Shown here: positions 1 through 64,000 of the stretch, in pieces
Numbering within the stretch: position 1 is the stretch's first letter
Layout of the letters: the number at the start of each line of letters is the position of its first letter
Assembly (NCBI GenBank): GCA_048885925.1
Contig: JBHLLG010000001.1
Span: 131,105 to 195,104, forward strand
Source: Candidatus Hermodarchaeota archaeon
Lineage (GTDB): Archaea; Asgardarchaeota; Lokiarchaeia; Sigyniarchaeales; SOKP01
Length of the DNA stretch: 64,000 nucleotides
Reading direction: 5' to 3'
The notes under the pieces: model-generated
The model's database searches: none
What the model saw: only the letters and a program-made list of their open reading frames with translations
What the model was told of the DNA's origin: nothing
Made by a program: the position numbers and the translations under genes

Positions 1-72
1 AACCTAAAACCTTAATACTTAGCTCATGATCTACTAGTATTAATAAAATTTAAAGAATTATATGAATTTCCA

Positions 73-1338
73 ATGTCTTCTGAATTTGAAAAAAAACTTG
101 AAAAATATGCTGAAGTAATTTTGAACGTTGGACTTAATCTACAAAAAGGACAGCGTCTATTGATTGGTGCAAGTAATCCCAGTAATCGGGGAACTCCTCT
201 CGAATTGGCCTCATTTGTGAGAGTCATTGTTAGGAAGGCATATCAAATGGGAGCTAGATTTGTTGAAGTATTATGGGATGATCCACAATTGCGTTTAATT
301 CGATTCATGCATGCTCCTCGTGATTCTTTTGAAGAATTAGCTACATGGCGAAGAGAAGCACAACTGGAGTTTGCCGAAAATGAGGATGCAGTTCTCGCAA
401 TTGGTGGCCAGGATCCTGAGTTGTTCGTTAACCAAGATTCTGAACTTATCGTGACTGAAGGAAAGTCAGTTTCAAAACATTTTAAACCTGTTATGGATCT
501 ACTAGTAAAAAATGCCTTCAATTGGACAGCAATTGTAGCGCCGGTCGATGGTTGGACAGAAAAAGTGTTCCCTGATCTTTCCCTAGATGATCAAACAACC
601 AACTTCTGGGAGATTATCTTTGAAGTGTGTCGGATCAATTATGACGATCCAGTTTCAGCATGGCAAGAACATATATCTCAACTAGTCGCTAGGTGCGAAT
701 ACTTAAATCTAAAAAAATATAAATCATTGAAATTGGAAGCTCCTGGGACAGATATTACAATTGGACTTCCTAAAGGCCATATATGGGGGAGTGCTCTATT
801 TGAAACTCCAAGTGGCATTGGTTTTGTAGGAAACATCCCAACTGAGGAAGTATTTACTCTACCTCATAGAGATAAAACTGAGGGTGTGGTAAAAGCAACA
901 AAACCTCTATATTATAGAGAGAGTGTAATTGAGGATTTTACTCTTACTTTTTCGAAGGGAAAAGTTATAAAAGCAACTGCTTCTAAGGGACAGGAATTTT
1001 TAGAAGGATTAATAAAATTTGACGAAGGTGCAAGTCGAATAGGTGAAATAGCACTTATTCCGAACAGTTCACCGATTTCGCAATCAGGTTTGCTTTTTTA
1101 CAATTCTCTCTTAGATGAAAATGCTTCATGTCATATAGCTTTAGGAAGAGCCTATCAATTCAGTTTACAGAATGGTGAAAAGATGTCTGATGAGGAATTT
1201 ATAGCTGCGGGAGGTAATGTAAGTCTTATCCATATGGATTTTATGATCGGTTCAGAAGAAATGGATATAGATGGAATTACTGAAGATGGTACAGCTGAAC
1301 CAATTATACGAGATGGGGAATGGGCTTTTGAGGTATAG
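73..1338 (+). CDS. Aminopeptidase, peptidase family M29 (AmpT/AmpS/PepS-like)
   Basis: Family motifs NIPTEEVFT, GEIAL, LLDENASCHIALG, GGNxSxIHxDFMIG; 421 aa. Confidence 0.93.
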   Translation: MSSEFEKKLEKYAEVILNVGLNLQKGQRLLIGASNPSNRGTPLELASFVRVIVRKAYQMGARFVEVLWDDPQLRLIRFMHAPRDSFEELATWRREAQLEFAENEDAVLAIGGQDPELFVNQDSELIVTEGKSVSKHFKPVMDLLVKNAFNWTAIVAPVDGWTEKVFPDLSLDDQTTNFWEIIFEVCRINYDDPVSAWQEHISQLVARCEYLNLKKYKSLKLEAPGTDITIGLPKGHIWGSALFETPSGIGFVGNIPTEEVFTLPHRDKTEGVVKATKPLYYRESVIEDFTLTFSKGKVIKATASKGQEFLEGLIKFDEGASRIGEIALIPNSSPISQSGLLFYNSLLDENASCHIALGRAYQFSLQNGEKMSDEEFIAAGGNVSLIHMDFMIGSEEMDIDGITEDGTAEPIIRDGEWAFEV

Positions 1339-1344
1339 TTTAAA

Positions 1345-1626
1345 TTAAATTAATTCTTCTAAATCCATTTCATTATGTTTATTCTTTGTTCGCTTGATAT
1401 AGATTGTTCGTAAATTATCAAATTCCGCTTTAAAACATGTTTGACATTCCTCTTGCTCATCAGGAGTAGCAGGTTCAATACGTACTTCATATCCAATTGA
1501 TTTATACAATTCTACATATTCATTAACCCTATGTTCTTCAATTGTAAATCCTTTTTCCCAGTCTTTTCCTCTGAGTGGAACATTTAGATTTCTATCATCT
1601 TTACTTTTTTCTTTATCTGAAACCAA
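1345..1626 (-). CDS. Small hypothetical protein with a CxxC motif, divergent from the oah-dch-had-bzd operon
   Basis: 93 aa ORF filling the intergenic gap with protein-like composition; motifs EYVELYKSIGYEV and ECQTCF. Confidence 0.7.
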   Translation of the reverse strand: MVSDKEKSKDDRNLNVPLRGKDWEKGFTIEEHRVNEYVELYKSIGYEVRIEPATPDEQEECQTCFKAEFDNLRTIYIKRTKNKHNEMDLEELI

Positions 1627-1848
1627 AATTATTGTCTCCCATTTATTATTTTCTTTCTCGAATCTACATTAGATATAATTATAATGTTCAGTTTAAATCT
1701 TACTCTTTTTTGTAATCCTTCTGATTTATGCTTTTAGTGGCATTTTATTCCCACTAAACCTTTTCTATTAACAAATTTTATATTATTGTGGAAAATTATC
1801 TTAAAATAATAATAAAAATAAAAGAAATCAAAAACATTAAGTTTTGAA

Positions 1849-2817
1849 GTGTTAGTAATGACTTATACAAAAGAACCAAATTTTACTCCTAAGGACCCAA
1901 AAGATTTTGAATTTAAAGAAATAATTTATGAAAAGAAAGATTGGAAAGCTACTGTTACTATTAATCGTCCGGAAGTTTATAATGCGTATTCAACCCTAAC
2001 ATTAATGGAAATGATTGAAGCTTTTCACGATGCTGCCTGGGATAATAAAGTTGCTGTAATTATCTTAACAGGAGCAGGTGATAAAGCTTTTTGTACTGGT
2101 GGAGATGTAAAAGAATATAGAGAAAGATTTACCGTACAACCTGCTGAGTATTGGAAATGGATGAGCATTTTTCAAGAAGCTCATGATGTTTTTCGAAATA
2201 TTGGTAAACCTACTATTGCAAGAATTAACGGTATTGTTGCAGGTGGAGGGAATGAATGGCAAATGGCTTGCGATTTAGCTATAGCTGCAGATCATGCTAC
2301 TATTAGGCAGGTAGGGACAAGAGTAGGATCTGTAGCTTGTGGAGGAGCAACTCAGTGGTTGCCTATTATTGTAGGGGATCGCAGAGCAAGGGAAATTTTA
2401 TATCTCTGTGAACCTATCTCAGCGCAAAAAGCGTTAGAATGGGGCTTAGTAAATGAAGTCGTACCGTATGCTGAAATCGATGGGGCTATAGATAAAATGT
2501 CTCAGAAACTTATTGATAAGTTTCCAGAATGTATGAGGTATACGAAACAACAAGTTAATTTTTGGAAAGATCTCGTTTGGCATCAAACTATTGGTCATGC
2601 TAAAGACTGGTTATCAATTCATTATGCTTCATGGGAACCACTTGAAGGAATGACAGCATTTGTAGAAAAACGTCCTCCAAACTATAGAGGCGTACGAAAA
2701 AGTTCTCACCCTGAGTTCTTATGGGGACCTCCTTCAGTTACATGTCCTTCATGTCAAGCAAAGAGTTTACCTTCTGATTTCGAGTTTTGTGGTAAATGTG
2801 GAGCAAAACTAAAATAA
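1849..2817 (+). CDS. oah: 6-oxocyclohex-1-ene-1-carbonyl-CoA hydrolase (Oah/BzdY/BamA-like crotonase) with C-terminal zinc ribbon
   Basis: Crotonase motifs AFCTGGD and GGGNE; QVGTRVGSVACGGAT; first gene of the dch/had/bzd operon; C-terminal CPSC..FCGKC. The start may be the ATG at 1858. Confidence 0.82.
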   Translation: MLVMTYTKEPNFTPKDPKDFEFKEIIYEKKDWKATVTINRPEVYNAYSTLTLMEMIEAFHDAAWDNKVAVIILTGAGDKAFCTGGDVKEYRERFTVQPAEYWKWMSIFQEAHDVFRNIGKPTIARINGIVAGGGNEWQMACDLAIAADHATIRQVGTRVGSVACGGATQWLPIIVGDRRAREILYLCEPISAQKALEWGLVNEVVPYAEIDGAIDKMSQKLIDKFPECMRYTKQQVNFWKDLVWHQTIGHAKDWLSIHYASWEPLEGMTAFVEKRPPNYRGVRKSSHPEFLWGPPSVTCPSCQAKSLPSDFEFCGKCGAKLK

Positions 2818-2894
2818 AAATGAAAATTTTTTTTATTAGAAAAAAGAATTAAAATATCTTAAAAGAAAATAATAGCCATATTGAGTGAAAGGAT

Positions 2895-3662
2895 TTGACG
2901 AACGATTTAATTATCGTTGAAAAAGCCGATAATATAGGAAAAATAATATTCAATAATGGTCCGTTGAATATCTTAACAATAAGTATGATGGAGCAAATTA
3001 ATAAAGCTCTTGATGAATTTCTTGAAGATGAATCTTTAAAAGTAGTTATTTTCGATCATAATGGAAAAGCTTTTTCCGCAGGAGTTGACGTTGGCGATCA
3101 TATAGGTGATAAAGCTCCAAAAATGATTAAGGAATTCCATGGGATTTTTAGAAAGCTTAACAAATTAAAATGCCCAACAATTGCATGCGTTAAAGGAGCT
3201 GCATTAGGAGGAGGATGCGAAATTGCTATATTTTGTGATATTGTACTCACCTCAGATAAAGCTAAATTTGGACAACCTGAAATTAAAGTGGGAGTATTCC
3301 CACCAATAGCAGTCTTAGCTTTTCCCCAAATCATAGGAAATAAGAAAGCATTTGAACTAATTATGTTAGGTGAAATTATTGATGCTAATGAGGCTCATAG
3401 ACTTGGAATTTCTAATTATATGTTCCCTGTTGATTCATATGAACAAGAATTTTCCAAATTTATTGAATCTTTTAATAATTTAAGTACGTTAGTTTTACAA
3501 TATACAAAGAAAGCGTTCAACAAAGCTTTAGGAATTGATTTTGAAACTAAATTGAATGAAATTGAAGAATTTTATCTTAAAGAATTAATGTCTACACATG
3601 ATGCAAATGAAGGTTTACAAGCATTCTTAGAGAAAAGATCACCCAAATGGCAGAATCGTTAA
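2895..3662 (+). CDS. dch: Cyclohexa-1,5-diene-1-carbonyl-CoA hydratase (Dch/BzdW-like enoyl-CoA hydratase)
   Basis: FSAGVDVGDH, GGGCE, FGQPEIKVGVFPP crotonase motifs; operon context. Confidence 0.82.
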   Translation: MTNDLIIVEKADNIGKIIFNNGPLNILTISMMEQINKALDEFLEDESLKVVIFDHNGKAFSAGVDVGDHIGDKAPKMIKEFHGIFRKLNKLKCPTIACVKGAALGGGCEIAIFCDIVLTSDKAKFGQPEIKVGVFPPIAVLAFPQIIGNKKAFELIMLGEIIDANEAHRLGISNYMFPVDSYEQEFSKFIESFNNLSTLVLQYTKKAFNKALGIDFETKLNEIEEFYLKELMSTHDANEGLQAFLEKRSPKWQNR

Positions 3663-3730
3663 TTTTCTTAAATTTAATAAGAATTAGGTTTAAATTGAAA
3701 TAATAATAAAACAAATTGTAGGAAAGAAAG

Positions 3731-4777
3731 ATGAAAGCAGCCATTTTTGAACAAGTTAAGGAACCTTTAAAAGTAGATAGCAATTATCCTGACCCTAGTA
3801 TTTCAGGTGAGGAAGGTCATGCAATAATAGAAATCGAAGCATGTGGAGTCTGTCATACTGATTTTGGTTATTTAGAACATGGAGTACCTACATTTAAACA
3901 ACCACCTCTAATACTAGGTCATGAAATATCAGGACGTGTTAAAGAGGTAAATGAGGATGTTAAACATTTCAAAGTAGGAGATCATGTTATTATTCCTGCT
4001 GTTTTATCCTGTGGATACTGTGTTAATTGTAGAACAGGTAGAGAGAATATTTGCCTCAATCAGATAATGCTTGGAAATCATATTGATGGAGGATTTGCTG
4101 AACAAATTAAGGTTCCTATAAAAGATGTGGTTCATCTTCCAACTGAAATGTCATTAGAAGAAAGTTGTATAATTTCAGATGCAGTTTCAACACCATACCA
4201 TGCTGTGAAAAATCGAGGTCAAGTAAGACCTGGTGATTGGGCGGTGGTTATAGGTTGTGGTGGAATTGGTTTAAATGTGGTCCAAAATATTAAAGTAGCA
4301 GGAGGTCTAGCCATAGCTGTTGATATTGTCCCAAAAAAGTTAGAGGTAGCTAAACAAATTGGCGCTTCGGAAACTATTTTAGCAAAAGGTATGGATGAAA
4401 AAGAAATTGTTGGAGCTATTAGAAAAATAACAGGAGGAGGAGCAGATATAGCATTTGAAGCTATCGGACATCCCGAGACAATGAAACAAGCATTTAATAG
4501 TTTGCGAACTGGAGGTCGTCTAGTTGCTGTAGGATATTCAGCTAAACGTTGGGATGGATTCGATATTGGTCGTGTAATGTTTCGAGAGATGGAAATAATG
4601 GGAAGTCTTGGTTGCCGTCCTGTTGATTATCCACATATTATTAATTTAGTAAGGAATGGTTCACTTCAGCTTAAACCACTAATTACTCATAAATTCCCAT
4701 TGTCGGAAATTAATGAAGCCTTTGACGTCATGCGTCGTGGAGAAGGAATTAGAATAATTATACAATGTCAAAAGTAG
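3731..4777 (+). CDS. had: 6-hydroxycyclohex-1-ene-1-carbonyl-CoA dehydrogenase (Had/BzdX, Zn-dependent MDR)
   Basis: CGVCHTD, LGHEISG, structural Zn CGYCVNC..C, DAVSTPY, GCGGIG; operon context. Confidence 0.85.
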   Translation: MKAAIFEQVKEPLKVDSNYPDPSISGEEGHAIIEIEACGVCHTDFGYLEHGVPTFKQPPLILGHEISGRVKEVNEDVKHFKVGDHVIIPAVLSCGYCVNCRTGRENICLNQIMLGNHIDGGFAEQIKVPIKDVVHLPTEMSLEESCIISDAVSTPYHAVKNRGQVRPGDWAVVIGCGGIGLNVVQNIKVAGGLAIAVDIVPKKLEVAKQIGASETILAKGMDEKEIVGAIRKITGGGADIAFEAIGHPETMKQAFNSLRTGGRLVAVGYSAKRWDGFDIGRVMFREMEIMGSLGCRPVDYPHIINLVRNGSLQLKPLITHKFPLSEINEAFDVMRRGEGIRIIIQCQK

Positions 4778-4844
4778 AGGTTTAATAAAATTTTTAATTC
4801 ATTTTTTACTTTCAAAATTAGAATGAATCAAGGGGATATAAAGA

Positions 4845-5969
4845 TTGTTTGAACAATTTAAAGATTGGTATGAAAATCGTCATGATTACGCGAAAAAATG
4901 GAAAGAACGGACTGGTGGAAAAATAATAGGATATTTTTGTACCTATGTTCCTGAAGAAATTCTCTATGCTGCGGATATCTTACCAGTAAGGATATTGGGA
5001 AGTCATGAGCCACAAGATGTCTCTGAACCACATATCTTTGCGATGTTCTGTCCATTTTGTCGTGATTGTTTAGCACAAGGCTTGAAAGGGCGATATGATT
5101 ATCTAGATGGAATTATGATAGCTCAAAGTTGTCTCCATATTAGACAAGCTTTTACGAGTTGGGATCTCCACATTCCTGTGGATTACAAATATTATTTACC
5201 ACACCCAATGAATGTTCAAAGTTCTCATGCTGTTCCTTATTTAACCGAAGAGTTAAAATTATTCAGGAAATCAGTCGAAGAGTGGGCTGGAAAACAAATT
5301 TCAGATGAAGATGTTAAGCGCGGAATTGAAATCATGAATAAAAATAGACGACTTTTACAAAAAGTATATGAATTAAGGAAAAATCCCAATCCGCCATTAA
5401 CCGGTCTTGAAGCAATGCATATGGTGGTATCTTCGCAGATGATTGATAAACAAGAACATAGTAAAGCCTTAGAGGAACTTCTCCAAAAACTCCCTTCAAG
5501 AAGCTTAGATGAGCCAGGTGAGCGATTAATGATATTGGGATCTGAAGACGATGATACTGAATTTGTGGCAATGGTTGAAGATTTAGGGGCAAGATTCGTA
5601 ATTGATGATCATTGTACTGGTACACGATATTTTAATACTTTAGTAAATACAAATGGAGATCCATTAGGTTCAATAGCAGAAAGATACGTAAAACGTACAC
5701 CATGTCCAAGTAAGGATTGGCCTCAACGCACAAGACTTGAAAGCATTATTCAATTAGCTAAAGAATATGATGTACAAGGAGCAATTATAATGCAAATGAA
5801 ATTTTGTGACCCACATGAGTTAGATACAGTCATCATAAAAGAAACTTTAGAGAAAGAACTAAATATTCAGACATTATTTCTTGAATTTGATGTTACCGTC
5901 CCAATTGGTCAATTTAAAACGCGGGTAGAAGCGTTTCTTGAAATAATAAGAGAAGAGGATCTATTTTAA
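4845..5969 (+). CDS. bzdN: Benzoyl-CoA reductase, bzd-type, subunit N
   Basis: HgdB/FldB-family motifs CTYVPEE, MFCPFCRDCL, DDHCTGTRYF, KFCDPHELD; TTG start. Confidence 0.9.
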   Translation: MFEQFKDWYENRHDYAKKWKERTGGKIIGYFCTYVPEEILYAADILPVRILGSHEPQDVSEPHIFAMFCPFCRDCLAQGLKGRYDYLDGIMIAQSCLHIRQAFTSWDLHIPVDYKYYLPHPMNVQSSHAVPYLTEELKLFRKSVEEWAGKQISDEDVKRGIEIMNKNRRLLQKVYELRKNPNPPLTGLEAMHMVVSSQMIDKQEHSKALEELLQKLPSRSLDEPGERLMILGSEDDDTEFVAMVEDLGARFVIDDHCTGTRYFNTLVNTNGDPLGSIAERYVKRTPCPSKDWPQRTRLESIIQLAKEYDVQGAIIMQMKFCDPHELDTVIIKETLEKELNIQTLFLEFDVTVPIGQFKTRVEAFLEIIREEDLF

Positions 5970-5987
5970 AAAAAAAGAGGATTTAAA

Positions 5988-7301
5988 ATGATGGAAACAA
6001 AATATCCAACCGAACAATTGATGTGTTGGAATAAGGCTAAAGTTCTCAGAGAGAATTATTATAAAGATTTTGCTGAAGCCCATGATAAAGGAGGGTTACG
6101 ATGGGCAGGAGGAGCATGGTCTTTTGATGCTATTCCTGCTGGTTTAGGAGATGATGTATATTCCCTAACTGGAGAACCTTATGGTGCAACAGTAGCCTTT
6201 AATGATAAATTTGCTTTGGAGTGTCATGAAGCAACTGAAGCAAGAGGATTCGCACGAGATCTATGTTCTTATATGCGAAATTATTGGGGCTCTATTCTTA
6301 TTAATAAATACGCATGGCCACAATTTTCCGAAGAATTCCCAAAACCAGACTTTATATGGCAAGATCATATCTGTTGTTCACATGCTAAGTGGTATCAAGT
6401 GGCAAGCGATCTTGAAGGAGGAATTCCTATGTTTGATATCGATGTATCAGTCGGACCATATGAAGAAATAACAGAACATAAAGTTAATTATATTGTTGGA
6501 CAAATGCATGATGGTATTAAATGGCTAGAAAAGATTACAGGAAGAGATTATGATGATGAGTTATTAATTAAAGCAGTTAAGAACGAATTTCGTACATGTC
6601 ATTATTGGGCAGCAATTTGCGAGCTTAATAAAGCAATACCCGCTCCGTTAGATGAAAAATCAATGTATTCATTATATGTTCTTGGAACTCTAAGAAAATC
6701 TGCTCAATGGACGGCAGATTTTTATGAAAAGGAGTTGTATCCAGAAGTAAAAGATCGTGTAGCAAGAGGTATAGCGGCTGTTGGAAATGAGCGGTGTCGA
6801 ATTATGACAGATACTCAACCTCCATGGGCATTTTTAAGAATATTCCGTTACTTAGAGCAATATGGATGCGTTTCAATTGGAAGTCTCTATACATTCGGTT
6901 TGATTGGTTTATGGGAAATCAAAGAAGATGGAACTTGGGGTCCTAGATCTATTCCTGATTTTGAAATTACTAATAGAGATGAAGCTTTACGAGCTCTGGC
7001 TGAATGGAATTTAAGTAAACCGGAATGGCAACATTTTTATCATCCAAAACTTAAATCTGATATGATGATTAGAATCGCAAAGGAATGGAAGTTAGATGGC
7101 GTCTTTTTGCATTTTAATAGAGGATGTGAAGGTTTAAGCCTTGGAATTGCAGAGAATCGTTTGGCTATACAAAAAGCAGGGATTCCAACAATGCCATTTG
7201 AAGGAAACATGGGAGATGAGAGAGAATTTGATCTTGAGAGAACAATGAAGCGAGTAGATGCCTTCATGGAGTCATTAGGAATAGAAAAAATGAAAATTTA
7301 A
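5988..7301 (+). CDS. bzdO: Benzoyl-CoA reductase, bzd-type, subunit O
   Basis: [48 protein letters not shown]. Confidence 0.9.
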
Positions 7302-7309
7302 AAAGAGCG

Positions 7310-7819
7310 TTGGAAATTAATCTCATGAAACGATATATAACCATAATTATCAGCCTTTTTACAATACTGGTGGTTTTTTTCGCGCCTTTTGGTATCATGA
7401 TAGATTTAGGTCCCGGGCCAAATAGTATTGTTTCAATGATATGGGAAGTTCCTCTTAGACCAGCATGGTATTCGATTCGGTTTTTCAGCGCATTTCTGTA
7501 TTATTTTGAATATATTTTTTTTAGACTTATCTTTGTAGTATATGTTATTCTATTAATGATTGGGAAATTTAATAAAAAGCGGTTTATATTGATTGGTTTG
7601 ATAAGTGAGCTTATTCCTTTAGTAATGGCAATAGTTTCAACATTTATCCTTAATGAACATGGAGATAACTTGCATCCAATCATATATCCAATCCCATTTT
7701 TAATGATATTTGATCTAATTATAGTTTATTTAACAAGCAGATTAGGTCTTATTAAAGTAAATAATGAAATTTATAAAAATAAAAATTTAAAAGAAAATAT
7801 GGAAAGTGGTTCAATGTGA
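7310..7819 (+). CDS. Hypothetical integral membrane protein (about 4 TM) between bzdO and bzdP
   Basis: Four hydrophobic stretches; stop overlaps the GTG start of bzdP; likely true start is the ATG at 7325. Confidence 0.7.
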   Translation: MEINLMKRYITIIISLFTILVVFFAPFGIMIDLGPGPNSIVSMIWEVPLRPAWYSIRFFSAFLYYFEYIFFRLIFVVYVILLMIGKFNKKRFILIGLISELIPLVMAIVSTFILNEHGDNLHPIIYPIPFLMIFDLIIVYLTSRLGLIKVNNEIYKNKNLKENMESGSM

Positions 7820-8601
7820 TAACAGCGGGAATTGATTGCGGATCGAAAAATACAAAAGTTGTCATTGTAAAAGAGGGTGTTGTTTTATCAACCGCTTCGG
7901 TATTAAGTGGTTTTGACCAAGAGGAATCAGCAGAACAAGCATTAAAGAATGCTTTAGAAAAAACCGGAATAAAACGTGAAGATGTTGAACATATTACGGC
8001 TACAGGAGCAGGGATGGAAGCAATAAAGTTTTCTCATAATACAATCACTACGATAACGGCAGATGCTAGAGGTACTTATTCAATATTTCCTTCAGTTCGT
8101 ACTATCATTGATATCGGAGCAGAAGAAGGATTAGTTGTAAAAGTTGATGAGCAAGGAAAAGTTAAAGATTTTGGAATAAATGAGAAATGTGCTGCTGGAG
8201 CAGGTGCGTTTATAGAAGCTATGTCAAGAGCTTTAGAAGTGGATATCGAAGATATGGGAGAACTTTCTTTGAAATCCACAAAACAAATTCCTATGAATGC
8301 TCAATGTACAATCTTTGCAGAATCCGAGGTAGTTTCATTAATTCACCAAAAAACTGCTAAAGAAGATATTATTAAAGCCGTACATGATGCAATAGCAGAT
8401 AGAAATACAAGTATGGTACGTCAGATAGGTATTGAGCAAGATGTAGCGTTGATTGGTGGTGTTGCTAATAATATCGGTTTTGTAGATGCAATGAATAAGA
8501 ACTTAGGTTTTGAACTTTTAGTACCTAAAAATGGAATTGCTCCAGAATTTGTTAGCGCATTAGGAGCTGCGCTTATAGCTCAAGATAAAATAGGAGGCTA
8601 G
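7816..8601 (+). CDS. bzdP: Benzoyl-CoA reductase, bzd-type, subunit P (ASKHA ATPase activator)
   Basis: GIDCGSKNTK, IIDIGAEE, NEKCAAGAG, CTIFAESEV, GGVA. Confidence 0.88.
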   Translation: MITAGIDCGSKNTKVVIVKEGVVLSTASVLSGFDQEESAEQALKNALEKTGIKREDVEHITATGAGMEAIKFSHNTITTITADARGTYSIFPSVRTIIDIGAEEGLVVKVDEQGKVKDFGINEKCAAGAGAFIEAMSRALEVDIEDMGELSLKSTKQIPMNAQCTIFAESEVVSLIHQKTAKEDIIKAVHDAIADRNTSMVRQIGIEQDVALIGGVANNIGFVDAMNKNLGFELLVPKNGIAPEFVSALGAALIAQDKIGG

Positions 8602-8605
8602 AATT

Positions 8606-9493
8606 ATGTCAAATGCAGAATCAGAAAAGGAATATTGGAGATGGACTGAATCTCGTTATACTAGTCCTGATGTAAAATGGGAGGATGGTGAAATTATTTC
8701 AGCAGGAGTGGATGTTGGTTCGGTTAGTACTCAAGCAGTTATCATGGTAGATGGAGAAATTTACTGTTATTCAAGTATGAGAACTGGTAGTGATAGTCCT
8801 GATAGTGCTAAAAATGCTATGGATTGGGCACTCGAGGGTACTGGTTTAACTTTAGATAAAATTCAATATGTTGTTGGAACTGGATACGGTCGAGTTAATG
8901 TTCCATTTGCAAAGAGAGCTATTACTGAAATAGCATGCCATGCAAGAGGTGCTAATTTCATTTATGGTCCAGAAATAAGGACTGTATTAGATATGGGGGG
9001 TCAAGATTGTAAAGCAATACGATGTGATCAACGCGGTAAAGTTACAGCATTTCTTATGAACGATAAATGTGCAGCAGGAACAGGAAGAGGTATGGAAGTA
9101 TTTGCAGACTTACTTCAAGTACATATCAATGATGTAGGTAAAATGTCTTTAGAAGTTGATGAAGAACCAGAGCCAGTTAGCAGCACTTGTGTTGTGTTTG
9201 CAAAATCAGAAGCAGTAGGATTACTAAGAAAGGGATGGCCAAAAGAAAAAGTTTTAGCTGCATATTGCTCAGCTATGGCACATCGAGTTGTGACTCTATT
9301 ATTACGACTTGGAATCGAGGAAAAATTTGCAATAACCGGCGGGATCGCTAAAAATATTGGAGTGGTTAAAAGACTTGAAGATGAATTAAAACTTAAAGCT
9401 CCCGAGCCGAAGATTGATCCCCAAATTGCAGGAGCGATTGGTGCTGCTTTATTTGCTAAAGCTTTAGTTGAAAAAGAACTTAAAAAGGCTTAA
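8606..9493 (+). CDS. bzdQ: Benzoyl-CoA reductase, bzd-type, subunit Q (ASKHA ATPase activator)
   Basis: N-terminal EYWRWTE, GVDVGSVS, TGYGRVNVPFA, DMGGQDCK, MNDKCAAGTGRG. Confidence 0.9.
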   Translation: MSNAESEKEYWRWTESRYTSPDVKWEDGEIISAGVDVGSVSTQAVIMVDGEIYCYSSMRTGSDSPDSAKNAMDWALEGTGLTLDKIQYVVGTGYGRVNVPFAKRAITEIACHARGANFIYGPEIRTVLDMGGQDCKAIRCDQRGKVTAFLMNDKCAAGTGRGMEVFADLLQVHINDVGKMSLEVDEEPEPVSSTCVVFAKSEAVGLLRKGWPKEKVLAAYCSAMAHRVVTLLLRLGIEEKFAITGGIAKNIGVVKRLEDELKLKAPEPKIDPQIAGAIGAALFAKALVEKELKKA

Positions 9494-9529
9494 ATTTATT
9501 TTAAAATATTTAAAAAGAAAGGGAAGTAA

Positions 9530-9820
9530 ATGACAAAAGCAAATTATGGTTATAAAGATGGTTCTGGGGAATACTTTATTACCATCGATACGGATTTGTG
9601 TAATTCATGTGGAAAATGCGTAGAAGCATGTCCAGTAGCTGTTCTTGAAATGGCTGAAAATGAGTTAGATCCTCTAGGAGATGAAATTATTGCGATAGTT
9701 TCTGAAGAACATCGTAAGAAAATAAAATATTCATGTGCTCCTTGTAAACCGGGTGGTAAAACAAAAGAACTACCTTGTGTAGAAGCATGTGAACCAGGAG
9801 CAATCTCTCACTCTTGGTAA
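9530..9820 (+). CDS. bzdM: 2[4Fe-4S] ferredoxin associated with benzoyl-CoA reductase (BzdM-like)
   Basis: ANYGYKDGSGEYFITID, CNSCGKCVEACP, CAPCKP..PCVEAC, ends ISHSW. Confidence 0.85.
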   Translation: MTKANYGYKDGSGEYFITIDTDLCNSCGKCVEACPVAVLEMAENELDPLGDEIIAIVSEEHRKKIKYSCAPCKPGGKTKELPCVEACEPGAISHSW

Positions 9821-9827
9821 TTCATAA

Positions 9828-10484
9828 TTAAATATTATAAGATACAATCCAAAAATACTTTAAAAATTGAATTTTAAGATTTTTTACTTTATTTTCAAGA
9901 ATATCACGTATTTCCTTCTTCGTGGGAAAATTTTTTAATATTTCATATTCTCGTCCATCCTCTAATTTCCTTATTTGATAAGTATTTCCATGAATATCCA
10001 TTCTGCTAATCGATATAGAACTTCTCTTTACATGTCGATTATCAATAAAAATAATAAGAGCATTTGGTTGAACTTTTGAATGAAATAATGTAATAAATTG
10101 TTTTAATTTAGATTTTGGTATATGAGACCACCAAAAACCAGCAAAACCAGCCGAAAAATTACCTTGAATTTTGTTTAATATATAAACATCATCTTGAATA
10201 AAGATTACCTTATTTGAAGGAATGCCACGATTTTTTGCTATTTGAAGTACCTCATCATTAATATCAACAGCAGTGATACATTTTGATACAATTGCGATAG
10301 TTTTTGTCCAATATCCCGTTCCACATGCGATCTCAAGAACTATATGATCTTTTAAAAGAGTTTTTAGCAATTTATGAAGTTTCTTAATATCTTTTTGACG
10401 TTCGGGTCTCAAATATGTCTTATCATATTCATAAGCCCTATCTGCATAATATTGCTTTATATTGTTATCAATTCTTCTAGCCAT
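9828..10484 (-). CDS. Class I SAM-dependent methyltransferase
   Basis: Motif I VLEIACGTGYWT, motif II AVD, GFWWSHIP. Confidence 0.88.
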   Translation of the reverse strand: MARRIDNNIKQYYADRAYEYDKTYLRPERQKDIKKLHKLLKTLLKDHIVLEIACGTGYWTKTIAIVSKCITAVDINDEVLQIAKNRGIPSNKVIFIQDDVYILNKIQGNFSAGFAGFWWSHIPKSKLKQFITLFHSKVQPNALIIFIDNRHVKRSSISISRMDIHGNTYQIRKLEDGREYEILKNFPTKKEIRDILENKVKNLKIQFLKYFWIVSYNI

Positions 10485-10656
10485 ATATATGCTATTCTAG
10501 TCAAATTGTAGTAATATATTTATTATATTATCTTATTTTGTAGTGTAATGAAATTCTCAAATTTATACAAATAAATCTTAATTTTTGAATAATATATATT
10601 GAACTATACCATAATTTTTTTTTAAGATTATTTCTAGATTTAATTAATTTTAGAGA

Positions 10657-13188
10657 GTGCAGAAAATGGATACAATATCAATAAATATTAATGGGACTAA
10701 AATTGAAGCTGAGAGAGGATCTACGATTTTAAAGGCATCTCAAAATGCCGGAATATATATCCCTAGTATTTGTGCGCATCCTGATTTGCCGGCATTGGTT
10801 GGTTTAAAGCCAAATGAGGAAATTTTCCAAGGAGATTCAAAATTCATAAATGATAATTCTCAAGAACATCAAGGATGTCAGCTTTGTATAGTGAAAGTAG
10901 AAGGGATTGAAGATTTAACAACTTCATGTAATAAAATTATTGAAGAGGGCATGGTAATCTCAACTGATACCCCCGAAATTCAAAATTTTCGCCGTGAAAA
11001 ATTAAAAAATATACTCTCGAAACATCCACATGCATGTTTAATGTGTGCACAACGCGAAGGTTGCCCTCGTGAGCCATGTTCACCGAATGTTCCAATAGAA
11101 GAAAGATGTTGTCCAATCTTAGGAAGATGTGAATTACAAAAGGTTGCAGAATATATTGGAATTCGAGAAGATACTCCACGGTATAAACCTCAAGGACGCA
11201 CTATTATTGACAACGACCCCCTCTTCATTAGAAATTACGAATTATGTATCGGATGTACTCGTTGTGTGAGAGTTTGTAAAGATGTTCGTGGTATTGAAGC
11301 TTTGGGATTTGTTTATTCAAATGGAGAAACTATAGTTGGAAGCCTAGCACCTACACTTAAAGAGTCAAGTTGTAAATTTTGTGGAGCCTGTGTCGAGGTT
11401 TGTCCAACAGGAGCACTTACAGATAAAGATATACTCTGGGCTGAAAGAGAAAAATTATTAGTTCCTTGCAAGGATGCTTGCCCAATAGGTATTGATGTGC
11501 CAAGATATATAAGATTAATAGCAGAAGGAAAATATGGTGAAGCAGCAGCAGTTATTCGCGAAAAAACACCTTTTCCTACAGTTCTTGGTAGGGTTTGTTT
11601 CCATGATTGTGAACTTGAATGTCGTCGAAATCAAATTAATGAATCTATAGCTATTTGCGCATTAAAGCGTTTTGCAATGGAACATGATAGTGAGTTATGG
11701 AGTTTAAAAGTAAAAATAGGATCTCCAACAGGTAAAAAGATAGCTATTGTAGGTTCTGGTCCTGCGGGTCTTACAGCAGCATATTATTTAAGAAGATTTG
11801 GGCATGCTGTTACTGTATTTGAAGCAAATTCTTATGTAGGAGGAATGTTAAGAGTAGGAATTCCGGAATATAGGTTGCCACGAGCAGCCCTTCAAAAAGA
11901 CCTTAACCATATTTTGAGTATAGGAATTGATATTCAAACTGATAAAGTCGTAGGAGAACATTTATCACTTGATAATTTGAAGAATCAAGGTTTCAATGCA
12001 ATGTTTTTGGCTATTGGTGCTCAAAATACGAAGAAGCTCGATATAGTAGGTTCAAATTTACCAAATATTCTTTGGGGTCTTGATTTCCTAAAGAGAGTTA
12101 ATCTTGGTGAGGAAGTTAAAATAACGGAGAATATAATTATTATTGGTGGAGGTAATGTAGCTATAGATGTAGCTTTAACAGCGCGACGATTAGGTGCAAA
12201 AAATATACAATTAATTTGTTTAGAATGCAGAGAAGAGATGCCTGCTCATGAATGGGAAATTCAAAAGGCAATAGATGAAGGGATAACATTAAACTGCTCA
12301 TGGGGTCCAAAAAGTATAGTTGATATGGATGGTAAAGTTTCTGAAGTAGAACTAATCCATTGTGATTCGGTATTTGATGATAACAAAATTTTTAATCCCA
12401 TTTTTGATGAAACCAAAACAAAATCTATTAAAACTGATATGGTTATAATGGCTATAGGACAAGTCCCAGATTTAACCCTTTTAGGAATTGAAAACAAAAT
12501 TAATCTCTCTCCATCGGGTTTAATTCAGACAAAAGAAAAAAGCTTAGAAACAAATATACCTGGGATTTTTGCTGGTGGTGAAGTTATAAATAGTCCCAGT
12601 TCTGTTGTTGATGCAATTAAAATGGGACGATTAGCAGCTTCTTCAATTGATAAGTATTTAGGAGGGAAAGGTGAAATTGAAGATATATTTATTGAAAGAG
12701 ATGTTCCTGATCTTTTCTTAGGACGAGATGAAAATTTTTACGATAAACCACGTGTTAAAATGCCATTATTATCATTAGAAGAATGTTTGAATAGTTTTGA
12801 GGAAATTGAACTAGGGTTTAACGAAAAATTAGCATTAGAAGAAGCAACCCGATGTTTAAGGTGTGATTTACGATTTAATATCTTACCTGCTGTACTTCCA
12901 CCCCAAAAATGGTTAGATTTGACTAGTGAGAATATTCGAAATGTACCTGAAATTGAAGGTGTGATTCAAATCTTGAATGAAAATCAAGAGATAATAATTA
13001 TACAAGGAACTACTAATTTACGTGTAGCGTTAGAAGAACAGCTAAAAATTAACCCAAAAGCTCGCTATTTTAACTTCAATGAAGATCCAATGTATACTAA
13101 ACGAGAGAGTGAACTACTTCAACAATTTATGCAAGAATTTGGAAGATTCCCGGAAGGGAATGAAGATCTTGATGATGAATTATTCTAA
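10657..13188 (+). CDS. bzdV: BzdV-like NAD(P)H:ferredoxin oxidoreductase: NuoG-like Fe-S N-terminus, GltD/SfrB-like flavoprotein, small C-terminal domain
   Basis: 2Fe-2S (IPSICAHP..CQLC..TSC), HxxxCxxC cluster, two CxxCxxCxxxC motifs, PCKDACP, GRVC, GSGPAG, GGGNVAID, EEATRCLRC. Confidence 0.78.
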   Translation: MQKMDTISININGTKIEAERGSTILKASQNAGIYIPSICAHPDLPALVGLKPNEEIFQGDSKFINDNSQEHQGCQLCIVKVEGIEDLTTSCNKIIEEGMVISTDTPEIQNFRREKLKNILSKHPHACLMCAQREGCPREPCSPNVPIEERCCPILGRCELQKVAEYIGIREDTPRYKPQGRTIIDNDPLFIRNYELCIGCTRCVRVCKDVRGIEALGFVYSNGETIVGSLAPTLKESSCKFCGACVEVCPTGALTDKDILWAEREKLLVPCKDACPIGIDVPRYIRLIAEGKYGEAAAVIREKTPFPTVLGRVCFHDCELECRRNQINESIAICALKRFAMEHDSELWSLKVKIGSPTGKKIAIVGSGPAGLTAAYYLRRFGHAVTVFEANSYVGGMLRVGIPEYRLPRAALQKDLNHILSIGIDIQTDKVVGEHLSLDNLKNQGFNAMFLAIGAQNTKKLDIVGSNLPNILWGLDFLKRVNLGEEVKITENIIIIGGGNVAIDVALTARRLGAKNIQLICLECREEMPAHEWEIQKAIDEGITLNCSWGPKSIVDMDGKVSEVELIHCDSVFDDNKIFNPIFDETKTKSIKTDMVIMAIGQVPDLTLLGIENKINLSPSGLIQTKEKSLETNIPGIFAGGEVINSPSSVVDAIKMGRLAASSIDKYLGGKGEIEDIFIERDVPDLFLGRDENFYDKPRVKMPLLSLEECLNSFEEIELGFNEKLALEEATRCLRCDLRFNILPAVLPPQKWLDLTSENIRNVPEIEGVIQILNENQEIIIIQGTTNLRVALEEQLKINPKARYFNFNEDPMYTKRESELLQQFMQEFGRFPEGNEDLDDELF

Positions 13189-13200
13189 AATTTAGATTTT

Positions 13201-15840
13201 CTATTCATTTATTTTTGGAAGCGAAAAATAGAATGTTGAACCCTTATTTATTCCCCCTGATTCTACCCAAATTCTTCCACCATGTAGATCAATAATCTTT
13301 TTAGCAATATGTAAACCTAAACCAGAACCTTCGGTAATAATATCAAATCCCTGACCATAGCGTTCTATTTTTCCGAATTGAGTAAATAATCTTTTTATTT
13401 GTTCTTCTGTGAATCCAATACCATTATCTTGGATTGCAATTGTTATGAAATTGTCCTCAATTATAGATTTGACTCCTATTATCCCATTTAGTGGGGTATA
13501 TTTGATTGCATTAGTTATAAGATTATTAATTACATGACGTATCTGTTCTTTGTCAAAATTAATTATTAAATTATCATTTATATCTACTATAATTGAATGT
13601 CCTCTTAATTTAGCAAAACTCCTTAATTCTTTCACACTTAACTCAATTAGAGAAGATAAATTATTTCTAACCATATTTAATTCACCTTCACCTGAGTCTA
13701 ATTCAGCTTTGTGCATGATATCATAAATTAGGGTTTCTAGACGGAGAACGCCTTTTTTGATATGACTAATTATTTGTAGTTCATCAATACCGAGGTTATC
13801 TTTATAATTTTGTAATAATAAATCAGCATATCCTTTAATATGCATAACTGGTGTTTTTAACTCATGAGATGTTCGAGTAAGAAGCTCAGATTTTAATTTA
13901 CTTAGCCTTTTCAATTCTTTTTCTGCTTTTTTACGATCCGTAATATCCTCTCCTGAACTTAATGTTCCACTAATATTACCGTTCTTATCATATAACGTAG
14001 TATTATGCCAGGCAATGATTCTCTCCTGACCTTCCTTAGTTATTATAGGATTTATGAAAAATTCAACTGATTCTAAATCTCCATTTATTATTTGTTTAAA
14101 GATACCAGAAATTTCTTCTTTTAATCTTGGAGGAATGCAATTTTCAAACCAGTTTAACCCTATTAATTCACCCTCTTCATAATTGAGTATTTCAAAACCT
14201 TTTTTATTTAGTAACGTTATTATGCCATCTCTATTTAACGCTATTAGAATAACTCCTGCTAAATTTAAATATGTGTCTGCTTGTTCACGTGCCCTTTTTA
14301 TTTTTTCTACCGCTTTTTTTCTTTGAGTAATATCATGAAGGATCACTAACTTTGAAAATGTTCCATCTGCTCTCTTTATAGGTGTTGCTATGATTTCGTA
14401 AAATTTGTTAGTTACCAGACTATCCCACTCCCATCTAATAGATCCATATGTAATGTTTTGTAGCGTTTTACACCATGGACATGGTTTTGATATATTTTGA
14501 AAATATTCATAACATTTTTTATTTTCAGATGAACCAAATGCGTTTTTAAGGGAAGGATTTACGAATTCAATTTCGTAATTATTATTGATAATGTAAACAC
14601 CATCTTCCATTGAATTTAACATATTAAGGAGATTATCTCTTTCATCTTTTAATCTTTCCTCAGATTCTCTTAATTTAATCTCTGCTTGCTTTGATTCAGT
14701 AATATCTTTTACAATTGCTTGAATTAATATTTTATCTTTTAAGTGCACTGCAGAACTATGCCAGTATAACCATCGTTTTTCACCATCTTGTCTTACTATT
14801 TCTATCTCCACTGGTTTGAGTTCTTTTCCTTTTGATCGGTCTTCTGCTCTTTTTTTAAATATTTGTAGTAGTTCATTTGAATTTTTGAATAAACTAATTA
14901 TTTCTGTAAAGTTCTTTCCATAACTAAGTTTAGAAGGAAATCCAGAAAATGAAGTAGAAGCTGATGTATTACCCTCAAGTAAATTTCCATTCTCATCAAA
15001 TAGGAAAATACCAAGAGGAGAATTATTAAACAAATTATGATATTTTTCTTCAGAATCTTTTAATTTTTGTTCTGCAATTTTTTTATTAGTAACATTTTGA
15101 AGCGTAAAAACTAATCCTTCTACTACTTCAGTATCATTTTTAATAGGAATTAAACTCCAATCCCAATAAGTTATCCCTCTTTCTGGATGTTCTGCGTACT
15201 CAAATGATTTAGCATATGCAAAATAAGGCTCACCTGTTTCTACAACCTTCCGAAAAATCTCTTCATTCTCTTTATTTGGATACAAATCAAAATGATTTTT
15301 ACCAGGAAAGTAGGATTCATCTTTATCATCAGCCTTAGCATAAGCGCGATTAACTTTAACAAAATTAAATTGAGAATCTAAGTATGCTACCAACATATGA
15401 GTATGATCCAAAATAGCTTTTAAAATTTGGTCTGCTTTTCTCTGCTCAGTAATATCTCTAACAAATATTGCGACATGATCCTTTGAGAAGTAAAGATTTC
15501 TAGCTTCATAGTGATGAATGACATTATTTATAGGAAGTGAATATTCAATTATAGTTGGTTTCTTTGTTTCTAAAGTCTTTTTAATTGCACCATAATATTT
15601 TTCAGATACATCCCTGGGAAGAGTCTCTTTAATTTTTTTTCCGAGGAACATTTCGGGAGTCAAAAAAAGAATATCCTCATTTCCTTTGAAATCTAAATGC
15701 CTCCCTTCACTATCTACGAGGAAATACAAATCAGGAATTGCTTCGAAAATTCTCTGAAACTTCTTAATTGATGCTTTTGAATTTTTGGTCCCATACATTT
15801 CATTAGCGACATTTTTGTTAAATTCTGACAAAATAATCAC
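13201..15840 (-). CDS. Cytoplasmic multi-PAS sensor histidine kinase
   Basis: About five PAS/PAC repeats ending in DIT-like motifs; H-box SHELKTP; N-box NLITNAIKY; DNGIG; GSGLGL. Confidence 0.93.
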   Translation of the reverse strand: MIILSEFNKNVANEMYGTKNSKASIKKFQRIFEAIPDLYFLVDSEGRHLDFKGNEDILFLTPEMFLGKKIKETLPRDVSEKYYGAIKKTLETKKPTIIEYSLPINNVIHHYEARNLYFSKDHVAIFVRDITEQRKADQILKAILDHTHMLVAYLDSQFNFVKVNRAYAKADDKDESYFPGKNHFDLYPNKENEEIFRKVVETGEPYFAYAKSFEYAEHPERGITYWDWSLIPIKNDTEVVEGLVFTLQNVTNKKIAEQKLKDSEEKYHNLFNNSPLGIFLFDENGNLLEGNTSASTSFSGFPSKLSYGKNFTEIISLFKNSNELLQIFKKRAEDRSKGKELKPVEIEIVRQDGEKRWLYWHSSAVHLKDKILIQAIVKDITESKQAEIKLRESEERLKDERDNLLNMLNSMEDGVYIINNNYEIEFVNPSLKNAFGSSENKKCYEYFQNISKPCPWCKTLQNITYGSIRWEWDSLVTNKFYEIIATPIKRADGTFSKLVILHDITQRKKAVEKIKRAREQADTYLNLAGVILIALNRDGIITLLNKKGFEILNYEEGELIGLNWFENCIPPRLKEEISGIFKQIINGDLESVEFFINPIITKEGQERIIAWHNTTLYDKNGNISGTLSSGEDITDRKKAEKELKRLSKLKSELLTRTSHELKTPVMHIKGYADLLLQNYKDNLGIDELQIISHIKKGVLRLETLIYDIMHKAELDSGEGELNMVRNNLSSLIELSVKELRSFAKLRGHSIIVDINDNLIINFDKEQIRHVINNLITNAIKYTPLNGIIGVKSIIEDNFITIAIQDNGIGFTEEQIKRLFTQFGKIERYGQGFDIITEGSGLGLHIAKKIIDLHGGRIWVESGGINKGSTFYFSLPKINE

Positions 15841-16006
15841 ATTCTCTTGGATATTAATATTCTAAAAACTAAATTTTCAAACGACAATAAAAATATAATT
15901 TAAGAATTATTATTTATTCCTTTTTACAAAAAGATATAAAAGAATTTTATTGTAAAAATAACGAAACACTAAAAATTGAACTTAAGCTAAAAGAATATAT
16001 CTTTTT

Positions 16007-17200
16007 TTAATTTTCATTCAATTTTTCCTTTAAAGCATTAGTCAATAAGGGCAAAACTTCGCAAAGATCTCCAATAATTCCATAATTTGCCACATTAAAA
16101 ATTGGAGCATCTGGATCTTTATTAATTGCGATTATTATATCGCTGCTTTTCATTCCAACTAAGTGTTGGATCGTCCCTGATATACCACATGCAATATAAA
16201 TTTTTGGGGAAACAGTATTTCCACTCTGTCCTACTTGTTGTGATTTCGGAATCCACCCTAAATCTACAGCAGCTCTGCTTGCTCCTACAGCAGCATTTAA
16301 TACGCTAGCTAAATTCTCAATTAATTTAAAATTTTCCTTACTTCCTACACCTCGTCCACCAGATACAATAGTATCTGCCTCACAAACCGGGATACCACAT
16401 TCACCACTAGTTCCCTTGATTATTTCTTTTGTCTTTACTCTTAAACTTTGAAGATCTATCGTTATAGGTACTTCAATGATTTCAGCATTATTATTTTCTT
16501 GAATTGGTGCCATTTCCATAACATTAGGTCTAACAGTCGCCATTTGAGGACGTGTTGAAGGACAAATAATATCTGCCATAATATTTCCACCGAATGCTGG
16601 TCGTGTCTGTAATAGTAACCCATCTCTTATAGATAATCCAGTACAATCAGCAGTAAGTCCTAATTGAAGAGTGGCAGCCACTCTTGGTGCTAAATCTCTT
16701 CCATTTATAGTTGCTGGATATAATACAATATTTGGGTCATATTTTGCAATTATACCTGTGATAACAGAGGAATATGTTTCAGTATAATAATCCTTAAGTG
16801 CTTCATGTTCGGCAATATAAATTTTGTTAGCACCACGTTTTGAAAATTCTGGAGCAAATATTTTAACATTATCTCCTATAAGTACCACACACACTTTTTG
16901 TTTCAATTCAGTTGCCAGTTCTTTTGCTTTACCTAATAATTCAAAAGATACATTTCTGACCCTATTATCTTTTGTTTCAGCAATAATCCACACATCTTGA
17001 AATTGTGATAAATCAACTTCCTCCCTTTTCTTCCTTTGAATCTTGATTGCTTCCACATTGCACTGATCCACACATGCACCACAAAGAGTACACTCATCTC
17101 CAATAATAGCAATTTTTTCTACAATTGTTATTGCCCCAAATGGACATGCTTTTTCACAAAGTCCACATCCAGTACATTTATCCTTATCTACATTTATCAA
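16007..17200 (-). CDS. etfA: Electron transfer flavoprotein alpha subunit with N-terminal 2[4Fe-4S] ferredoxin domain
   Basis: CTGCGLCEKACP and CTLCGACVDQC, then GLTADCT, TRPAFGGN, VSGGRG, QVGQSG, GISGTIQH. Confidence 0.93.
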   Translation of the reverse strand: MINVDKDKCTGCGLCEKACPFGAITIVEKIAIIGDECTLCGACVDQCNVEAIKIQRKKREEVDLSQFQDVWIIAETKDNRVRNVSFELLGKAKELATELKQKVCVVLIGDNVKIFAPEFSKRGANKIYIAEHEALKDYYTETYSSVITGIIAKYDPNIVLYPATINGRDLAPRVAATLQLGLTADCTGLSIRDGLLLQTRPAFGGNIMADIICPSTRPQMATVRPNVMEMAPIQENNNAEIIEVPITIDLQSLRVKTKEIIKGTSGECGIPVCEADTIVSGGRGVGSKENFKLIENLASVLNAAVGASRAAVDLGWIPKSQQVGQSGNTVSPKIYIACGISGTIQHLVGMKSSDIIIAINKDPDAPIFNVANYGIIGDLCEVLPLLTNALKEKLNEN

Positions 17201-17201
17201 T

Positions 17202-17990
17202 CTAAAGCACCTTATCCTTAGTTAATAATTCGATTAATTTTTGAACCGCAGCTTCAGATGACTCCTCTTTAATAACAACACCTTGTTGTCTTGCTGGGGG
17301 GGAATAAACTTTAATGACTTCGGTTAATGAGCCATTTAATCCATAATCTTCCTTATTACCCCCCAGTTCATCAGCATCCCATGTAGAAAATGGCTTTTTA
17401 TTAGCTTTCATTATATTCATCATGGGAGGGTTAGTTGGTTCAAACGAAGACGGGGTTATTCCTGTTATTAGCACTGGAAGTCTTACTTCTACAATTTTGT
17501 ACCCATCATCTGTTTGAACTTTTGCAGTTAATTTTTTACCTTCTAATTTTTCAACACTTTCAACATGAGTTATCTGAGGAATACCTAACTGAGCTGCAAT
17601 TTCAGGCCCTACTTGAGCAGTGTCTCCATCTATTGCTTGTAAACCACAGAATATCATATTATAATCTCCAATTTTTTTGATACTTTGAACAAGAGTATAA
17701 GACGTTGCCCAAGTATCAGCACCAGCAAAAACCTTATCACTTAGCAGGATTGCTTTATCTGCACCTAATGCTAAACACTTCAATAATGCTTTTTTAGCTT
17801 GAGTTGGACCCATAGAAATAACAATAATCTCGTCACCTTCTTTTTTGATTTTGATTGCTTCTTCAAGTGCAAATTGATCAAAGGGATTTAGTATACTAGG
17901 GACTCCCTCTCTTATTAGAGTGTTTGTTTCAGGGTCAATTTTAACTTCAGTTGTATCGGGAACTTGTTTTACACATACAATAAATCTCAT
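17202..17990 (-). CDS. etfB: Electron transfer flavoprotein beta subunit
   Basis: VCVKQVPDT, NPFD, GADTWAT, DGDTAQVGP. Confidence 0.95.
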   Translation of the reverse strand: MRFIVCVKQVPDTTEVKIDPETNTLIREGVPSILNPFDQFALEEAIKIKKEGDEIIVISMGPTQAKKALLKCLALGADKAILLSDKVFAGADTWATSYTLVQSIKKIGDYNMIFCGLQAIDGDTAQVGPEIAAQLGIPQITHVESVEKLEGKKLTAKVQTDDGYKIVEVRLPVLITGITPSSFEPTNPPMMNIMKANKKPFSTWDADELGGNKEDYGLNGSLTEVIKVYSPPARQQGVVIKEESSEAAVQKLIELLTKDKVL

Positions 17991-18079
17991 GGTCTCATCA
18001 ATATTTAACTAGGATTCTATATTCAATCTCAATCTTTTAAGAGTTAAATAAAGATATTAAAAATATAAAAAAAAGTTAA

Positions 18080-19264
18080 TTAATATTGTTTCTTACCAAG
18101 TAGCTCTCTCGCTACAATCATTTTCATAACTTCAGAACTGCCTTCTGCAAGTGAGAATGATCTGACTGCTCTCCATGCAGCTTGGTCAGGGCACTCTCGT
18201 GAATATCCAAACGCACCTTGCCATTGCATAACATCATTTATTGCATTACAAGCCCATTCAGAACAGAACATTTTTCCCATAGCAACAATTTTACTGGTTT
18301 CAAATCTGCTTGCTTTCCCTTGCTGTTCTAAGTCAATAGTCTTTAATGCTCTATAACCCCAATCTCTTAGCATATTTAATCTAGTATAGTGTTCAGAGAG
18401 CTTAAAATTAATTCCTTGATATTGTGATAATGATTTTCCAAATGATTTTCTTTCCTTGATATAATTCATTCCATTTTCTAAAGATTTTAAACCTGCGGAA
18501 GCGCATATAACTGTAATTAATGCCCTTGCGTATTCATATCCCTCATGTAAAATATAGAATCCTTTGTTTTCTTCACCGATTATGTAATGCTTAGGGATCT
18601 TTACATTGTCAATTGAAAAACCTCCACACGATATTCCTTCTCGTCCTAAATCAGCAATATATGTAGGAGTAATCCCTTCAGCGGTTAAAGGTAAATAGAA
18701 ACAAGTCATTCCCCTCGTTCCTTTTTCTGGGGTCTGATGAGCAATGGTAACATGACCACCACCATGAGTTACAGCTTCTCGAACTCCACTGATATACATT
18801 TTCTCACCATTTACCACAAATCCATCCCCATCTGGCTTTATTGTTGTCTTGATACCACCAACATCAGAGCCGGCATCGCTTTCAGTTGTAGCTATTCCAA
18901 GAAACCATTCTCCTAAGACTGTTTTTGGAAAAATTTCTTGCTTTGCTTCTTCTGTTCCATATTTGTTCAAAAGGAAACCCCAAGATGCTGGAACTAAGTA
19001 ATATACACACGTAGAGCCTGTACAATCTGCTCGTGCCAGTTCTTCAGCAATTACACCAGCACTTACAGCGTCTAAACCGGGTCCTCCATATTTTTCATCA
19101 GCTGTACATGTCATTAGTCCTAATTCAGCCATTCCTTTAACGACATCTCTTGGAATTTCTTTAGTTTCTTCCATTTTAAGAGCAATCGGCGCTATTTTAC
19201 TCTGAGCGAATTCTCTTACGGATTCTCTAATCATTTCTTGCTCTTCAGTAAATTTAATACTCAT
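18080..19264 (-). CDS. Acyl-CoA dehydrogenase, possibly cyclohexane/cyclohexene-carboxyl-CoA type
   Basis: TESDAGSD, NGEKMYISG, ERKSFGK, GAFGY, AEGSSE; GYEYARALI recalls AliB/ChcA-type enzymes, so specificity is tentative. Confidence 0.88.
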   Translation of the reverse strand: MSIKFTEEQEMIRESVREFAQSKIAPIALKMEETKEIPRDVVKGMAELGLMTCTADEKYGGPGLDAVSAGVIAEELARADCTGSTCVYYLVPASWGFLLNKYGTEEAKQEIFPKTVLGEWFLGIATTESDAGSDVGGIKTTIKPDGDGFVVNGEKMYISGVREAVTHGGGHVTIAHQTPEKGTRGMTCFYLPLTAEGITPTYIADLGREGISCGGFSIDNVKIPKHYIIGEENKGFYILHEGYEYARALITVICASAGLKSLENGMNYIKERKSFGKSLSQYQGINFKLSEHYTRLNMLRDWGYRALKTIDLEQQGKASRFETSKIVAMGKMFCSEWACNAINDVMQWQGAFGYSRECPDQAAWRAVRSFSLAEGSSEVMKMIVARELLGKKQY

Positions 19265-19400
19265 AATTCTTACCTCATTGTTAATAATTTAACTGTATAC
19301 CTTTAAATTACGTAAAATTCTTAAGGTTTATCATTCAGTTAAAATATCGAATTAATTGGGAATAAAATGGGACTAATGAATAAAAAGACAGAAACCAACT

Positions 19401-19808
19401 CTACTGTTCTACGATTGTAAAGCCTGTTTTTTTTAAAAGATTTAGAGCTTCTTCTATTATTGTATCATCAACTCGTAAAATAAGCATAGATTCGTCTTTA
19501 ACTAATGTAGAATAAAAATAATCAATATTAATTTCATTATCTCCTAATGTTTTAGGTATCTCATACAATGCATTTGGATGATCATTCAACCGTACGGCAA
19601 TGACCTGTGTGGTTGATAATATAAAATCCCTTTCCTCCAATAGATCAATACATTTTTCTGGTTTATCTACTAAAATCAAAATCAAACCATAATCACTTGT
19701 TTTTGCTACAGTTAAAGCTCGTATAAAGATCTTATTATCCATAAGAAGTTTTATGAAGTTTGCAAGCTCACCAGGTCGATCCTCGAGATATACACTAAGC
19801 TGAATCAT
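19401..19808 (-). CDS. Tandem ACT domain protein
   Basis: QLSVYLEDRPGEL and HPNALYEI..LGDNEINIDYFY duplicated ACT pattern. Confidence 0.88.
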   Translation of the reverse strand: MIQLSVYLEDRPGELANFIKLLMDNKIFIRALTVAKTSDYGLILILVDKPEKCIDLLEERDFILSTTQVIAVRLNDHPNALYEIPKTLGDNEINIDYFYSTLVKDESMLILRVDDTIIEEALNLLKKTGFTIVEQ

Positions 19809-19912
19809 TTTTAAAATTTTTTTGAAATTAAATTGATGTTAATTTTTAATATTCCCTTTTTTTTAAACTTAGTAAAAAAATTATTATGAATAAGTGATCT
19901 TAAATTAAACTG

Positions 19913-20671
19913 ATGCTTAAGGATTTTTACGAGAAACATAAAAATTTTTCTTTTAGAACATTATCAGAGTACTTCTTATCTCCTGGAATAAGATGCAAAT
20001 TTGATCTTTTGAAAGAGAATATTAACACTAAAAGAGAATTTTTTAGTGGTATTGATCTTGGCTCTTCTGGAAATTCTATTCTTTCTTTTTTAGATAATAT
20101 TAATCATAAATCTTTTCTTGATATTGCAAACCTCCCATTAAAGCAATATGTAAGTTTACCTGCCTGCCATCCTTTATGTGGTGATCTTATATCATTACCA
20201 TATAAAGATAACACTTTTGATTTTGTGAGTGCTCTTGATGTTTTAGAACATGTTAAGAATGATGAGTTAGCTGTATTAGAGATAAGCAGAATACTAAGGA
20301 AAAATGGAATAGCTGTAATTACAGTCCCTCACAGAATGAAATATTATACAAATCAAGATAAAATAATAGGACACTATAGAAGATATGAAATAAATCAAAT
20401 AATACCCATGTTTAATAAATTCAATTTAAGAAAATTAAAAATTTTTGGTGTGTATGGTAGTTTGATGATAATTGCAGATATTCAATCTGCCAATCCTAAA
20501 AAAGTAGAAAAAAATCTTATAGATTTAAGAAAGAAGTATGAATCTAACAGTATTTTTCGAAAATTTTGGAATATAATAGTTAGAATTTTTTCCACGTTCA
20601 TGAAAATAGATGCTAAATATCATTCTAATAATAGAATTAGAAATTTAGGATTAGTCTTTATAAAAAAATAA
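19913..20671 (+). CDS. Class I SAM-dependent methyltransferase (Methyltransf_11-like)
   Basis: IDLGSSG, LPYKDNTFD, DVLEHV, ITVP..GHYRRY. Confidence 0.82.
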   Translation: MLKDFYEKHKNFSFRTLSEYFLSPGIRCKFDLLKENINTKREFFSGIDLGSSGNSILSFLDNINHKSFLDIANLPLKQYVSLPACHPLCGDLISLPYKDNTFDFVSALDVLEHVKNDELAVLEISRILRKNGIAVITVPHRMKYYTNQDKIIGHYRRYEINQIIPMFNKFNLRKLKIFGVYGSLMIIADIQSANPKKVEKNLIDLRKKYESNSIFRKFWNIIVRIFSTFMKIDAKYHSNNRIRNLGLVFIKK

Positions 20672-20683
20672 ATAATTCAAAAA

Positions 20684-21076
20684 TTACTCAAGATTTCTTT
20701 TTTTTATTTTTTCGAAAAGTTTTTTATATTCTTCTATATACTTCTCTTCATTTGTTTGTTCAATCTTTTTAAGAAGTTCTACTGATTTTGTTAGAATCTC
20801 AGATTCCTTTTTGATTTTTTCGTAGTATATTTTTTTAGTTTCTGAAGTTTTTGCTAATTGTAATTGATCTTCATACTCTTTAATTGATGATTTAATTTCA
20901 TTTTGAGACTTAATTACAGATAATGCTAATTCCTTCTTTCTTTGTTCTAATTTTATGCAATTTTCACATACTATTTCACCCGAAATTTCTTGATCCTTTT
21001 TAACCATAAACGGATTTCCACAAAGAGTACAAGGAACAAGCTTTAAAACAAAATTGTCGTTGTTAGAATCGGGCAT
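20684..21076 (-). CDS. Hypothetical zinc-ribbon plus coiled-coil protein
   Basis: CTLC..CENC followed by a long K/E-rich helical tail. Confidence 0.7.
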   Translation of the reverse strand: MPDSNNDNFVLKLVPCTLCGNPFMVKKDQEISGEIVCENCIKLEQRKKELALSVIKSQNEIKSSIKEYEDQLQLAKTSETKKIYYEKIKKESEILTKSVELLKKIEQTNEEKYIEEYKKLFEKIKKRNLE

Positions 21077-21207
21077 ATTTAAATGATAATTAAATGCTAA
21101 CTTAAATATTTACTTAATATTATTATCTTGTCATAATAATATATTATTATTTTATTTAGTTCTCCCTTTATAGAAAAATAATAAAATCTTAAGGTTTTTC
21201 TAATAAT

Positions 21208-22005
21208 ATGGATATAATTGCATTTTTAATCTTATTAATTTCTGGGTTTGTATTTGGAATTATTAGTAGTATTGCAGGAGTAGGAGGGGGTGTCTTTTTT
21301 GTCAGTTTTATGGTGCTTTTATATGCAATTCCTATTAATATAGCAATAGATACATCAATATTAATTATTTTAATCTCCTCTGGAGCGGGATGTATTACCT
21401 ATTTTAAAGCTGAAAGACTTAATTTTAAACAAGTCTTAATTTTTTCTTCTTTTTCAATATTAGGTGGTTTTTGCAGTACTTTATTATTTTTATTTATTGA
21501 GTTAGATAATACTATTTTAAAAATATCGTTTGCATCAATTTTATTAGTAGCTGGATTAAATATGATTTATAAAGCAATTAAAACTAAAAATGAGAAAGAA
21601 AATCAGGATGGTATAAAGTTTACCAATGTTGATTTACAACTCCATGATTACAAAACTAACTTAAAAAAGTCAATACCTTTATTCTTTCTAGCGGGATTTA
21701 TAGCAAATTTATTAGGAGTCGGAGGAGGAATTATTAATACCCCTGTGCTTCATATTATCCTTAATTATCCAATCCATAATGCCACAGCTATATCTGTAGG
21801 AATTATTTTTTTTACGGCCATCTACAATACTATTGCTAAAAGTATCGTTGGTCAAATTAATTACATTATTGGTATTTTTATTGGAATAGGTTCGATAGCA
21901 GGCTCTATATGTGGAGCAAAAATTTCTGGTAAAATGCCAAAGAAACAATTGCAATTTTTTGTTGCGATTGTATTGATGGGTTTAGCCATAAGAATGTACT
22001 TTTAG
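21208..22005 (+). CDS. Sulfite exporter TauE/SafE family membrane protein
   Basis: Duplicated GVGGG motifs, about 8 TM segments. Confidence 0.9.
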   Translation: MDIIAFLILLISGFVFGIISSIAGVGGGVFFVSFMVLLYAIPINIAIDTSILIILISSGAGCITYFKAERLNFKQVLIFSSFSILGGFCSTLLFLFIELDNTILKISFASILLVAGLNMIYKAIKTKNEKENQDGIKFTNVDLQLHDYKTNLKKSIPLFFLAGFIANLLGVGGGIINTPVLHIILNYPIHNATAISVGIIFFTAIYNTIAKSIVGQINYIIGIFIGIGSIAGSICGAKISGKMPKKQLQFFVAIVLMGLAIRMYF

Positions 22006-22111
22006 AAGGTGATTATCAAAAATTTATAAATTTTGATACTTAAATTTTAATTGGACACTTTCAAAAAATATGATATCTAATCCAAATTAAAAAGTAAATT
22101 CGGAGAAAAAA

Positions 22112-22342
22112 ATGGTAAAAGTAAAGGACATTGAGAAGATTATGGATGATTTTATGATTGAAGCAGATGATAAATTTATTGATATCAAACGTTATCTTCT
22201 CAGCGAGTTTGATTGGAAAGTAGATCCTCATAAGAAATCACAATTTATGATTAGAGGCATTCCAATAGAAGATAATATGAAATTAAGTGATTTATTAAAA
22301 TCCTATTTACCTGATGAAGTGTTAACTCTTAGAGAAATTTAA
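22112..22342 (+). CDS. Small ubiquitin-like (beta-grasp) protein lacking C-terminal Gly-Gly
   Basis: 76 aa; FMIEADDKFIDIK and QFMIRGIPIEDNMKLSDL align by eye with ubiquitin LEVEPSDTIENVK and RLIFAGKQLEDGRTLSDY; ends LTLREI. Confidence 0.62.
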   Translation: MVKVKDIEKIMDDFMIEADDKFIDIKRYLLSEFDWKVDPHKKSQFMIRGIPIEDNMKLSDLLKSYLPDEVLTLREI

Positions 22343-22411
22343 AAATGGTAAATTAGCTTAACCTAATTTTTGATTAATAATTATTTTTGTTATAAATAAA
22401 GTAAATACATT

Positions 22412-23512
22412 ATGGTGAAATTGATTAAATCTGAAAATAATAATGAAATTTCTATTAGTGATCAAATAAAAAAGTTTGCTATAAATGGTCTTTATGGATT
22501 TAATACCATTATATTAATTGGAATGGGTAGACGTTTAGGTATTTTTAATTACTTACATGAAAAAGCTAAATCATCATATAGTTCTGGTAAAAATACTGAA
22601 ATAATTTTTACACCAATCGAACTTTCTGAAAATTTAAATTTGGACTTTAAATATTTAGATGGTTTTCTTCATTTGGCTCTTGAATGTGGAATATTTGAGA
22701 TTGAAAATTCTGAAAAAAAAATTTTGAAAACAGCGCCTTATGTATATGATTTACTTATCGACCGAAATAATGAATTTTATATTGGAGGGACGCTTGGTGC
22801 ATTCTATTATATAGCTCCAGCTCAGGATACATTAATAGAGCATTTTAAAACAGGTAGAGTATGGAGTATCAATGATTTACCTGGAGATGTTATGAAAGAC
22901 ATACAGGAACGGGGTGCTAGGTTTGGAGCTTTAGTAGAAAGATTGTTTTCCAAAAAATTTGAAAATTTTTGCAATAATATCAAAGGGAGAGTTACCATTC
23001 TTGAGGTAGGATGTGGATACGGATTTAATTTAGAAACCTGGGCAAAAAAATATAAAAAGATAAGATTTGTTGGAATTGATATCGATCCTATTGCATTAGC
23101 TCATGCAAAAAAAATAATAGATATAAATAATTGGAATGAAAGGATTGAAATTTTTGAGACTACTGTTGATAAATTTAGCCACTCCTTCAAAAAGAAGTTC
23201 GATTTGATTATATTAAATCAAGTTCTTCATGAGATGAACATTGATGAGAATTACCGAAAAGATGTATTTAAGAATCTATATTCCTTGTTGAAGGATGATG
23301 GGATTCTACTTATTGGAGAGAGTATGATTCCTGACACTTTTGCTCCAAAAAAAAAATTCCAACTTTTTGATATTACTCACAAGTTTACAGAAGTAAAGGC
23401 TTCACTTTTTTACGATGAAAAAACCTTTCGAGAGTTCATTTCCTCAACACCCTTTACACAATCAGAATTTATCAAAGAGGGTGGGAGTAGTATATGGGTA
23501 ATTAGAAAGTGA
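22412..23512 (+). CDS. SAM-dependent methyltransferase with N-terminal winged-helix/dimerisation domain (Rv2258c-like architecture)
   Basis: GRRLGIF..ELSENLNLD N-terminal region; LEVGCGYG, GIDID, FDLII..LHE. Confidence 0.82.
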   Translation: MVKLIKSENNNEISISDQIKKFAINGLYGFNTIILIGMGRRLGIFNYLHEKAKSSYSSGKNTEIIFTPIELSENLNLDFKYLDGFLHLALECGIFEIENSEKKILKTAPYVYDLLIDRNNEFYIGGTLGAFYYIAPAQDTLIEHFKTGRVWSINDLPGDVMKDIQERGARFGALVERLFSKKFENFCNNIKGRVTILEVGCGYGFNLETWAKKYKKIRFVGIDIDPIALAHAKKIIDINNWNERIEIFETTVDKFSHSFKKKFDLIILNQVLHEMNIDENYRKDVFKNLYSLLKDDGILLIGESMIPDTFAPKKKFQLFDITHKFTEVKASLFYDEKTFREFISSTPFTQSEFIKEGGSSIWVIRK

Positions 23513-23572
23513 AAAATTAACTCAATAATCTCATCAGTTTTACATCTTATTACTTTTTGTGCTCTTATAAAT

Positions 23573-23683
23573 AAATTTATTAAGAATAAAATGAAAAGTT
23601 TGATTAATAAACTAATAATTAAAATAAGGGCAAACTAAATAGATCCTATTTTAAGTGAATAAATTCACCTCTAGCGTTCTCAT
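23573..23683 (+). promoter_or_regulatory. Putative TATA-like box and conserved palindromic leader upstream of TPR-nitrilase copy 1
   Basis: AAATTTATTAAG at 23573; AGGGCAAACTAAATAGATCCTATTTTAA at 23627-23654 contains the inverted repeat AAATAG-ATC-CTATTT; near-identical copy upstream of copy 2. Confidence 0.6.
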
Positions 23684-26600
23684 ATGGCAGAATTAACTCA
23701 AGTAGAAGATTTATTGGAAAAGGCATTAACTGAAGAAAATGCTTATAACTGGAAACAAGCAGCGAAACTATATAAACAAATTGCAGAATTGTATTTAATT
23801 AGGGGAGCCAAGGAAAGAGCAGCTGAAAACTATATGAAATGTGGAATGTCGTATTTTGATGCTGTAAATGCATCAGAAAATGTTGGTGAATTAGAAGAAA
23901 ATACTAAATACTTACTCAAATCCCTGAAGGCCGGTGCTAAAATCAATAAGGAGATTGGAAATATGTCTGACGCGTTAGAATGTGATGGATTAGTATTTCT
24001 GACTCAAGCACTATATTTTATGGAGGCCAAGCAAGAAATCCTGAATTCAGCTAAACAATCTTTTGAGTTTCTTAATAAAGCCATCGAACTTTTTGATAAA
24101 GAAAAAACAAATAAAAATGATCTAGCGAGAAAATTATATAATTGTTCATTTGCTACGGTTTTCCTAGTTTATTGTAGTTTCGATAAAATAAATTTAGATG
24201 AAACCTTGCAAAAAGGTTTCGATTTCGCGTATGATGCTTGGAAAATATCAAAAGATGTTAAAGACTTGAAAATTCTCACTGATTCACTAGATTTGGAGAT
24301 CAATAATTTATGGAGTTTAGTTGCTTTCTTAAAAGATTTCCAGAAAGATGAAAGTTGGATTGAATATTTGAGAAATTTTCTTGTAAGGTGTGATGAAAGC
24401 TTAAAAATTATAGGAGAATGTAAAAATTCTCGCATACTTCGATCGATTTATTCAGCTATGGGTTTGGCTTATGTTAACCTTGCGCATTATTATATTGAGG
24501 AAGAAATAGAACAACGAAAATTATTTGATAAGGGTTTGGACTTTCTGGAACAAAGCATAGAATTTGCTCGAGAATCAAGAAATAATAATGCTTTAATTTA
24601 TCTCTTATATTGGATAAATTTCTTAGCCCTTGTAGCTGGTAAAATAAACTTTCTTCAAAAAAGAATTAGTAATGATATTGATGAGATCACCAAGATAGGA
24701 GTTATATTTGAAACTACAAATTTAGCTTCATACCCATTTGCATATTACTTACCTGCTTTTTATTACTCAAACATTGCTCAGTGGAGCATTTTTACTCCAA
24801 CCCAAAGAATTTCTTATGCTAAAAAAAGTATTGAGTATACTAAAAAAGCTTTAGGAATATCAGCAAGTACACTTGTTGATACTTGGATGTGTCAAGCGTT
24901 AGTCTGGTCATATTCTCAATTAATTAATCTAACAGCAATAAAAGAAGAGCGTAAAGACCTTATTCAAAAGATGCTTAAGTTTACGAATCAAGCTAAAAAT
25001 TTTGGAGAAAAATCTGAAGGTGGCTTAATTCGTGCCGCTGGTTATTCTTCCATATATAAGGCTTATAAAACACTAGCAGATATTGCTGAAAATAAAGAAG
25101 AAAAAATTAAAACTTTAATTATTGCCGTTAACGCGAATAAAAATTATATAAAACATGCTAGGGAATCTAGAACTGGTAATATATCAGCTAGATTGCGATT
25201 AGGACTTCTATATGAAGAATTAGGTATTTTATCATCAAATAACGATACAGTTCTCCAAGCGAGAGAGTTATTTGATAAATTAATTGATGAATGCATTGAT
25301 AGAAGATATTACTCGTATGCTGCTGCTGCCTGTGAATATTCTGCTCGGATTGAAGACAGATTAGGCAATTATCTTGTTTCAGCAGATTATTATGGAAGAG
25401 CTAAAAATGGATATTCGGATTCATTGAAAAATGCTGAATATAAGCTCCTTAAAAATAGAATTAATGAAAAAATAAATTATGTAAATGCTTGGAGTTTTAT
25501 TGAAAATGCAAAAGCATCCCATAAAAAAGAGAATCATCTTAAAGCTAAGGAAAACTATGAAAGAGCTATTGAAATTTTAAAGAATCTACCAAATTTTAAG
25601 TTTGAATCAAAATATTACTTAGCTTGGGCGGAACAGGAAGAAGCTGAAAGACTCAGCAAACTTGAGAAACACAAGGAAGCTACAGAACATTATGAAAAAA
25701 CCAAAACAGTTTTTGATGATTCTATAAAAGTCATGGAGGATGTGGCTAATAAGATTAAAGATAAATTCACATTAGAAAGGATAAAAAAACTTGAAAAAGT
25801 AGCACGATTACGAATTAAATACTGTTCAGCTAGATCAAATGTAGAAAAAGCGAGAATTCTAGGAAAACAAGGTGAATATTGTGCTGCTGCTGAATTGTTT
25901 GCTTCTGCTGCATCTGAATTTAGAGATGTTTGCAATTTATTTAAAATTGAACGAGAACGAGGAGAACTTGAGGCAGTTTATTATCTCTGTAGAGCATGGG
26001 AAAGCATGGAACTTGCTGAAAAATATTCTGACCCAGAAAGATTTGCAAAGGCAGCAACCCTATTCACTAAAGCAAGTGGACTTTTTAGTGATAGTAAATT
26101 AAAATTACTCGCATCTGGTAATTCCGCATTCTGTCAAGCATTGGAATTAGGATGTGAATTTGATGAAACTTTTGAATATAATTTAAAAGCTGAATTGTAT
26201 CCAAAAATAAGGTCAATTTTAAGAAAGGCTGCCTCCTCTTATGAAAAGGGGGGTTTTGAAAACGGAAGTAATTGGGCTTTAGCAACCGCGACTCATTTTG
26301 ATGCTACTTGGTCCTTGATTAAAGCGGATGAAGAATTAGAATTTGAAGAAAGGAAAAAACTGTTGGGAATTGGATCGGATTATTTGAAATCAGCAGCAGA
26401 ACTTTTTAGTAAAGCAGGTTATAATGATAAAGAAAGAGAGATATTAAAACGTTTAGACATGGTAGAGAAGGAAGAAAAAATTATTTTTTCGGCTTTAAAT
26501 TCAATTGAAAAACCAAAAATATCAGGAAGTACCGTTGGAATTATCGCTCCGGCATGTTCATTAGAAACTAGCCAATCCCCTAGATTAGGTGAAGTTACTC

Positions 26601-27523
26601 AATTTACTCTAGAAGAAAGAAGAGCCATTGTAGAGAGATCTGCTAAAAAAAAATATGAAATAATCTATAGAGATTTGTTTAAGGAATATCCAAGAGCTCA
26701 AAAAAGAGAATTTAAAGTTGGCATTGCCCAAATTGGCGTATCTAAATCAGGTAATATTATGGGAGAATTCTATAACATGACATCTTCCGGTCTATTGGGA
26801 CTCAGAAAGGATAAAGTTGAAAGTATCCGAAGTATTGTTAGAAATATGATTGAAAATGCGAATAAAGAAGGTATTAGCGTTTTAATTTTCCCAGAAATGT
26901 CAATTGACCTCAATTACGGAGAATTTTTAGAAGATATTTCATATTTTGCCAAATTATATGAAATGTATATAATTCCAGGCTCTTTTCACAACCAAGGAAC
27001 AAAACAAAATATTGCTATGGTTTTTGGACCAGATGGGATTCTTTGGGAACAAGAAAAACATATTCCTGCTATAATACATTTTAGAGGAAAAAGATTTAAG
27101 GAAAATATAGAAATTGAAGCCCTCCCTCGAAAAATATTTGTATGCAATACCGAATTTGGCCGAATAGCGATTGTTATTTGTCGTGATTTCCTTGATATGG
27201 ATTTGAGGGTAGAGTTAAAAAATTTTGAACCTCCTGTTGACATTATTTTGAATCCTGCCTTTACACCTGTTACTTCTGATTTTAAAGCAATACACTTCGA
27301 TGCTCGGAGATCTATCTATGCTTACTGTTTTTTTGCTAATATTGCTGAATTCGGTGAATCTTTAATATACACTCCAGAAAAGGATCGCACTGAAAGAATT
27401 CTTCAAGCAAAAGAAGAAGGTTTAATATATAAAGAAGTGGATCTATTTAAATTGCGTTCTGAACGGAAAAAATGGGAAAAAAAAGAAAATAATGAAGTCA
27501 AATTCATTCAAAGTACAAGATAG
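23684..27523 (+). CDS. Giant TPR/SNAP-like alpha-solenoid protein with C-terminal carbon-nitrogen hydrolase (nitrilase superfamily) domain, copy 1
   Basis: About 950 aa of helical repeats; then VGIAQIG, LIFPEM (Glu), IIPGS, QEKHIP (Lys), FGRIAIVICRDF (Cys), NPA, ANIA..GES. Confidence 0.88.
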   Translation: MAELTQVEDLLEKALTEENAYNWKQAAKLYKQIAELYLIRGAKERAAENYMKCGMSYFDAVNASENVGELEENTKYLLKSLKAGAKINKEIGNMSDALECDGLVFLTQALYFMEAKQEILNSAKQSFEFLNKAIELFDKEKTNKNDLARKLYNCSFATVFLVYCSFDKINLDETLQKGFDFAYDAWKISKDVKDLKILTDSLDLEINNLWSLVAFLKDFQKDESWIEYLRNFLVRCDESLKIIGECKNSRILRSIYSAMGLAYVNLAHYYIEEEIEQRKLFDKGLDFLEQSIEFARESRNNNALIYLLYWINFLALVAGKINFLQKRISNDIDEITKIGVIFETTNLASYPFAYYLPAFYYSNIAQWSIFTPTQRISYAKKSIEYTKKALGISASTLVDTWMCQALVWSYSQLINLTAIKEERKDLIQKMLKFTNQAKNFGEKSEGGLIRAAGYSSIYKAYKTLADIAENKEEKIKTLIIAVNANKNYIKHARESRTGNISARLRLGLLYEELGILSSNNDTVLQARELFDKLIDECIDRRYYSYAAAACEYSARIEDRLGNYLVSADYYGRAKNGYSDSLKNAEYKLLKNRINEKINYVNAWSFIENAKASHKKENHLKAKENYERAIEILKNLPNFKFESKYYLAWAEQEEAERLSKLEKHKEATEHYEKTKTVFDDSIKVMEDVANKIKDKFTLERIKKLEKVARLRIKYCSARSNVEKARILGKQGEYCAAAELFASAASEFRDVCNLFKIERERGELEAVYYLCRAWESMELAEKYSDPERFAKAATLFTKASGLFSDSKLKLLASGNSAFCQALELGCEFDETFEYNLKAELYPKIRSILRKAASSYEKGGFENGSNWALATATHFDATWSLIKADEELEFEERKKLLGIGSDYLKSAAELFSKAGYNDKEREILKRLDMVEKEEKIIFSALNSIEKPKISGSTVGIIAPACSLETSQSPRLGEVTQFTLEERRAIVERSAKKKYEIIYRDLFKEYPRAQKREFKVGIAQIGVSKSGNIMGEFYNMTSSGLLGLRKDKVESIRSIVRNMIENANKEGISVLIFPEMSIDLNYGEFLEDISYFAKLYEMYIIPGSFHNQGTKQNIAMVFGPDGILWEQEKHIPAIIHFRGKRFKENIEIEALPRKIFVCNTEFGRIAIVICRDFLDMDLRVELKNFEPPVDIILNPAFTPVTSDFKAIHFDARRSIYAYCFFANIAEFGESLIYTPEKDRTERILQAKEEGLIYKEVDLFKLRSERKKWEKKENNEVKFIQSTR

Positions 27524-27639
27524 TTAGAACTATCTCTAAAACTATGGAACTAACTTTGAATGAAAAATATTAAAGTAAAAGCAGAATAAAGAAATCTAAA
27601 TATCTTAAATAATTACCATCTTAATCTTGAATTATAATT

Positions 27640-27747
27640 AAATTTATTAAGTATAAAACGAAAGATTAATCAATATAAATTAGTATTCTATAGGGCAAAT
27701 TAAATAGATCCTATTTTAATTTACAAATTTAGTTTTTAATCTCTCAT
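27640..27747 (+). promoter_or_regulatory. Putative TATA-like box and conserved palindromic leader upstream of TPR-nitrilase copy 2
   Basis: AAATTTATTAAG at 27640; AGGGCAAATTAAATAGATCCTATTTTAA at 27692-27719, one mismatch to the copy 1 motif; both leaders end TCTCAT-ATG. Confidence 0.6.
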
Positions 27748-30700
27748 ATGACTGAACTAACCGAAGAAGAAAATAATTTATTGGAAAAGGCATTAGCAGA
27801 AGAAAAAATTTATAATTGGTTGGAAGCAGCCAAATTATACAAACAAGTTGCTAATAGTTATTTGAAAAAAAATCTTCTAGAAAAAGTTGCTGAAATTTAT
27901 AAGAAGCTTGGATATTCATATTCACGAGCAGCTTTCACTGTAAAAACAAATGAACAATTTGTACAATATATCAAAGAAACCATAAAAGCTTATACAGATG
28001 CATTGAATATTTTTGAACAAATTGGAAATAAAGCTATGAAATTTGAATGTGAAGCGGAAATTTTTCTTTTCAGATCATATATAACAGATTCTTTTTCAAC
28101 ACAAAAGAAGGACCTCATCAACTCATATGAGCTTTTCGTTAAATCAAGCATAGAATATTCTAAGGAAGATTACCAAGAACACATTGCCAGAGTTTTGAGT
28201 CACGGTGCCTATGCTTGTATAGCAAGTGGTTTTTCTATAATTGATCTTAAAGAATTTGATGATCATTATCAAAAATGTAAAGATATTGCCCTTAAGGCTC
28301 AAGAAATTTCGAAGAAAACTGAAAATGTTCAATCTCTTGCCTATTCGTTATGGGCAGAGTATTATTTGACGTTAATTCAAGTTTATATAAAACCATTTAG
28401 ATGGAATGAGGATTGGAGAGAAGTTTTCAAAAAATATCTATTAAAATGCGATGAAAGTTTAACTTTAATTGAAAAATATGATGATTTAAAAGCTTTAGCT
28501 ATGATTTGTATTACTTATGGCAATGTAAGTGGGTTTTTTTCGATTCATTTCATTGAGGACGAAAATGAGCAAAGAGAGTATATGGATAATGCATTGAAAC
28601 TACTAGAAAAATCTTCAAATCTTGCTAGAAAATTAAACGATATTGCTTTAATAAATGAGTCTATATATTGGTTGGTTATGTGGTCTATGCTTGGAGGTAG
28701 AGTTAAGTATCTCCAAAATAAACTTGCTACTAACCTTGAACGGTTTATAGAGATAGGAAATATATTTAAAGACACGTATACTATATGGAATTTCCAAGAA
28801 AATGTTTTATTAGGAGCTTATTATGCTAATATTGCCCAAAGGAGTTTCTTCACATCAGATCAGAGGAAATCATATGCCGAAAAAGCAATTGAATATGCAA
28901 AAATAAATTTGACGAATATGCCAGATTCACCTTTTATTTCAGATTCTCATTTAGCATTAACATGGGCATATTCACAATTAGTTATTCTCGGTAAAAAAAA
29001 AGAATTGCAGAAGATTAATGCCCAAAAAATGCTTCAATATGCAGAAAAACTTGGAAAAATTGCTGAGAAATATGAAGGCGGGTGGGTTCGAGCATATGGT
29101 TATTCATCTCTCTATAGAGCCTATAAAACTCTCGCGGATATTGCTGAGAGTGAAGAAAACAAAATTGAAATGTTATCACTTGCCATAGAAGCTTCCGAAA
29201 AGTATATGGAGCATTCAAATGAATCTCGAACAGGTATCATTACAGCTCAAGTACGCTTAGGACTTCTTTATGAAGACTTTGGCATTTTAACTAAAAATAA
29301 TGATATATTTATAAAAGCAAAAGATTTATTCCTCCAAGTAGCGAAAGAAAGCCAAAAAAGAGGGTATCAATCTTATACAGCCGCAAGTTACGAATACTTA
29401 GCAAGAATAGAAGATCGCTTAGGTAATCATACAGCTTCAGCAAATTATTATGAGATGGCACAAAATGCATATGGTGAATCATTAAAAAAAGTTGATTATA
29501 AACCATTAATAAAGAGAATTAATGAAAAATTGAATTATGCTAAAGCTTGGAACTTAATTGAAATTGCTAAAGTTAATCATAAAAGTGAAAATCATCAAAA
29601 AGCTAAGGAGAGCTATAATGATGCTTGTGAAATCCTAAAAAGTCTGCCAAGTTTCAATTATGAAGCAAATTATTATTCTGCTTGGTCATCTCAGGAAATT
29701 GCGGAACAACTAAGCAAACAAGAAAAACACGAAGATGCTATTAAGCAATATAATATAACTATAGATATGTTTGAAAATGCAATTGCAATCCTAGAAAAAC
29801 GGTTAAATAAATCTAAAGAAAAGATAGAACTTGAAAGAATCGACAAAATTATAAAAGTAGCCAAATTAAGGACATCATATTGTTCCGCTAGAATAGATGT
29901 TGAAAAGGCAAGAATCGTAGGAAAACAAGGTGAACATGTAACAGCTGCAGAATTATTTGCTTCAGCAGCATCCCAGTTTAGATATGTTTGCAACCTATTT
30001 AAAACTGAAAAAGAACGAGTAGAATTAGAGGCTGTATATTATTTATGTAGAGCTTGGGAAAGCATGGAACTTGCTGAAAAATATGAAGATCATGATAGGT
30101 TTTCAGAATCTGCTAATTTATTTATAAGAGCAAGTAATTTATTCACAGATAGTAAATTGAAATTATTAGCATCAGGTAATTCTTCTTTTTGCCAAGCTTT
30201 AGAACTTGGATGCGAATTTGATGAGACTTATGATTCTGAAGTAAAAGCTCAATTGTATTCTAAAATTAAAGCAATGTTAAGGACAGCAGCGTCTTCTTAT
30301 GAGAAAGGAGGTTTTAAGAATGGTGGTGATTGGGCTTTGGCTACATCTACTTATTTCGATGCAGTATGGCATTTAATAAGGGCGGATGATGAGTTAGAGA
30401 TTAGCAACAAAAAAAATCTTTTAGATATCGGAGCTAACTATTTAAGATCAGCAGCGGAGCTTTTTAGTAAAGCGGGATATAAAGATAAGGAAAAGGAAAT
30501 TTTAGCCCGTTTGGAAAGATTGAAACAAGAAGAAAAAATATTAGTTTCAGCTCTAAATACAATTAAAAAACCTGCGATATCTAGCAGTACAACGGGTATA
30601 ATTGCTCCTGCCTGTTCATTAGAAACTAGTCAATCGCCCCGGTTGGGTGAAGTATATCAGTTCACCGAAGAAGAAAGAAGAGTAATAGGAGAAAGAGTAG

Positions 30701-31584
30701 CTAAAAAGAAATATCAAATTATTTATAGAGACTTATTTAAAGAATACCCTAGAGCTCAAAAAAGAGAATTTAGAGTTGGCATAGCTCAAATTGGTATATC
30801 TAAAAGTGGAGATATCTTAAATGAGTTTTACGAGATGAAAACTTCAGGTTTATTAAGCCTCCGGGAAGATAAGCTTGGAATTCTAAGACCTAAAATTCAA
30901 AACATGATTGAAAATGCACATAAAGAGGGAGTTAATGTTTTACTTTTCCCAGAAATGATAATTGACCTTAATTACGGTGAGTTATTGGAAGATATTTCTG
31001 ATCTTGCCAAATTATATGAGATGTATATAATTCCAGGCTCGTTTCATGATCAAGAAACAAAAAGAAATATTACTAGAGTTCTTGGACCAGATGGTATTCT
31101 TTGGGAACAAGAAAAACATATTCCAGCAATAATAAGATATGGGAAAACAGAATTCAAGGAAGGTATAGATGTAGGAGATATTCCTCGAAATATTATTGTT
31201 TGCAATACAGAATTTGGGAGAATTGCAATTTCTATTTGTCGTGATTTTCTTGACATGGATTTAAGGGTAGAATTGAAAAATTTTGAACCTCCTGTTGATA
31301 TTATTTTAAATCCTGCCTTTACGCCTGTGACTGCTGATTTTAAAGCAATACACTTTGATGCTCGGAGATCTATTTATGCATACTCCTTTTTTGCTAATGT
31401 AGCTGATTTCGGCGATTCTTTAATATATACTCCTGAAAAAGATCGCACTGAAAGAATTATTCCAGCAAAAGAAGAAGGATTGATATATAAAGATATTGAT
31501 CTCTTCAAATTGCGTTCAGAACGTAAAAAATGGGAAAAAGAACAGAAAAAAGAAAAACAATTTATCCAAAGTACACGATCATAA
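27748..31584 (+). CDS. Giant TPR/SNAP-like solenoid-nitrilase fusion protein, copy 2
   Basis: Same architecture; LLFPEM / QEKHIP / ICRDF triad intact. Confidence 0.88.
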   Translation: MTELTEEENNLLEKALAEEKIYNWLEAAKLYKQVANSYLKKNLLEKVAEIYKKLGYSYSRAAFTVKTNEQFVQYIKETIKAYTDALNIFEQIGNKAMKFECEAEIFLFRSYITDSFSTQKKDLINSYELFVKSSIEYSKEDYQEHIARVLSHGAYACIASGFSIIDLKEFDDHYQKCKDIALKAQEISKKTENVQSLAYSLWAEYYLTLIQVYIKPFRWNEDWREVFKKYLLKCDESLTLIEKYDDLKALAMICITYGNVSGFFSIHFIEDENEQREYMDNALKLLEKSSNLARKLNDIALINESIYWLVMWSMLGGRVKYLQNKLATNLERFIEIGNIFKDTYTIWNFQENVLLGAYYANIAQRSFFTSDQRKSYAEKAIEYAKINLTNMPDSPFISDSHLALTWAYSQLVILGKKKELQKINAQKMLQYAEKLGKIAEKYEGGWVRAYGYSSLYRAYKTLADIAESEENKIEMLSLAIEASEKYMEHSNESRTGIITAQVRLGLLYEDFGILTKNNDIFIKAKDLFLQVAKESQKRGYQSYTAASYEYLARIEDRLGNHTASANYYEMAQNAYGESLKKVDYKPLIKRINEKLNYAKAWNLIEIAKVNHKSENHQKAKESYNDACEILKSLPSFNYEANYYSAWSSQEIAEQLSKQEKHEDAIKQYNITIDMFENAIAILEKRLNKSKEKIELERIDKIIKVAKLRTSYCSARIDVEKARIVGKQGEHVTAAELFASAASQFRYVCNLFKTEKERVELEAVYYLCRAWESMELAEKYEDHDRFSESANLFIRASNLFTDSKLKLLASGNSSFCQALELGCEFDETYDSEVKAQLYSKIKAMLRTAASSYEKGGFKNGGDWALATSTYFDAVWHLIRADDELEISNKKNLLDIGANYLRSAAELFSKAGYKDKEKEILARLERLKQEEKILVSALNTIKKPAISSSTTGIIAPACSLETSQSPRLGEVYQFTEEERRVIGERVAKKKYQIIYRDLFKEYPRAQKREFRVGIAQIGISKSGDILNEFYEMKTSGLLSLREDKLGILRPKIQNMIENAHKEGVNVLLFPEMIIDLNYGELLEDISDLAKLYEMYIIPGSFHDQETKRNITRVLGPDGILWEQEKHIPAIIRYGKTEFKEGIDVGDIPRNIIVCNTEFGRIAISICRDFLDMDLRVELKNFEPPVDIILNPAFTPVTADFKAIHFDARRSIYAYSFFANVADFGDSLIYTPEKDRTERIIPAKEEGLIYKDIDLFKLRSERKKWEKEQKKEKQFIQSTRS

Positions 31585-31717
31585 TTTTTACTTATTCTAA
31601 ATCTGTGATTATTTTATATAAAATATTTTAAACTTACACATCTAATATTAATTATTCTTAAAGATAAAAAAATGAAACCCAGAAAGCCAATATTTCTAAT
31701 ATATGATTAAAATATAA

Positions 31718-34700
31718 TTGAGGATGGTAAGAATCACTCAAGTTGAATTGTTAAATCGAGCAGAAGCAGAAGAAAAGAAGTATAATTTAAAAGAAGCAAT
31801 CAGATTATACAAACAGGTCTTAGAGAATTTTATAGATAAAGATGATTTGATAAAGGTTGCACAGATTAATGAAAAGATCGGAAATATTTACGTTTTAGCT
31901 ACTTTAACAGCTGATACTGAGAAAGAACTTACAGAAATGATAGATGATGCAGTAGAAGCATATGATAAAGCAATAAAGATATATACCGAAATGAATAATA
32001 AAGTAAAGGTCTTAGAATGCATGGCAGGACAATTTAAAGTCAAATCGGACAAAGGAATATCTCCTGAATATAGTAGAAAGCAATTACTTGACTCTTTTGA
32101 AAAATACATGGAATTAAGTGAAATCTATAATAAAGAAAATGATAATAAGAATTTATTAAGGATTTTAAGCCAAACTTCACTTACTTTAGCGTTGTTGTTA
32201 CAATGCTGTTATGATCCTATTGATTTTGAGGATTTATTCCAAAAAGGTGATGATATAGTCGAAAGAGGTTTGAATCTATCATATGAACTTGGATATAAAC
32301 AATATATAGGAAATTTCTTTTTTGTAGGAAATTTCATCATTGGTATTAAAACTTGGGTAACTTTTTCCAGAATAGATAAACTTTTCTGGAGAAATAGTGA
32401 ACATGAAAAATTACTAAATAAATTCCTTGATAGAAGTAATGAAGGGTTAAAGTTCATTGAAGAAAGTGATGATAAGTTCAATAAAGCTTTATTTTATCAT
32501 TTTATAGGTTCTATAAATTGCCAATTTGCAGCTAGGTTTATTCATGATGAGAAAGAACAAAAGGACCTTGCTGATAAAGGTATAAAATATTGCGAAGAAG
32601 CTTTAGACCTTATGAGAGAACTTAACTTTAAGCCATTTCTTATACATTATATATTTTGGTTAGATTATTTTCTTGGTATTTTAGGAAGGTACCAATATCT
32701 TCAAAAAAGAATATTAGGAGACATCACTGAAATTCAAGAAAAGGGTAAAGCTTATCAAAATATATTTTCATTTTGGGGTTTTCTGACTAATTTTTTATCA
32801 GCAGTATCTTATCAATTTTTTACTCAAAGAAGTTATTTGAAAACAGATTTAAGAAGAACTTATGCAAAGAAAGGAATTAAAGAAATAGAGGATGGATTAA
32901 AAAAACTAAATTTCGGACCATTTTTTTCATTATCATATCAGATTTTAACTAATCTATATTCCCAATTAGTTCATCTAACTCCTAAAAGAGAGAAACGTGA
33001 GAGTTTCATCGATAGTATGTTTAAAAGTGCATCTGAAGCTGAAAAAGCTGGTAAAATGTATAAAGCAGGAATGTCTAGAGCTGCTGGTTATATTTCATTA
33101 TACCGTGCTCATAAGACTTTATCTGATGTTTTAACAAATAAGGAAGAGAAAATTAAGAATTTATCAATTGCAATAGATGCAATTACGAATAATATTGAAT
33201 TTTCAGTTGAATCATATAGAGATTTCATTGCTGATAGGATGCATCTTGGATTATTGTATGAGGACTTAGCAATACTAACTAAACAAAAAGAACCCTTGTT
33301 TCAAGCAAGAGAACTATTTCTTCATTTAATAAAGGACACTAACCAGAAGGGTTATTATTACCACACTGCTGCTGCTTATGAATATTTAGCGCGTATTGAA
33401 GATAGATTAGGAAATCACCTAACATCCGCTCAACAATATGAAATGGCAAGTAATGCTCATCTAAAATCATTAGAAAAAGTTCAATTTAAACCATTAAAGG
33501 ATCGAATTAAGGAAAAGAGTGAGTATGATAAAGCGTGGAAATTAATTGAAAATGCTAAGGTTAATCACAAAAAAGAGGACCATTTAAAAGCAAAAGAAGA
33601 ATATGATATGGCTTGCGAAATCCTAAAGACTTTGTCGAAATATAGATATGAGGCTTCTTATTATTCATCTTGGGCATATTTAGAAGTTTCAGAAGATGCA
33701 AGCAAGAAAGAAGAACACCAAGTGGCAATTGATAAATATCAGGATACAAAAAACTGTTTTGAAAAATCAATAAATATATTAGAAGATACTTTAACACAGT
33801 CTTCTAACAAAATTGAGATAGAAAGAATAACTAAACTCAAAAAAGTAGCGAATGTTAGGATTAATTATTGTTTAGCCCGTATCAATCTTGAAAAGGCTAG
33901 AATTCTTCAAAAACAAAGCGATCATCTATCTGCTGCTGAGAATTTTGCTTTAGCGGCTTCTCAATTTAGAGATATTTGTACTATATTCAAAATTGAAAGG
34001 GAAAGAAAAGAATTAGAAGCAATTTATCATTTATGTAGAGCATGGGAAGGAATGGAACTTGCTGAAAATTATCAGGAACCTGAAAGATTTATAGAAGCCT
34101 CAAAACTATTTCTAAAAGCCAGCAATTTATTCATTGATAGTAAATTAAAGTTGTTAGCCTCTGGTAATTCGTCAGTTTGTTTAGCTTTAGAAAATGGCTG
34201 TAAGTTTGATGAATCGACTGATATGGGAAAAAAAGCAGATTATTATAAGAAAGTAAAAATGATGTTAAGAAAAGCATCTAGTTCATATGAAAAAGGTGGA
34301 TTTATCGTAGGGGCTGATTGGGCTTTAGGAACCACAATATACTTCGATGGTCTTTGGCACTTAATAAAAGCAGATGAAGAATTAGAACTTAATATTAGAA
34401 AAAAACAGTTAGAAGTGGGTTCTAAATATTTAAAATCAGCTGCGGAGATATTTGGAAAATCTGGATATAAAGAAAGACAAGAAGAAATTTATGAGAAATT
34501 AAATAGAATAGAAAGAGAAGAATTGATTTTGTATTCTGCTTTGAATACGATTAGCAACCCTGTAATCTCAAGAAGTACTGTTGGAATAGTTGCTCCTGCG
34601 TGTCCAATAGAATCAAGTTTATCACCAAAAATAAGTGAAATCAATCAATTAACCTTAGAAGCTACTGAGTTATCAGAAACCCAAGAAAAAGTAAAGAAAT

Positions 34701-35569
34701 ACAGTTTAAAATATAAAGACTTGTTAACTCAATATCCTAAAATACAAAGAAATGAATGCAGAATTGGAGTTGCTCAAATTGGATTATCTGAATCAGGAAA
34801 CATTTTAAAAGAATTCTTTAAAATAAAGAAGTTTGGATTATTAGGAATTAAGGAGGATATAATTAATTCACTCAGATCAACTTATAAAGAAATGATTGAA
34901 AGAGCCAATTCTGATAGAATTAATATTCTCGTTTTTCCAGAAATGATGATAGATCTAAATTATACTGAAATTATTGAGGATTTAATGAATTATTCAAAAG
35001 TTTACAATATGTATATTATTCCAGGATCTTATCACGATGAAAAATCTAAGAAAAATATTAGTGTAGTTATTGGTCCAGAAGGATTTCTTTGGGAACAAGA
35101 AAAACATATCCCTGCAACAATTCATATTGAAGGTAATAAAGTTAAAGAAGCAATTGATACAAGTTCTTATCCTAGAAATACAACTATATGTAATACTGAG
35201 TTTGGTAGAATTGCAATAGTTATCTGTCGGGACTTTCTTGATATGGATTTAAGAGTGGAATTGAAGAATTTTGAACCACCAGTGGATATTGTTATTAATC
35301 CTGCATTTACACCAGTTACAGCAGATTTCAAAGCAGCTCATTTTGATGCACGTAGATCCATCTATGCTTACTGTTTCTTTGCTAATGTTGCTGAATTTGG
35401 TGATTCGCTAATCTATACTCCCGAAAAAGACCGCACTGAAAGAAACATCCCAGCGAAGGAAGAAGGCTTAATATATAAAGATATTAATCTTTTCAAATTA
35501 CGTTCAGAGCGTAAAAAATGGGAAAAAGAGCAAAAGAAAGAATTGCAATTCATACAAAGTACCAGATAA
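31718..35569 (+). CDS. Giant TPR/SNAP-like solenoid-nitrilase fusion protein, copy 3
   Basis: Same architecture; LVFPEM / QEKHIP / ICRDF; start may be the ATG at 31724. Confidence 0.88.
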   Translation: MRMVRITQVELLNRAEAEEKKYNLKEAIRLYKQVLENFIDKDDLIKVAQINEKIGNIYVLATLTADTEKELTEMIDDAVEAYDKAIKIYTEMNNKVKVLECMAGQFKVKSDKGISPEYSRKQLLDSFEKYMELSEIYNKENDNKNLLRILSQTSLTLALLLQCCYDPIDFEDLFQKGDDIVERGLNLSYELGYKQYIGNFFFVGNFIIGIKTWVTFSRIDKLFWRNSEHEKLLNKFLDRSNEGLKFIEESDDKFNKALFYHFIGSINCQFAARFIHDEKEQKDLADKGIKYCEEALDLMRELNFKPFLIHYIFWLDYFLGILGRYQYLQKRILGDITEIQEKGKAYQNIFSFWGFLTNFLSAVSYQFFTQRSYLKTDLRRTYAKKGIKEIEDGLKKLNFGPFFSLSYQILTNLYSQLVHLTPKREKRESFIDSMFKSASEAEKAGKMYKAGMSRAAGYISLYRAHKTLSDVLTNKEEKIKNLSIAIDAITNNIEFSVESYRDFIADRMHLGLLYEDLAILTKQKEPLFQARELFLHLIKDTNQKGYYYHTAAAYEYLARIEDRLGNHLTSAQQYEMASNAHLKSLEKVQFKPLKDRIKEKSEYDKAWKLIENAKVNHKKEDHLKAKEEYDMACEILKTLSKYRYEASYYSSWAYLEVSEDASKKEEHQVAIDKYQDTKNCFEKSINILEDTLTQSSNKIEIERITKLKKVANVRINYCLARINLEKARILQKQSDHLSAAENFALAASQFRDICTIFKIERERKELEAIYHLCRAWEGMELAENYQEPERFIEASKLFLKASNLFIDSKLKLLASGNSSVCLALENGCKFDESTDMGKKADYYKKVKMMLRKASSSYEKGGFIVGADWALGTTIYFDGLWHLIKADEELELNIRKKQLEVGSKYLKSAAEIFGKSGYKERQEEIYEKLNRIEREELILYSALNTISNPVISRSTVGIVAPACPIESSLSPKISEINQLTLEATELSETQEKVKKYSLKYKDLLTQYPKIQRNECRIGVAQIGLSESGNILKEFFKIKKFGLLGIKEDIINSLRSTYKEMIERANSDRINILVFPEMMIDLNYTEIIEDLMNYSKVYNMYIIPGSYHDEKSKKNISVVIGPEGFLWEQEKHIPATIHIEGNKVKEAIDTSSYPRNTTICNTEFGRIAIVICRDFLDMDLRVELKNFEPPVDIVINPAFTPVTADFKAAHFDARRSIYAYCFFANVAEFGDSLIYTPEKDRTERNIPAKEEGLIYKDINLFKLRSERKKWEKEQKKELQFIQSTR

Positions 35570-35655
35570 GGTATTTTTTCAAGATAAATTTTAATAACAC
35601 AAAAAAATAATTAATGAATTAGTGAAATCAATAGCATTTCAAAAAAATCTTTAGC

Positions 35656-38600
35656 ATGATTGTCAAGAGTAACCAAGAAGAATCTTTAATTAAAGAAGCG
35701 AAAATTGAAGAAAAGAATTATAATTGGGAAAAGGCAGCAGCTTTGTATGAACAAGTGGCTAAAATATATTTAGATAGAGAAAAATTAAAAGATGCCGCAA
35801 ATATTTATATTAAACTAGGGGATATATGCATGCGAGCTATCTATGCATCAGAAATTAAAGAAGACTATTTAAATTGGAGTAAACAATCTTTTAAAGCATT
35901 TCAAAAGGCGGAGAGTCTTTTTATCCAGATTAATGATAAACTTCTGAGTGATGAATGTAAAGCTAGAGCACTTTCAGTAACAGGCTTTGTTATTACTTCA
36001 GTTGAAGAGGCGAGAAAAAATATAAAAAAATCAGTTGATATTCTTTTAGAACTTATTGAAAAATATTCAAAAGTAAATGATACTAAAAATTGGATAAGAT
36101 TGATAACCCTGATCATTGGGTCAATCAATTTATATGTATTTATAACTTCGGATCCTTCTGAATTGGAGTATTATAGCCATTTGGCTCGTACTTTAATAGA
36201 AAAGGCTTGGACTCGTCTAAAAGAAATTGATACAATCGAAATTAGAAGTAGCCTATTGTTTGGTGAGAATATATTAATGCTTAATATTAATAGATGGACG
36301 GAACTTACTTATGGAGATAAAAATCAAGAAAAAGTTAACAAAAAATTTTTAAAGAGATGTGAAGAAACACTAAATTTAGTGCAAGCTAGTGATGATGAGA
36401 TTAATCATAGCTATCTTGGAGAAATTTATGGTATAACGGGTTTCGTATATTGTATATTTGGGAGTTTACTTGTTGAAGAGAAAAAGGAACGAGTAAAGTT
36501 AGCTGAAAAAGGATTTGAGTTATTGGAAAAATCTGTTGCTTTTTTTAAAAATTCAAGAAATATTCTTGGAGCTATATCATATACATATAGTACAGATTAT
36601 CATGCTGGTCTTTTTGGTAGATTTGAATACCTACAGAAGAGAATTCTAAATGATATGCGAGAAGTACAGAAATTAGATAAAATCTTCGATAATTTATATG
36701 CTGGGCTTTATAGTTTTATGGATTTCATACCTATTGATTATTATAACCAATTTGCTAGCAGAAGTTTTTTAAGGGCGGATACAAGGAAGTCTTATGCTAA
36801 ATTAGGAATTAAATATGCTAATAAATCATTGCAAAGACTTGCGTTTGGTCCTTATATTATATTTATTTATCAGTATTTAACTCATTTTTATTCACAACTA
36901 ACTCTTCTTGCTTTAGAAGATGAACCTCAGCAGGACTATATTCAAAAAATGTTGTATTATGCTAATAAGGCTGAAAATCTCTCAAAAGGATATAAAGGAG
37001 GAAATGTAAGATCAGCTGGTTTTACTTCGCTTTACAGAGCATATAAGACTCTTGCTGATATTTCTAAAGATAAGGATGAAAAAGTTAAAAATTTAGAACT
37101 TGCAGTAGAAGCTGCTAAAAAAAATATTAAGTATTCCATTGAATCTTATAGAATTTTTTTAGCAATTCAAATACGTTTGGCTTTAATTTATGAGGAATTA
37201 GGCATCCTAACTACCGAAGAAAAACCCCTAATACAAGCAAGAGATTTATTTCTACGTATAGTTATTGATTCTTCAGAAAAAGGTTATTATTATTATACAG
37301 CTGCTTGTTATGAATATATTGCTCGTTTAGAAGATCGCTTAGGAAATCACATAGTCTCTGCTGAATATTATCAAAAAGCACAGGAAGCACATGAAGACTC
37401 ATTAACTTCAATTAAATATAAGCCATTGAAAGAAAGAACTAATGAAAAGATAAAGTATACCAAAGCTTGGAATTTTATTGAAAAGGCCAAAGCATATCAT
37501 AAAAGGGAAAATCATATAAAGGCTAAAGAAAATTATGAAGAAGCAGCTGAGATCTTAAAAACCTTACCCAATTTTAATTATGAAGCAGCTTATTATGGCG
37601 CTTGGATAATTTTAGAAGAAGCTGAGAATCTTAGTAAACAGGAAAAATATGAAGATGCTATAAAGAACTATAAAAAAACAAAAGATCTTTTTGATAATGC
37701 CATTTTTACAATTAGATTTATAAGGAAAAATGTTAGAAGGTCAAAAGAATTAAAAAAACTTGAGAAAGTAGCGAAAGTAAGGATGAATCATTGTTCTGCT
37801 AGAATAAATCTTGATGAGGCAAGGATTTTAGGGAAAAAGGGGGAACATATTGCTGCTGCCGAAAAATTTGGTAATGCTGCGACTCAATTTAGAGACATTT
37901 GTATATTGTATAAAATTAAAAGAGAACGAGCAGAAATAGAAGCAATATATCATCTCTGTAAAGCTTGGGAAAGTATGGAATTAGCTGAAAATTATGAGGA
38001 TCCAGAAAAGTTTACAGAAGCAGCAAATTTATTTTCAAATGCTAGCGATTATTTTACACAAAGTAAATTAAAGTTCCTAGCTGAAGGAAATTCTAATTTT
38101 TGTTTAGCTCTTGAAGAAGGATGCAAATTTGATCAATCTCATGATATAGAAGTTAAAACAAGCTTGTATCCAAAAATTAAGTCAATTCTCAGAAATGCAG
38201 CAAATTTATATGAAAAGGGCGGTTTTAAAAATGGGGCGGATTGGGCACTTGCGACATCAACTTATTTTGACGCAGCATGGTATTTGATTCAAGCCGACAA
38301 TGAATTAAATGTAAATAAAAAACGGGAATTTTTAAATTATGGATCAAATTATTTAAAGTCATCAGCAGAACTATTTCATAAAGCGGGATATAAAGATAAG
38401 GAAAAAGAAGTATTAGAAAGATTAGATAGAGTAATTAAGGAAGAAAAAATACTCTTCTCTGCCTTAAGCACAATTTATAAACCTTCTGTTTCAAGAAGTA
38501 TAGAAGGCATTATTACACCTTCATGTCCGATAGAAACAAGCCAATCACCACGGATTGGTGAAATTCAACAATATTCTGAAGAAGTAAGTACTTTTTTAGA

Positions 38601-39492
38601 AAGAGATAGTAAAACAAATAAATACGAAATAGAATATAGGGATTTGTTAAAAAATTATTCAAAGTCACCAAGGAATCAGTGTAGAGTTGGTATTGCTCAG
38701 ATTGGTATTTCCAATTCTGGTGATATAATGAATGAGTTTTATGAGGAAAAACCTAAAGGTCTTTTAACGCTCAAAGAAGAAAAAGTTAGTGATATTGAGT
38801 CAAAAGTGAAGCAAATGATTGATAAAGCAAATGAAGAAAGTGTTAACATTTTACTATTTCCAGAAATGGCAGTAGATCTCAAATATAAGCAATTTCTAGA
38901 AGATATTTTAAATCTCGCTAAAAAATATGGAATGTATATTATTCCTGGATCATATCACAATATTGAAACAAAAAGTAATATTAGCTTAGTTTTTGGCCCT
39001 GAAGGAATACTCTGGCAACAAGAAAAGTATATTCCTGCCATCATAAGCCTAGGGAGCGGCAGATTTAAAGAGGGAATAGAAAAATCTGTTTTACCTCATA
39101 AAACAATAGTATGTAATACAGAATATGGGAGAATAGCTATTGCAATTTGCCGGGATTTTCTTGACATGGATTTAAGGGTAGAATTAAAGAATTTTGAACC
39201 ACCGATTGATATTATATTAAATCCGGCTTTTACACCAGTTACAGCTGATTTTAAAGCGGTTCATTTTGATGCGCGTAGATCTATTTATGCTTATACTTTT
39301 TTTGCTAATATTGCTGATTATGGCAACTCCCTTATTTATACACCAGAAAAGGAGCGTGTTGAGAGAAATGTTCCTTCAAAACAGGAAGATTTAATCTATA
39401 AAGATGTAGATCTTTTTAGGCTTCGGTCAGAACGTAAAAAATGGGAAGAAAAACAGAAAAAAGAAAAATCTTTTATTCAAAGTACAAGATAA
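35656..39492 (+). CDS. Giant TPR/SNAP-like solenoid-nitrilase fusion protein, copy 4
   Basis: Same architecture; LLFPEM / QEKYIP / ICRDF. Confidence 0.88.
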   Translation: MIVKSNQEESLIKEAKIEEKNYNWEKAAALYEQVAKIYLDREKLKDAANIYIKLGDICMRAIYASEIKEDYLNWSKQSFKAFQKAESLFIQINDKLLSDECKARALSVTGFVITSVEEARKNIKKSVDILLELIEKYSKVNDTKNWIRLITLIIGSINLYVFITSDPSELEYYSHLARTLIEKAWTRLKEIDTIEIRSSLLFGENILMLNINRWTELTYGDKNQEKVNKKFLKRCEETLNLVQASDDEINHSYLGEIYGITGFVYCIFGSLLVEEKKERVKLAEKGFELLEKSVAFFKNSRNILGAISYTYSTDYHAGLFGRFEYLQKRILNDMREVQKLDKIFDNLYAGLYSFMDFIPIDYYNQFASRSFLRADTRKSYAKLGIKYANKSLQRLAFGPYIIFIYQYLTHFYSQLTLLALEDEPQQDYIQKMLYYANKAENLSKGYKGGNVRSAGFTSLYRAYKTLADISKDKDEKVKNLELAVEAAKKNIKYSIESYRIFLAIQIRLALIYEELGILTTEEKPLIQARDLFLRIVIDSSEKGYYYYTAACYEYIARLEDRLGNHIVSAEYYQKAQEAHEDSLTSIKYKPLKERTNEKIKYTKAWNFIEKAKAYHKRENHIKAKENYEEAAEILKTLPNFNYEAAYYGAWIILEEAENLSKQEKYEDAIKNYKKTKDLFDNAIFTIRFIRKNVRRSKELKKLEKVAKVRMNHCSARINLDEARILGKKGEHIAAAEKFGNAATQFRDICILYKIKRERAEIEAIYHLCKAWESMELAENYEDPEKFTEAANLFSNASDYFTQSKLKFLAEGNSNFCLALEEGCKFDQSHDIEVKTSLYPKIKSILRNAANLYEKGGFKNGADWALATSTYFDAAWYLIQADNELNVNKKREFLNYGSNYLKSSAELFHKAGYKDKEKEVLERLDRVIKEEKILFSALSTIYKPSVSRSIEGIITPSCPIETSQSPRIGEIQQYSEEVSTFLERDSKTNKYEIEYRDLLKNYSKSPRNQCRVGIAQIGISNSGDIMNEFYEEKPKGLLTLKEEKVSDIESKVKQMIDKANEESVNILLFPEMAVDLKYKQFLEDILNLAKKYGMYIIPGSYHNIETKSNISLVFGPEGILWQQEKYIPAIISLGSGRFKEGIEKSVLPHKTIVCNTEYGRIAIAICRDFLDMDLRVELKNFEPPIDIILNPAFTPVTADFKAVHFDARRSIYAYTFFANIADYGNSLIYTPEKERVERNVPSKQEDLIYKDVDLFRLRSERKKWEEKQKKEKSFIQSTR

Positions 39493-39599
39493 ATTTAAAA
39501 AAAATAAATTATAAAAATAATTCATTTAATAGTAGAGGAATAGATTAGTAAACTTAGGTAAAAAATATTCATATAGAACTCATTCTGAAATGGTAAAAA

Positions 39600-42500
39600 A
39601 TGAAAGGAGAGAGAGAGGAGACTTTATTAGAAATCGCTCGAAATGAAGAGAAAAATTATAATTTAGAAAAAGCTGCTAAATTATATGAAGAAGCAGCAGA
39701 GAGCTTTTTAAATAGGAATTTGATGGAGAAAGCTGCGAAGGCTTTCAGTCAACTTGGAGGGGTTTATTCAAAGGCTCTAGAAACAGCAATATCATCAGAA
39801 ACTTTTTTTAGTACCTGTAAAAATGGTATTAAAGCGTTTGAAATGGCAAAAAAACTTTATAAAAGAATTGAATCGAAACCTAACATCTTGGAATGTGAAG
39901 CAAATACATTCTACATTAATGGATTGATTTCAGGCTCAATAGCAGAGGTAAAAGAAAATTTTAACAAATCATACGAGATATTTTTAGAATCTAGTAAGTT
40001 TTTTGAAGAGGAGGGAAACAAAGAAGCTACGGCAAGAACTTTAAGTAATGTATTAGAGATATTACTTTTCAACGTATTCAATTGTGAACATTCATTAGAG
40101 GGTAAAGAAATCCTCGAGAAATCTTCTAAATTAGAAGAAAAATCTTGGAATTTTTCAAAGGAAATTAAGGCTATTGAATATCTTGGTCTGGGATTTCATC
40201 TTGGAACAACCACTAATCTCTGGCGAATTCTTAGTACAAATTTTCAAAGGGATGATCGACTCTACAAATATATCAAAAATATTTTCTTGAAATTTGAGGA
40301 GCTTTCAGAGCTAGCTAGGAATTGGGATGACCCTAGAGTCCTTGGGATGGTATATTACGCAGGTGGAAATGCGTATTGTGCATATGCTACTCATTATGCT
40401 AAAGATGAAAAAGAACAGGGAGTTTATATTGATAAAGGTATAGACTTACTTGAACAATCATTAATTTTCAATGATCGCGCAAAGAACTCATTAATGAAAA
40501 TAGTCACGATTTTTTTTATAAATTGGTGGGCATATTTCAATCGGAGGCTTAAATATGTCCAGAAAAGAATTTTTAAAGATGTTAATGAAATCTTAAAATT
40601 AGGAAAAGCATATGAGGACTCTCCTACATTTATATATTTCTTAGCGAATTTACTGCCTGCTTTTTATTATGCAAATATTTCTCAAATGACAATGTTTACC
40701 ACACGCCAACGAATATCTTATGCTAAAAAGGGGGTTGAATACGCTAAAAAAGCGTTAAAATTTTTCGAAGTCCTGCCTATCTCTATTTGGTCACTTTTAA
40801 TGCTAATTTATTCATATTCACAACTAATTGTTCTCACATCATCAAGAGAAGAACAAGAAGAATATTCTAAGGAGATATTAAATTGTGCTAAAAAAGCAAA
40901 AATCATCGGTGAAAAGTTTGAAGGAGGATTGGCTCGAGGATTTAGTTATAATTCCCTTTACAGAGCTTATAAAACTCTTGCTGATGTTACCGACGACAAG
41001 GAAAGCAAACTCAAAATGTTATTAACAGCCGCAAAAGCTTCTAAAGATTACATGATGCATACTTGGGAATCAACGACCGGAAATCTCACAATGCAATTGC
41101 GGTTAGGTCTACTTTATGAAGAGATTAGTATTATTGCGAATAATTCTGAATACTTGGAGCAATCAAAAGAATTGTTTATCCAAGTTGTTGAGGAAAGCAT
41201 CAAGCAAGGTTATTTTTATTATGCAGCTGCAGCGAATGAATATATTGCCCGAATAGAGGATCGATTAGGTAACCACTCAGCTTCAGCAGATTATTACGAA
41301 AAAACATTTGAAACTCATAAAGATTCATTAAAGTATGTAATGTACAAACCACTTATATTAAGAATTAATGAAAAAATCAATTATGCCTATGCTTGGAGTC
41401 TTATTGAAAGAAGTAAAACGTTTCATAAAAGAGAAAATCACCTTCAAGCTAAAAAATTTTACGAAAAGGCTTACGACATTCTCAACAATTTATCAAGATA
41501 CAAATACGAGGCTGATTATTATTCTGCATGGATATTGCTAGAGGAAGCAGAACACTTTAGTAAGCAAGAGATGCATGAAATAGCAACAGAAAAATATGAG
41601 CTGACAATAAAAGCCTTTGAAAATGCTACGGAATCTTTAAATAAAGCTTTAAAGGAATCAAAAAATAAGAGAAAAAATGAACGAATTGGTAAACTTATAA
41701 AATTAGCTGAAGTAAGAATAAAGCATTGTTTGGCTAGAATCAATGTTGAAAAAGCGAGAATATTAAGTAAACAAGGTGAATATAATGCTGCTGCGGAACA
41801 TTTTGCCTTAGCAGCAGCAGAGTTCAGGGAGGTATGCAACAGTTTTACAGTCGAAAAAGAACGGGAGGAATTAGAGGCGGGTTATTATCTGTGCAGAGCG
41901 TGGGAAAGTATGGAATTTGCAGAATATTATAAAGATTCAAACAGGTTCGCAGAAGCATCAGCCTTATTCATAAAAGCTAAAAATCTTTTCTCTTCAAATA
42001 TAATGAAATCATTAGCATCTGGAAATTCTGCTTTTTGTCAGGCATTAGAAATTGGTTGTAAGTTTGATGAGCTAACTGCAGCAAAAAATAAAGCTGAGTT
42101 ATATCCTAAAATCAAAGTTATGCTTAGAAATGCAGCTTCTTCATATAGAAAAGGTGGATTTGAAAATGGAGCTGATTGGGCTCTAGCAACCTCCTCTTAT
42201 TTTGATGCAGCATGGTACTTAATCAGAGCTGATGAAGAATTAAGACTTGAAGAGAAAAAGAAACTTCTTGATATTGGATCTGAATTTCTTTCATCAGCTT
42301 CAAATTTATTTGGAAAAGCAGGTTATAAAGAGAAGGAACAAGAGGTTTTTAAACAGCTGGAAATGGTTAAAAAAGAAGAAAGTATAATAATTTCAGCTTT
42401 AAATGCGATAAAAAAACCATCCGTTTCTGGAAGTACTATTGGAATTACCGCTCCAGCCTGTCCTTTAGAAACAAGTTTATCAACGAATTTAAGTGAAATT

Positions 42501-42812
42501 CGTGAATTGTCTGATGCCAATCTAGATGAAGATGATCTTGGAAAAAAGCCCTCATCTCATGTTAAGTTGAAGATAAAGGAAAGTGGTATAAAAACTGGTT
42601 TATCGGTTGAAGAACAAAGAGAACTAGAGAAATTGGAATATGAACTTAAAATAGAAGAACAAAAATTTATCTGTGTTGTCCATAAAGGACAAATTGTAGG
42701 GACCGTATATATTTGCCCAAATTGTAGAACTTGTTATTGTTTAACGTGCGCTTACTCTTTAAAAGCAAATGGAGAAAAATGCTGGACATGTAATAATGAA
42801 ATAAAACCATAA
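39600..42812 (+). CDS. Fifth paralog: same TPR/SNAP-like solenoid with a C-terminal RING-like zinc finger instead of the nitrilase
   Basis: Shares ARIEDRLGNH, YLCRAWESME, GADWALATSSYFDA and GITAPACPLETS; ends CVVH-x10-CPNC-x4-CLTC-x10-CWTC. Confidence 0.86.
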   Translation: MKGEREETLLEIARNEEKNYNLEKAAKLYEEAAESFLNRNLMEKAAKAFSQLGGVYSKALETAISSETFFSTCKNGIKAFEMAKKLYKRIESKPNILECEANTFYINGLISGSIAEVKENFNKSYEIFLESSKFFEEEGNKEATARTLSNVLEILLFNVFNCEHSLEGKEILEKSSKLEEKSWNFSKEIKAIEYLGLGFHLGTTTNLWRILSTNFQRDDRLYKYIKNIFLKFEELSELARNWDDPRVLGMVYYAGGNAYCAYATHYAKDEKEQGVYIDKGIDLLEQSLIFNDRAKNSLMKIVTIFFINWWAYFNRRLKYVQKRIFKDVNEILKLGKAYEDSPTFIYFLANLLPAFYYANISQMTMFTTRQRISYAKKGVEYAKKALKFFEVLPISIWSLLMLIYSYSQLIVLTSSREEQEEYSKEILNCAKKAKIIGEKFEGGLARGFSYNSLYRAYKTLADVTDDKESKLKMLLTAAKASKDYMMHTWESTTGNLTMQLRLGLLYEEISIIANNSEYLEQSKELFIQVVEESIKQGYFYYAAAANEYIARIEDRLGNHSASADYYEKTFETHKDSLKYVMYKPLILRINEKINYAYAWSLIERSKTFHKRENHLQAKKFYEKAYDILNNLSRYKYEADYYSAWILLEEAEHFSKQEMHEIATEKYELTIKAFENATESLNKALKESKNKRKNERIGKLIKLAEVRIKHCLARINVEKARILSKQGEYNAAAEHFALAAAEFREVCNSFTVEKEREELEAGYYLCRAWESMEFAEYYKDSNRFAEASALFIKAKNLFSSNIMKSLASGNSAFCQALEIGCKFDELTAAKNKAELYPKIKVMLRNAASSYRKGGFENGADWALATSSYFDAAWYLIRADEELRLEEKKKLLDIGSEFLSSASNLFGKAGYKEKEQEVFKQLEMVKKEESIIISALNAIKKPSVSGSTIGITAPACPLETSLSTNLSEIRELSDANLDEDDLGKKPSSHVKLKIKESGIKTGLSVEEQRELEKLEYELKIEEQKFICVVHKGQIVGTVYICPNCRTCYCLTCAYSLKANGEKCWTCNNEIKP

Positions 42813-42845
42813 ATTTGTGATTATATAATTTAACTATTTTATTTG

Positions 42846-43736
42846 TTAAATAAAAGCAGCCATATCTTTGCATTTCTCAGCGATTCTTATCATATTCTTT
42901 ATCTTATCTTTATCTTCATAATCTAACTTAATCAATAAAGAATTTGCTTCTTCTACTAATTTATCTTTTCTTAACCAAGCTTTGTGTGCTAGGACAAGAT
43001 CTTTTTTTAAGTAAGCATTCATAATATTATTGAAATATTGATTGATCTCTAAGAAGAATTCTTTAACATTCTCATTAACTTGTAAATCTCTTAAAATTTT
43101 ACCAATCTCCTCTATTTTTTCACAAAACATTCTATAGTCCATAGCTTCAAGTGGCGTAAAATCTGTATCTTCTGAAACATACATCCCAGTTCTCAGATAT
43201 GTTCTGATATGTGTTACCAATATAAAGTAAAATTTTCTTAACTGATCAAAATTATATTTCAAATCATCAACTCGGTCTGCTATTACATTTTCCAACATAT
43301 CAGCAACTAAATATAATAGGCGTTGAATAAGTTTCTTTGTAGGGATATTTTTATAACCAAAATTTTGTATTACTAGTCTTTGTCGTTGATCTTCAATTAT
43401 TTCTGTATTCGGAAGTCCATTCACTAACCATCTTATTTCACCTCTCAGATCGTTATCAATCTCTTTATCTGAGATTACAACTATATTGGTTTGACCTGAC
43501 AGACAGTTTTTTACAATTTCTCTTGCAATAAATGGACTTGAATGAAGTATTAGTTCTTCACTCGGATTTATATCCTCTTGCTCATGTTTCGGTGAGATAT
43601 TTAATGAACCATCATGACGAATGGTTATTGCTACGGGTGATTTGGGACTTAATTTAAAATTTTCAATCCACTTTTTAGGTAAACTCACAAAGAACGAGCC
43701 ACTTATTTTTTGTAATTTTCTAAAAATTGTATCCAT
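42846..43736 (-). CDS. Archaeal phosphate-uptake regulator family protein (AbrB-like N-terminus, PhoU-like helical domains)
   Basis: RKLQKISGSFFVSLPKKW..DGSLNISP AbrB/SpoVT motif; helical C-terminus ending RIAEKCKDMA. Confidence 0.8.
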   Translation of the reverse strand: MDTIFRKLQKISGSFFVSLPKKWIENFKLSPKSPVAITIRHDGSLNISPKHEQEDINPSEELILHSSPFIAREIVKNCLSGQTNIVVISDKEIDNDLRGEIRWLVNGLPNTEIIEDQRQRLVIQNFGYKNIPTKKLIQRLLYLVADMLENVIADRVDDLKYNFDQLRKFYFILVTHIRTYLRTGMYVSEDTDFTPLEAMDYRMFCEKIEEIGKILRDLQVNENVKEFFLEINQYFNNIMNAYLKKDLVLAHKAWLRKDKLVEEANSLLIKLDYEDKDKIKNMIRIAEKCKDMAAFI

Positions 43737-43871
43737 AAGTTATTATTGGACGAATTTTTATTTAAATTTGTTTAAACTTTTTTTTCTTCCTTTAATTTTT
43801 TATACACAACATTAATTAATTGTTTAAATAATTTATTATTTAAAAAATATAAAATGATGGAGGAAAGAAAT

Positions 43872-44027
43872 ATGAAAACAAGTAGAAAAGAAATGGAAGT
43901 AATATTGAAAGAGATTTTTGACGAAACAAAGCATTCTGAATCTAAATTTTCGATTTCCCCATTCGGAAGTCGAGGAAAAAAATATTTATATTTATATAAG
44001 ATACAAAAAAATAATGGAGGTATATAA
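43872..44027 (+). CDS. Possible 51-aa small protein (MKTSRKEMEVILKEIFDETK...), below the ORF-track cutoff
   Basis: ATG at 43872 preceded by GGAGG; stop lies 2 nt before the next ATG. Confidence 0.4.
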   Translation: MKTSRKEMEVILKEIFDETKHSESKFSISPFGSRGKKYLYLYKIQKNNGGI

Positions 44028-44029
44028 AA

Positions 44030-44293
44030 ATGGCAACAGTAGAAGAAAATATAGTTTTAACTTTAAAAGAATTTGTTAAGTTTAGACTAATAGAAGAAGT
44101 TAAAGAAAAATTAGATAAAATTGTAGAGGAAGTTAAAGAAAATTTAGAAAAAGAAATTGAGACAATTGTTATAAAAAAAGAATCTCTTGATCCAATAGAT
44201 AAAGAGCGAGAAGAAAGAAGATGGAAGAAATCAATGAACTATTATCAATTAAATCCACGAAAATTCACTTTTGGATTAAAAGATTTAAATTAG
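44030..44293 (+). CDS. Hypothetical small helical protein
   Basis: GGAGGT Shine-Dalgarno upstream; E/K-rich amphipathic sequence. Confidence 0.65.
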   Translation: MATVEENIVLTLKEFVKFRLIEEVKEKLDKIVEEVKENLEKEIETIVIKKESLDPIDKEREERRWKKSMNYYQLNPRKFTFGLKDLN

Positions 44294-44458
44294 AATTAGC
44301 TCAAAGGATTTTTTTGCTCATTTTTTAAATTTTATTTATTATTTTTATTGATTATTATATTTATTCCAGTGATATTCAAGAATAATCTTCTGAAAAATCT
44401 TAAATTTATTAGATAATATAAGAATTTAACTAATAAAATCGAATTTTCCTCGAGTTGA

Positions 44459-45280
44459 GTTGAAATTTCAAAAGGCTTTAAGCTTCTTCGTCTAGAATAT
44501 ATTTTTTCTGTATTAATTCCTTGCTTATTATGTATATATTTGAATGGGTATGACATAGTTTCCCAAATTTGGATATTATCCGGTTTTGTTTTTTATGCAA
44601 TAACGGGAAACACACTAAATGATGTAATTGATATGACAGATCCAAATGAGAAAGAAACTTTAGAAAGAGTAAAAGGTTACAGTAGAAAAGAAATAGCAGT
44701 TCTTGCAATTGCAAGCTTTTTGCTAGGAACCATGTGCTTCATAAATGACATTTTAGTGAGACCCATTTTAGGTGTGTATTTGATAATTATAGTAATTATG
44801 GTGATTTTCTATTGCCTTTTCAAAAAGCTGGTTATTATCAATCATATAATTTTGGGAGTCTCTCATATAATTATGCCATATTTTATGATAAAAATTAATG
44901 CTGAAGATGTTTATATGAAAATTTTGCCTAACATTGAATTAAACGAATCTCTGATTCTAGCAGCTATAACTGCTGTGGCATTTACGGGTCAGATGGTTCA
45001 TGAAATGATTGATGGAGATTCTTTGGCTAAATTAGAACCAAGAAAATCTCAATTAGTAATTTGGATTGCTTGTATAATTTCATTGCTTATTGCTATAATT
45101 TCATTTATTATTACGAGATATTGGGTGTTTATACCGATTGTATTTTTCCCTATTGGAATTATGTATATTTATAGAAAACCAAAAACTAATTTATTAGGAA
45201 GGAGATCACTCAAAGATACTGGAATTTTGCTAGGAAACCTTATGTTAGCTTATTTGTTAATATTAATTATTGCTCCATAA
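44459..45280 (+). CDS. UbiA-family prenyltransferase; start uncertain because the open frame extends upstream of the TTG at 44540
   Basis: NTLNDVIDMTD first Asp-rich motif, HEMIDGD second motif, multiple TM segments; in-frame upstream KLLRLEY matches the UbiA N-terminal LxR motif. Confidence 0.75.
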   Translation, partial: VEISKGFKLLRLEYIFSVLIPCLLCIYLNGYDIVSQIWILSGFVFYAITGNTLNDVIDMTDPNEKETLERVKGYSRKEIAVLAIASFLLGTMCFINDILVRPILGVYLIIIVIMVIFYCLFKKLVIINHIILGVSHIIMPYFMIKINAEDVYMKILPNIELNESLILAAITAVAFTGQMVHEMIDGDSLAKLEPRKSQLVIWIACIISLLIAIISFIITRYWVFIPIVFFPIGIMYIYRKPKTNLLGRRSLKDTGILLGNLMLAYLLILIIAP

Positions 45281-45340
45281 AAATAAATTGAAGATTTTTT
45301 GTAAATAAAAGATATTAAAAAAATTTAACCTTGATATTAG

Positions 45341-46384
45341 ATGAATTCAAATTTCATAAAGAAAGCTAAGTACCAGATAAAAATTGATGATAATTCCTCT
45401 CAATGTTTAACTTGTGAGAGAAAATGTAAAATTTTAAAAGGAAAATCAGGATTTTGTAAAACTCGGATAAATAAAGATGGTAAAATTTATTCAATTGTTT
45501 ATGGATTGATTCCTGCGTTATCTTTTAATCCGATAGAAAAAAAACCTTTGTACCACTTTTATCCTGGTAGTATAGCAATAACTATAGGAACTTATGGCTG
45601 TAATTTTTCTTGCTTTTGGTGTCAAAATTATCACTTATCAAAAACAGATCCTTCAAATGCATATCAATTTGCGACCTCTGATGAATATATCTCTCCTGAA
45701 AAGCTTATTGAAATTGCCATAAAGAGAAAATGTAAGGGAACTTCAATATCGTTTAATGAGCCTACCTTGTTGTATGAGTATTCATTAGAAGTTTTTAAGT
45801 TAGCTAAAAAAAATGGTTTATACAACACATATGTTACCAATGGATATATGACAGAGGATGTTTTAAGAGACTTAGTAGAAGCAGGTCTTGATGCTATGAA
45901 CATAGATATAAAAGGCGATTCTAATATGGTTCAAAAATATTGCGGGACAGATGTAGAATTTGTTTGGAGGAATGCAAAGTTAGCTAAGGATTTAGGTGTT
46001 CATATTGAAATTACAACCTTATTAATACAAGGATTAAATTCCACTGATAATATTGTTAGGAAACTTACTGAAAGAATAGTCAATGAACTAGGCATTTTTA
46101 CTCCATATCATATAAGTCGTTTCTTTCCTCATTATAAATCAAAGAATTATGGATTATTAGAACCAACCCCTTTAGATCTTTTATATAATGCTTATAATAT
46201 TGCAAAGGATGTTGGTTTGAAATATGTGTATCTTGGAAATATACACAATACTGATTATGATAATACTTATTGTCCAAATTGTTCTAATTTAGTCATAAAA
46301 AGAAAAATTTTAGGAATTGAAGATTTATATTTGGACTCTGAAGGAAAATGTAATTATTGTGGATTTCCAATCTCCATAATTTAA
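45341..46384 (+). CDS. amrS: AmmeMemoRadiSam system radical SAM enzyme
   Basis: N-terminal CLTCERKC..GFC, PIEKKPLYHFYPG, GCNFSCFWCQN, FNEP, YVYLGN, C-terminal CPNC..CNYC. Confidence 0.92.
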   Translation: MNSNFIKKAKYQIKIDDNSSQCLTCERKCKILKGKSGFCKTRINKDGKIYSIVYGLIPALSFNPIEKKPLYHFYPGSIAITIGTYGCNFSCFWCQNYHLSKTDPSNAYQFATSDEYISPEKLIEIAIKRKCKGTSISFNEPTLLYEYSLEVFKLAKKNGLYNTYVTNGYMTEDVLRDLVEAGLDAMNIDIKGDSNMVQKYCGTDVEFVWRNAKLAKDLGVHIEITTLLIQGLNSTDNIVRKLTERIVNELGIFTPYHISRFFPHYKSKNYGLLEPTPLDLLYNAYNIAKDVGLKYVYLGNIHNTDYDNTYCPNCSNLVIKRKILGIEDLYLDSEGKCNYCGFPISII

Positions 46385-46498
46385 TGTTTTTCTAGACTTT
46401 TCTTTCACTAATCTAATTATGAGGTACTTTATAAATAGCAATTTGAAATTATTTTTAGAAAAGCAAAAATTCAAAATTCATTTTTTACGGTTTAAAAA

Positions 46499-47602
46499 AT
46501 GGCGAAAAAAAATTTATCCAATAAATCATCAACTTCAAAATCGCCTTTAAAAGAGTCTACCCCGAAGAATACAACAACAAATAAACCCGTATCTAAGAAG
46601 ACAGTTCAAAAAACAAAAAAGCCTATGGATAACCTGGCAATATTGCAGAATTCACCTTATTTAAAACAACCTGAACAGACTCAAGCAATTAAAAAAAAAA
46701 GTACATTAAAGGAACTTTTTGAGAGGAGATTACTATCTCAAAAAGAAGAAAAGATGGAAATTGTATTATCTGGTCAATACCAAGAGGCCCTCGATTTAAT
46801 TTATGAAGCAGATGCCTCAAATTTGTATCCCATTTTAGTAGGACCTCCAGGAATTGGTAAAACAACTTTATGTAGGTATTATGCGCAATCAAGAGCTGAA
46901 ATTACTGGAAATGACTCATTCGAGTGGATTACTTTTGATGAATCAACTAAACCAGCTCACTTAGTTGGGTCTTTTGACCCTGCAACTACGATACAGAAAG
47001 GCTTTTCTTTCGAAGCTTTTAATCCTGGTCCTTTAATAAAAGCAATGTTAAATGGTGGATTATTTCTTGCGAATGAGGTGAATCGTGCTACTGAATATAC
47101 CCAAAATTCTCTTCTAGAACCACTAGAAGAGAGAACTCTTTCAATTCCTCATATAGGAAGAATAAAGGCATCACATGGATTTTTTTTTATAGGAGCAATG
47201 AATCCTTCAGAATTAGTAGGAACACATAGATTAGGGGAAGCATTAAAGGATCGATTTAATGTTTGGATTGAACTAGATTATCCAGATAAGAAGACAGAGA
47301 TGAAAATAATTGAACATAACAATCCATATTACAAAGTTGATGAGAGTACACTTGAAAAGATCTATCTTATAATAAATCGAACTCGAACTCACCATCAAAT
47401 TCAAACACCAGCAAGTTTGAGAAGTGGAATTGCCTTAGCACGTCTTACAGGTATAGAACAAAAAAAAACAAAAAATGAACCGAATAAAATTCTACGAGAT
47501 ATAGCAGGTAAAGTATTATTTGGAGCAATACAAACAAAACCGGGAGTTAAAGTAAATGATGTAGTTAACAATATAATCTCTCAAGTAGTTGGCTCTACAT
47601 GA
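46499..47602 (+). CDS. MoxR-family AAA+ ATPase with variant Walker B
   Basis: Walker A GPPGIGKT; GPL..GGLFLANEVNR; QNSLL; GAMNP; EALKDRF; low-complexity K/S/T N-terminal tail. Confidence 0.9.
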   Translation: MAKKNLSNKSSTSKSPLKESTPKNTTTNKPVSKKTVQKTKKPMDNLAILQNSPYLKQPEQTQAIKKKSTLKELFERRLLSQKEEKMEIVLSGQYQEALDLIYEADASNLYPILVGPPGIGKTTLCRYYAQSRAEITGNDSFEWITFDESTKPAHLVGSFDPATTIQKGFSFEAFNPGPLIKAMLNGGLFLANEVNRATEYTQNSLLEPLEERTLSIPHIGRIKASHGFFFIGAMNPSELVGTHRLGEALKDRFNVWIELDYPDKKTEMKIIEHNNPYYKVDESTLEKIYLIINRTRTHHQIQTPASLRSGIALARLTGIEQKKTKNEPNKILRDIAGKVLFGAIQTKPGVKVNDVVNNIISQVVGST

Positions 47603-47638
47603 AATAGAATAAAAATTGAAATATTTAAGGTAAATAAA

Positions 47639-50260
47639 TTGATTTTTCCCGAGGACCCAATTTGGTTTTCTCTTAAACTCATAACTGCATTAAGAAAGCA
47701 TGAAAAATGTGTTTATAAACCCTCAATTAGGCAAGCAATTGCTATCTGCAAATTGATATTAGCTCGATTTTTAAATAGAGGTATGTGTGAAGCTGAAGAC
47801 TTTATAGAAATTGCTGTAGTTTCAAGTCCTTTAGAAAATCAAGATTTAGCACGAAAAATTGCCAAAGAATTATTAACATATTCAGAATCTTCTGAACTAA
47901 AAACATCAAGAGATTTAAATGAATCTGATATCCTAAGTTCAATGAAAGCAAAAGACATGGTTGACGAGTTAGGAATTGATTTAGATGAATTAGATGAGAT
48001 TTATGATGATTTAGAATTCCTAAGGAATAATTTTAATGAAATAGAGAATCTAGATTTGGATTCGTTGATCGAATCTACATTTGATAACTTTTTTGATAAA
48101 TTTAGAAATGAACTTCAAGAAGATCCGTACAAAACTGCGTTAGATGTAATTGAGAGGAATGCAATTGCAAATTATGATAAATTTAAAGATTTGGAATCGT
48201 TTTTAGATTACGCGAAAGATCTTTTAAGGAAAAAGTTTGACCATTTAGAACCGGAAGATATTCCTTTCGCTGAAAAATTAGGAATATTAGAAGATATCAT
48301 TAAAAATTCTAATTTAGCTAGAGAAAGAATTCTTTCTCAACTTATAAAGGAACAAACTGCGGGAAAAAACACTAATTCAAAACTAAAACACCAAAATAAA
48401 AATACAGGAAATTTAGACTTAGCTTTAGCCTTTAAAGATACTTTTCAAAATAATTTTTATGACGCACTAAATATGGCTGAATTTGCACTAAAGACAAAAG
48501 CTTTAAGTGTTAATAATCAAAATGCTCTAAAAAGTCTAATAAAACAAGGTTTATGTCAGTCAAATATCAATTTAGGTCATCTATTAAATTCAACTAAAAT
48601 AGTAGGCTCAAATTTAGGATTAGACAAACAAGAATTAAATAAAATCGTCAGTAATAGCTTAAATTTACCATTCAAAGATACATATCAATATGTTAAAGAA
48701 TATGACCAATATTTTGGGGGGAATTTATGTGAAGAATATTTAGGAAAGATTAATACTGATTTCGATAATATAACTAATCAATCTAATTTGGGAGATATAA
48801 GAAATCATTTAATTAGGAATCCTACGAAGACCCCTTCATGGCGAAAATTATTGTCCAATGTAATTGATAAAGAAATCCAATCAATTAAAAAGGATTTTAA
48901 TCAGAATGATGTACTAAATGCCCAAATGAAGAATCTTACAGATATATTGATCGCTCAGAAGGATAATTGTACAGATTTTGTATGTAGATCTCAATTTAAT
49001 AATAAAATTCAAGATATTGTAAATCAAACTACAGAATTAGCAGTAAGTAAAGAAAATTTGAGAAATTATGTAAAAAATTTTAACGAAATGGGCTTTTTGC
49101 CACATTTAGATTCAATAAAAAAAGCGGGAAAAAGATTAAATATGACTGAAGCGGAGATTCTTAGCTTAGTCGAAGCAGACTTCAAATATTTTAAACAAAT
49201 GGTTGAAGAAAGAAGTACCAATTATCAAGGTTATAGAGATTACCTAAAACAATTGAAGCTTTCTCCTCAACAAGTTGATCAAGTTGTAAGATCCGCTTTA
49301 GGAAATCTCCCTCCACAAACTACAAATTTAGAAGCATTAAGTGCGTTAAATGAAAGATTTATGTCCCAAGTTTTAAATACTGCTGAGCAAATGGGGGATC
49401 AAGCTCTTGATATGGCTTTTTCTTCTTTGGGAGCTGGAAGTGGATTAGATCTACTTGAACAATGGTTTTTTTCAAGACATAACATATCAGTGAAAGTTAA
49501 AAGAAAACTGAAAGAAATAATAAAACACATCATGATCGATTTAGGTATTAGATCTGCAAATTCACTTATTGGGTCAGCAAATTCGGGTCCGATTGTAGAA
49601 AATATTGTAATACCTTATACACCGGGTGATGATTTTGAGTTAATAGATTTAGAAGAGACAGTAAGTAACCTTTTAGAGGGAGGAAAAACTGTAGAAACGA
49701 TTACAAATGATGATTTTCTAGTCTCAAAAACAACACAAGGCCTTCGTTGTCTTGTAATGGAATTAGATATAAGTGGCAGTATGACAGGACATAAATTATC
49801 CCAAATGGCACTTTGTGCAACTATGCTTGTCTATGCTTTCAAACCAGAAGAATTATCTCTTACATTCTTCGAATCAAATACTCATAGAATTAAGGATTTG
49901 GATCAGGAAATTGAATTGGAGAAAGTTGTTGATGAGCTGCTAGATATTACTGCAAGAGGCGGAACTTGCATTAATTCTGCTCTTAAGTGGGCAAATCATC
50001 AATTTGAAAAAAAGGCAAGGTCAAAGCACAAGTTGAATATTCTTTTTACAGATGCAGATGTATTTGACTTTAAAAATAGTATGCTGGAACTAAAAAAAGT
50101 GAGTGAAAAAGATGTGAAATTTGTAATGGTTGTTCCGAAATTTGGATTTTCTCCTGTTATGGCAAAAAAAATGGTAGATGAAGCAAATGGAGTACTTTTA
50201 ACCTTAAATCAGTGGAGAGATTTTCCAAAATTGATCTCTGAAATTATTACTAACCAATAA
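47639..50260 (+). CDS. VWA-domain protein with N-terminal AAA-lid-like segment and long helical middle
   Basis: MIDAS DISGS, GGT, FTDA; pre-VWA motif YTPGDD..IDLEETV; N-terminal KPSIRQAIA. Confidence 0.87.
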   Translation: MIFPEDPIWFSLKLITALRKHEKCVYKPSIRQAIAICKLILARFLNRGMCEAEDFIEIAVVSSPLENQDLARKIAKELLTYSESSELKTSRDLNESDILSSMKAKDMVDELGIDLDELDEIYDDLEFLRNNFNEIENLDLDSLIESTFDNFFDKFRNELQEDPYKTALDVIERNAIANYDKFKDLESFLDYAKDLLRKKFDHLEPEDIPFAEKLGILEDIIKNSNLARERILSQLIKEQTAGKNTNSKLKHQNKNTGNLDLALAFKDTFQNNFYDALNMAEFALKTKALSVNNQNALKSLIKQGLCQSNINLGHLLNSTKIVGSNLGLDKQELNKIVSNSLNLPFKDTYQYVKEYDQYFGGNLCEEYLGKINTDFDNITNQSNLGDIRNHLIRNPTKTPSWRKLLSNVIDKEIQSIKKDFNQNDVLNAQMKNLTDILIAQKDNCTDFVCRSQFNNKIQDIVNQTTELAVSKENLRNYVKNFNEMGFLPHLDSIKKAGKRLNMTEAEILSLVEADFKYFKQMVEERSTNYQGYRDYLKQLKLSPQQVDQVVRSALGNLPPQTTNLEALSALNERFMSQVLNTAEQMGDQALDMAFSSLGAGSGLDLLEQWFFSRHNISVKVKRKLKEIIKHIMIDLGIRSANSLIGSANSGPIVENIVIPYTPGDDFELIDLEETVSNLLEGGKTVETITNDDFLVSKTTQGLRCLVMELDISGSMTGHKLSQMALCATMLVYAFKPEELSLTFFESNTHRIKDLDQEIELEKVVDELLDITARGGTCINSALKWANHQFEKKARSKHKLNILFTDADVFDFKNSMLELKKVSEKDVKFVMVVPKFGFSPVMAKKMVDEANGVLLTLNQWRDFPKLISEIITNQ

Positions 50261-50285
50261 TATCTTCATTTTGTAAACTAAGCAG

Positions 50286-52631
50286 GTGATCATATTAGAT
50301 CTAAAAAATAATCTTAATAATATTGATTTTTTCAAGAGGTATTCTCGTGGAGCACGATTAAGTAGAGGAAAAAATATACCAGATAAAAATATAATAAATT
50401 TCAATGCTGAAAAAGTTCCACAGATAAAAGTTATAGCAGATGTTCAAGGTTCAGGGAATTCTAGATATGTAATTCATATTATTCAAGAAAATAATGGGTT
50501 TAAAATAATACACGATTGCCCAGATTTTAGAAAAGGATTTAAATTCTGTAAGCATATTGTAAAAATCTTTCTATTACTTGACACTGATATCTGTAAATCA
50601 ATTTGTCAAAATTATAATAGAATTATTTTTTCATCAAATTTTGATTTAGTTAAAAAAAGCAAAACAGAAAGTTACATTATTAAAGCTGAAGATTTAATCC
50701 AACAAACTAGATATTATGAAGCAATAAGTTTCTTAAATCAAGCATTTGAAGAATCTAAGAGTCTTGATTATTTAAATAAAATCGGAGAAATAACTTTAAA
50801 GTATGAATTATTTGATTTATTCCTGGAATATTCTGTTAGATATAAAGAAATAGTAAATAAATATTTAAACGATTATCCAAAAATCATATGCTCTACAATC
50901 TCTAGACTGAAGGAGTATGGTTTTTCTAAGAAGGTTGAGATTTTAATTAATAATAAGAAACTTTTAATTAATTTTCCAAAGGATCAATTAATAAAAACGT
51001 TAAGACAGTCCGATATTTATAAGATAGATATGCCTATTCTTAGATATTTATTATTACATAATTTGGATTCTAAAATATATGTTGATGATTATTTTAAAGA
51101 TATTTTAAAAAAGAATAAATTAGATTTGAAAGAATTTATGGAAAAAATTACATTAGATTTAGTTAATGAAGCAATATTGAACATGGAATCAGAAGAAGTA
51201 ATTGATTCTTATTCAAAAATAATGATTGATTGTGCATTTAATAATTACAATAAAATTAAATCTAAAATTGATGATTATAAACGTCAATTAAGAGAAATTT
51301 ATAAGGAGAGCCTTAAATCAAAACATGCTTTTCTAAGATCACTCGTTATAGCAAATACTAACTCAGATAAATTAAGACAAATGAAGTTTACCAAGAAATA
51401 TAATTACCCTTCTTTAATTTGGGGTTCTACTTATAAAAATGAGTCAGATTTATATTATTATATTCTAGAAAAGTGTGGATTTGAAAGCCATCATTTAGAG
51501 TATACCGAAGTAAAAAACTTTATTGAGAATTTCCCTGTTTTTGCTGAGATTTTTAGTGGAAATAATCCAATTACTTTTGAAATCAAAAACTTTTGGGGGA
51601 GTTCTGATCCAAAAATTATGAATATTGTCCAATCTGATCCGATCGTCGAATTAGATTATGAAGTAAACTTCCAAGAATTAGAAAAATTCATATTAATTGA
51701 ATGGGACTTAGCACAAAAACCTATTTTAGGTAGTTATATCTGTCAATTTTCTGATGGATTTTTAATACCAGACAAATCACATCCTCTAACTCATTATATT
51801 AGACCATTTGATTTAATATTATGTGAGAGAAAACCGATAGCAATAAAAAGTGATAATATCAAAATAATGAAACCTTTAAGGAGAATCAGTATAAAATCGG
51901 CTATTGAATTAATATGGGAGGGAATTGAATATATTGCTTCTTATATACCGCTAAATATAATAGAGAGTTTAAGAAATTATCGAATTGACGAACTTGATGC
52001 GATTGAAAAAATATATGAGAAGTTTAACAATGCTTTTTTACCTGATAAAGAAATATCTAAAAATGAGTTTCAAGATTTTATTCAAAATAATATTGTTAAA
52101 GAACTCAATAAAGCGTATTTAAAAATAATAAATGAACCAAATTCCAATAATAAAGTTCTGAAAATGATTGGATATGAACAATATTCAAGGATTTTTATAA
52201 GACCAACAATTATACAAGATTTTCAAAAGGGCGATTTAAAAAAAACTTCACTTCAAGAGTTAAAACTTGATCTTAAGAAATATATTTCAAAAAAGCTAGC
52301 AGATTTAATTAAAAATCAGGAATATGATTCTATAGACCTGAAAGTTTTAAAAAAATTCCCGAAGTTTAAAGTGTGGACAGTTAAGCTAATCTATGAACTA
52401 AAACAGCAACTTGAAAAATGTAAAATTTATCAAATAGGTGAAAAATCTTATGATATTCAAAATCTTCTAAGAAATTATTATGGTAAGACAATTATATTAA
52501 AAGCTTTAAATGAAAATTTCGCTAATAAAATGCCTAAAATACTTATTTCTGAAAGTGAATTATCTAAAATAATTGAAAATTTTAAATACTTAAAGCTTAA
52601 ACTCCCACAAATTATTGAAAAGAAGATGTAA
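50286..52631 (+). CDS. SWIM zinc-finger domain protein
   Basis: ADVQGSGNSRYVIHI..HDCPDF..FCKHIV (HxC variant of the SWIM CxC..CxH). Confidence 0.78.
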   Translation: MIILDLKNNLNNIDFFKRYSRGARLSRGKNIPDKNIINFNAEKVPQIKVIADVQGSGNSRYVIHIIQENNGFKIIHDCPDFRKGFKFCKHIVKIFLLLDTDICKSICQNYNRIIFSSNFDLVKKSKTESYIIKAEDLIQQTRYYEAISFLNQAFEESKSLDYLNKIGEITLKYELFDLFLEYSVRYKEIVNKYLNDYPKIICSTISRLKEYGFSKKVEILINNKKLLINFPKDQLIKTLRQSDIYKIDMPILRYLLLHNLDSKIYVDDYFKDILKKNKLDLKEFMEKITLDLVNEAILNMESEEVIDSYSKIMIDCAFNNYNKIKSKIDDYKRQLREIYKESLKSKHAFLRSLVIANTNSDKLRQMKFTKKYNYPSLIWGSTYKNESDLYYYILEKCGFESHHLEYTEVKNFIENFPVFAEIFSGNNPITFEIKNFWGSSDPKIMNIVQSDPIVELDYEVNFQELEKFILIEWDLAQKPILGSYICQFSDGFLIPDKSHPLTHYIRPFDLILCERKPIAIKSDNIKIMKPLRRISIKSAIELIWEGIEYIASYIPLNIIESLRNYRIDELDAIEKIYEKFNNAFLPDKEISKNEFQDFIQNNIVKELNKAYLKIINEPNSNNKVLKMIGYEQYSRIFIRPTIIQDFQKGDLKKTSLQELKLDLKKYISKKLADLIKNQEYDSIDLKVLKKFPKFKVWTVKLIYELKQQLEKCKIYQIGEKSYDIQNLLRNYYGKTIILKALNENFANKMPKILISESELSKIIENFKYLKLKLPQIIEKKM

Positions 52632-52685
52632 TTAAAAATTTTTGACTAAAACGTTAAAATTATATTTTTAAGGGATTTATTAACT

Positions 52686-53528
52686 ATGATGAATGAACAT
52701 TTATTTGTTAAAATTAATGGGTTAAAAATCTGTTATAAAATGCAGGGTGAGGGTAAACCTGTATTTCTAATTCATGGACTTGGTGTCAAAAAAGAATTTT
52801 GGATTGCTCAAATTGGAGCCTTATCAAGCAAATTCAAGGTTATCTATTTCGATCTTAAAGGAGCTGGGAAAAGCGATCGCCCTAGTGAACCTTACACTAT
52901 GGAGACATATATAGACGAGATTCGAGGATTATTAAATTTTTTAGATATTACAAAAGCACATTTTATAGGGCACTCTTTTGGAGGTATGGTATTAATCAAT
53001 TTCTGTTTACAATATCCTGATTATGTTGATAAGTTAGTTTTGATGGCAACTTTACCAAATTGGCCAAAAGATCCTGGTGGGCTTGAAAGTTGGAAGAAAA
53101 ATCAAATTGAATTATATGAAGCAGCTTTAAAAAACCCAGTAGAGACATTTTATACTAAAATGAAATTAAGATTAACTCGTGGATTCTTAAAGTTAATGCA
53201 AGAAGATCCAAAGAAGAAGTTCCACGATATCTTTTCTGCTGAAGATTTAATACAAATGGGAAAAATAGATCCTATGAAACCTAGAGATATTATAAATATG
53301 TCCAACGTTATGGGAACACACGATACATTGGATCGTTTACATGAAATTAAAAAGGAAACTTTAATAATGGCTGGCGAAAAAGATAAATTGACTCCTAAAG
53401 CCATTTCTTTTCAAATAAAAGAAAGGATTCCTAATAGTATAATAAAATTATTTGAGGGTAGTCATTATTTTCCTTTAGAAAATGCTCCTGAAGTTAACCA
53501 AACTATTATAGAATTTTTAGAAAAATAA
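52686..53528 (+). CDS. Alpha/beta-fold hydrolase, paralog 1
   Basis: LIHGLG, GAGKSD, GHSFGG nucleophile, GEKD, GSHY. Confidence 0.9.
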   Translation: MMNEHLFVKINGLKICYKMQGEGKPVFLIHGLGVKKEFWIAQIGALSSKFKVIYFDLKGAGKSDRPSEPYTMETYIDEIRGLLNFLDITKAHFIGHSFGGMVLINFCLQYPDYVDKLVLMATLPNWPKDPGGLESWKKNQIELYEAALKNPVETFYTKMKLRLTRGFLKLMQEDPKKKFHDIFSAEDLIQMGKIDPMKPRDIINMSNVMGTHDTLDRLHEIKKETLIMAGEKDKLTPKAISFQIKERIPNSIIKLFEGSHYFPLENAPEVNQTIIEFLEK

Positions 53529-53589
53529 GATAAAGTTTGTTTCGTAAATTGTATTTTAGTTTTACATATTTAAAACTTATAGTTATTAT

Positions 53590-54351
53590 TCAATTTCCTA
53601 CTAAATGCAACCTCAGCCATTCAATTGTATGTTTAATAAACTTTTTCAGATGATCTTTTTTAAAGTCATGAGGTGCATTATCTACTTCTATAAGCTTCTT
53701 TTCATTACTTGGTATAAGATTAAATGCTTTTCTTGTTAATTCATAAGGAACTTGATTATCAGAAGTTCCTTGTACAATTAATATAGGAATATCTAACTTT
53801 TTTAAATGATTTTTTACTCGAAACTTCGCAAAATCAGTCATAAAACTTAAATCGATAATAACGGGTCGTTCTTCTATGGTTGATGGTATTTCTACAGGAC
53901 CTTTGTTTATGTCCTTAAACCAAGTTGATTGATCATCAGTGGTATGAAGAAACGTCACTGGTGCCCAAAAAATATAGGTAATGATTCCTGGTAAATTAGC
54001 TCCTAATGCGGTAAGTCCTCCGAATGATAATCCTAAAATAGCAATATTAGTATAACCTTGATTTTGCACCCATTTATATGCTGATTCTAAATCCGCAATC
54101 TGCTTAAATAATGTAATAGGTACTCTTTCATTTTCTCCGGAACCCGTAAAGTCAAAAATTAGAGCATCATATCCCTCTTTTTTACAAGCTTTAGCCAATT
54201 CAGGAAAACGTCCCCATTCATATTTATCACCTTTAAAACCGTGACACATCATTAGAATCGATTTTTTTCTCGATTTTTTATTGTATAAATAGTGGATCGC
54301 ATGAAGATCACTTCCAGTAGTGCTTGAGATTAATAATTTGTTTTCTATCAT
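53590..54351 (-). CDS. Alpha/beta-fold hydrolase of a distinct (S9/S33-like) subfamily
   Basis: CHGF, FDFTGSGE, GLSFGG, QGTSDNQV, APHDF. Confidence 0.88.
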   Translation of the reverse strand: MIENKLLISSTTGSDLHAIHYLYNKKSRKKSILMMCHGFKGDKYEWGRFPELAKACKKEGYDALIFDFTGSGENERVPITLFKQIADLESAYKWVQNQGYTNIAILGLSFGGLTALGANLPGIITYIFWAPVTFLHTTDDQSTWFKDINKGPVEIPSTIEERPVIIDLSFMTDFAKFRVKNHLKKLDIPILIVQGTSDNQVPYELTRKAFNLIPSNEKKLIEVDNAPHDFKKDHLKKFIKHTIEWLRLHLVGN

Positions 54352-54456
54352 AGATTATTCCTTAATACCAATAATTAAAGTAAATAATAAAAGATATAAT
54401 AATTCTTATAATTATTTTATAACAATACTTATTTTCATTCCAAGTTTTTAATTGTT

Positions 54457-55293
54457 ATGACTAATTTATTTGCTGATGTGAATGGTATAAGAGTTTGCTA
54501 CGATATTCATGGAGAAGGATATCCAATTGTCTTAATTCATGGTTTTGGTTTACATAAAGAATTTTGGGTTGCTCAAATACCAGCATTAGCCAATTATTTT
54601 AGAGTGATATCTTTAGATAATAGGGGATCCGGAAACTCAGATCATCCAAGAGAGCCCTATAAATTAGAAACTCTTGCTGATGATGTTAAATGTCTTCTGG
54701 ATGTATTAGGTATTCAAAAAGCCCATGTAATCGGATGGGCAACTGGTGCAATGATAGCCCAGTATTTAGTTCTTCAGTATCCAATGCGAGTAAATAAACT
54801 TGTACTTATAGCAGCTCTCACAAAGATTCCTGTAGATAAATCTGGGCTTGAAATGTTCAAGAAAAGCCAATTAGCTTTCCATAAAGAGAAAGAAGAAAAT
54901 CCTGAAAAAGTATTTTTCGATAAAATGAAACAACGGTTTTCTCGAAGTTTTTTTAGACAATTGTATGAGAAACCAGAAGAAAAATTCCATGGAATCTTTA
55001 ATTCTAGTGATTTAATGGAATTAGTTTTTAAGGATTCTTCACAACCACATGATATTGAAAATAGAATCAATGCTATAGCAGGATTAAATACAATTGATAG
55101 AATCCATGAAATATCAAATGAAGTTTTAGTACTTGCGGCAGAAAAAGATAGAATATCTCCAAAAAGTGTAAGTATAGAATTAAATAATAAATTAAGAAGA
55201 AGTAAATTAATCATATTTGAGGGAGGGCATTATTTTCCATTAGAAAATGCTCCCGAAGTGAATAATTCTCTAATAGATTTTTTAAAGGATTAA
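54457..55293 (+). CDS. Alpha/beta-fold hydrolase paralog 2, nucleophile Ser replaced by Ala
   Basis: LIHGFG, DNRGSG, GWATG instead of GxSxG, AEKD, GGHY. Confidence 0.85.
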   Translation: MTNLFADVNGIRVCYDIHGEGYPIVLIHGFGLHKEFWVAQIPALANYFRVISLDNRGSGNSDHPREPYKLETLADDVKCLLDVLGIQKAHVIGWATGAMIAQYLVLQYPMRVNKLVLIAALTKIPVDKSGLEMFKKSQLAFHKEKEENPEKVFFDKMKQRFSRSFFRQLYEKPEEKFHGIFNSSDLMELVFKDSSQPHDIENRINAIAGLNTIDRIHEISNEVLVLAAEKDRISPKSVSIELNNKLRRSKLIIFEGGHYFPLENAPEVNNSLIDFLKD

Positions 55294-55323
55294 ACTTATC
55301 TTTATTCCTAGTTTTTACTAATT

Positions 55324-56166
55324 ATGACTGAATTATTTGCTGATGTGAATGGTATAAAAATTTGCTATGAAATTCATGGAGAAGGAAAACCGGTTATTCT
55401 TATTCATGGATTTGGAAGTACTAAAGATGAATGGAAATTAGCTCAAGTCGGTCCATTATCAGAAAGATTTAAAGTAATAATAATGGATAATAGAGGTGCA
55501 GGGAAGTCGGATCACCCTGATGAACCATACTTAATGGAAATGTTTGCAAATGATATAAATTCCTTGATGGAACATCTTAAAGTTGATAAAGCACATATTA
55601 TTGGATTATCTCTTGGTGGAATGATTGCACAAACTTTTGTGATTAATTATAATGAAAAAGTTGATAAATTAATTCTAATAAATACAACTCCTAATTTCCC
55701 AAGTGATCCTAGTGGAATTGAAATGTATAAACAAAGTAAAATTGCTAAATATGAAGCAATTTTGAAAGATAGAGAACAAGCATACTGGGATTATGGAGTT
55801 GGGGGTTTTTCAAGGAAATTTAGAAAGGAATTAAAAGTAGACCCTAAAAAGAAAATACATGGTTTATTCTCAACAGAGGATTTGATTATGGACTTTTTAA
55901 ATGCACCTTCTACTCCTCAAGATAGCAAAAATCAAACAAATGCACTTTTAAATTTTAATGTTGTTGAGAAGTTACCAACAATTAAAAATAAAACATTAAT
56001 TATAACTGCTTCACATGATAAAACCTTGCCAAAATCTAAAAGTGAATTGATTCATGAAAAAATACCAAATAGTAAATTGGTAATCCTTGAAGGTGTAGGG
56101 CATGGATCTTGTTTAGAAAAAGCTCCAGAGGTTAATAAGCTAATTTTAGATTTCTTAGAAAATTAA
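55324..56166 (+). CDS. Alpha/beta-fold hydrolase, paralog 3
   Basis: LIHGFG, DNRGAG, GLSLGG, SHD, VGH. Confidence 0.9.
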   Translation: MTELFADVNGIKICYEIHGEGKPVILIHGFGSTKDEWKLAQVGPLSERFKVIIMDNRGAGKSDHPDEPYLMEMFANDINSLMEHLKVDKAHIIGLSLGGMIAQTFVINYNEKVDKLILINTTPNFPSDPSGIEMYKQSKIAKYEAILKDREQAYWDYGVGGFSRKFRKELKVDPKKKIHGLFSTEDLIMDFLNAPSTPQDSKNQTNALLNFNVVEKLPTIKNKTLIITASHDKTLPKSKSELIHEKIPNSKLVILEGVGHGSCLEKAPEVNKLILDFLEN

Positions 56167-56178
56167 AATATATAAATT

Positions 56179-57015
56179 ATGACTGAATTTTATGCAAATA
56201 TAAATGGGATTAAAGTTTGTTATGAAATCCATGGTAAAGGATATCCTATAACTTTAATTCATGGCTTTGGTTCAAGAAAAGAAGGCTATAAATGCCAAGT
56301 TCCTGTTTTATCTAAAGAATTTAAAGTAATAACATTTGATAATCGTGGTGCTGGAAAATCTCAAAGGATTAAAGATCACTATACTATGCAAACGCTTGCG
56401 GATGATATTCGAAACTTGTTAGATTTTCTTGAAATAAAAAAATCTCATATTTTAGGTACTTCTATGGGAGGAATTATTGCTCAGCAATTTGTTCTAAAAT
56501 ATCCTGAATATGTTAATAAATTAGTATTAGTAAATACTGTCAGTGGTGCCCCAGATAATGTAGGGTTAGAGTTATTGAAAAAAAATAGATTAGAACAATT
56601 AGAACTAATTAAAAAAAATCCTGAGAAGGCATTTTGGGATAACGCTCATATCTGGTTTTATCGTAAATATCGAAAAGAACTAAAAGAAAATCCTAAAAAA
56701 AAATTTTTTGGAATATGGTCAGCTGAAGATGAGATTCGAGAAAGCACGATTCTTATGCCAAATGTACGTGATATTGAACTCCAAATAGAGGCACTTAAGG
56801 GATTTAATACAATGGAGAAATTATGTCAAATAAAAAGTCCTACTCTACTATTGGCAGCTTCGCATGATAAAGTATGTTCAATGAATACTATTGAAGAAAT
56901 GCATAAAAGAATTCCCAATAGCATTTTTAGAGTTATTGAAAAAGCAGGTCATGAATCGCCCAAAACAAGAGCTTCTGAAGTTAATAAGATTATTATTGAC
57001 TTTTTGAAATGTTAA
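56179..57015 (+). CDS. Alpha/beta-fold hydrolase, paralog 4
   Basis: LIHGFG, DNRGAG, GTSMGG, SHD, AGH. Confidence 0.9.
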   Translation: MTEFYANINGIKVCYEIHGKGYPITLIHGFGSRKEGYKCQVPVLSKEFKVITFDNRGAGKSQRIKDHYTMQTLADDIRNLLDFLEIKKSHILGTSMGGIIAQQFVLKYPEYVNKLVLVNTVSGAPDNVGLELLKKNRLEQLELIKKNPEKAFWDNAHIWFYRKYRKELKENPKKKFFGIWSAEDEIRESTILMPNVRDIELQIEALKGFNTMEKLCQIKSPTLLLAASHDKVCSMNTIEEMHKRIPNSIFRVIEKAGHESPKTRASEVNKIIIDFLKC

Positions 57016-57125
57016 AATTCAATTTATTTAGATGGAAAAAAAGTAATTTTTTCTAGATAGAAATTTTAAAAGGCATTCTAAATTTTCCGATCTAACTTAC
57101 AATAACCCTTATTATTTATACAGAA

Positions 57126-58403
57126 ATGGAGCAACAATTGCCAAATCGTCAAAATAAAAAATATTCAATTAAGTCTAAATATCCCGAATTAAGCGCTTTA
57201 TGGATAGGACTCTTTGTTGATATTTTAGGATTTTATATAATAATTCCATATTTACCTTCATTAATTGTAACATATAACACTACACCATTAGTTATTGGAT
57301 TACTTCTAGCAACAAATGCTATTTTTACCCTTTTTTCTGCACCAATGTGGGGGAAACTAAGTGATAAATTTGGTAGAAAACCTATGCTTTTAATTGCTGA
57401 AGCAGGAACTTGTTCAGCTTTTTTAATTTTAGCATTTTCAAATTCTCTTACTCTACTTTTCATTGCTAGAATTGTTGATGGTATTTTTGGAGGAAATTAT
57501 CCTATAACTAAAGCAATTATTACAGATAGAGTACCTCCTAGAGAGCGAGGACTTCAAATGACCAATATTGGGGTAGCTCATACTTTGGCAGGTCTTGTAG
57601 CTCCGGGATTGGCAGGTTTTTTATCATTATATTTTATATTTGGCCCAAACTATCCTATAGCACTTCCTGGTTTGATTTCGGCAGGATTTTCCTTTTTAAC
57701 TATTATAATAACAGCCTTCTTTATAAAGGAATCATGGCCAAAATCGATTAGAGAAACTGCTAAAAAAGAAATTAAAATAAAAATAAAGTTAAGAAAAAAT
57801 AAAGAAGCATTATATCTATTAACACAGTTTGCTTTTCATACATTTTCATTCACAATGTATGTTACAACCTTAGCAATTTTTATTGGCTTAATCTTAGGAC
57901 TTGATACATTTGGAGTGAGTATTTTATTGACAATTTCAGGCGTATCACGCGCAATTGTACGTTTTACATTGTTTAAACCGAGTATGCGAAAATTTGGTGA
58001 ACGGAATATGACAATACTTGGATTGTTGATTTTAACGGTTACTTTTTTCCTATTTGGAGTTTTTGGAAGTTTCTATCCAACAACTTGGATCTTCATAACC
58101 TTAATGGTAATTATAAGTTATGGGGTTTCAAGCGCAAGAGGTTTGTTAATGAGTAAAGTAACTGAAACTGTTACACCAAAAGAAATTGGAAAAATAAATG
58201 GTTATACTTCAACATTAGATAGTATTGCCCAAATTATAGGCCCATTATTAGGAACATTGTTAATTCAAGAGTTTAATGCTTACTTTTTTGGACTTGTAAT
58301 GGGTTTAATTGCATTTGTTGCATTTATTATGGCTTTTAAAAAGATTGTGCCATTGATGCAAAAAGAACAATTTAAGAAACTTGAAGAAATTATAAAATCG
58401 TAA
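57126..58403 (+). CDS. MFS transporter (TetA/DHA1-like)
   Basis: Motif A GKLSDKFGRKP, ARIVDGIFGG, about 12 TM segments. Confidence 0.92.
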   Translation: MEQQLPNRQNKKYSIKSKYPELSALWIGLFVDILGFYIIIPYLPSLIVTYNTTPLVIGLLLATNAIFTLFSAPMWGKLSDKFGRKPMLLIAEAGTCSAFLILAFSNSLTLLFIARIVDGIFGGNYPITKAIITDRVPPRERGLQMTNIGVAHTLAGLVAPGLAGFLSLYFIFGPNYPIALPGLISAGFSFLTIIITAFFIKESWPKSIRETAKKEIKIKIKLRKNKEALYLLTQFAFHTFSFTMYVTTLAIFIGLILGLDTFGVSILLTISGVSRAIVRFTLFKPSMRKFGERNMTILGLLILTVTFFLFGVFGSFYPTTWIFITLMVIISYGVSSARGLLMSKVTETVTPKEIGKINGYTSTLDSIAQIIGPLLGTLLIQEFNAYFFGLVMGLIAFVAFIMAFKKIVPLMQKEQFKKLEEIIKS

Positions 58404-58460
58404 AAAAAGACATAATATTTGTCAAATAGTTTTTTATAATCTGTTAATATTAGTTAAATT

Positions 58461-59261
58461 ATGGAAATTGATAAACCATCAAAAACAGATGAGTTAAGTT
58501 TTGAAGAAAAACAAGAAAAAACAGTAGAGCTTCCTGCTCTAGATTTTTTTAAAATTAATTTTATAAGTTTTTTAGTACCTCTTTATGTTTGCTTGGGACT
58601 TTTCCTATTATTGGAATATGGCCTTATTAATTTATTTTCTATACCTCCCATTATTCACATATTTCTATTACCAATTGTTTTCTTGATTCTTTACTACATA
58701 TATCTTATTATTTTAATTGAATTCACCGCTTTCTGGGCTCGAAGCTGGAATAAAAAATCTCCTCCAAAAGAGGGAGTTTTTAGGAGGGTGCTTGATGATG
58801 TAAAAAGCGAGGAAGGTCGAATGATGAAATATTATCACAAAAGAGGGTTTATAATTAAATATCCTATATGGTTAACTTCAAAATCACCATTTCCATGGCT
58901 TATTAATCGAACTTTAAGAAGAGTAAGTCATAATAAGATTGGTAAGAATGTTATTTATAATGATGCATATGTAGGATTAGAGTTCACAGATATTGGGGAT
59001 AATGTATTTATTTATCCAACTAGTGCACTTTCTAGTCATGCTGTAAACTCTATTTTTGGTAAAATTACGATGCTTGAGATTAAAATTGGTAAAAATAACA
59101 CCTTATACCCCGGAATAATTATGGGTTGCGGGGCACTCACTACGGATAATAACGTTATATATCCAAATACAGTACTACATAAAAGCTGGCGAGGAAAATC
59201 GGGAAAATTTTATTATCAAGGTAGTCCCGGTCGGCCAATAGATACTAATAATAAAAATTAA
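58461..59261 (+). CDS. Membrane-anchored left-handed beta-helix (hexapeptide repeat) acyltransferase-like protein
   Basis: Two TM segments; KIGKNV, IGDNV, KIGKNN hexapeptide repeats; YQGSPGRPI terminus. Confidence 0.72.
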   Translation: MEIDKPSKTDELSFEEKQEKTVELPALDFFKINFISFLVPLYVCLGLFLLLEYGLINLFSIPPIIHIFLLPIVFLILYYIYLIILIEFTAFWARSWNKKSPPKEGVFRRVLDDVKSEEGRMMKYYHKRGFIIKYPIWLTSKSPFPWLINRTLRRVSHNKIGKNVIYNDAYVGLEFTDIGDNVFIYPTSALSSHAVNSIFGKITMLEIKIGKNNTLYPGIIMGCGALTTDNNVIYPNTVLHKSWRGKSGKFYYQGSPGRPIDTNNKN

Positions 59262-59290
59262 GTGGAAAAAAAGAGTATTTTTGATTTTAC

Positions 59291-60775
59291 TTATCTTTTA
59301 GGGAATTTACCATGTTTTTGTAAGAATTCTCTGTATGAATTTACTTTATCTAAAACTACTCCTGCCAACTCTAAACTTTCAAAAACGGGAACATTACGAT
59401 TCAGAAGTTTCAATTTGAATTTATACCTACTTTTATATTCCTCAAAACCTTCATTAATTTTTAGCATGACACAATACATTGGTTTAGTACAAATTCTCTT
59501 CGCTTTGGATATATATCTTATAAACTCCCTATTAAGATCTAAATCTTTAAAACCCATTTCTTCTAGTATATCTTGAAAACTACCAAATCTTTCAGGATCT
59601 TTAATAAATACTATTGAGGATATATTTGGATCTTTGTCCAATGCCAAAATTGTTCTATAATAAATATTAGGTTGGATACCTGAACCTCCGAGATCTAAAG
59701 GATTTGTAAAATTGGTATTTACGTTAGGTAGAAATCTTTTCATCTTATTTATTGTTTTTTCTGTTAGACTTGGGATTTTTAAGTTGTATTTTTCAAGAAT
59801 ATCAATAGCTTCTATTGTGGATCCCCCTCCAATTCCAATAACTCCAACGGATCTTGTGTCTGGTAAATAAGTTAAATTAAAAGTTGAGGCTAATGCTGCG
59901 AGTTCATTTGAATTATTTACTATACAACTACCTGTTTGTTTAGCCACTGCAGTCCAAATAGCGTTATTGCCTGCAAGACCTCCTGTATGTGATAAAATTG
60001 CTTTTTTTGTTGCTTCTCCAAAACCTGCTCTCCATAAAATAACTGGTTTCCTATTCAAATTACACTGTTTTACCATTTTCATAAATTTTCTGCCTTCTTT
60101 CGTAGATCTTAAGTTTTCAATATATAATCCAATAATTCTTGTATAATCATCATTGAGAAAATATTCTAAGAATTCTGCTGGTGATAAATCTAAGGCGTTT
60201 CCAATAGATATAAACTTTGAAACATGAAGTCCATAAGAAACAACTAATTGTGATAAATTTTGGGCAATTCCACCTGATTGAAACACTCCTCCAAAATTCC
60301 CTGCTTTTCTGGATTGTTCTAATGCAAAATAGAGTCCCGCTTTGGGATTATAAATTCCTATACAATTAGGACCTATAATTCTTACGTTATATTTTTTTGC
60401 TACATTTAATAACTCTTTTTCCAGGGATTCATTCCCTACTTCGCGGAATCCAGATGCAAAAACTGTCGCAAAAGGTACTCCTTTTTGACCAACTTCTTCC
60501 ATTAATTGAGGACATAACCGAGCAGGAACAGCTAGTATTGCATAATCTATAGGTTCATTAATTTCAAGAATAGAACTATAAATTTTATATCCATATAATT
60601 CTTGTCCGCTTAAACGTGGATTAAACAAATAGATTGGACCCTTAAATCGATTTCTCATGCATCTGAGGAAAAAACCTCCGCTACCAGGATCACGACTCAC
60701 TCCAATTATTCCAATTGATTTAGGAAAAAATAATTTGTCAAAATTTATATTTTGAGGAGATTCTATAGTAGACAT
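59291..60775 (-). CDS. ADP-forming acyl-CoA synthetase alpha-subunit-like CoA-binding protein
   Basis: LFFPKSIGIIG, SGFREVG, IIGPNCIG, QSGG, SIGNALD, SHTG phospho-His, NPLDL. Confidence 0.88.
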   Translation of the reverse strand: MSTIESPQNINFDKLFFPKSIGIIGVSRDPGSGGFFLRCMRNRFKGPIYLFNPRLSGQELYGYKIYSSILEINEPIDYAILAVPARLCPQLMEEVGQKGVPFATVFASGFREVGNESLEKELLNVAKKYNVRIIGPNCIGIYNPKAGLYFALEQSRKAGNFGGVFQSGGIAQNLSQLVVSYGLHVSKFISIGNALDLSPAEFLEYFLNDDYTRIIGLYIENLRSTKEGRKFMKMVKQCNLNRKPVILWRAGFGEATKKAILSHTGGLAGNNAIWTAVAKQTGSCIVNNSNELAALASTFNLTYLPDTRSVGVIGIGGGSTIEAIDILEKYNLKIPSLTEKTINKMKRFLPNVNTNFTNPLDLGGSGIQPNIYYRTILALDKDPNISSIVFIKDPERFGSFQDILEEMGFKDLDLNREFIRYISKAKRICTKPMYCVMLKINEGFEEYKSRYKFKLKLLNRNVPVFESLELAGVVLDKVNSYREFLQKHGKFPKR

Positions 60776-60841
60776 ATGAAAATATATATAAAATAGATAA
60801 TTTAATTATATAGAATAATAGCTTTTGACTAAAATACTTTA

Positions 60842-61573
60842 TTAATAAGAATTACTCAAGACTTGATTTAATAAAGCAATATCATCAGTTATAATTCCAT
60901 CAACACCTAATGCTACTAATTTTCTCATAATTCTTTGTTCATTAATCGTCCAAGGAAAGACTTTTAAGTTTTTTTGATGAGCATAAGAAATAAATTGGGC
61001 GTCAACCAGATGATATTCGGGATTTATGGCATAGAATTTATTATTTATCGCCTTATCGATTAATTTCCTTCGAACATCCCATTTAATAAGTCCATCAGAA
61101 TGCAAATTCTCTAGTGCTGCTAGCTTTAAGTTTGGTTCTAAGTCTCTAAATTTAAACAGATATCTATGCACCATACAAGAAATAATTGTAGTATCAATAT
61201 AATTATATTCTTTCAAAAGATTTATTATTTTGTCCTCCATATTAGCAGCAGCAATGTGAAGTAATAAATTGATCTTATTATTTGCAAATTCGATGATTTC
61301 TCGAAAGGTTGGAATTCTTTCTCCCTCTCCAACATCTAATTTTTTTAGTTCTTTCAAAGTTTTGTTTTTTACTAATCCAGGTTCTGCTGTGATATTAAAG
61401 GTGTCTGGATCATGAAAGATAATAACTTCATTATCTTTAGACATTCTTAAATCAAGTTCGATGTAATCAGCTTTTAGTTCTAATGCCTTATTAAAAGCTT
61501 TAAGAGTATTTTCTGGTCCTGTTTTCTTCCCACCCGCATGTCCAATTATCAAAATTTCATTGTTATCATTCAT
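60842..61573 (-). CDS. Glycerophosphodiester phosphodiesterase-family protein with divergent active site
   Basis: PENTL, ELD, HD, WTIN, GVDGIITD; but GHAG for GHRG and LHIAA for xEIK. Confidence 0.82.
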   Translation of the reverse strand: MNDNNEILIIGHAGGKKTGPENTLKAFNKALELKADYIELDLRMSKDNEVIIFHDPDTFNITAEPGLVKNKTLKELKKLDVGEGERIPTFREIIEFANNKINLLLHIAAANMEDKIINLLKEYNYIDTTIISCMVHRYLFKFRDLEPNLKLAALENLHSDGLIKWDVRRKLIDKAINNKFYAINPEYHLVDAQFISYAHQKNLKVFPWTINEQRIMRKLVALGVDGIITDDIALLNQVLSNSY

Positions 61574-61596
61574 AAGAATTTTTTGAAAGTTGTTTT

Positions 61597-62340
61597 TTAT
61601 TTCTTTTTCATCTTTTTATTGAATAATTTTTTTGCTTTTGAAATACTATTTACAATTATGCCATCAACACCAATTTCTATCATTTTTATCATTGTTCTCA
61701 TTGTGTTAATTGTATAAGTAAATACTTTCAAATTGCGTTTATGAGAATATTCAATTAAATCCTTATCTACATTCTTATGTCGAGTAACAACTATCGGAAA
61801 ATTTAAAGTTATTACATCTTGAACCATTTTTTTTCTTTTATCCCATTCGGGGATAAAATTTTCATTAAATGGTACGATAGCTGCTAATTCTAAGTGTGGT
61901 TCAATTTTCCTCACTTCTAATAACTCATCAATTAGAAAGGACTGGATTATTGTAGTATCTATTACTTCTTCATCTTTTAAAAGATTTATTACTTTTTTTG
62001 AAATGCCCTGAGCTTTTATTTCACAAAGTAATTTTATTTTTCCCTTAGCAAGCTTTATTACTTCCCATAATTCAGGAACGCATTCCCCTTCTCCAAGATC
62101 CAGTTTTTTTAATTCTTTCAATTTCATTTGGTCTATAGAGCGATTAATACCCATTCTTCTAAGTATATCAATATTATGAATTACTACAAGCGCCCCATCT
62201 TGAGATTCATGTACATCAAATTCTATATAATCAGCACCCAGTTCAATAGCTTTTTTAAATCCTTTTAAAGAATTCTCAGGAGCTTCATCGTAAGCACCCC
62301 TATGTCCAATTATAAGTGGTTTCTTTACTTGTTGGCTCAA
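61597..62340 (-). CDS. Glycerophosphodiester phosphodiesterase
   Basis: IIGHRG, PENSL, EFDV, CEIK, GVDGII. Confidence 0.88.
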   Translation of the reverse strand: MSQQVKKPLIIGHRGAYDEAPENSLKGFKKAIELGADYIEFDVHESQDGALVVIHNIDILRRMGINRSIDQMKLKELKKLDLGEGECVPELWEVIKLAKGKIKLLCEIKAQGISKKVINLLKDEEVIDTTIIQSFLIDELLEVRKIEPHLELAAIVPFNENFIPEWDKRKKMVQDVITLNFPIVVTRHKNVDKDLIEYSHKRNLKVFTYTINTMRTMIKMIEIGVDGIIVNSISKAKKLFNKKMKKK

Positions 62341-62382
62341 ATTATATTGGCTCTCTAAATTGTTGAAATTAGAACTTCAAAT

Positions 62383-63123
62383 TTATTTAATTTGCATCAA
62401 ATAATTTTTTAACATTTGAATATCATTGGTAATGATACCATCAACTCCTAATCTTACTAATTCTTCCATCCTCGATTCTGAATTAACTGTCCATGGAAAA
62501 ACTTTTAAATTACTCTGATGAGCTTTACCAATAAATTTCTTATTAATAAGAAAGTGTATTGGATTAATAGCATAAAACCTATTATATTTTGCTTTTTTAA
62601 TCATTTTCTTTCTTGAAATCCAACTGCTTATCCACCCATACTTATTTGGGTTTAAAGCAGCCAATCTTACTTTTGGTTCGATTTTTTGAATTTTATTCAA
62701 AACATCATTTTTAAAGGAACTAATTATTATTGAGTCAAGAAGATCAGCATCTCGAAAGATATCAACCAATTCCTGTTCAATTCCTCTTACTTTTACTTCA
62801 CAGTTCAATCCTATTTTTCTTTTTGTTAATTTAATTAGCTCTTCTAATGTAGGTATTTTTTCTCCCGCTCCAAAGTCTAACTCTCTTAATTGTTCAAGAG
62901 TCATACTTCTTATTGATCCAAGTTTACCAGTGATGCGAATTAAACTATTATCATGAGAAATAACTATTTTATCATCTAGAGTTTTTCTAACATCAAATTC
63001 TATTATATCTGCTCCTAATTCAATTGCTTTTTGAAATGCTTGAAGTGTGTTTTCAGGCGCAATACTACTTGCACCTCTATGAGCAATGATTAAAACATCT
63101 TTGCTTTTGAAAAAAATATTGAT
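62383..63123 (-). CDS. Glycerophosphodiester phosphodiesterase; the full frame extends 5' of the ORF-track call, start unresolved (possible 1-nt frameshift)
   Basis: In-frame upstream translation gives IIAHRGASSIAPENTLQAF..IEFDVRKTLD..ISHD, then CEVK, WTVN, GVDGIITND. Confidence 0.82.
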   Translation of the reverse strand: MNIFFKSKDVLIIAHRGASSIAPENTLQAFQKAIELGADIIEFDVRKTLDDKIVISHDNSLIRITGKLGSIRSMTLEQLRELDFGAGEKIPTLEELIKLTKRKIGLNCEVKVRGIEQELVDIFRDADLLDSIIISSFKNDVLNKIQKIEPKVRLAALNPNKYGWISSWISRKKMIKKAKYNRFYAINPIHFLINKKFIGKAHQSNLKVFPWTVNSESRMEELVRLGVDGIITNDIQMLKNYLMQIK

Positions 63124-63520
63124 TCACATCTATTAGTCTATTTTTGATTTATTAATCATTAAATTATTAGTTTTTTAAAATAATTTTTTTTTATAATATA
63201 TTAAAAACGCTGAAGAGCTATTATTTACATAATATTTATTTAATTAAATATTCTTTTTATCAAATCTGGATTCTAAATTTTTATGAAATATCTGTTTGCT
63301 ATACATAATTAAGAGTTTACTTTTTATTTTTTTTTTAATAGTAAACTAATAATTTAAACTAGAAATTTAAATACGTATTAACGTAACATTTTTGTTAGTT
63401 ATGCGTTAAATTTATAAGTTGTATTTATTTTTTATATTTCTGATACAATTACCCGTAATAAACAATAAGTTTAAATAAAAAAAATTAGAAAAACATAAAA
63501 AGTGCGTAAACAATAAAACT

Positions 63521-63778
63521 ATGATGCGTTTCTGTCCGAACTGTGATAATATTTTAATCCCCAGAGATGGAAAATTATTCTGTAAAGCATGCGAAGTAGA
63601 ATTCAAATTGGACACTTCAAATCCAGAAGACTATACAATAAAAAAGTCAATCAAGCATGATGAGAAAGAAGCTGCTCCAATAATCATCAAAGAAGGTTTA
63701 AAAGGCGAAAAAATTTCCGCTCAAGATCGCAAGGCTTACGAAGAATTTTTTGGTAGTTCTGAAATGGATAGTTTTTAA
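63521..63778 (+). CDS. RpoM/TFS (RPB9/A12/C11)-like protein with only the N-terminal zinc ribbon
   Basis: MRFCPNCDNILIP..LFCKAC; no second CxxC..CxxC ribbon. Confidence 0.72.
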   Translation: MMRFCPNCDNILIPRDGKLFCKACEVEFKLDTSNPEDYTIKKSIKHDEKEAAPIIIKEGLKGEKISAQDRKAYEEFFGSSEMDSF

Positions 63779-64000
63779 TGTTCTTATTAGGGGAGCTATA
63801 CGATAGCTCATTTATTCTTCCTATTTCTTGACTAATATTTTATTATCCAAATTTTAATTCTTAAGATTAAATCTTTAAATTGTTTGAGAAGTAATTAAAT
63901 TATAATTAGAAAAAAAATTTTAACAAATTAATACTACAAACTTTCTAAATTTGATATATATGTCAGAAGAGAAAAAAAAGTTAAAAGGTTTCGCTGGAAT

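Follow-up and report, generated by a model that had tools for sequence, protein, structure and literature searches.

Eukaryotic CHIP-like ligases combine a TPR substrate-binding part with a U-box or RING finger that docks on an E2, and the Asgard archaea, to which the genome analyzed here belongs, are the closest known relatives of eukaryotes. Among defense proteins, DSR2 is described as binding the phage tail tube protein through a long helical-repeat sensor, to which a SIR2 NADase is joined. DRT1 carries a reverse transcriptase, alpha-helical repeats and a nitrilase, and excerpts of its published description (PMC13275509) state that members of the class bear "either a nitrilase or phosphohydrolase" and that the nitrilase needs tetramer assembly, in which a conserved C-terminal lid completes the neighboring active site.

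We analyzed a 64,000-nucleotide stretch (the window) of a Candidatus Hermodarchaeota genome that contains an array of five large genes (Table 1) separated by spacers of 224, 133, 86 and 107 nt. An earlier interpretation made from the DNA alone, hereafter the sequence-only reading, had described five co-oriented paralogs, and both their span and their sizes agree exactly with the open reading frame listing. Its assignment of a nitrilase end to four of the genes and of a Cys/His finger to the fifth, which is without a nitrilase, was likewise confirmed, and Pfam matches and alignments bear out the architecture of a variable repeat half, a conserved core and a C-terminal catalytic domain. The host genome additionally contains a sixth full-length copy outside the array, one short form and one core-only form.

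Table 1. Solenoid gene array and adjoining gene, in window positions.
Feature	Positions	Strand	Description
Array	23684-42812	+	five co-oriented ORFs of 1070-1283 aa (ORF listing)
Gene 1 (P0001)	23684-27523	+	1279 aa; solenoid and nitrilase (ORF, translation)
Gene 1, N-terminal half	23684-25003		residues 1-440
Gene 1, core	25004-26533		residues 441-950
Gene 1, linker	26534-26608		residues 951-975
Gene 1, nitrilase part	26609-27520		residues 976-1279
Gene 1, E1071	26894-26896		predicted catalytic residue
Gene 1, K1125	27056-27058		predicted catalytic residue
Gene 1, C1166	27179-27181		predicted catalytic residue
Gene 2 (P0002)	27748-31584	+	1278 aa; solenoid and nitrilase
Gene 3 (P0003)	31718-35569	+	1283 aa, TTG start; solenoid and nitrilase
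Gene 4 (P0004)	35656-39492	+	1278 aa; solenoid and nitrilase
Gene 5 (P0005)	39600-42812	+	1070 aa; solenoid, conserved linker and RING-like Cys/His finger
Gene 5, finger	42657-42809		residues ~1020-1070
296-aa gene	42846-43736	-	convergent; N-terminal SpoVT/AbrB (MazE-like) domain, PF04014 25.9 bits

The AlphaFold monomer model that the sequence-only reading had proposed as a check (MSA-based AF2, residues 80-1279 of P0001; pLDDT 87.5, pTM 0.75) contains about 40 helices arranged as helical hairpins in residues 80-928, followed by an alpha/beta domain. As modeled, each array protein is a single TPR-like superhelix of about 950 residues with a C-terminal domain behind it. A Foldseek search with this model retrieved long TPR superhelices, among them Ctr9, Ski3 and subunits of IFT-A and APC, at E values down to 3.5e-9, with a probability of 1.00 to Ctr9, Ski3, LGN and the APC TPR subunits and low TM values of 0.13-0.25 for full-length matches. 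Pfam matches to TPR and SNAP families lie below or near their cut-offs (TPR_12, for example, reaches 29.8 bits against a cut-off of 30.1), so that it is chiefly the structure model that identifies the proteins as repeat proteins. Membership in the SNAP family (PF14938) was considered and set aside, as P0005 reaches 18.2 bits where the cut-off is 25, which we treat as generic TPR likeness, and only a distant relative, P0126, passes that model (27.9 bits).

Pairwise identity among the array paralogs is 40-57% and is unevenly distributed. In windows of 50 columns it amounts to 47% over residues 1-47, 21-36% over residues 48-440, 42-66% over the core (440-950) and 43-87% over the nitrilase part. 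The core motifs listed in the sequence-only reading (RLGLLYE, ARIEDRLGNH, YxLCRAWExMExAE, LASGNSxxCxALExGCxFD and GADWALATxxYFDAxWxLIxAD) are all present in the alignment consensus, and the linker reads ..GIIAPACxxETSxSP... Rates of evolution are two to three times higher in the N-terminal half than elsewhere in the protein. Among orthologs dN/dS is 0.27-0.38 in this half, 0.13-0.26 in the core and 0.08-0.13 in the tail, and exceeds 1 in no region of the orthologs compared; between array paralogs dS is above 1 nearly everywhere and is thus saturated. In the tree every array paralog has closer relatives in other genomes, with orthologs conserved across genera. The nearest relatives of gene 2, for example, are P0037 (87%) and G121_c, both outside its own genome, and gene 4 has an ortholog (G121_b, 77%) in another genus at the equivalent chromosomal site, while gene 3 is the most divergent copy and sits on a long branch. 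By these comparisons the paralogs are ancient and under purifying selection.

The Pfam model CN_hydrolase (PF00795) matches residues ~1050-1259 of genes 1 to 4, scoring 28.3, 23.2, 26.1 and 24.6 bits; the curated cut-off is 23.2, exactly the value of gene 2. In PADLOC, the RTasNitrilase model PDLC03804 matches P0001 (E 1.9e-11, 41.6 bits) and P0003 (E 1.3e-11) over profile positions 161-372 of 397. The DRT-associated model is thus the best match of the array nitrilase, which looks intact and is of the RT-associated (DRT) type, and the likeness to DRT1-type systems that the sequence-only reading had claimed finds support here. E1071, K1125 and C1166, in the motifs FPE, EKH and CRD, are conserved in at least 97% of 110 nitrilase tails, and we take them to be the catalytic Glu-Lys-Cys of the nitrilase superfamily; the extreme C-terminus, FIQST, is also conserved across these tails. 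The P0001 cysteine aligns with that of ..GICYD in Nit2 (chain 2w1v) and the glutamate with the FPE of 7elf, the lysine being offset by one column in the alignment to PDB nitrilases. A PDB profile search with the nitrilase part gave beta-ureidopropionase (E 4.1e-6), with Nit2 and pantetheinase also among the best matches. Beyond residue ~990 the P0001 model consists of mixed strands and helices at lower confidence (pLDDT 38-93 per block), and the fold search is dominated by TPR matches.

A profile of the conserved core recovers 454 clusters (50% identity), which come from Asgard archaea and from Bathyarchaeia, the latter holding a large branch, so the family is not restricted to Asgard archaea. 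Its distribution is patchy, with members in 52 of 300 genomes of the phylum and in 3 of 30 families. The tails of 124 close homologs comprise 110 nitrilases, 7 metallophosphoesterases, 2 fingers, 2 TIR domains and 1 other, two proteins being truncated; the addition of 150 representatives contributes 13 KaiC-like ATPases and 90 beta-rich domains with or without a putative wHTH, these 90 coming from 252 tails scanned in the Bathyarchaeial branch. There are thus seven kinds of tail when one of 152-159 aa is included, five of which rest on a Pfam match, the beta-rich/wHTH label being our own reading. One source annotates such a beta-rich-tailed Bathyarchaeial protein as "MarR family transcriptional regulator". 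Tail swaps are nested inside clades of the tree, with the gene 5 finger lying within a nitrilase clade and the TIR-ended P0046 inside a phosphoesterase clade. The C-terminal domain is exchangeable across the family, and the "one amidohydrolase output" suggested earlier is too narrow. Literature searches and the Asgard defense surveys consulted returned no earlier description of this large archaeal family, in line with the statement in the sequence-only reading that it knew of no characterized protein with this architecture.

The number of copies differs between related genomes. The genome of the array has eight family matches, and five congeners have 1, 2, 3, 3 and 7. At the chromosomal site between a methyltransferase gene and a UbiA gene there is one copy in each of three genomes (G275, G177 and G204), two in each of G171 and G065, three in G121 and five in the window; G275, a 100%-complete genome, has one family copy in total. 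Of the three in G121, two are related to genes 2 and 4 and the other is of a third type. Additionally, one metagenome contig (run X8) cleanly skips 23540-27632, which corresponds to gene 1, with junction sides of 141 and 154 nt, and another (run X3) equally cleanly skips 39492-42856, which corresponds to gene 5, with a side of 52 nt. The sequence-only reading held that invariant copy number and N-termini across strains would speak against it; both vary between related genomes, and this objection therefore does not arise. Homologs of the 296-aa SpoVT/AbrB gene (71-74% identity) directly adjoin a solenoid gene in two loci, L096 and L091, the latter holding a 1071-aa form, and the gene is absent from the remaining syntenic loci. 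It is possibly a companion of the finger-ended form.

A sensor-effector architecture of the array proteins is supported by these data. We propose, with a probability of roughly 40%, that the array is a repertoire of single-chain receptor-effectors whose role is most likely of an innate-immunity or conflict type, similar to abortive infection. Each variable N-terminal half would bind a target of its own, different for each paralog and most likely a protein or peptide, and binding would act through the conserved half to change the conformation or the oligomeric state, so that the C-terminal domains are brought together. Since oligomerization is required for nitrilase and TIR domains to act, bringing them together would switch them on. 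The nitrilase may then attack an essential small molecule by hydrolyzing one of its amide or amine groups; for DRT1, an NAD- or nucleotide-type substrate has reportedly been proposed. The RING-like member would recruit an E2 instead. The array itself would be a store of cassettes, with content differing between strains.

The immune role is plausible but unproven, and the genomic context does not favor the anti-virus role implied by the sequence-only reading. Metabolic and housekeeping genes make up most of the 105 neighbors at 14 non-syntenic Asgard loci, and no defense-island context was seen around these loci; in raw counts the neighbors hit only seven PADLOC families at E<=1e-10, and these look generic (mad2/3/8, pVip, AriA and an oxidoreductase). 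The array occupies a stable syntenic site with no evident mobile element, its own neighbors are metabolic genes, and none of 28 pattern matches on IMG/VR viral contigs was a relative. Together with the age of the paralogs and the purifying selection on them, these observations weigh against such a role. No described system in PADLOC-DB 2.0 matches a whole protein or the gene set, the nitrilase domain alone giving a match; P0005, P0126 and P0173 have none, and those of P0023 are weak (PDC-S10, E 9.1e-5; Cas11f, E 0.0018). We also count against the immune reading that the Bathyarchaeial branch, with tails that are mostly beta-rich with or without a putative wHTH, or with links to KaiC-like ATPases, looks like signal transduction and not killing, and that the occurrence of a short form in a ubiquitin-like operon, along with the RING-like end, favors a protein-directed, possibly regulatory role.

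The latter observations lead to a different explanation, in which each solenoid holds a protein for modification by the C-terminal domain and so serves as substrate adaptor in a ubiquitin-like pathway of protein modification or quality control. RING ends would serve ubiquitin-like conjugation, nitrilases deamidation or other amide cleavage on protein, metallophosphoesterases dephosphorylation and KaiC-like ATPases phospho-signaling, with the array providing adaptors for different substrates. In five of six genomes examined, the short form (~870 aa), which consists of a P-loop GTPase-like domain, part of the conserved core and the same nitrilase, lies in a conserved ubiquitin-like neighborhood with genes for a RING-like membrane protein, a Ras-family GTPase, JAB, ThiF/E1, UQ_con/E2 and an 86-aa small protein. 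The finger of gene 5 has the pattern C-x2-H-x11-C-x2-C-x4-C-x2-C-x11-C-x2-C, with all eight ligands kept in the five relatives (5/5) that share this end, and it aligns, ligands included, with the RING-like domain of P0281, a protein of the ubiquitin-like operon in the same genome (BLASTP E 6e-11). The core-only protein of 338 aa, on C71, also adjoins a paralog of P0281 (E 4e-20). In complex models the finger docks against helix 1 and one loop of the operon E2 (the C41 E2) with a score of 0.73 against 0.00 for the best of three controls, a pass that may reflect its resemblance to solved RING-E2 pairs; 58 of 80 solved complexes passed this threshold, as did 2 of 110 mismatched pairs, at least 96% of contacts recur between runs, and partner pLDDT is at least 83. 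The homology and the modeling suggest that the RING-like end acts on proteins, and the housekeeping neighbors and old, constrained paralogs also accord with an adaptor function. However, TIR ends are hard to fit to it, the nitrilase fits the DRT-associated model best, its best PDB matches act on small molecules, and the array adjoins no ubiquitin-like gene. The RING assignment of P0281 derives from Pfam matches below the cut-off (20.8 versus 27.4 bits), and the gene 5 finger has no Pfam RING match at E<=0.1. Furthermore, among the three E2-like genes that the genome contains, the C41 E2 diverges most (40 bits versus 91), and the operon may therefore itself be a specialized or conflict-type system. 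We consider an adaptor function rather unlikely.

We give less credence to the family being one-component sensors of a metabolite or cellular state that regulate an attached enzyme or DNA-binding output, with the nitrilase a regulated metabolic amidase and no part in conflict or ubiquitin-like pathways. The beta-rich Bathyarchaeial tails, including the one with the MarR annotation, would suit such a function, as would the metabolic neighbors and the KaiC-like ATPases, which are fused in the 13 representatives and encoded adjacently in 9 of 79 loci. A proposal that KaiC-like ATPases serve as signaling hubs in archaea is cited in PMC13700489. Against this one-component reading, metabolic regulators do not usually range from 1 to 8 copies within one genus or come as cassettes that a given site may have or lack, TIR and DRT-type nitrilase ends fit poorly, no conserved metabolic partner gene was found among the loci scanned, and a superhelix of ~950 residues is, in our judgment, large for small-molecule sensing. 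In eukaryotes, a nitrilase-fold N-terminal amidase feeds the N-degron pathway. A distinctly improbable idea, in which the nitrilase end would function like that amidase, makes the family the substrate-receptor layer in an archaeal forerunner of degron-type pathways; TPR solenoid paralogs would each capture different proteins and then deamidate them (nitrilase) or pass them to a ubiquitin-like E2 (RING-like), with a GTPase-switched version built into the ubiquitin-like operon. That the array is an operon for one fixed hetero-oligomeric complex, with the five proteins as its subunits, as co-orientation, short spacers, ancient conserved paralogs and oligomerizing nitrilase domains might indicate, is highly improbable given 1, 2, 3 or 5 copies at one site, the lone copy of G275, contigs without gene 1 or gene 5 and sets that differ between genomes such as G121.

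The family is large, multi-copy and modular and does not figure in the Asgard defense surveys consulted. If the receptor-effector repertoire is immune, it would be an NTPase-free class of archaeal receptors with TIR, nitrilase and phosphoesterase outputs, and would offer a second, independent context for finding the substrate of defense nitrilases. If the family is instead tied to the ubiquitin-like operon, it would be an early, pre-eukaryotic example of repeat proteins that serve RING/E2 chemistry as substrate adaptors.

Compared with CHIP-type ligases, gene 5 similarly has a TPR-type part followed by a small finger predicted to dock on an E2, but its solenoid is far longer and its finger goes undetected by the Pfam RING and U-box models. 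The family shares with STAND/NLR-type TPR receptors (Avs, MalT-like) a variable repeat sensor, swappable effectors that include TIR, multi-copy repertoires and, as proposed logic, activation driven by oligomerization. Membership in that class was rejected, as the array genes are without a P-loop NTPase module of the NACHT, NB-ARC or AAA type. P0001-P0005 have no Pfam NTPase match above cut-off, the sole weak one being BrxC_BrxD at 15.9 bits; the term "NTPase-less" used in the sequence-only reading accordingly holds for the five array genes and fails for the family as a whole, whose separate short form alone bears the P-loop GTPase-like domain, which no Pfam match above cut-off marks as a STAND module. 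Like DRT1 and class 3 UG-Abi proteins, the array proteins have a C-terminal nitrilase of the same subtype after a helical-repeat region, and, as far as the excerpted descriptions extend, the family shares with them an end that alternates between nitrilase and phosphohydrolase types and, with DRT1, a conserved extreme C-terminus that parallels the DRT1 lid. The array proteins differ in being archaeal, in having no reverse transcriptase domain by Pfam, NCBIfam or PADLOC, and in having a helical part of ~950 residues as the main body; their family has further ends (TIR, RING-like, KaiC-like) and is a candidate for defense only. DSR2 is bacterial, has its SIR2 effector at the N-terminus and shows no sequence relation to the array in PADLOC. 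As partially described, however, it too is a single chain without an NTPase, in which a big alpha-solenoid sensor is joined to an enzymatic effector and activated by a foreign protein, and DSR2 would thus be the best functional analogy for the mechanism proposed here.

The five co-oriented genes that open the table below encode paralogous giant proteins with a whole-length pairwise identity of 40-57%. Identity varies along their length, being 47% in residues 1-47 (23684-23830 in gene 1), 21-36% in residues 48-440, 42-66% in the conserved helical core (residues 440-950) and 43-87% in the nitrilase part. The products of genes 1-4 contain a Pfam CN_hydrolase domain at residues ~1050-1259 that scores at or above the curated cut-off, and that of gene 5 retains the core and linker and terminates in a Cys/His finger. 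Thus, the open reading frames, their paralogy, the CN_hydrolase matches and the finger of gene 5 establish that the sequence-only reading, which described five giant paralogs with four nitrilase ends and one finger, was correct. None of the five proteins matches an NCBIfam model, and tRNA and Rfam scans across the window found nothing. The half of the protein that precedes the core (N-half) exhibits only weak HMM self-matches to the core. Residues 1-47 constitute a cap that is better conserved among the paralogs than the 400 residues that follow; among orthologs its dN/dS of 0.46-0.94 exceeds that of every other region in four of five comparisons, the fifth (labelled win2-G121c) giving 0.23. 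Residues 8-76 weakly resemble MIT/VPS4 (E 0.035-0.07 in a PDB profile search), and the array proteins show a SNAP likeness in Pfam; both were taken as generic TPR-like signal.

Coordinates of the array genes, of neighbouring genes in the window and of related loci on other contigs of the same genome (G000)
Feature	Position	Strand	Description
Gene 1 (P0001), solenoid gene	23684-27523	+	ORF, 1279 aa
Gene 2 (P0002), solenoid gene	27748-31584	+	ORF, 1278 aa
Gene 3 (P0003), solenoid gene	31718-35569	+	ORF, 1283 aa
Gene 4 (P0004), solenoid gene	35656-39492	+	ORF, 1278 aa
Gene 5 (P0005), solenoid gene	39600-42812	+	ORF, 1070 aa
SAM-methyltransferase gene	22412-23512		array flank
AbrB-domain gene	42846-43736	-	296 aa, N-terminal SpoVT/AbrB (MazE-like) domain, tail-to-tail with gene 5
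UbiA gene	44540-45280		array flank
MoxR-vWA triad	46499-52631	+	MoxR-type AAA ATPase (367 aa), vWA protein (873 aa), 781-aa protein without family match
Alpha/beta-hydrolase run	52686-57015	four +, one -	five paralogous genes (253-280 aa)
Short form (P0280)	C41:18197-20857		orthologs ~870 aa
Ubiquitin-like cluster	C41, L104 2856-11390		P0281 (RING-like membrane protein), DUF998, Ras-family GTPase, P0280, JAB, ThiF/E1, UQ_con/E2, 86-aa ORF
Core-only form	C71, L105 5177-6190	-	338 aa, HMM positions 231-436 (most conserved core part)

An AlphaFold model of residues 80-1279 of P0001, computed with a 150-row alignment, has a pLDDT of 87.5 and a pTM of 0.75. It depicts helical hairpins that run without a break up to residue ~928, followed by a non-helical stretch (pLDDT 68-89) that includes the conserved linker (..GIIAPACxxETSxSP..) and, at the end, by an alpha/beta domain modelled with less confidence. 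Comparison of this model with the PDB by Foldseek recovered long TPR superhelices (Ctr9, Ski3, IFT-A, separase, LGN and APC subunits) at a probability of 1.00, with full-length TM values of only 0.13-0.25; the body is therefore a generic long TPR-like solenoid without a specific known relative. A profile of the core searched against PDB sequences gave nothing meaningful (best E 0.26). Six Cys residues (C714, C750, C769, C817, C824 and C958) are invariant.

The P0001 core as query recovered 439 proteins at E<=1e-3 among 8000 scored candidates. Among the 120 matches listed, almost all with an organism name belong to Asgard lineages, the exceptions being one partial Bathyarchaeota entry and one "marine sediment metagenome" entry. 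A core profile run against 1.84 billion representatives identified 454 clusters at E<=1e-3, 293 of them at E<=1e-30, and the second tier of this family is Bathyarchaeial; the best 80 genome-scan matches represent 79 distinct loci, nearly all of them titled Bathyarchaeota or Bathyarchaeia, several per genome being common. Members are named in databases only as "carbon-nitrogen hydrolase family protein" or "tetratricopeptide repeat protein".

The C-terminal domains (tails) of 124 close homologs comprise 110 nitrilases, 7 metallophosphoesterases, 2 fingers, 2 TIR domains and 1 other, with 2 proteins truncated. Clustering these homologs together with 150 representatives gave 252 tails of at least 60 aa, of which 119 are nitrilases, 90 are a beta-rich domain, in some cases with a wHTH-like extension (a label that is our own reading) and 13 are KaiC-like ATPases (PF06745 in P0173). 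Smaller groups are TIR_2 (8 tails; six in the P0126 group, P0150 and P0121 separate), metallophosphoesterase (7, plus 1 partial), the finger (5), a 152-159 aa tail of no identified kind (3) and a loose companion group of the TIR cluster (6), whose scanned member P0136 has no TIR match. The "Ig-like/CARDB-like" and "wHTH" labels of Bathyarchaeial tails derive from a reading of the sequences and one source name, and two such tails (P0165, P0166) have no Pfam match. The single amidohydrolase output proposed from sequence alone is too narrow, as metallophosphoesterase, TIR, KaiC-like and beta-rich tails also occur. Tail swaps are nested inside clades of a 127-row FastTree phylogeny that has SH-like support only and several flagged long branches. 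The gene 5 finger is placed inside a nitrilase clade, a second finger protein, elsewhere in the tree, is sister to a nitrilase protein, and one TIR protein falls inside the phosphoesterase clade.

Synonymous sites are saturated between the five array genes, each of which clusters in the tree with proteins of other genomes and not with its array neighbours; gene 2 has a relative at 87% outside this genome and gene 4 has one at 77% in genome G121. Recent gene conversion among the tandem copies was rejected because dS exceeds 1 in almost all comparisons, a partial exception to saturation being residues 1179-1229 of genes 1 and 2 (dS 0.39). The array flanks, from the SAM-methyltransferase gene to the UbiA gene, are syntenic, and between them there is one copy in G275, G177 and G204, two in G171 and G065, three in G121 and five in the window. 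Copy number thus differs between related genomes and is not invariant, invariance being the outcome that would have counted against the sequence-only reading. Three tandem copies beside a methyltransferase homolog in G141 are probably at the same chromosomal site. When every candidate was scored, five congeners yielded 1, 2, 3, 3 and 7 matches and this genome 8 (six of full length, one short, one core-only). The family has a patchy distribution in the phylum, occurring in 52 of 300 genomes (39/67, 6/76 and 6/21 in three families and 0/135 in 27 others) in a scan that scored only four candidates per genome.

Two cassette variants with clean joints occur in public metagenomes. One contig joins position 23540 to 27632 (sides of 141 and 154 nt, with low gene 1 depth in that run) and thus is without gene 1; another joins 39492 to 42856 (shorter side 52 nt) and thus is without gene 5. 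Since these contigs were aligned at 90% likeness, both joints may derive from close relatives rather than from the same strain. Joints with a shorter side below 30 letters (e.g. 31544 to 39472, 31493 to 39472, 32682 to 40560 and 30992 to 35006) were set aside and, given their position in the conserved nitrilase 3' ends, may be repeat artefacts. In ortholog comparisons the N-half evolves fastest (dN/dS 0.27-0.38), followed by the core (0.13-0.26) and the tail (0.08-0.13), with no region above 1. What emerges is a modular receptor-like family with a fast-evolving N-terminal solenoid half, a conserved C-terminal half plus linker, and an exchangeable output.

Residues E1071, K1125 and C1166 (P0001 numbering) are conserved in at least 97% of the 110 full nitrilase tails, as are ~100 further nitrilase positions including the final residues FIQST. 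The P0001 nitrilase scores 41.6 bits (E 1.9e-11) with the RT-associated nitrilase model of the defence-gene database PADLOC versus 28.3 bits with the general Pfam model. Its best matches in PDB profile searches are beta-ureidopropionase, Nit2 and pantetheinase, and an Atlas search with this part returned only unnamed bacterial clusters. As a query on its own, the nitrilase part recovered only same-family Asgard fragments; at this sensitivity no relative was free-standing or linked to an RT.

Genes neighbouring the array encode ETF, acyl-CoA dehydrogenase, methyltransferases, TauE, UbiA and radical SAM proteins. At 14 other Asgard loci the 105 neighbours are, by raw count, mostly of metabolic families and match only seven PADLOC families at E<=1e-10, all of them generic-looking. 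No relatives of the solenoid family were found on viral contigs in IMG/VR (0 of 28 pattern matches). Bathyarchaeial solenoid genes are mostly solitary; a single-domain form (~252 aa, PF06745 E 1.6e-62) of the KaiC-like ATPase that is also fused to 13 representative solenoids adjoins the gene in 9 of 79 loci (e.g. L013, L023, L031), and a large protein of surface type (SBP_bac_5 + cohesin + dockerin/CARDB) comes after it in 8 loci, with no conserved Bathyarchaeial partner gene beyond these two. The metabolic neighbours, the lack of viral-contig relatives and the solitary Bathyarchaeial genes complicate an immune reading.

Several other features of this region vary among relatives. Homologs (71-74%) of the AbrB-domain gene are immediate neighbours of a solenoid gene in G204 (L096) and in G213 (L091), where that solenoid is a 1071-aa finger form, and were not found beside solenoids in the other syntenic loci. 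The MoxR-vWA triad, whose ATPase has only weak IetA/TRIP13-type matches in PADLOC, is missing from all syntenic loci examined (G275, G177, G204, G121, G171, G065) and is therefore an insertion specific to this genome. The alpha/beta-hydrolase run differs in copy number and order among syntenic loci. In G275, G177 and G121 a pair of CCG/Fe-S (heterodisulfide-reductase-like) genes encoding 391 and 456 aa separates UbiA from radical SAM; the pair is missing at the equivalent place in this genome (44540-46384, compared with L080, L081 and L083).

The short form has a P-loop GTPase-like N-terminal region (GEKGVGKTT, with weak Arf, Roc and RsgA matches), followed by the most conserved part of the core and then the same nitrilase; in this genome its open frame has no ATG, GTG or TTG among codons 1-96. 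In five of the six genomes inspected, the short form has a Ras-family GTPase gene on one side and, on the other, genes for JAB, ThiF/E1 and UQ_con/E2 together with an 86-aa ORF; RING-like membrane proteins are encoded nearby, and this cluster order is kept in G008, G171, G071 and G150 and not in G177. Of the three E2-like genes in this genome, that of the operon on contig C41 diverges most. The gene 5 finger aligns with the RING-like domain of P0281 (E 6e-11) with all ligand positions matching, and in a complex model with a score of 0.73 (best of three controls 0.00) this finger docks against helix 1 and one loop of the C41 E2. The score clears a mark that 58 of 80 solved complexes attain, as do 2 of 110 mismatched pairs. 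This calibration is rough here given our own alignments and a riding zinc, and a resemblance to RING-E2 pairs of solved structure may be what the result reflects. Between runs at least 96% of contacts agree, and partner pLDDT is at least 83. The core-only form lies between a gene for a wHTH protein and one for a P0281 paralog (E 4e-20), and similar forms of ~343 aa occur in other genomes.

Among Asgard archaea the predominant tails are nitrilase, phosphoesterase and TIR. Of these, nitrilase and phosphoesterase also form the pair found in class 3 defence reverse transcriptases (DRTs), which, according to PMC13275509, alternate nitrilase and phosphohydrolase ends; the same paper describes a DRT nitrilase that requires an oligomeric state for activity and in which a conserved C-terminal lid acts as the gate. 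In addition, DSR2 sets a precedent, being a solenoid sensor that lacks an NTPase and is fused to an enzyme. On the basis of this tail pair, the oligomer-gated nitrilase and the DSR2 precedent we place first, with a probability of roughly 0.4, a conflict or immune role in which target-induced assembly would switch on the C-terminal enzyme. Somewhat less probable, and in our view unlikely, is that the solenoids are protein-directed adaptors of a ubiquitin-like pathway; this would better account for the RING-like finger, the link to the operon and the housekeeping surroundings, but accounts less well for TIR and the DRT-type nitrilase. On the same ranking a plain signal-transduction role is improbable, and that the five proteins constitute a fixed hetero-complex deserves very little credence.

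Searches of the literature on Asgard nitrilases, TPR proteins and defence and on nitrilase effectors of conflict systems, and term searches within Asgard defence papers and an Asgard ubiquitin/ESCRT preprint, turned up no account of this architecture, in agreement with the initial statement that no characterised protein of this kind was known; supplements of the defence papers could list the family. Repeat-sensor-plus-effector proteins are already known as a kind; what sets the present NTPase-free archaeal solenoid family apart within that kind is the range of outputs it carries and its link with a ubiquitin-like operon.

Follow-up and report, generated by a model that had tools for sequence, protein, structure and literature searches.

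The last of five paralogous genes arrayed in the window, a 64,000-nucleotide stretch of contig JBHLLG010000001.1 (assembly GCA_048885925.1, Candidatus Hermodarchaeota archaeon), encodes a TPR-like solenoid protein that ends in a predicted RING-type zinc finger, in the place where its four neighbours carry a nitrilase domain (Table 1). We put at roughly 0.55 the probability that this protein, copy 5, is an E2-recruiting, E3-like output on the scaffold that all five proteins share.

Table 1. The solenoid array and the parts of copy 5, in positions of the window
Feature	Position	Strand	Evidence
Copy 1: TPR-like alpha-solenoid with C-terminal CN_hydrolase (nitrilase superfamily), 1279 aa	23684..27523	+	PF00795, PADLOC
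Copy 2: solenoid-nitrilase, 1278 aa	27748..31584	+	Pfam, paralogue alignment
Copy 3: solenoid-nitrilase, 1283 aa	31718..35569	+	Pfam, paralogue alignment
Copy 4: solenoid-nitrilase, 1278 aa	35656..39492	+	Pfam, alignment, solenoid tree
Copy 5 (P0001): solenoid with predicted RING-type finger, 1070 aa	39600..42812	+	Alignment, AlphaFold2 model
Copy 5 alpha-solenoid, residues 1-938, 38 helices, TPR-like hairpins	39600..42413	+	AlphaFold2
Copy 5 predicted disordered charged linker, residues 939-1002	42414..42605	+	pLDDT 26-29
Linear motif in linker, S-x-S-x2-G-I-x-A-P-A-C-P-L-E-T-S	42426..42479	+	Conservation in orthologues and copies 1-4
Predicted pre-finger helix, residues 1003-1015	42606..42644	+	Model, low to moderate confidence
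Predicted RING-type binuclear zinc finger, residues 1023-1070	42666..42809	+	Motif, fold, profile, conservation

Copies 1 to 4 are each approximately 1280 aa long, copies 2 to 5 are 46 to 57% identical to copy 1 in the alignment, and residues 1 to ~965 of copy 5 align with the solenoid-nitrilase copies. The alignment collapses past ...GITAPACPLETSLS, and copy 5 parts from copies 1 to 4 after GITAPACPLETS, continuing into a disordered linker, a helix, and an eight-ligand finger. The Pfam scan found PF00795 (CN_hydrolase) at residues ~1050 to 1260 of all four nitrilase copies, at or above the gathering score (E values of 1.4e-6 to 5e-5; in copy 1, 1.4e-6 over residues 1051 to 1259), but not in copy 5, which is without the nitrilase motifs and matched TPR_12 and SNAP only. 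Alignment and Pfam thus bear out the original prediction that copy 5 diverges from its paralogues near the C terminus and has a finger in place of the nitrilase, and the charged spacer that it had placed ahead of the finger is present and predicted to be disordered (pLDDT below 30 throughout). The linker motif, the last stretch that the five copies have in common, marks the junction of the swap; S943, S945, G948, P952, C954, P955, and E957 are invariant in 28 orthologues, and the motif is kept in copies 1 to 4. Helix and finger have been conserved as a unit in the tails of paralogues, with 58% identity to the tail of an FG-GAP protein encoded on contig C120. In the AlphaFold2 model (mc66b2727c957), residues 1 to 938 form an unbroken alpha-solenoid with pLDDT mostly 80 to 97. 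Its likeness to long eukaryotic TPR scaffolds is generic, the nearest solved folds being the IFT-A TPR subunit, Ctr9, Ski3, and TTC7 at TM scores of 0.15 to 0.35.

The last 48 residues of copy 5 contain the pattern C-x2-H-x10-C-x2-C-x4-C-x2-C-x10-C-x2-C (first Cys codon at 42672-42674), with C1025, H1028, C1039, C1042, C1047, C1050, C1061, and C1064 as presumed zinc ligands; the translated reading frame reproduces exactly the spacing originally described. The pattern is not due to chance, since a regular-expression scan of six-frame reading frames of at least 50 aa in the 3.9-Mb genome gave 12 matches, 10 of which are members of the same finger family. The AlphaFold2 model of the tail has a beta-beta-alpha layout (block-mean pLDDT of 83 to 94 in blocks 31 to 80). 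Its best Foldseek matches were nearly all RING domains (RNF38, RING1B, TRAF3, TRIM37, RNF8, TRAF6, RNF4, Mdm2, and RBBP6), with probabilities of 0.95 to 1.00 yet weak E values of 0.025 to 0.13. A wide VIA-align search returned 44 chains at Z of at least 5, and nearly all of the best 50 shown were RING or U-box chains, led by Nse1 (7.1), RNF146 (6.5), the spliceosome Bact-complex chain 5gm6_o (6.4), RNF213 (6.2), and TRIM37 (6.0), with the Prp19 U-box 2bay at 5.8; all Z values for the finger are below 8, a range that the tool calls common, and modest fold scores are expected for a domain of ~50 residues. When a profile of 13 tails was searched against the PDB, TRIM37 came out best (E 9.5e-4, Cys pairs in register), followed by RBBP6, synoviolin, p44, RNF4, and Mdm2. 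In Pfam, PF13920 (zf-C3HC4_3) matched 25 of 149 family members at E of 1e-3 or lower, the best of them scoring 36.8 bits where the gathering threshold is 27. Together, the fold, profile, and family-level Pfam matches support the assignment of the tail to the RING superfamily as a binuclear finger, as had been proposed, and from the fold matches we infer that it would bind two zinc ions in a cross-brace.

A closer kinship, with the C-terminal finger of TFIIH p44/Ssl1, had also been proposed for the tail; true homology would suggest a role in transcription or repair or an Ssl1-type E3 activity. The two do resemble each other in having an all-Cys type of binuclear finger with a C-x2-C-x4-C-x2-C centre, and p44 appears in both the profile search (1z60, fifth at E 0.0086; 5o85_B, E 0.012) and the fold search (8ebs_E, Z 5.7). 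Many RINGs match equally well or better, however: TRIM37, RBBP6, and synoviolin outscore p44 by profile, and by fold it ranks 14th, with 13 chains above it that include Nse1, RNF146, RNF213, and TRIM37. PF07975 (C1_4) was the top Pfam match of the 50-aa tail, but an insignificant one (E 0.22; 12.2 bits against a cut-off of 28.9), and this family is absent from the 25 listed, of 36 matched in all, for the 149 finger-family members. The rest of the p44 architecture, the VWA domain and the Ssl1 zinc finger, was not detected by Pfam in copy 5, and the lineage distribution differs as well, the finger family being largely restricted to one order of Asgard archaea. Homology to p44/Ssl1 is thus largely refuted already, and we regard it as highly improbable.

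The finger family is large, comprising 1166 protein clusters in a public library, and belongs largely to one lineage; it occurs in 108 of 133 sampled genomes of the family to which the window belongs, and this genome alone has at least 14 other finger reading frames, on beta-propeller, beta-helix, and TPR scaffolds. The whole architecture of copy 5 recurs in 27 further clusters at 42 to 95% full-length identity. Across the 28 solenoid-finger clusters the finger is nearly invariant, the eight ligands and V1027, Y1046, L1054, and W1062 showing no variation, and all 147 members of the finger family that bear the motif have a Trp directly after ligand 7. The solenoid-finger gene itself is patchily distributed: of 399 genomes sampled across the phylum, 9 have it, and these all fall in one family.

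The same solenoid carries several kinds of tail. Among the 120 proteins listed, the C terminus is a nitrilase in 71, the finger in 28, a TIR domain in 10, a metallophosphoesterase in 4, an unknown domain in 4, and truncated in 3. On a tree of the solenoid the tail types intermingle, which indicates that the tails are exchangeable; the solenoid core of copy 4, for example, groups with the RING-tailed proteins P0171, P0173, and P0175 of other genomes (SH-aLRT 99). The idea of a modular platform with interchangeable C-terminal outputs is therefore upheld by both the tail survey and the solenoid tree. Full-text searches of the literature turned up no description of the finger family or of tail exchange on this solenoid, although supplements (e.g., that of PMC13734099) may list such clusters.

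The gene neighbourhoods link the finger family to ubiquitin-like tagging. In this genome, UQ_con E2 genes lie on three contigs (C4, C40, and C41), each adjoining a ThiF-family E1-like gene, and the same search for the E2 family was positive in 0 of 14 control prokaryotes. The E2 gene is part of a conserved cassette with JAB and E1 genes and a convergent gene for an 86-aa ubiquitin-like protein (Ubl) ending in RVIGG-NL, which is present at 30 of 30 E2 loci, one copy being broken by a stop. Finger-family genes are close by: 13 of the 30 loci have one no more than 1.5 kb from the E2 gene, and 24 have one within 7 kb of the cassette (contig ends limit the view at 4 of the other 6), counts that come from related genomes and so are not independent. 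A second Ubl paralogue, 65% identical, is found 1.5 kb from another finger gene on contig C71, and in genome G231 the cassette has a solenoid-finger gene ~4 kb away. Genes for E1, E2, and Ubl are absent from the window; here the cassette is encoded on another contig. Since the finger family stands beside ubiquitin-like tagging genes in related genomes, the finger of copy 5 probably recruits a tagging enzyme.

Prediction of the complex agrees with this suggestion. Co-folding of the cassette E2 with finger residues 1012 to 1070, from alignments of 29 and 28 sequences, respectively, scored 0.71 (runs of 0.71, 0.61, and 0.71), against 0.00 for the best of three controls. Among solved complexes, 58 of 80 reach the pass mark, as do 2 of 110 mismatched pairs; these figures hold only roughly because custom alignments were used here. 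At least 84% of contacts are common to the runs, which have a partner pLDDT of at least 83 and place helix 1 (residues 2 to 19) and residues 121 to 124 of the E2 against finger residues 1026 to 1030, 1049 to 1053, and 1062 to 1063. The predicted interface is that of a canonical RING-E2 pair, with invariant residues on both sides. The E2 co-folding check put forward with the original prediction was therefore passed, but because RING-E2 complexes have already been solved, the pass may reflect likeness to them, not binding by copy 5.

We infer from these data E2 binding by copy 5, any ligase activity that it may have, and its target, and propose that it works as a single-chain E3-like adaptor. 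The TPR-type solenoid of ~940 residues also occurs in the paralogues with nitrilase, TIR, and phosphoesterase tails, and what it binds, whether partner or ligand, is presumably of one kind in all of them. The 64-residue flexible linker and the short helix would tether it to the C-terminal RING-superfamily finger, which most likely docks an E2 charged with a ubiquitin-like protein through the three RING surfaces: the loop after ligand 1 (V-V-H-K-G), the central helix, and the loop after ligand 7, with the invariant W1062. A target held by the solenoid, possibly the nitrilase-bearing paralogues, would then be tagged, and the likely machinery is the lineage's own Ubl (RVIGG plus 0 to 2 residues), E2, short E1, and JAB peptidase.

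A structural or assembly finger that recruits no E2 is possible, but we consider it doubtful. Copy 5 would then be a noncatalytic regulator, cap, or decoy of the nitrilase complex, its finger pairing with other fingers or with solenoids into hetero-oligomers, for instance with copies 1 to 4. In eukaryotic solenoid proteins, terminal RING-like fingers are mainly assembly joints, and the HOPS/CORVET subunits Vps11/18 are repeat scaffolds that end in this way. Joints of this type, at solenoid or propeller ends, were among our structural matches: GATOR2 (7uhy_D, Z 6.1), the SEA complex (8adl_A, Z 5.8), alpha-COP (3mv2_A, Z 4.9), Nse1 (Z 7.1), and IFT-A (8fgw_A). That so many repeat scaffolds bear the finger (FG-GAP propeller, beta-helix, TPR) fits such a role, as does the helix ahead of it, which is placed as in dimeric RINGs such as RNF8, aligned over 72 columns. 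Many active RING E3s have a basic "linchpin" directly after the last ligand; copy 5 has N1065 there, and the basic residue is missing in 147 of 147 members (N in 61, E in 44, D in 29, S in 4, others in 9, and R or K in 0). An assembly role by itself would nevertheless leave aside the tight link of the family to the Ubl-E2-E1-JAB cassette and the passed E2 co-fold with its canonical interface, and assembly and E2 recruitment by one finger are compatible with each other. The original prediction had set its reading against that of a generic tail, borne by many unrelated proteins and functionally unconnected with the array. The first half of that description fits, given the many unrelated scaffolds, but the second does not, a functional tie being found in many related genomes, where finger genes, the dedicated cassette, and an NTPase-solenoid-nitrilase gene lie side by side.

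We think it unlikely that the finger is instead a C1-, PHD-, or ZZ-like reader, which would localise the solenoid through its affinity for a lipid, nucleic acid, or a modified peptide. Family members gave subthreshold Pfam matches to C1_2 (21 of 149, at E of 1e-3 or lower), C1_1, and PHD, one paralogue has His at ligand 5 and hence a C4HC3 pattern like that of PHD or RING-CH fingers, and ZZ domains matched in Foldseek, but RING and U-box chains dominate both structure searches, PF13920 matches more members, one of them above the gathering score, and the genomic link to the E2 and the co-fold pass point elsewhere. We regard as improbable the N-degron cascade suggested in the original prediction, in which the nitrilases deamidate N-terminal Asn or Gln of a solenoid-held substrate that copy 5 then ubiquitylates. 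In its favour, the array has nitrilase and RING on one scaffold, nitrilase-solenoid genes directly adjoin JAB-E1-E2-Ubl in genomes G000, G014, and G231, and Nta1, an N-terminal amidase of eukaryotes, is itself a nitrilase-superfamily member; the Foldseek list also includes the ZZ domain of p62, an N-degron reader (34% identity over 41 columns, E 0.044), but the copy 5 tail gave no ZZ or UBR match in Pfam. The syntenic locus of genome G210 has the solenoid-finger gene alone, with no nitrilase copy beside it. The cascade is made less likely because the nitrilase is nearest to the defence-type, reverse transcriptase-associated nitrilase of DRT systems (copy 1 matched PADLOC RTasNitrilase at E 1.9e-11, with a second RTasNitrilase match at 8.9e-15) and because its place on the scaffold is interchangeable with TIR, metallophosphoesterase, and unknown domains.

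Recruitment of an E2, the reading that we prefer, invites comparison with canonical RING E3s (PF13920; TRIM37 3lrq, RBBP6 3ztg, RNF146 4qpl, and Mdm2). The finger shares with them eight putative zinc ligands in four pairs, a predicted beta-beta-alpha core, a predicted canonical E2 interface, placement C-terminal to a substrate-binding repeat domain, and hydrophobic residues (V1027, L1054, and W1062) at what we take to be the three E2-contact positions of canonical RINGs. It differs in having His as ligand 2 (Cys in most paralogues and Asp in one) and Cys, not His, as ligand 4, with a longer C-x2-C-x4-C middle, so that the middle Cys pairs are spaced wider than in the textbook C-x-H-x2-C. The family also has the invariant Trp after ligand 7 where Pro is usual, N, E, or D where the basic linchpin would be, and a conserved acidic strand motif, TEEEV-x-x-x-KEK, ahead of the finger, and copy 5's own finger falls below every Pfam RING threshold.

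An E1/E2/RING E3 cascade is described for Caldiarchaeum subterraneum (PMC5654768), and Rpn11 processes the ubiquitin precursor in an archaeal ubiquitin system (PMC6043591). As those reports outline them, archaeal ubiquitin operons resemble the Asgard cassette in keeping together a Ubl with a short tail after GG, E1, E2, a JAB/Rpn11-type peptidase, and RING-like proteins. Small stand-alone proteins of ubiquitin operons are the only archaeal RINGs known to have been reconstituted (PMC5654768). The Asgard finger, in contrast, ends large repeat scaffolds and has multiplied to 14 or more copies per genome, and its cassette often adjoins an NTPase-solenoid-nitrilase gene in related genomes. GATOR2/SEA and IFT-A subunits and alpha-COP (PMC4678705) likewise join a long alpha-solenoid, in some cases with a propeller, to a RING-like finger at the C terminus. 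Unlike these eukaryotic scaffolds, with which no sequence-level kinship was seen, the Asgard family has a dedicated E2 cassette to which it is linked. We know of no RING-type partners in bacterial E1-E2-JAB defence systems. Type II CBASS Cap2/Cap3 and Bil are the nearest of these, and the abstract of a study of bacterial ubiquitin-like defence operons (bioRxiv 10.1101/2023.09.26.559546) names no RING-type partners. Matches to PADLOC defence-type models are limited to the nitrilase, JAB, and E1 proteins, the latter two matching the CBASS-type JAB and E1-E2 models (E 7.5e-8 and 9.3e-18); the Asgard E2, in contrast to the bacterial modules, is a separate UQ_con protein, and both it and copy 5 matched none of the families of PADLOC 2.0. 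The RTasNitrilase-like domain recalls the DRT effector, and the swapping of TIR, nitrilase, and phosphoesterase tails on one scaffold recalls bacterial defence.

RING E3s with substrate-binding repeats of their own are a hallmark of eukaryotic regulation and immunity. Described here are a large family of RING-type fingers, largely of one lineage, fused to solenoids, propellers, and beta-helices, its genomic link to a complete Ubl-E2-E1-JAB cassette, and, in the window, a finger in the scaffold position that elsewhere belongs to effectors of the nitrilase, TIR, or phosphoesterase type. Should the finger recruit an E2, diversified, substrate-specific E3s would already exist in Asgard archaea, where ubiquitin-like tagging would be coupled to defence-type effectors. 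More speculatively, and with much doubt as to the whole, the array may belong to an undescribed immune-like or quality-control system of a Lokiarchaeia-type lineage, in which the output of one TPR solenoid sensor is recombined time and again at the conserved linker motif, switching between enzymes that kill or signal (DRT-type nitrilase, TIR, phosphoesterase) and a RING E3. Proteins with the RING would attach the dedicated Ubl, by way of the dedicated E1-E2-JAB cassette, to the target that is sensed or to their own paralogues, and the many scaffold-RING genes would, by analogy with TRIM/NLR-type immune ligases, amount to an archaeal expansion of substrate-specific RING E3s that could predate the eukaryotic ones or have arisen in parallel.

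In the nitrilase domains of copies 1 to 4, the Lys of EQEKHIP and the Cys of ICRD align with RKIHLF and GICYD, respectively, of Nit2 (2w1v), and an FPE motif is present for the Glu of the Glu-Lys-Cys triad; we presume that these residues have the roles usual in nitrilases.

The five solenoid genes of the window (G000:C1:131105-195104) lie in tandem in a 3.9-Mb genome with a G+C content of about 30%, which the Promethearchaeota and Lokiarchaeota labels of its close relatives assign to the Asgard archaea. Copies 1 to 4, each of about 1280 aa, end in a CN_hydrolase domain (PF00795) that Pfam matches weakly, at or above threshold, and does not find in the 1070 aa of copy 5. All five paralogues can be aligned from residue 1 through the motif GITAPACPLETS (about residues 948 to 959 of copy 5), past which the alignment shows no relation between copy 5 and the other four; the final 48 residues of copy 5 read C-x2-H-x10-C-x2-C-x4-C-x2-C-x10-C-x2-C. 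The original observation, a break in homology followed by this eight-ligand pattern, is confirmed at the coordinates proposed (see the table). An AlphaFold2 model of full-length copy 5, built on 28 orthologues (mean pLDDT 84), resembles only generic long-TPR scaffolds among solved structures, at low TM (Foldseek). Within the predicted disordered linker that joins solenoid and tail is a conserved linear motif, S-x-S-x2-G-I-x-A-P-A-C-P-L-E-T-S, present in copies with a nitrilase as well as in those with a finger; it could mark where recombination occurs, or act as a processing site or docking peptide.

Fold searches, a profile of paralogous tails, and PF13920 matches within the family lead us to conclude that the finger is a divergent member of the RING superfamily. 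In a model of the last 81 residues the finger is confident (block means 83 to 94) and follows the strand-strand-helix order of RING domains. The Foldseek search of this model against the PDB, a check proposed at the outset, returned almost only RING domains, with high probability and weak E values (0.025 to 0.13), the chief non-RING match being the p62 ZZ domain. Among 48,161 chains compared with VIA-align, 44 reached a Z of at least 5, and the 50 matches listed are nearly all RING or U-box domains, led by Nse1 (7.1), RNF146 (6.5), the spliceosome Bact-complex chain 5gm6_o (6.4), RNF213 (6.2), GATOR2 (6.1), and TRIM37 (6.0), all of them below 8, a range that the tool warns is common. A profile of 13 paralogous tails matched TRIM37 in the PDB (E 9.5e-4), the Cys pairs of the two falling in register, as well as RBBP6, synoviolin, p44 (1z60; E 0.0086), RNF4, and Mdm2. 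When 149 members of the finger family were scanned, 25 matched PF13920 (zf-C3HC4_3) at E<=1e-3, the strongest, at E 3.5e-9, exceeding the gathering score of 27 with its 36.8 bits; C1_2 was matched by 21 and Prok-RING_1 by 3. The closest entries in a protein atlas queried with the tail, taken as leads only, are archaeal "Ring finger" clusters at 0.88 to 0.91.

The more specific comparison with TFIIH p44/Ssl1 fared less well. Pfam searches with the copy 5 tail alone gave only sub-threshold matches (C1_4, E 0.22; Rtf2 RING, E 0.068; Prok-RING_1, E 7.9). The first of these, PF07975 (TFIIH C1-like), is the nominal top match for the last 50 residues, with 12.2 bits where the cut-off is 28.9. The 25 Pfam families listed for the 149 family members do not include it, and in VIA-align p44 (8ebs_E) ranks 14th with a Z of 5.7, behind 13 other chains. 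The likeness is one of Cys spacing common to several RINGs, and true p44 kinship, for which the 1z60 match might be cited, is very improbable.

Copy 5 is one instance of a recurrent architecture. With residues 850 to 1070 as the query, 226 proteins were found, and the tails of the best 120 of these, split by projection from the BLAST alignment, comprise 71 nitrilases, 28 fingers, 10 TIR domains (nine clustered plus P0204), 4 metallophosphoesterases, 3 tails of about 140 aa and 1 of 231 aa of unknown type, and 3 truncated sequences, proportions that are biased towards the finger because the 120 relatives are ranked by likeness to copy 5. Pfam confirmed the TIR (TIR_2, E 3.2e-17) and phosphoesterase (Metallophos, E 1.8e-12) assignments. 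Among these best 120, at least 28 clusters including copy 5 (P0001) cover the solenoid end, linker, and finger, in proteins of about 1045 to 1090 aa or fragments. With the architecture kept in 28 clusters and the finger nearly invariant, the idea that copy 5 is a pseudogene or a recent accident was rejected. The fused form is patchy. Of 399 species-representative genomes, the 9 that have it all belong to one family, with 7 among the 52 other genomes of the genus and 1 among the 42 of a second genus.

In a maximum-likelihood tree of the solenoid core (residues 500 to 938), built by a quick method from 118 of 124 rows (six with fewer than 400 aligned residues having been dropped), the tail types are interleaved, and the view of the solenoid as a modular platform with exchangeable outputs holds. 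The sister group of the copy 5 clade consists of two nitrilase proteins (SH-aLRT 100), and copy 4 of the window clusters with three RING-tailed proteins (SH-aLRT 99). The RING label requires 11 changes, at least eight of them forced by well-supported branches, and on this quick tree a single ancient swap is rejected. Either tails were swapped many times or recombination has homogenized the solenoids of neighboring paralogues, and gene conversion between tandem copies could produce the same tree picture; the conserved linker motif is the junction mark in both scenarios. In genome G210, the site syntenic with the array holds a lone solenoid+finger gene, compared with five paralogues in the window, and the finger copy therefore needs no adjacent nitrilase copies. 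A locus in another species, G220, combines a single solenoid-nitrilase gene with a tandem pair of solenoid+finger genes, of which the second is interrupted by the contig end.

The finger itself extends well beyond this scaffold. The copy 5 tail matches at least 13 further ORFs of the same genome at E below 1e-6, and its carriers there include FG-GAP propellers, right-handed beta-helices, TPR arrays, and proteins of 340 to 410 aa without known domains. Motif scanning and inspection of the genome's fingers showed that ligand 2 is mostly C, H in the copy 5 subgroup, and D once, that the second ligand pair is C-x2-C or C-x-C, and that ligand 5 is H in one finger. A profile search of 1.84 billion representatives gave 1166 clusters at E<=1e-3, 965 of them at E<=1e-10, which makes this a sharply bounded family. 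The motif is present in 147 of the 150 matches listed, with Trp after ligand 7 in all 147 and Arg or Lys after ligand 8 in none. Of the 399 genomes sampled from the phylum, 116 carry the finger at E<=1e-8; these include 108 of the 133 that share the window's taxonomic family and 4 of 4 in a sister family, but only 3 elsewhere, and matches per genome reach at least 14. Some members bear two fingers per chain, such as P0002 (1655 aa, beta-helix/Big_7; at about residues 1362 and 1576) and P0003 (412 aa; at about 257 and 345).

The genome encodes ubiquitin-like proteins and has UQ_con E2s on contigs C4, C40, and C41, each adjoining a ThiF-family E1-like gene; the same E2 family search found none in 14 control prokaryotes. 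On C41 the E2 belongs to a cassette whose synteny is kept in genomes G014 and G231; in the latter, genes for a 525-aa finger protein and for a solenoid+finger protein come next, within about 4 kb. Of 134 genomes of the family, 69 have the C41-type E2. A GG-ended Ubl is present in all 30 E2 loci fetched (one with a stop breaking it). In 13 of these loci a finger gene is placed tail to tail no more than 1.5 kb away, and in 24 there is one within 7 kb, contig ends cutting four of the other six; since the genomes are related, these counts represent synteny that has been conserved and not independent events. On contig C71, a second Ubl paralogue is 1.5 kb from another finger gene. The feature is a real one, in which a RING-type finger sits on a solenoid scaffold with swappable tails and is linked to a dedicated Ubl system. 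Contig C41 stops just past the Ubl, where relatives have a finger gene of roughly 350 aa, and contig C120 opens with the 3' end of such a gene, so the two contigs may be neighbors. A second, more canonical ubiquitin locus lies on contig C4; its 385-aa protein has only a faint zf-RING_16 match (E 0.053).

Locations of features in the window and in related loci (G000, genome harboring the window)
Feature	Location	Description
Solenoid array	window 23684-42812 (+)	five ORFs in tandem
Copy 5	window 39600-42812 (+)	P0001
RING-type tail	window 42429-42812	replaces nitrilase
Solenoid	copy 5 residues 1-938	unbroken alpha-solenoid, 38 helices (AlphaFold2)
Linker	copy 5 residues 939-1002	disordered (pLDDT below 30), holds conserved junction motif
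Helix	copy 5 residues 1003-1015	AlphaFold2
Finger	C-terminal to helix 1003-1015	AlphaFold2
Linear linker motif	window 42426-42479	in copies 1-4, columns 945-975 of alignment A1
FIQSTR ends	window 27503-27520, 31561-31581, 35549-35566, 39472-39489	nitrilase copies
Sixth nitrilase copy	G000:C7:26660-30493 (L022)	same C-terminus
AbrB/MazE-type gene	window 42846-43736 (-)	296 aa
MoxR/VWA pair and following gene	window 46499-50260, 50286-52631	367 aa, 873 aa; then 781 aa
Cassette	L047 (G000:C41:12000-23607), 6198-11390	NTPase-solenoid-nitrilase, JAB, short E1, E2, convergent Ubl; Ras-like GTPase and DUF998 upstream
C41 gene 1		344-aa finger protein
C41 gene 2		151-aa protein
C41 gene 3		DUF998
C41 gene 4		Ras-like GTPase
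C41 gene 5		887 aa: AAA_22-like NTPase, C-terminal part of copy 5-type solenoid, same nitrilase
C41 gene 6		JAB
C41 gene 7		E1, 294 aa
C41 gene 8		E2, 188 aa
C41 gene 9		convergent 86-aa ORF, faint beta-grasp matches, C-terminus RVIGG-NL
End of contig C41	23607	just past Ubl
Contig C120	G000:C120:1-1007	finger gene 3' end, minus strand
Second ubiquitin locus	L061 (G000:C4:78001-91100), 2467-9029	two Ubl-containing proteins, wHTH protein, Ub (110 aa), E1 (411 aa), E2 (175 aa), JAB (276 aa), 385-aa protein
G210 locus	L059 (G210:C53:6000-25900), 9720-16879	syntenic with window 19913-23512 (methyltransferase, TauE, methyltransferase)
G220 locus	L058 (G220:C82:58000-76003), 5534-18004	solenoid-nitrilase and solenoid+finger genes

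Co-folding with an E2, also proposed originally as a check, gave a positive prediction. The C41-type E2 (alignment of 29 rows) and copy 5 residues 1012 to 1070 (28 rows) scored 0.71, 0.61, and 0.71 (best of three controls, 0.00), passing a mark that 58 of 80 solved complexes and 2 of 110 mismatched pairs also attain, counts that hold only roughly because author-made alignments were used. The runs have at least 84% of contacts in common, with partner pLDDT of at least 83. The predicted interface is of the textbook type, placing E2 helix 1 (residues 2 to 19) and residues 121 to 124 against finger residues 1026 to 1030, 1049 to 1053, and 1062 to 1063, and the residues involved are for the most part invariant or almost invariant in their respective alignments. 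Because RING-E2 complexes have already been solved and may be mirrored in the prediction, the result indicates likeness and compatibility, not binding.

We favor the reading of copy 5 as an E3-like adaptor, with a probability of roughly 55%, in which the RING output on the shared solenoid would recruit Ubl-charged E2. The co-fold and the linkage of finger genes to the cassette are consistent with such a role; the lack of a basic linchpin, the modest structural scores, and the absence of E1, E2, and Ubl genes from the window count against it. A purely structural finger serving assembly, as in GATOR2, IFT-A, or alpha-COP, is a distinctly weaker candidate that deserves to be kept in mind; a GATOR2 chain is among the leading VIA-align matches, and the invariance of the predicted E2 interface fits the E3-like reading better. 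The C1_2 and p62 ZZ matches could suggest a reader of the C1, PHD, or ZZ type, which we regard as improbable given the predominance of RING domains in the fold searches. About as improbable is the N-degron cascade originally envisaged, with the nitrilase deamidating and the RING ubiquitylating: the nitrilase and E1-E2 genes do share the C41 cassette, and the G210 site has its finger copy alone.

Full-text literature searches (supplements outside scope) found no account of the finger family or of a solenoid with swapped tails, nor any report of a nitrilase beside E1-E2-JAB in archaea. RING-finger domains are listed among Asgard ESPs in PMC11291895. In PMC13734099, the alpha-solenoid clusters that only Asgard archaea and eukaryotes have include RING-type E3 ligases, which may correspond to the finger family described here.

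In PADLOC the nitrilase domains matched the nitrilase that accompanies reverse transcriptases in DRT defence systems (E 1.9e-11 and 8.9e-15), and JAB and E1 matched CBASS-type models; no PADLOC match was obtained for copy 5, the E2, or the 344-aa finger protein. CBASS cyclases undergo C-terminal conjugation. All nitrilase copies of the array, and a sixth on contig C7, end in FIQSTR, and by analogy this strictly kept end beside an E1-E2-JAB system recalls the conjugation of those cyclases. Convergent with copy 5 is a gene whose product has an AbrB/MazE-type domain (E 9.5e-6) at its N-terminus and a remainder assigned to no family. Farther downstream, a 781-aa protein with no Pfam match follows a pair consisting of a MoxR-type AAA ATPase and a VWA protein.
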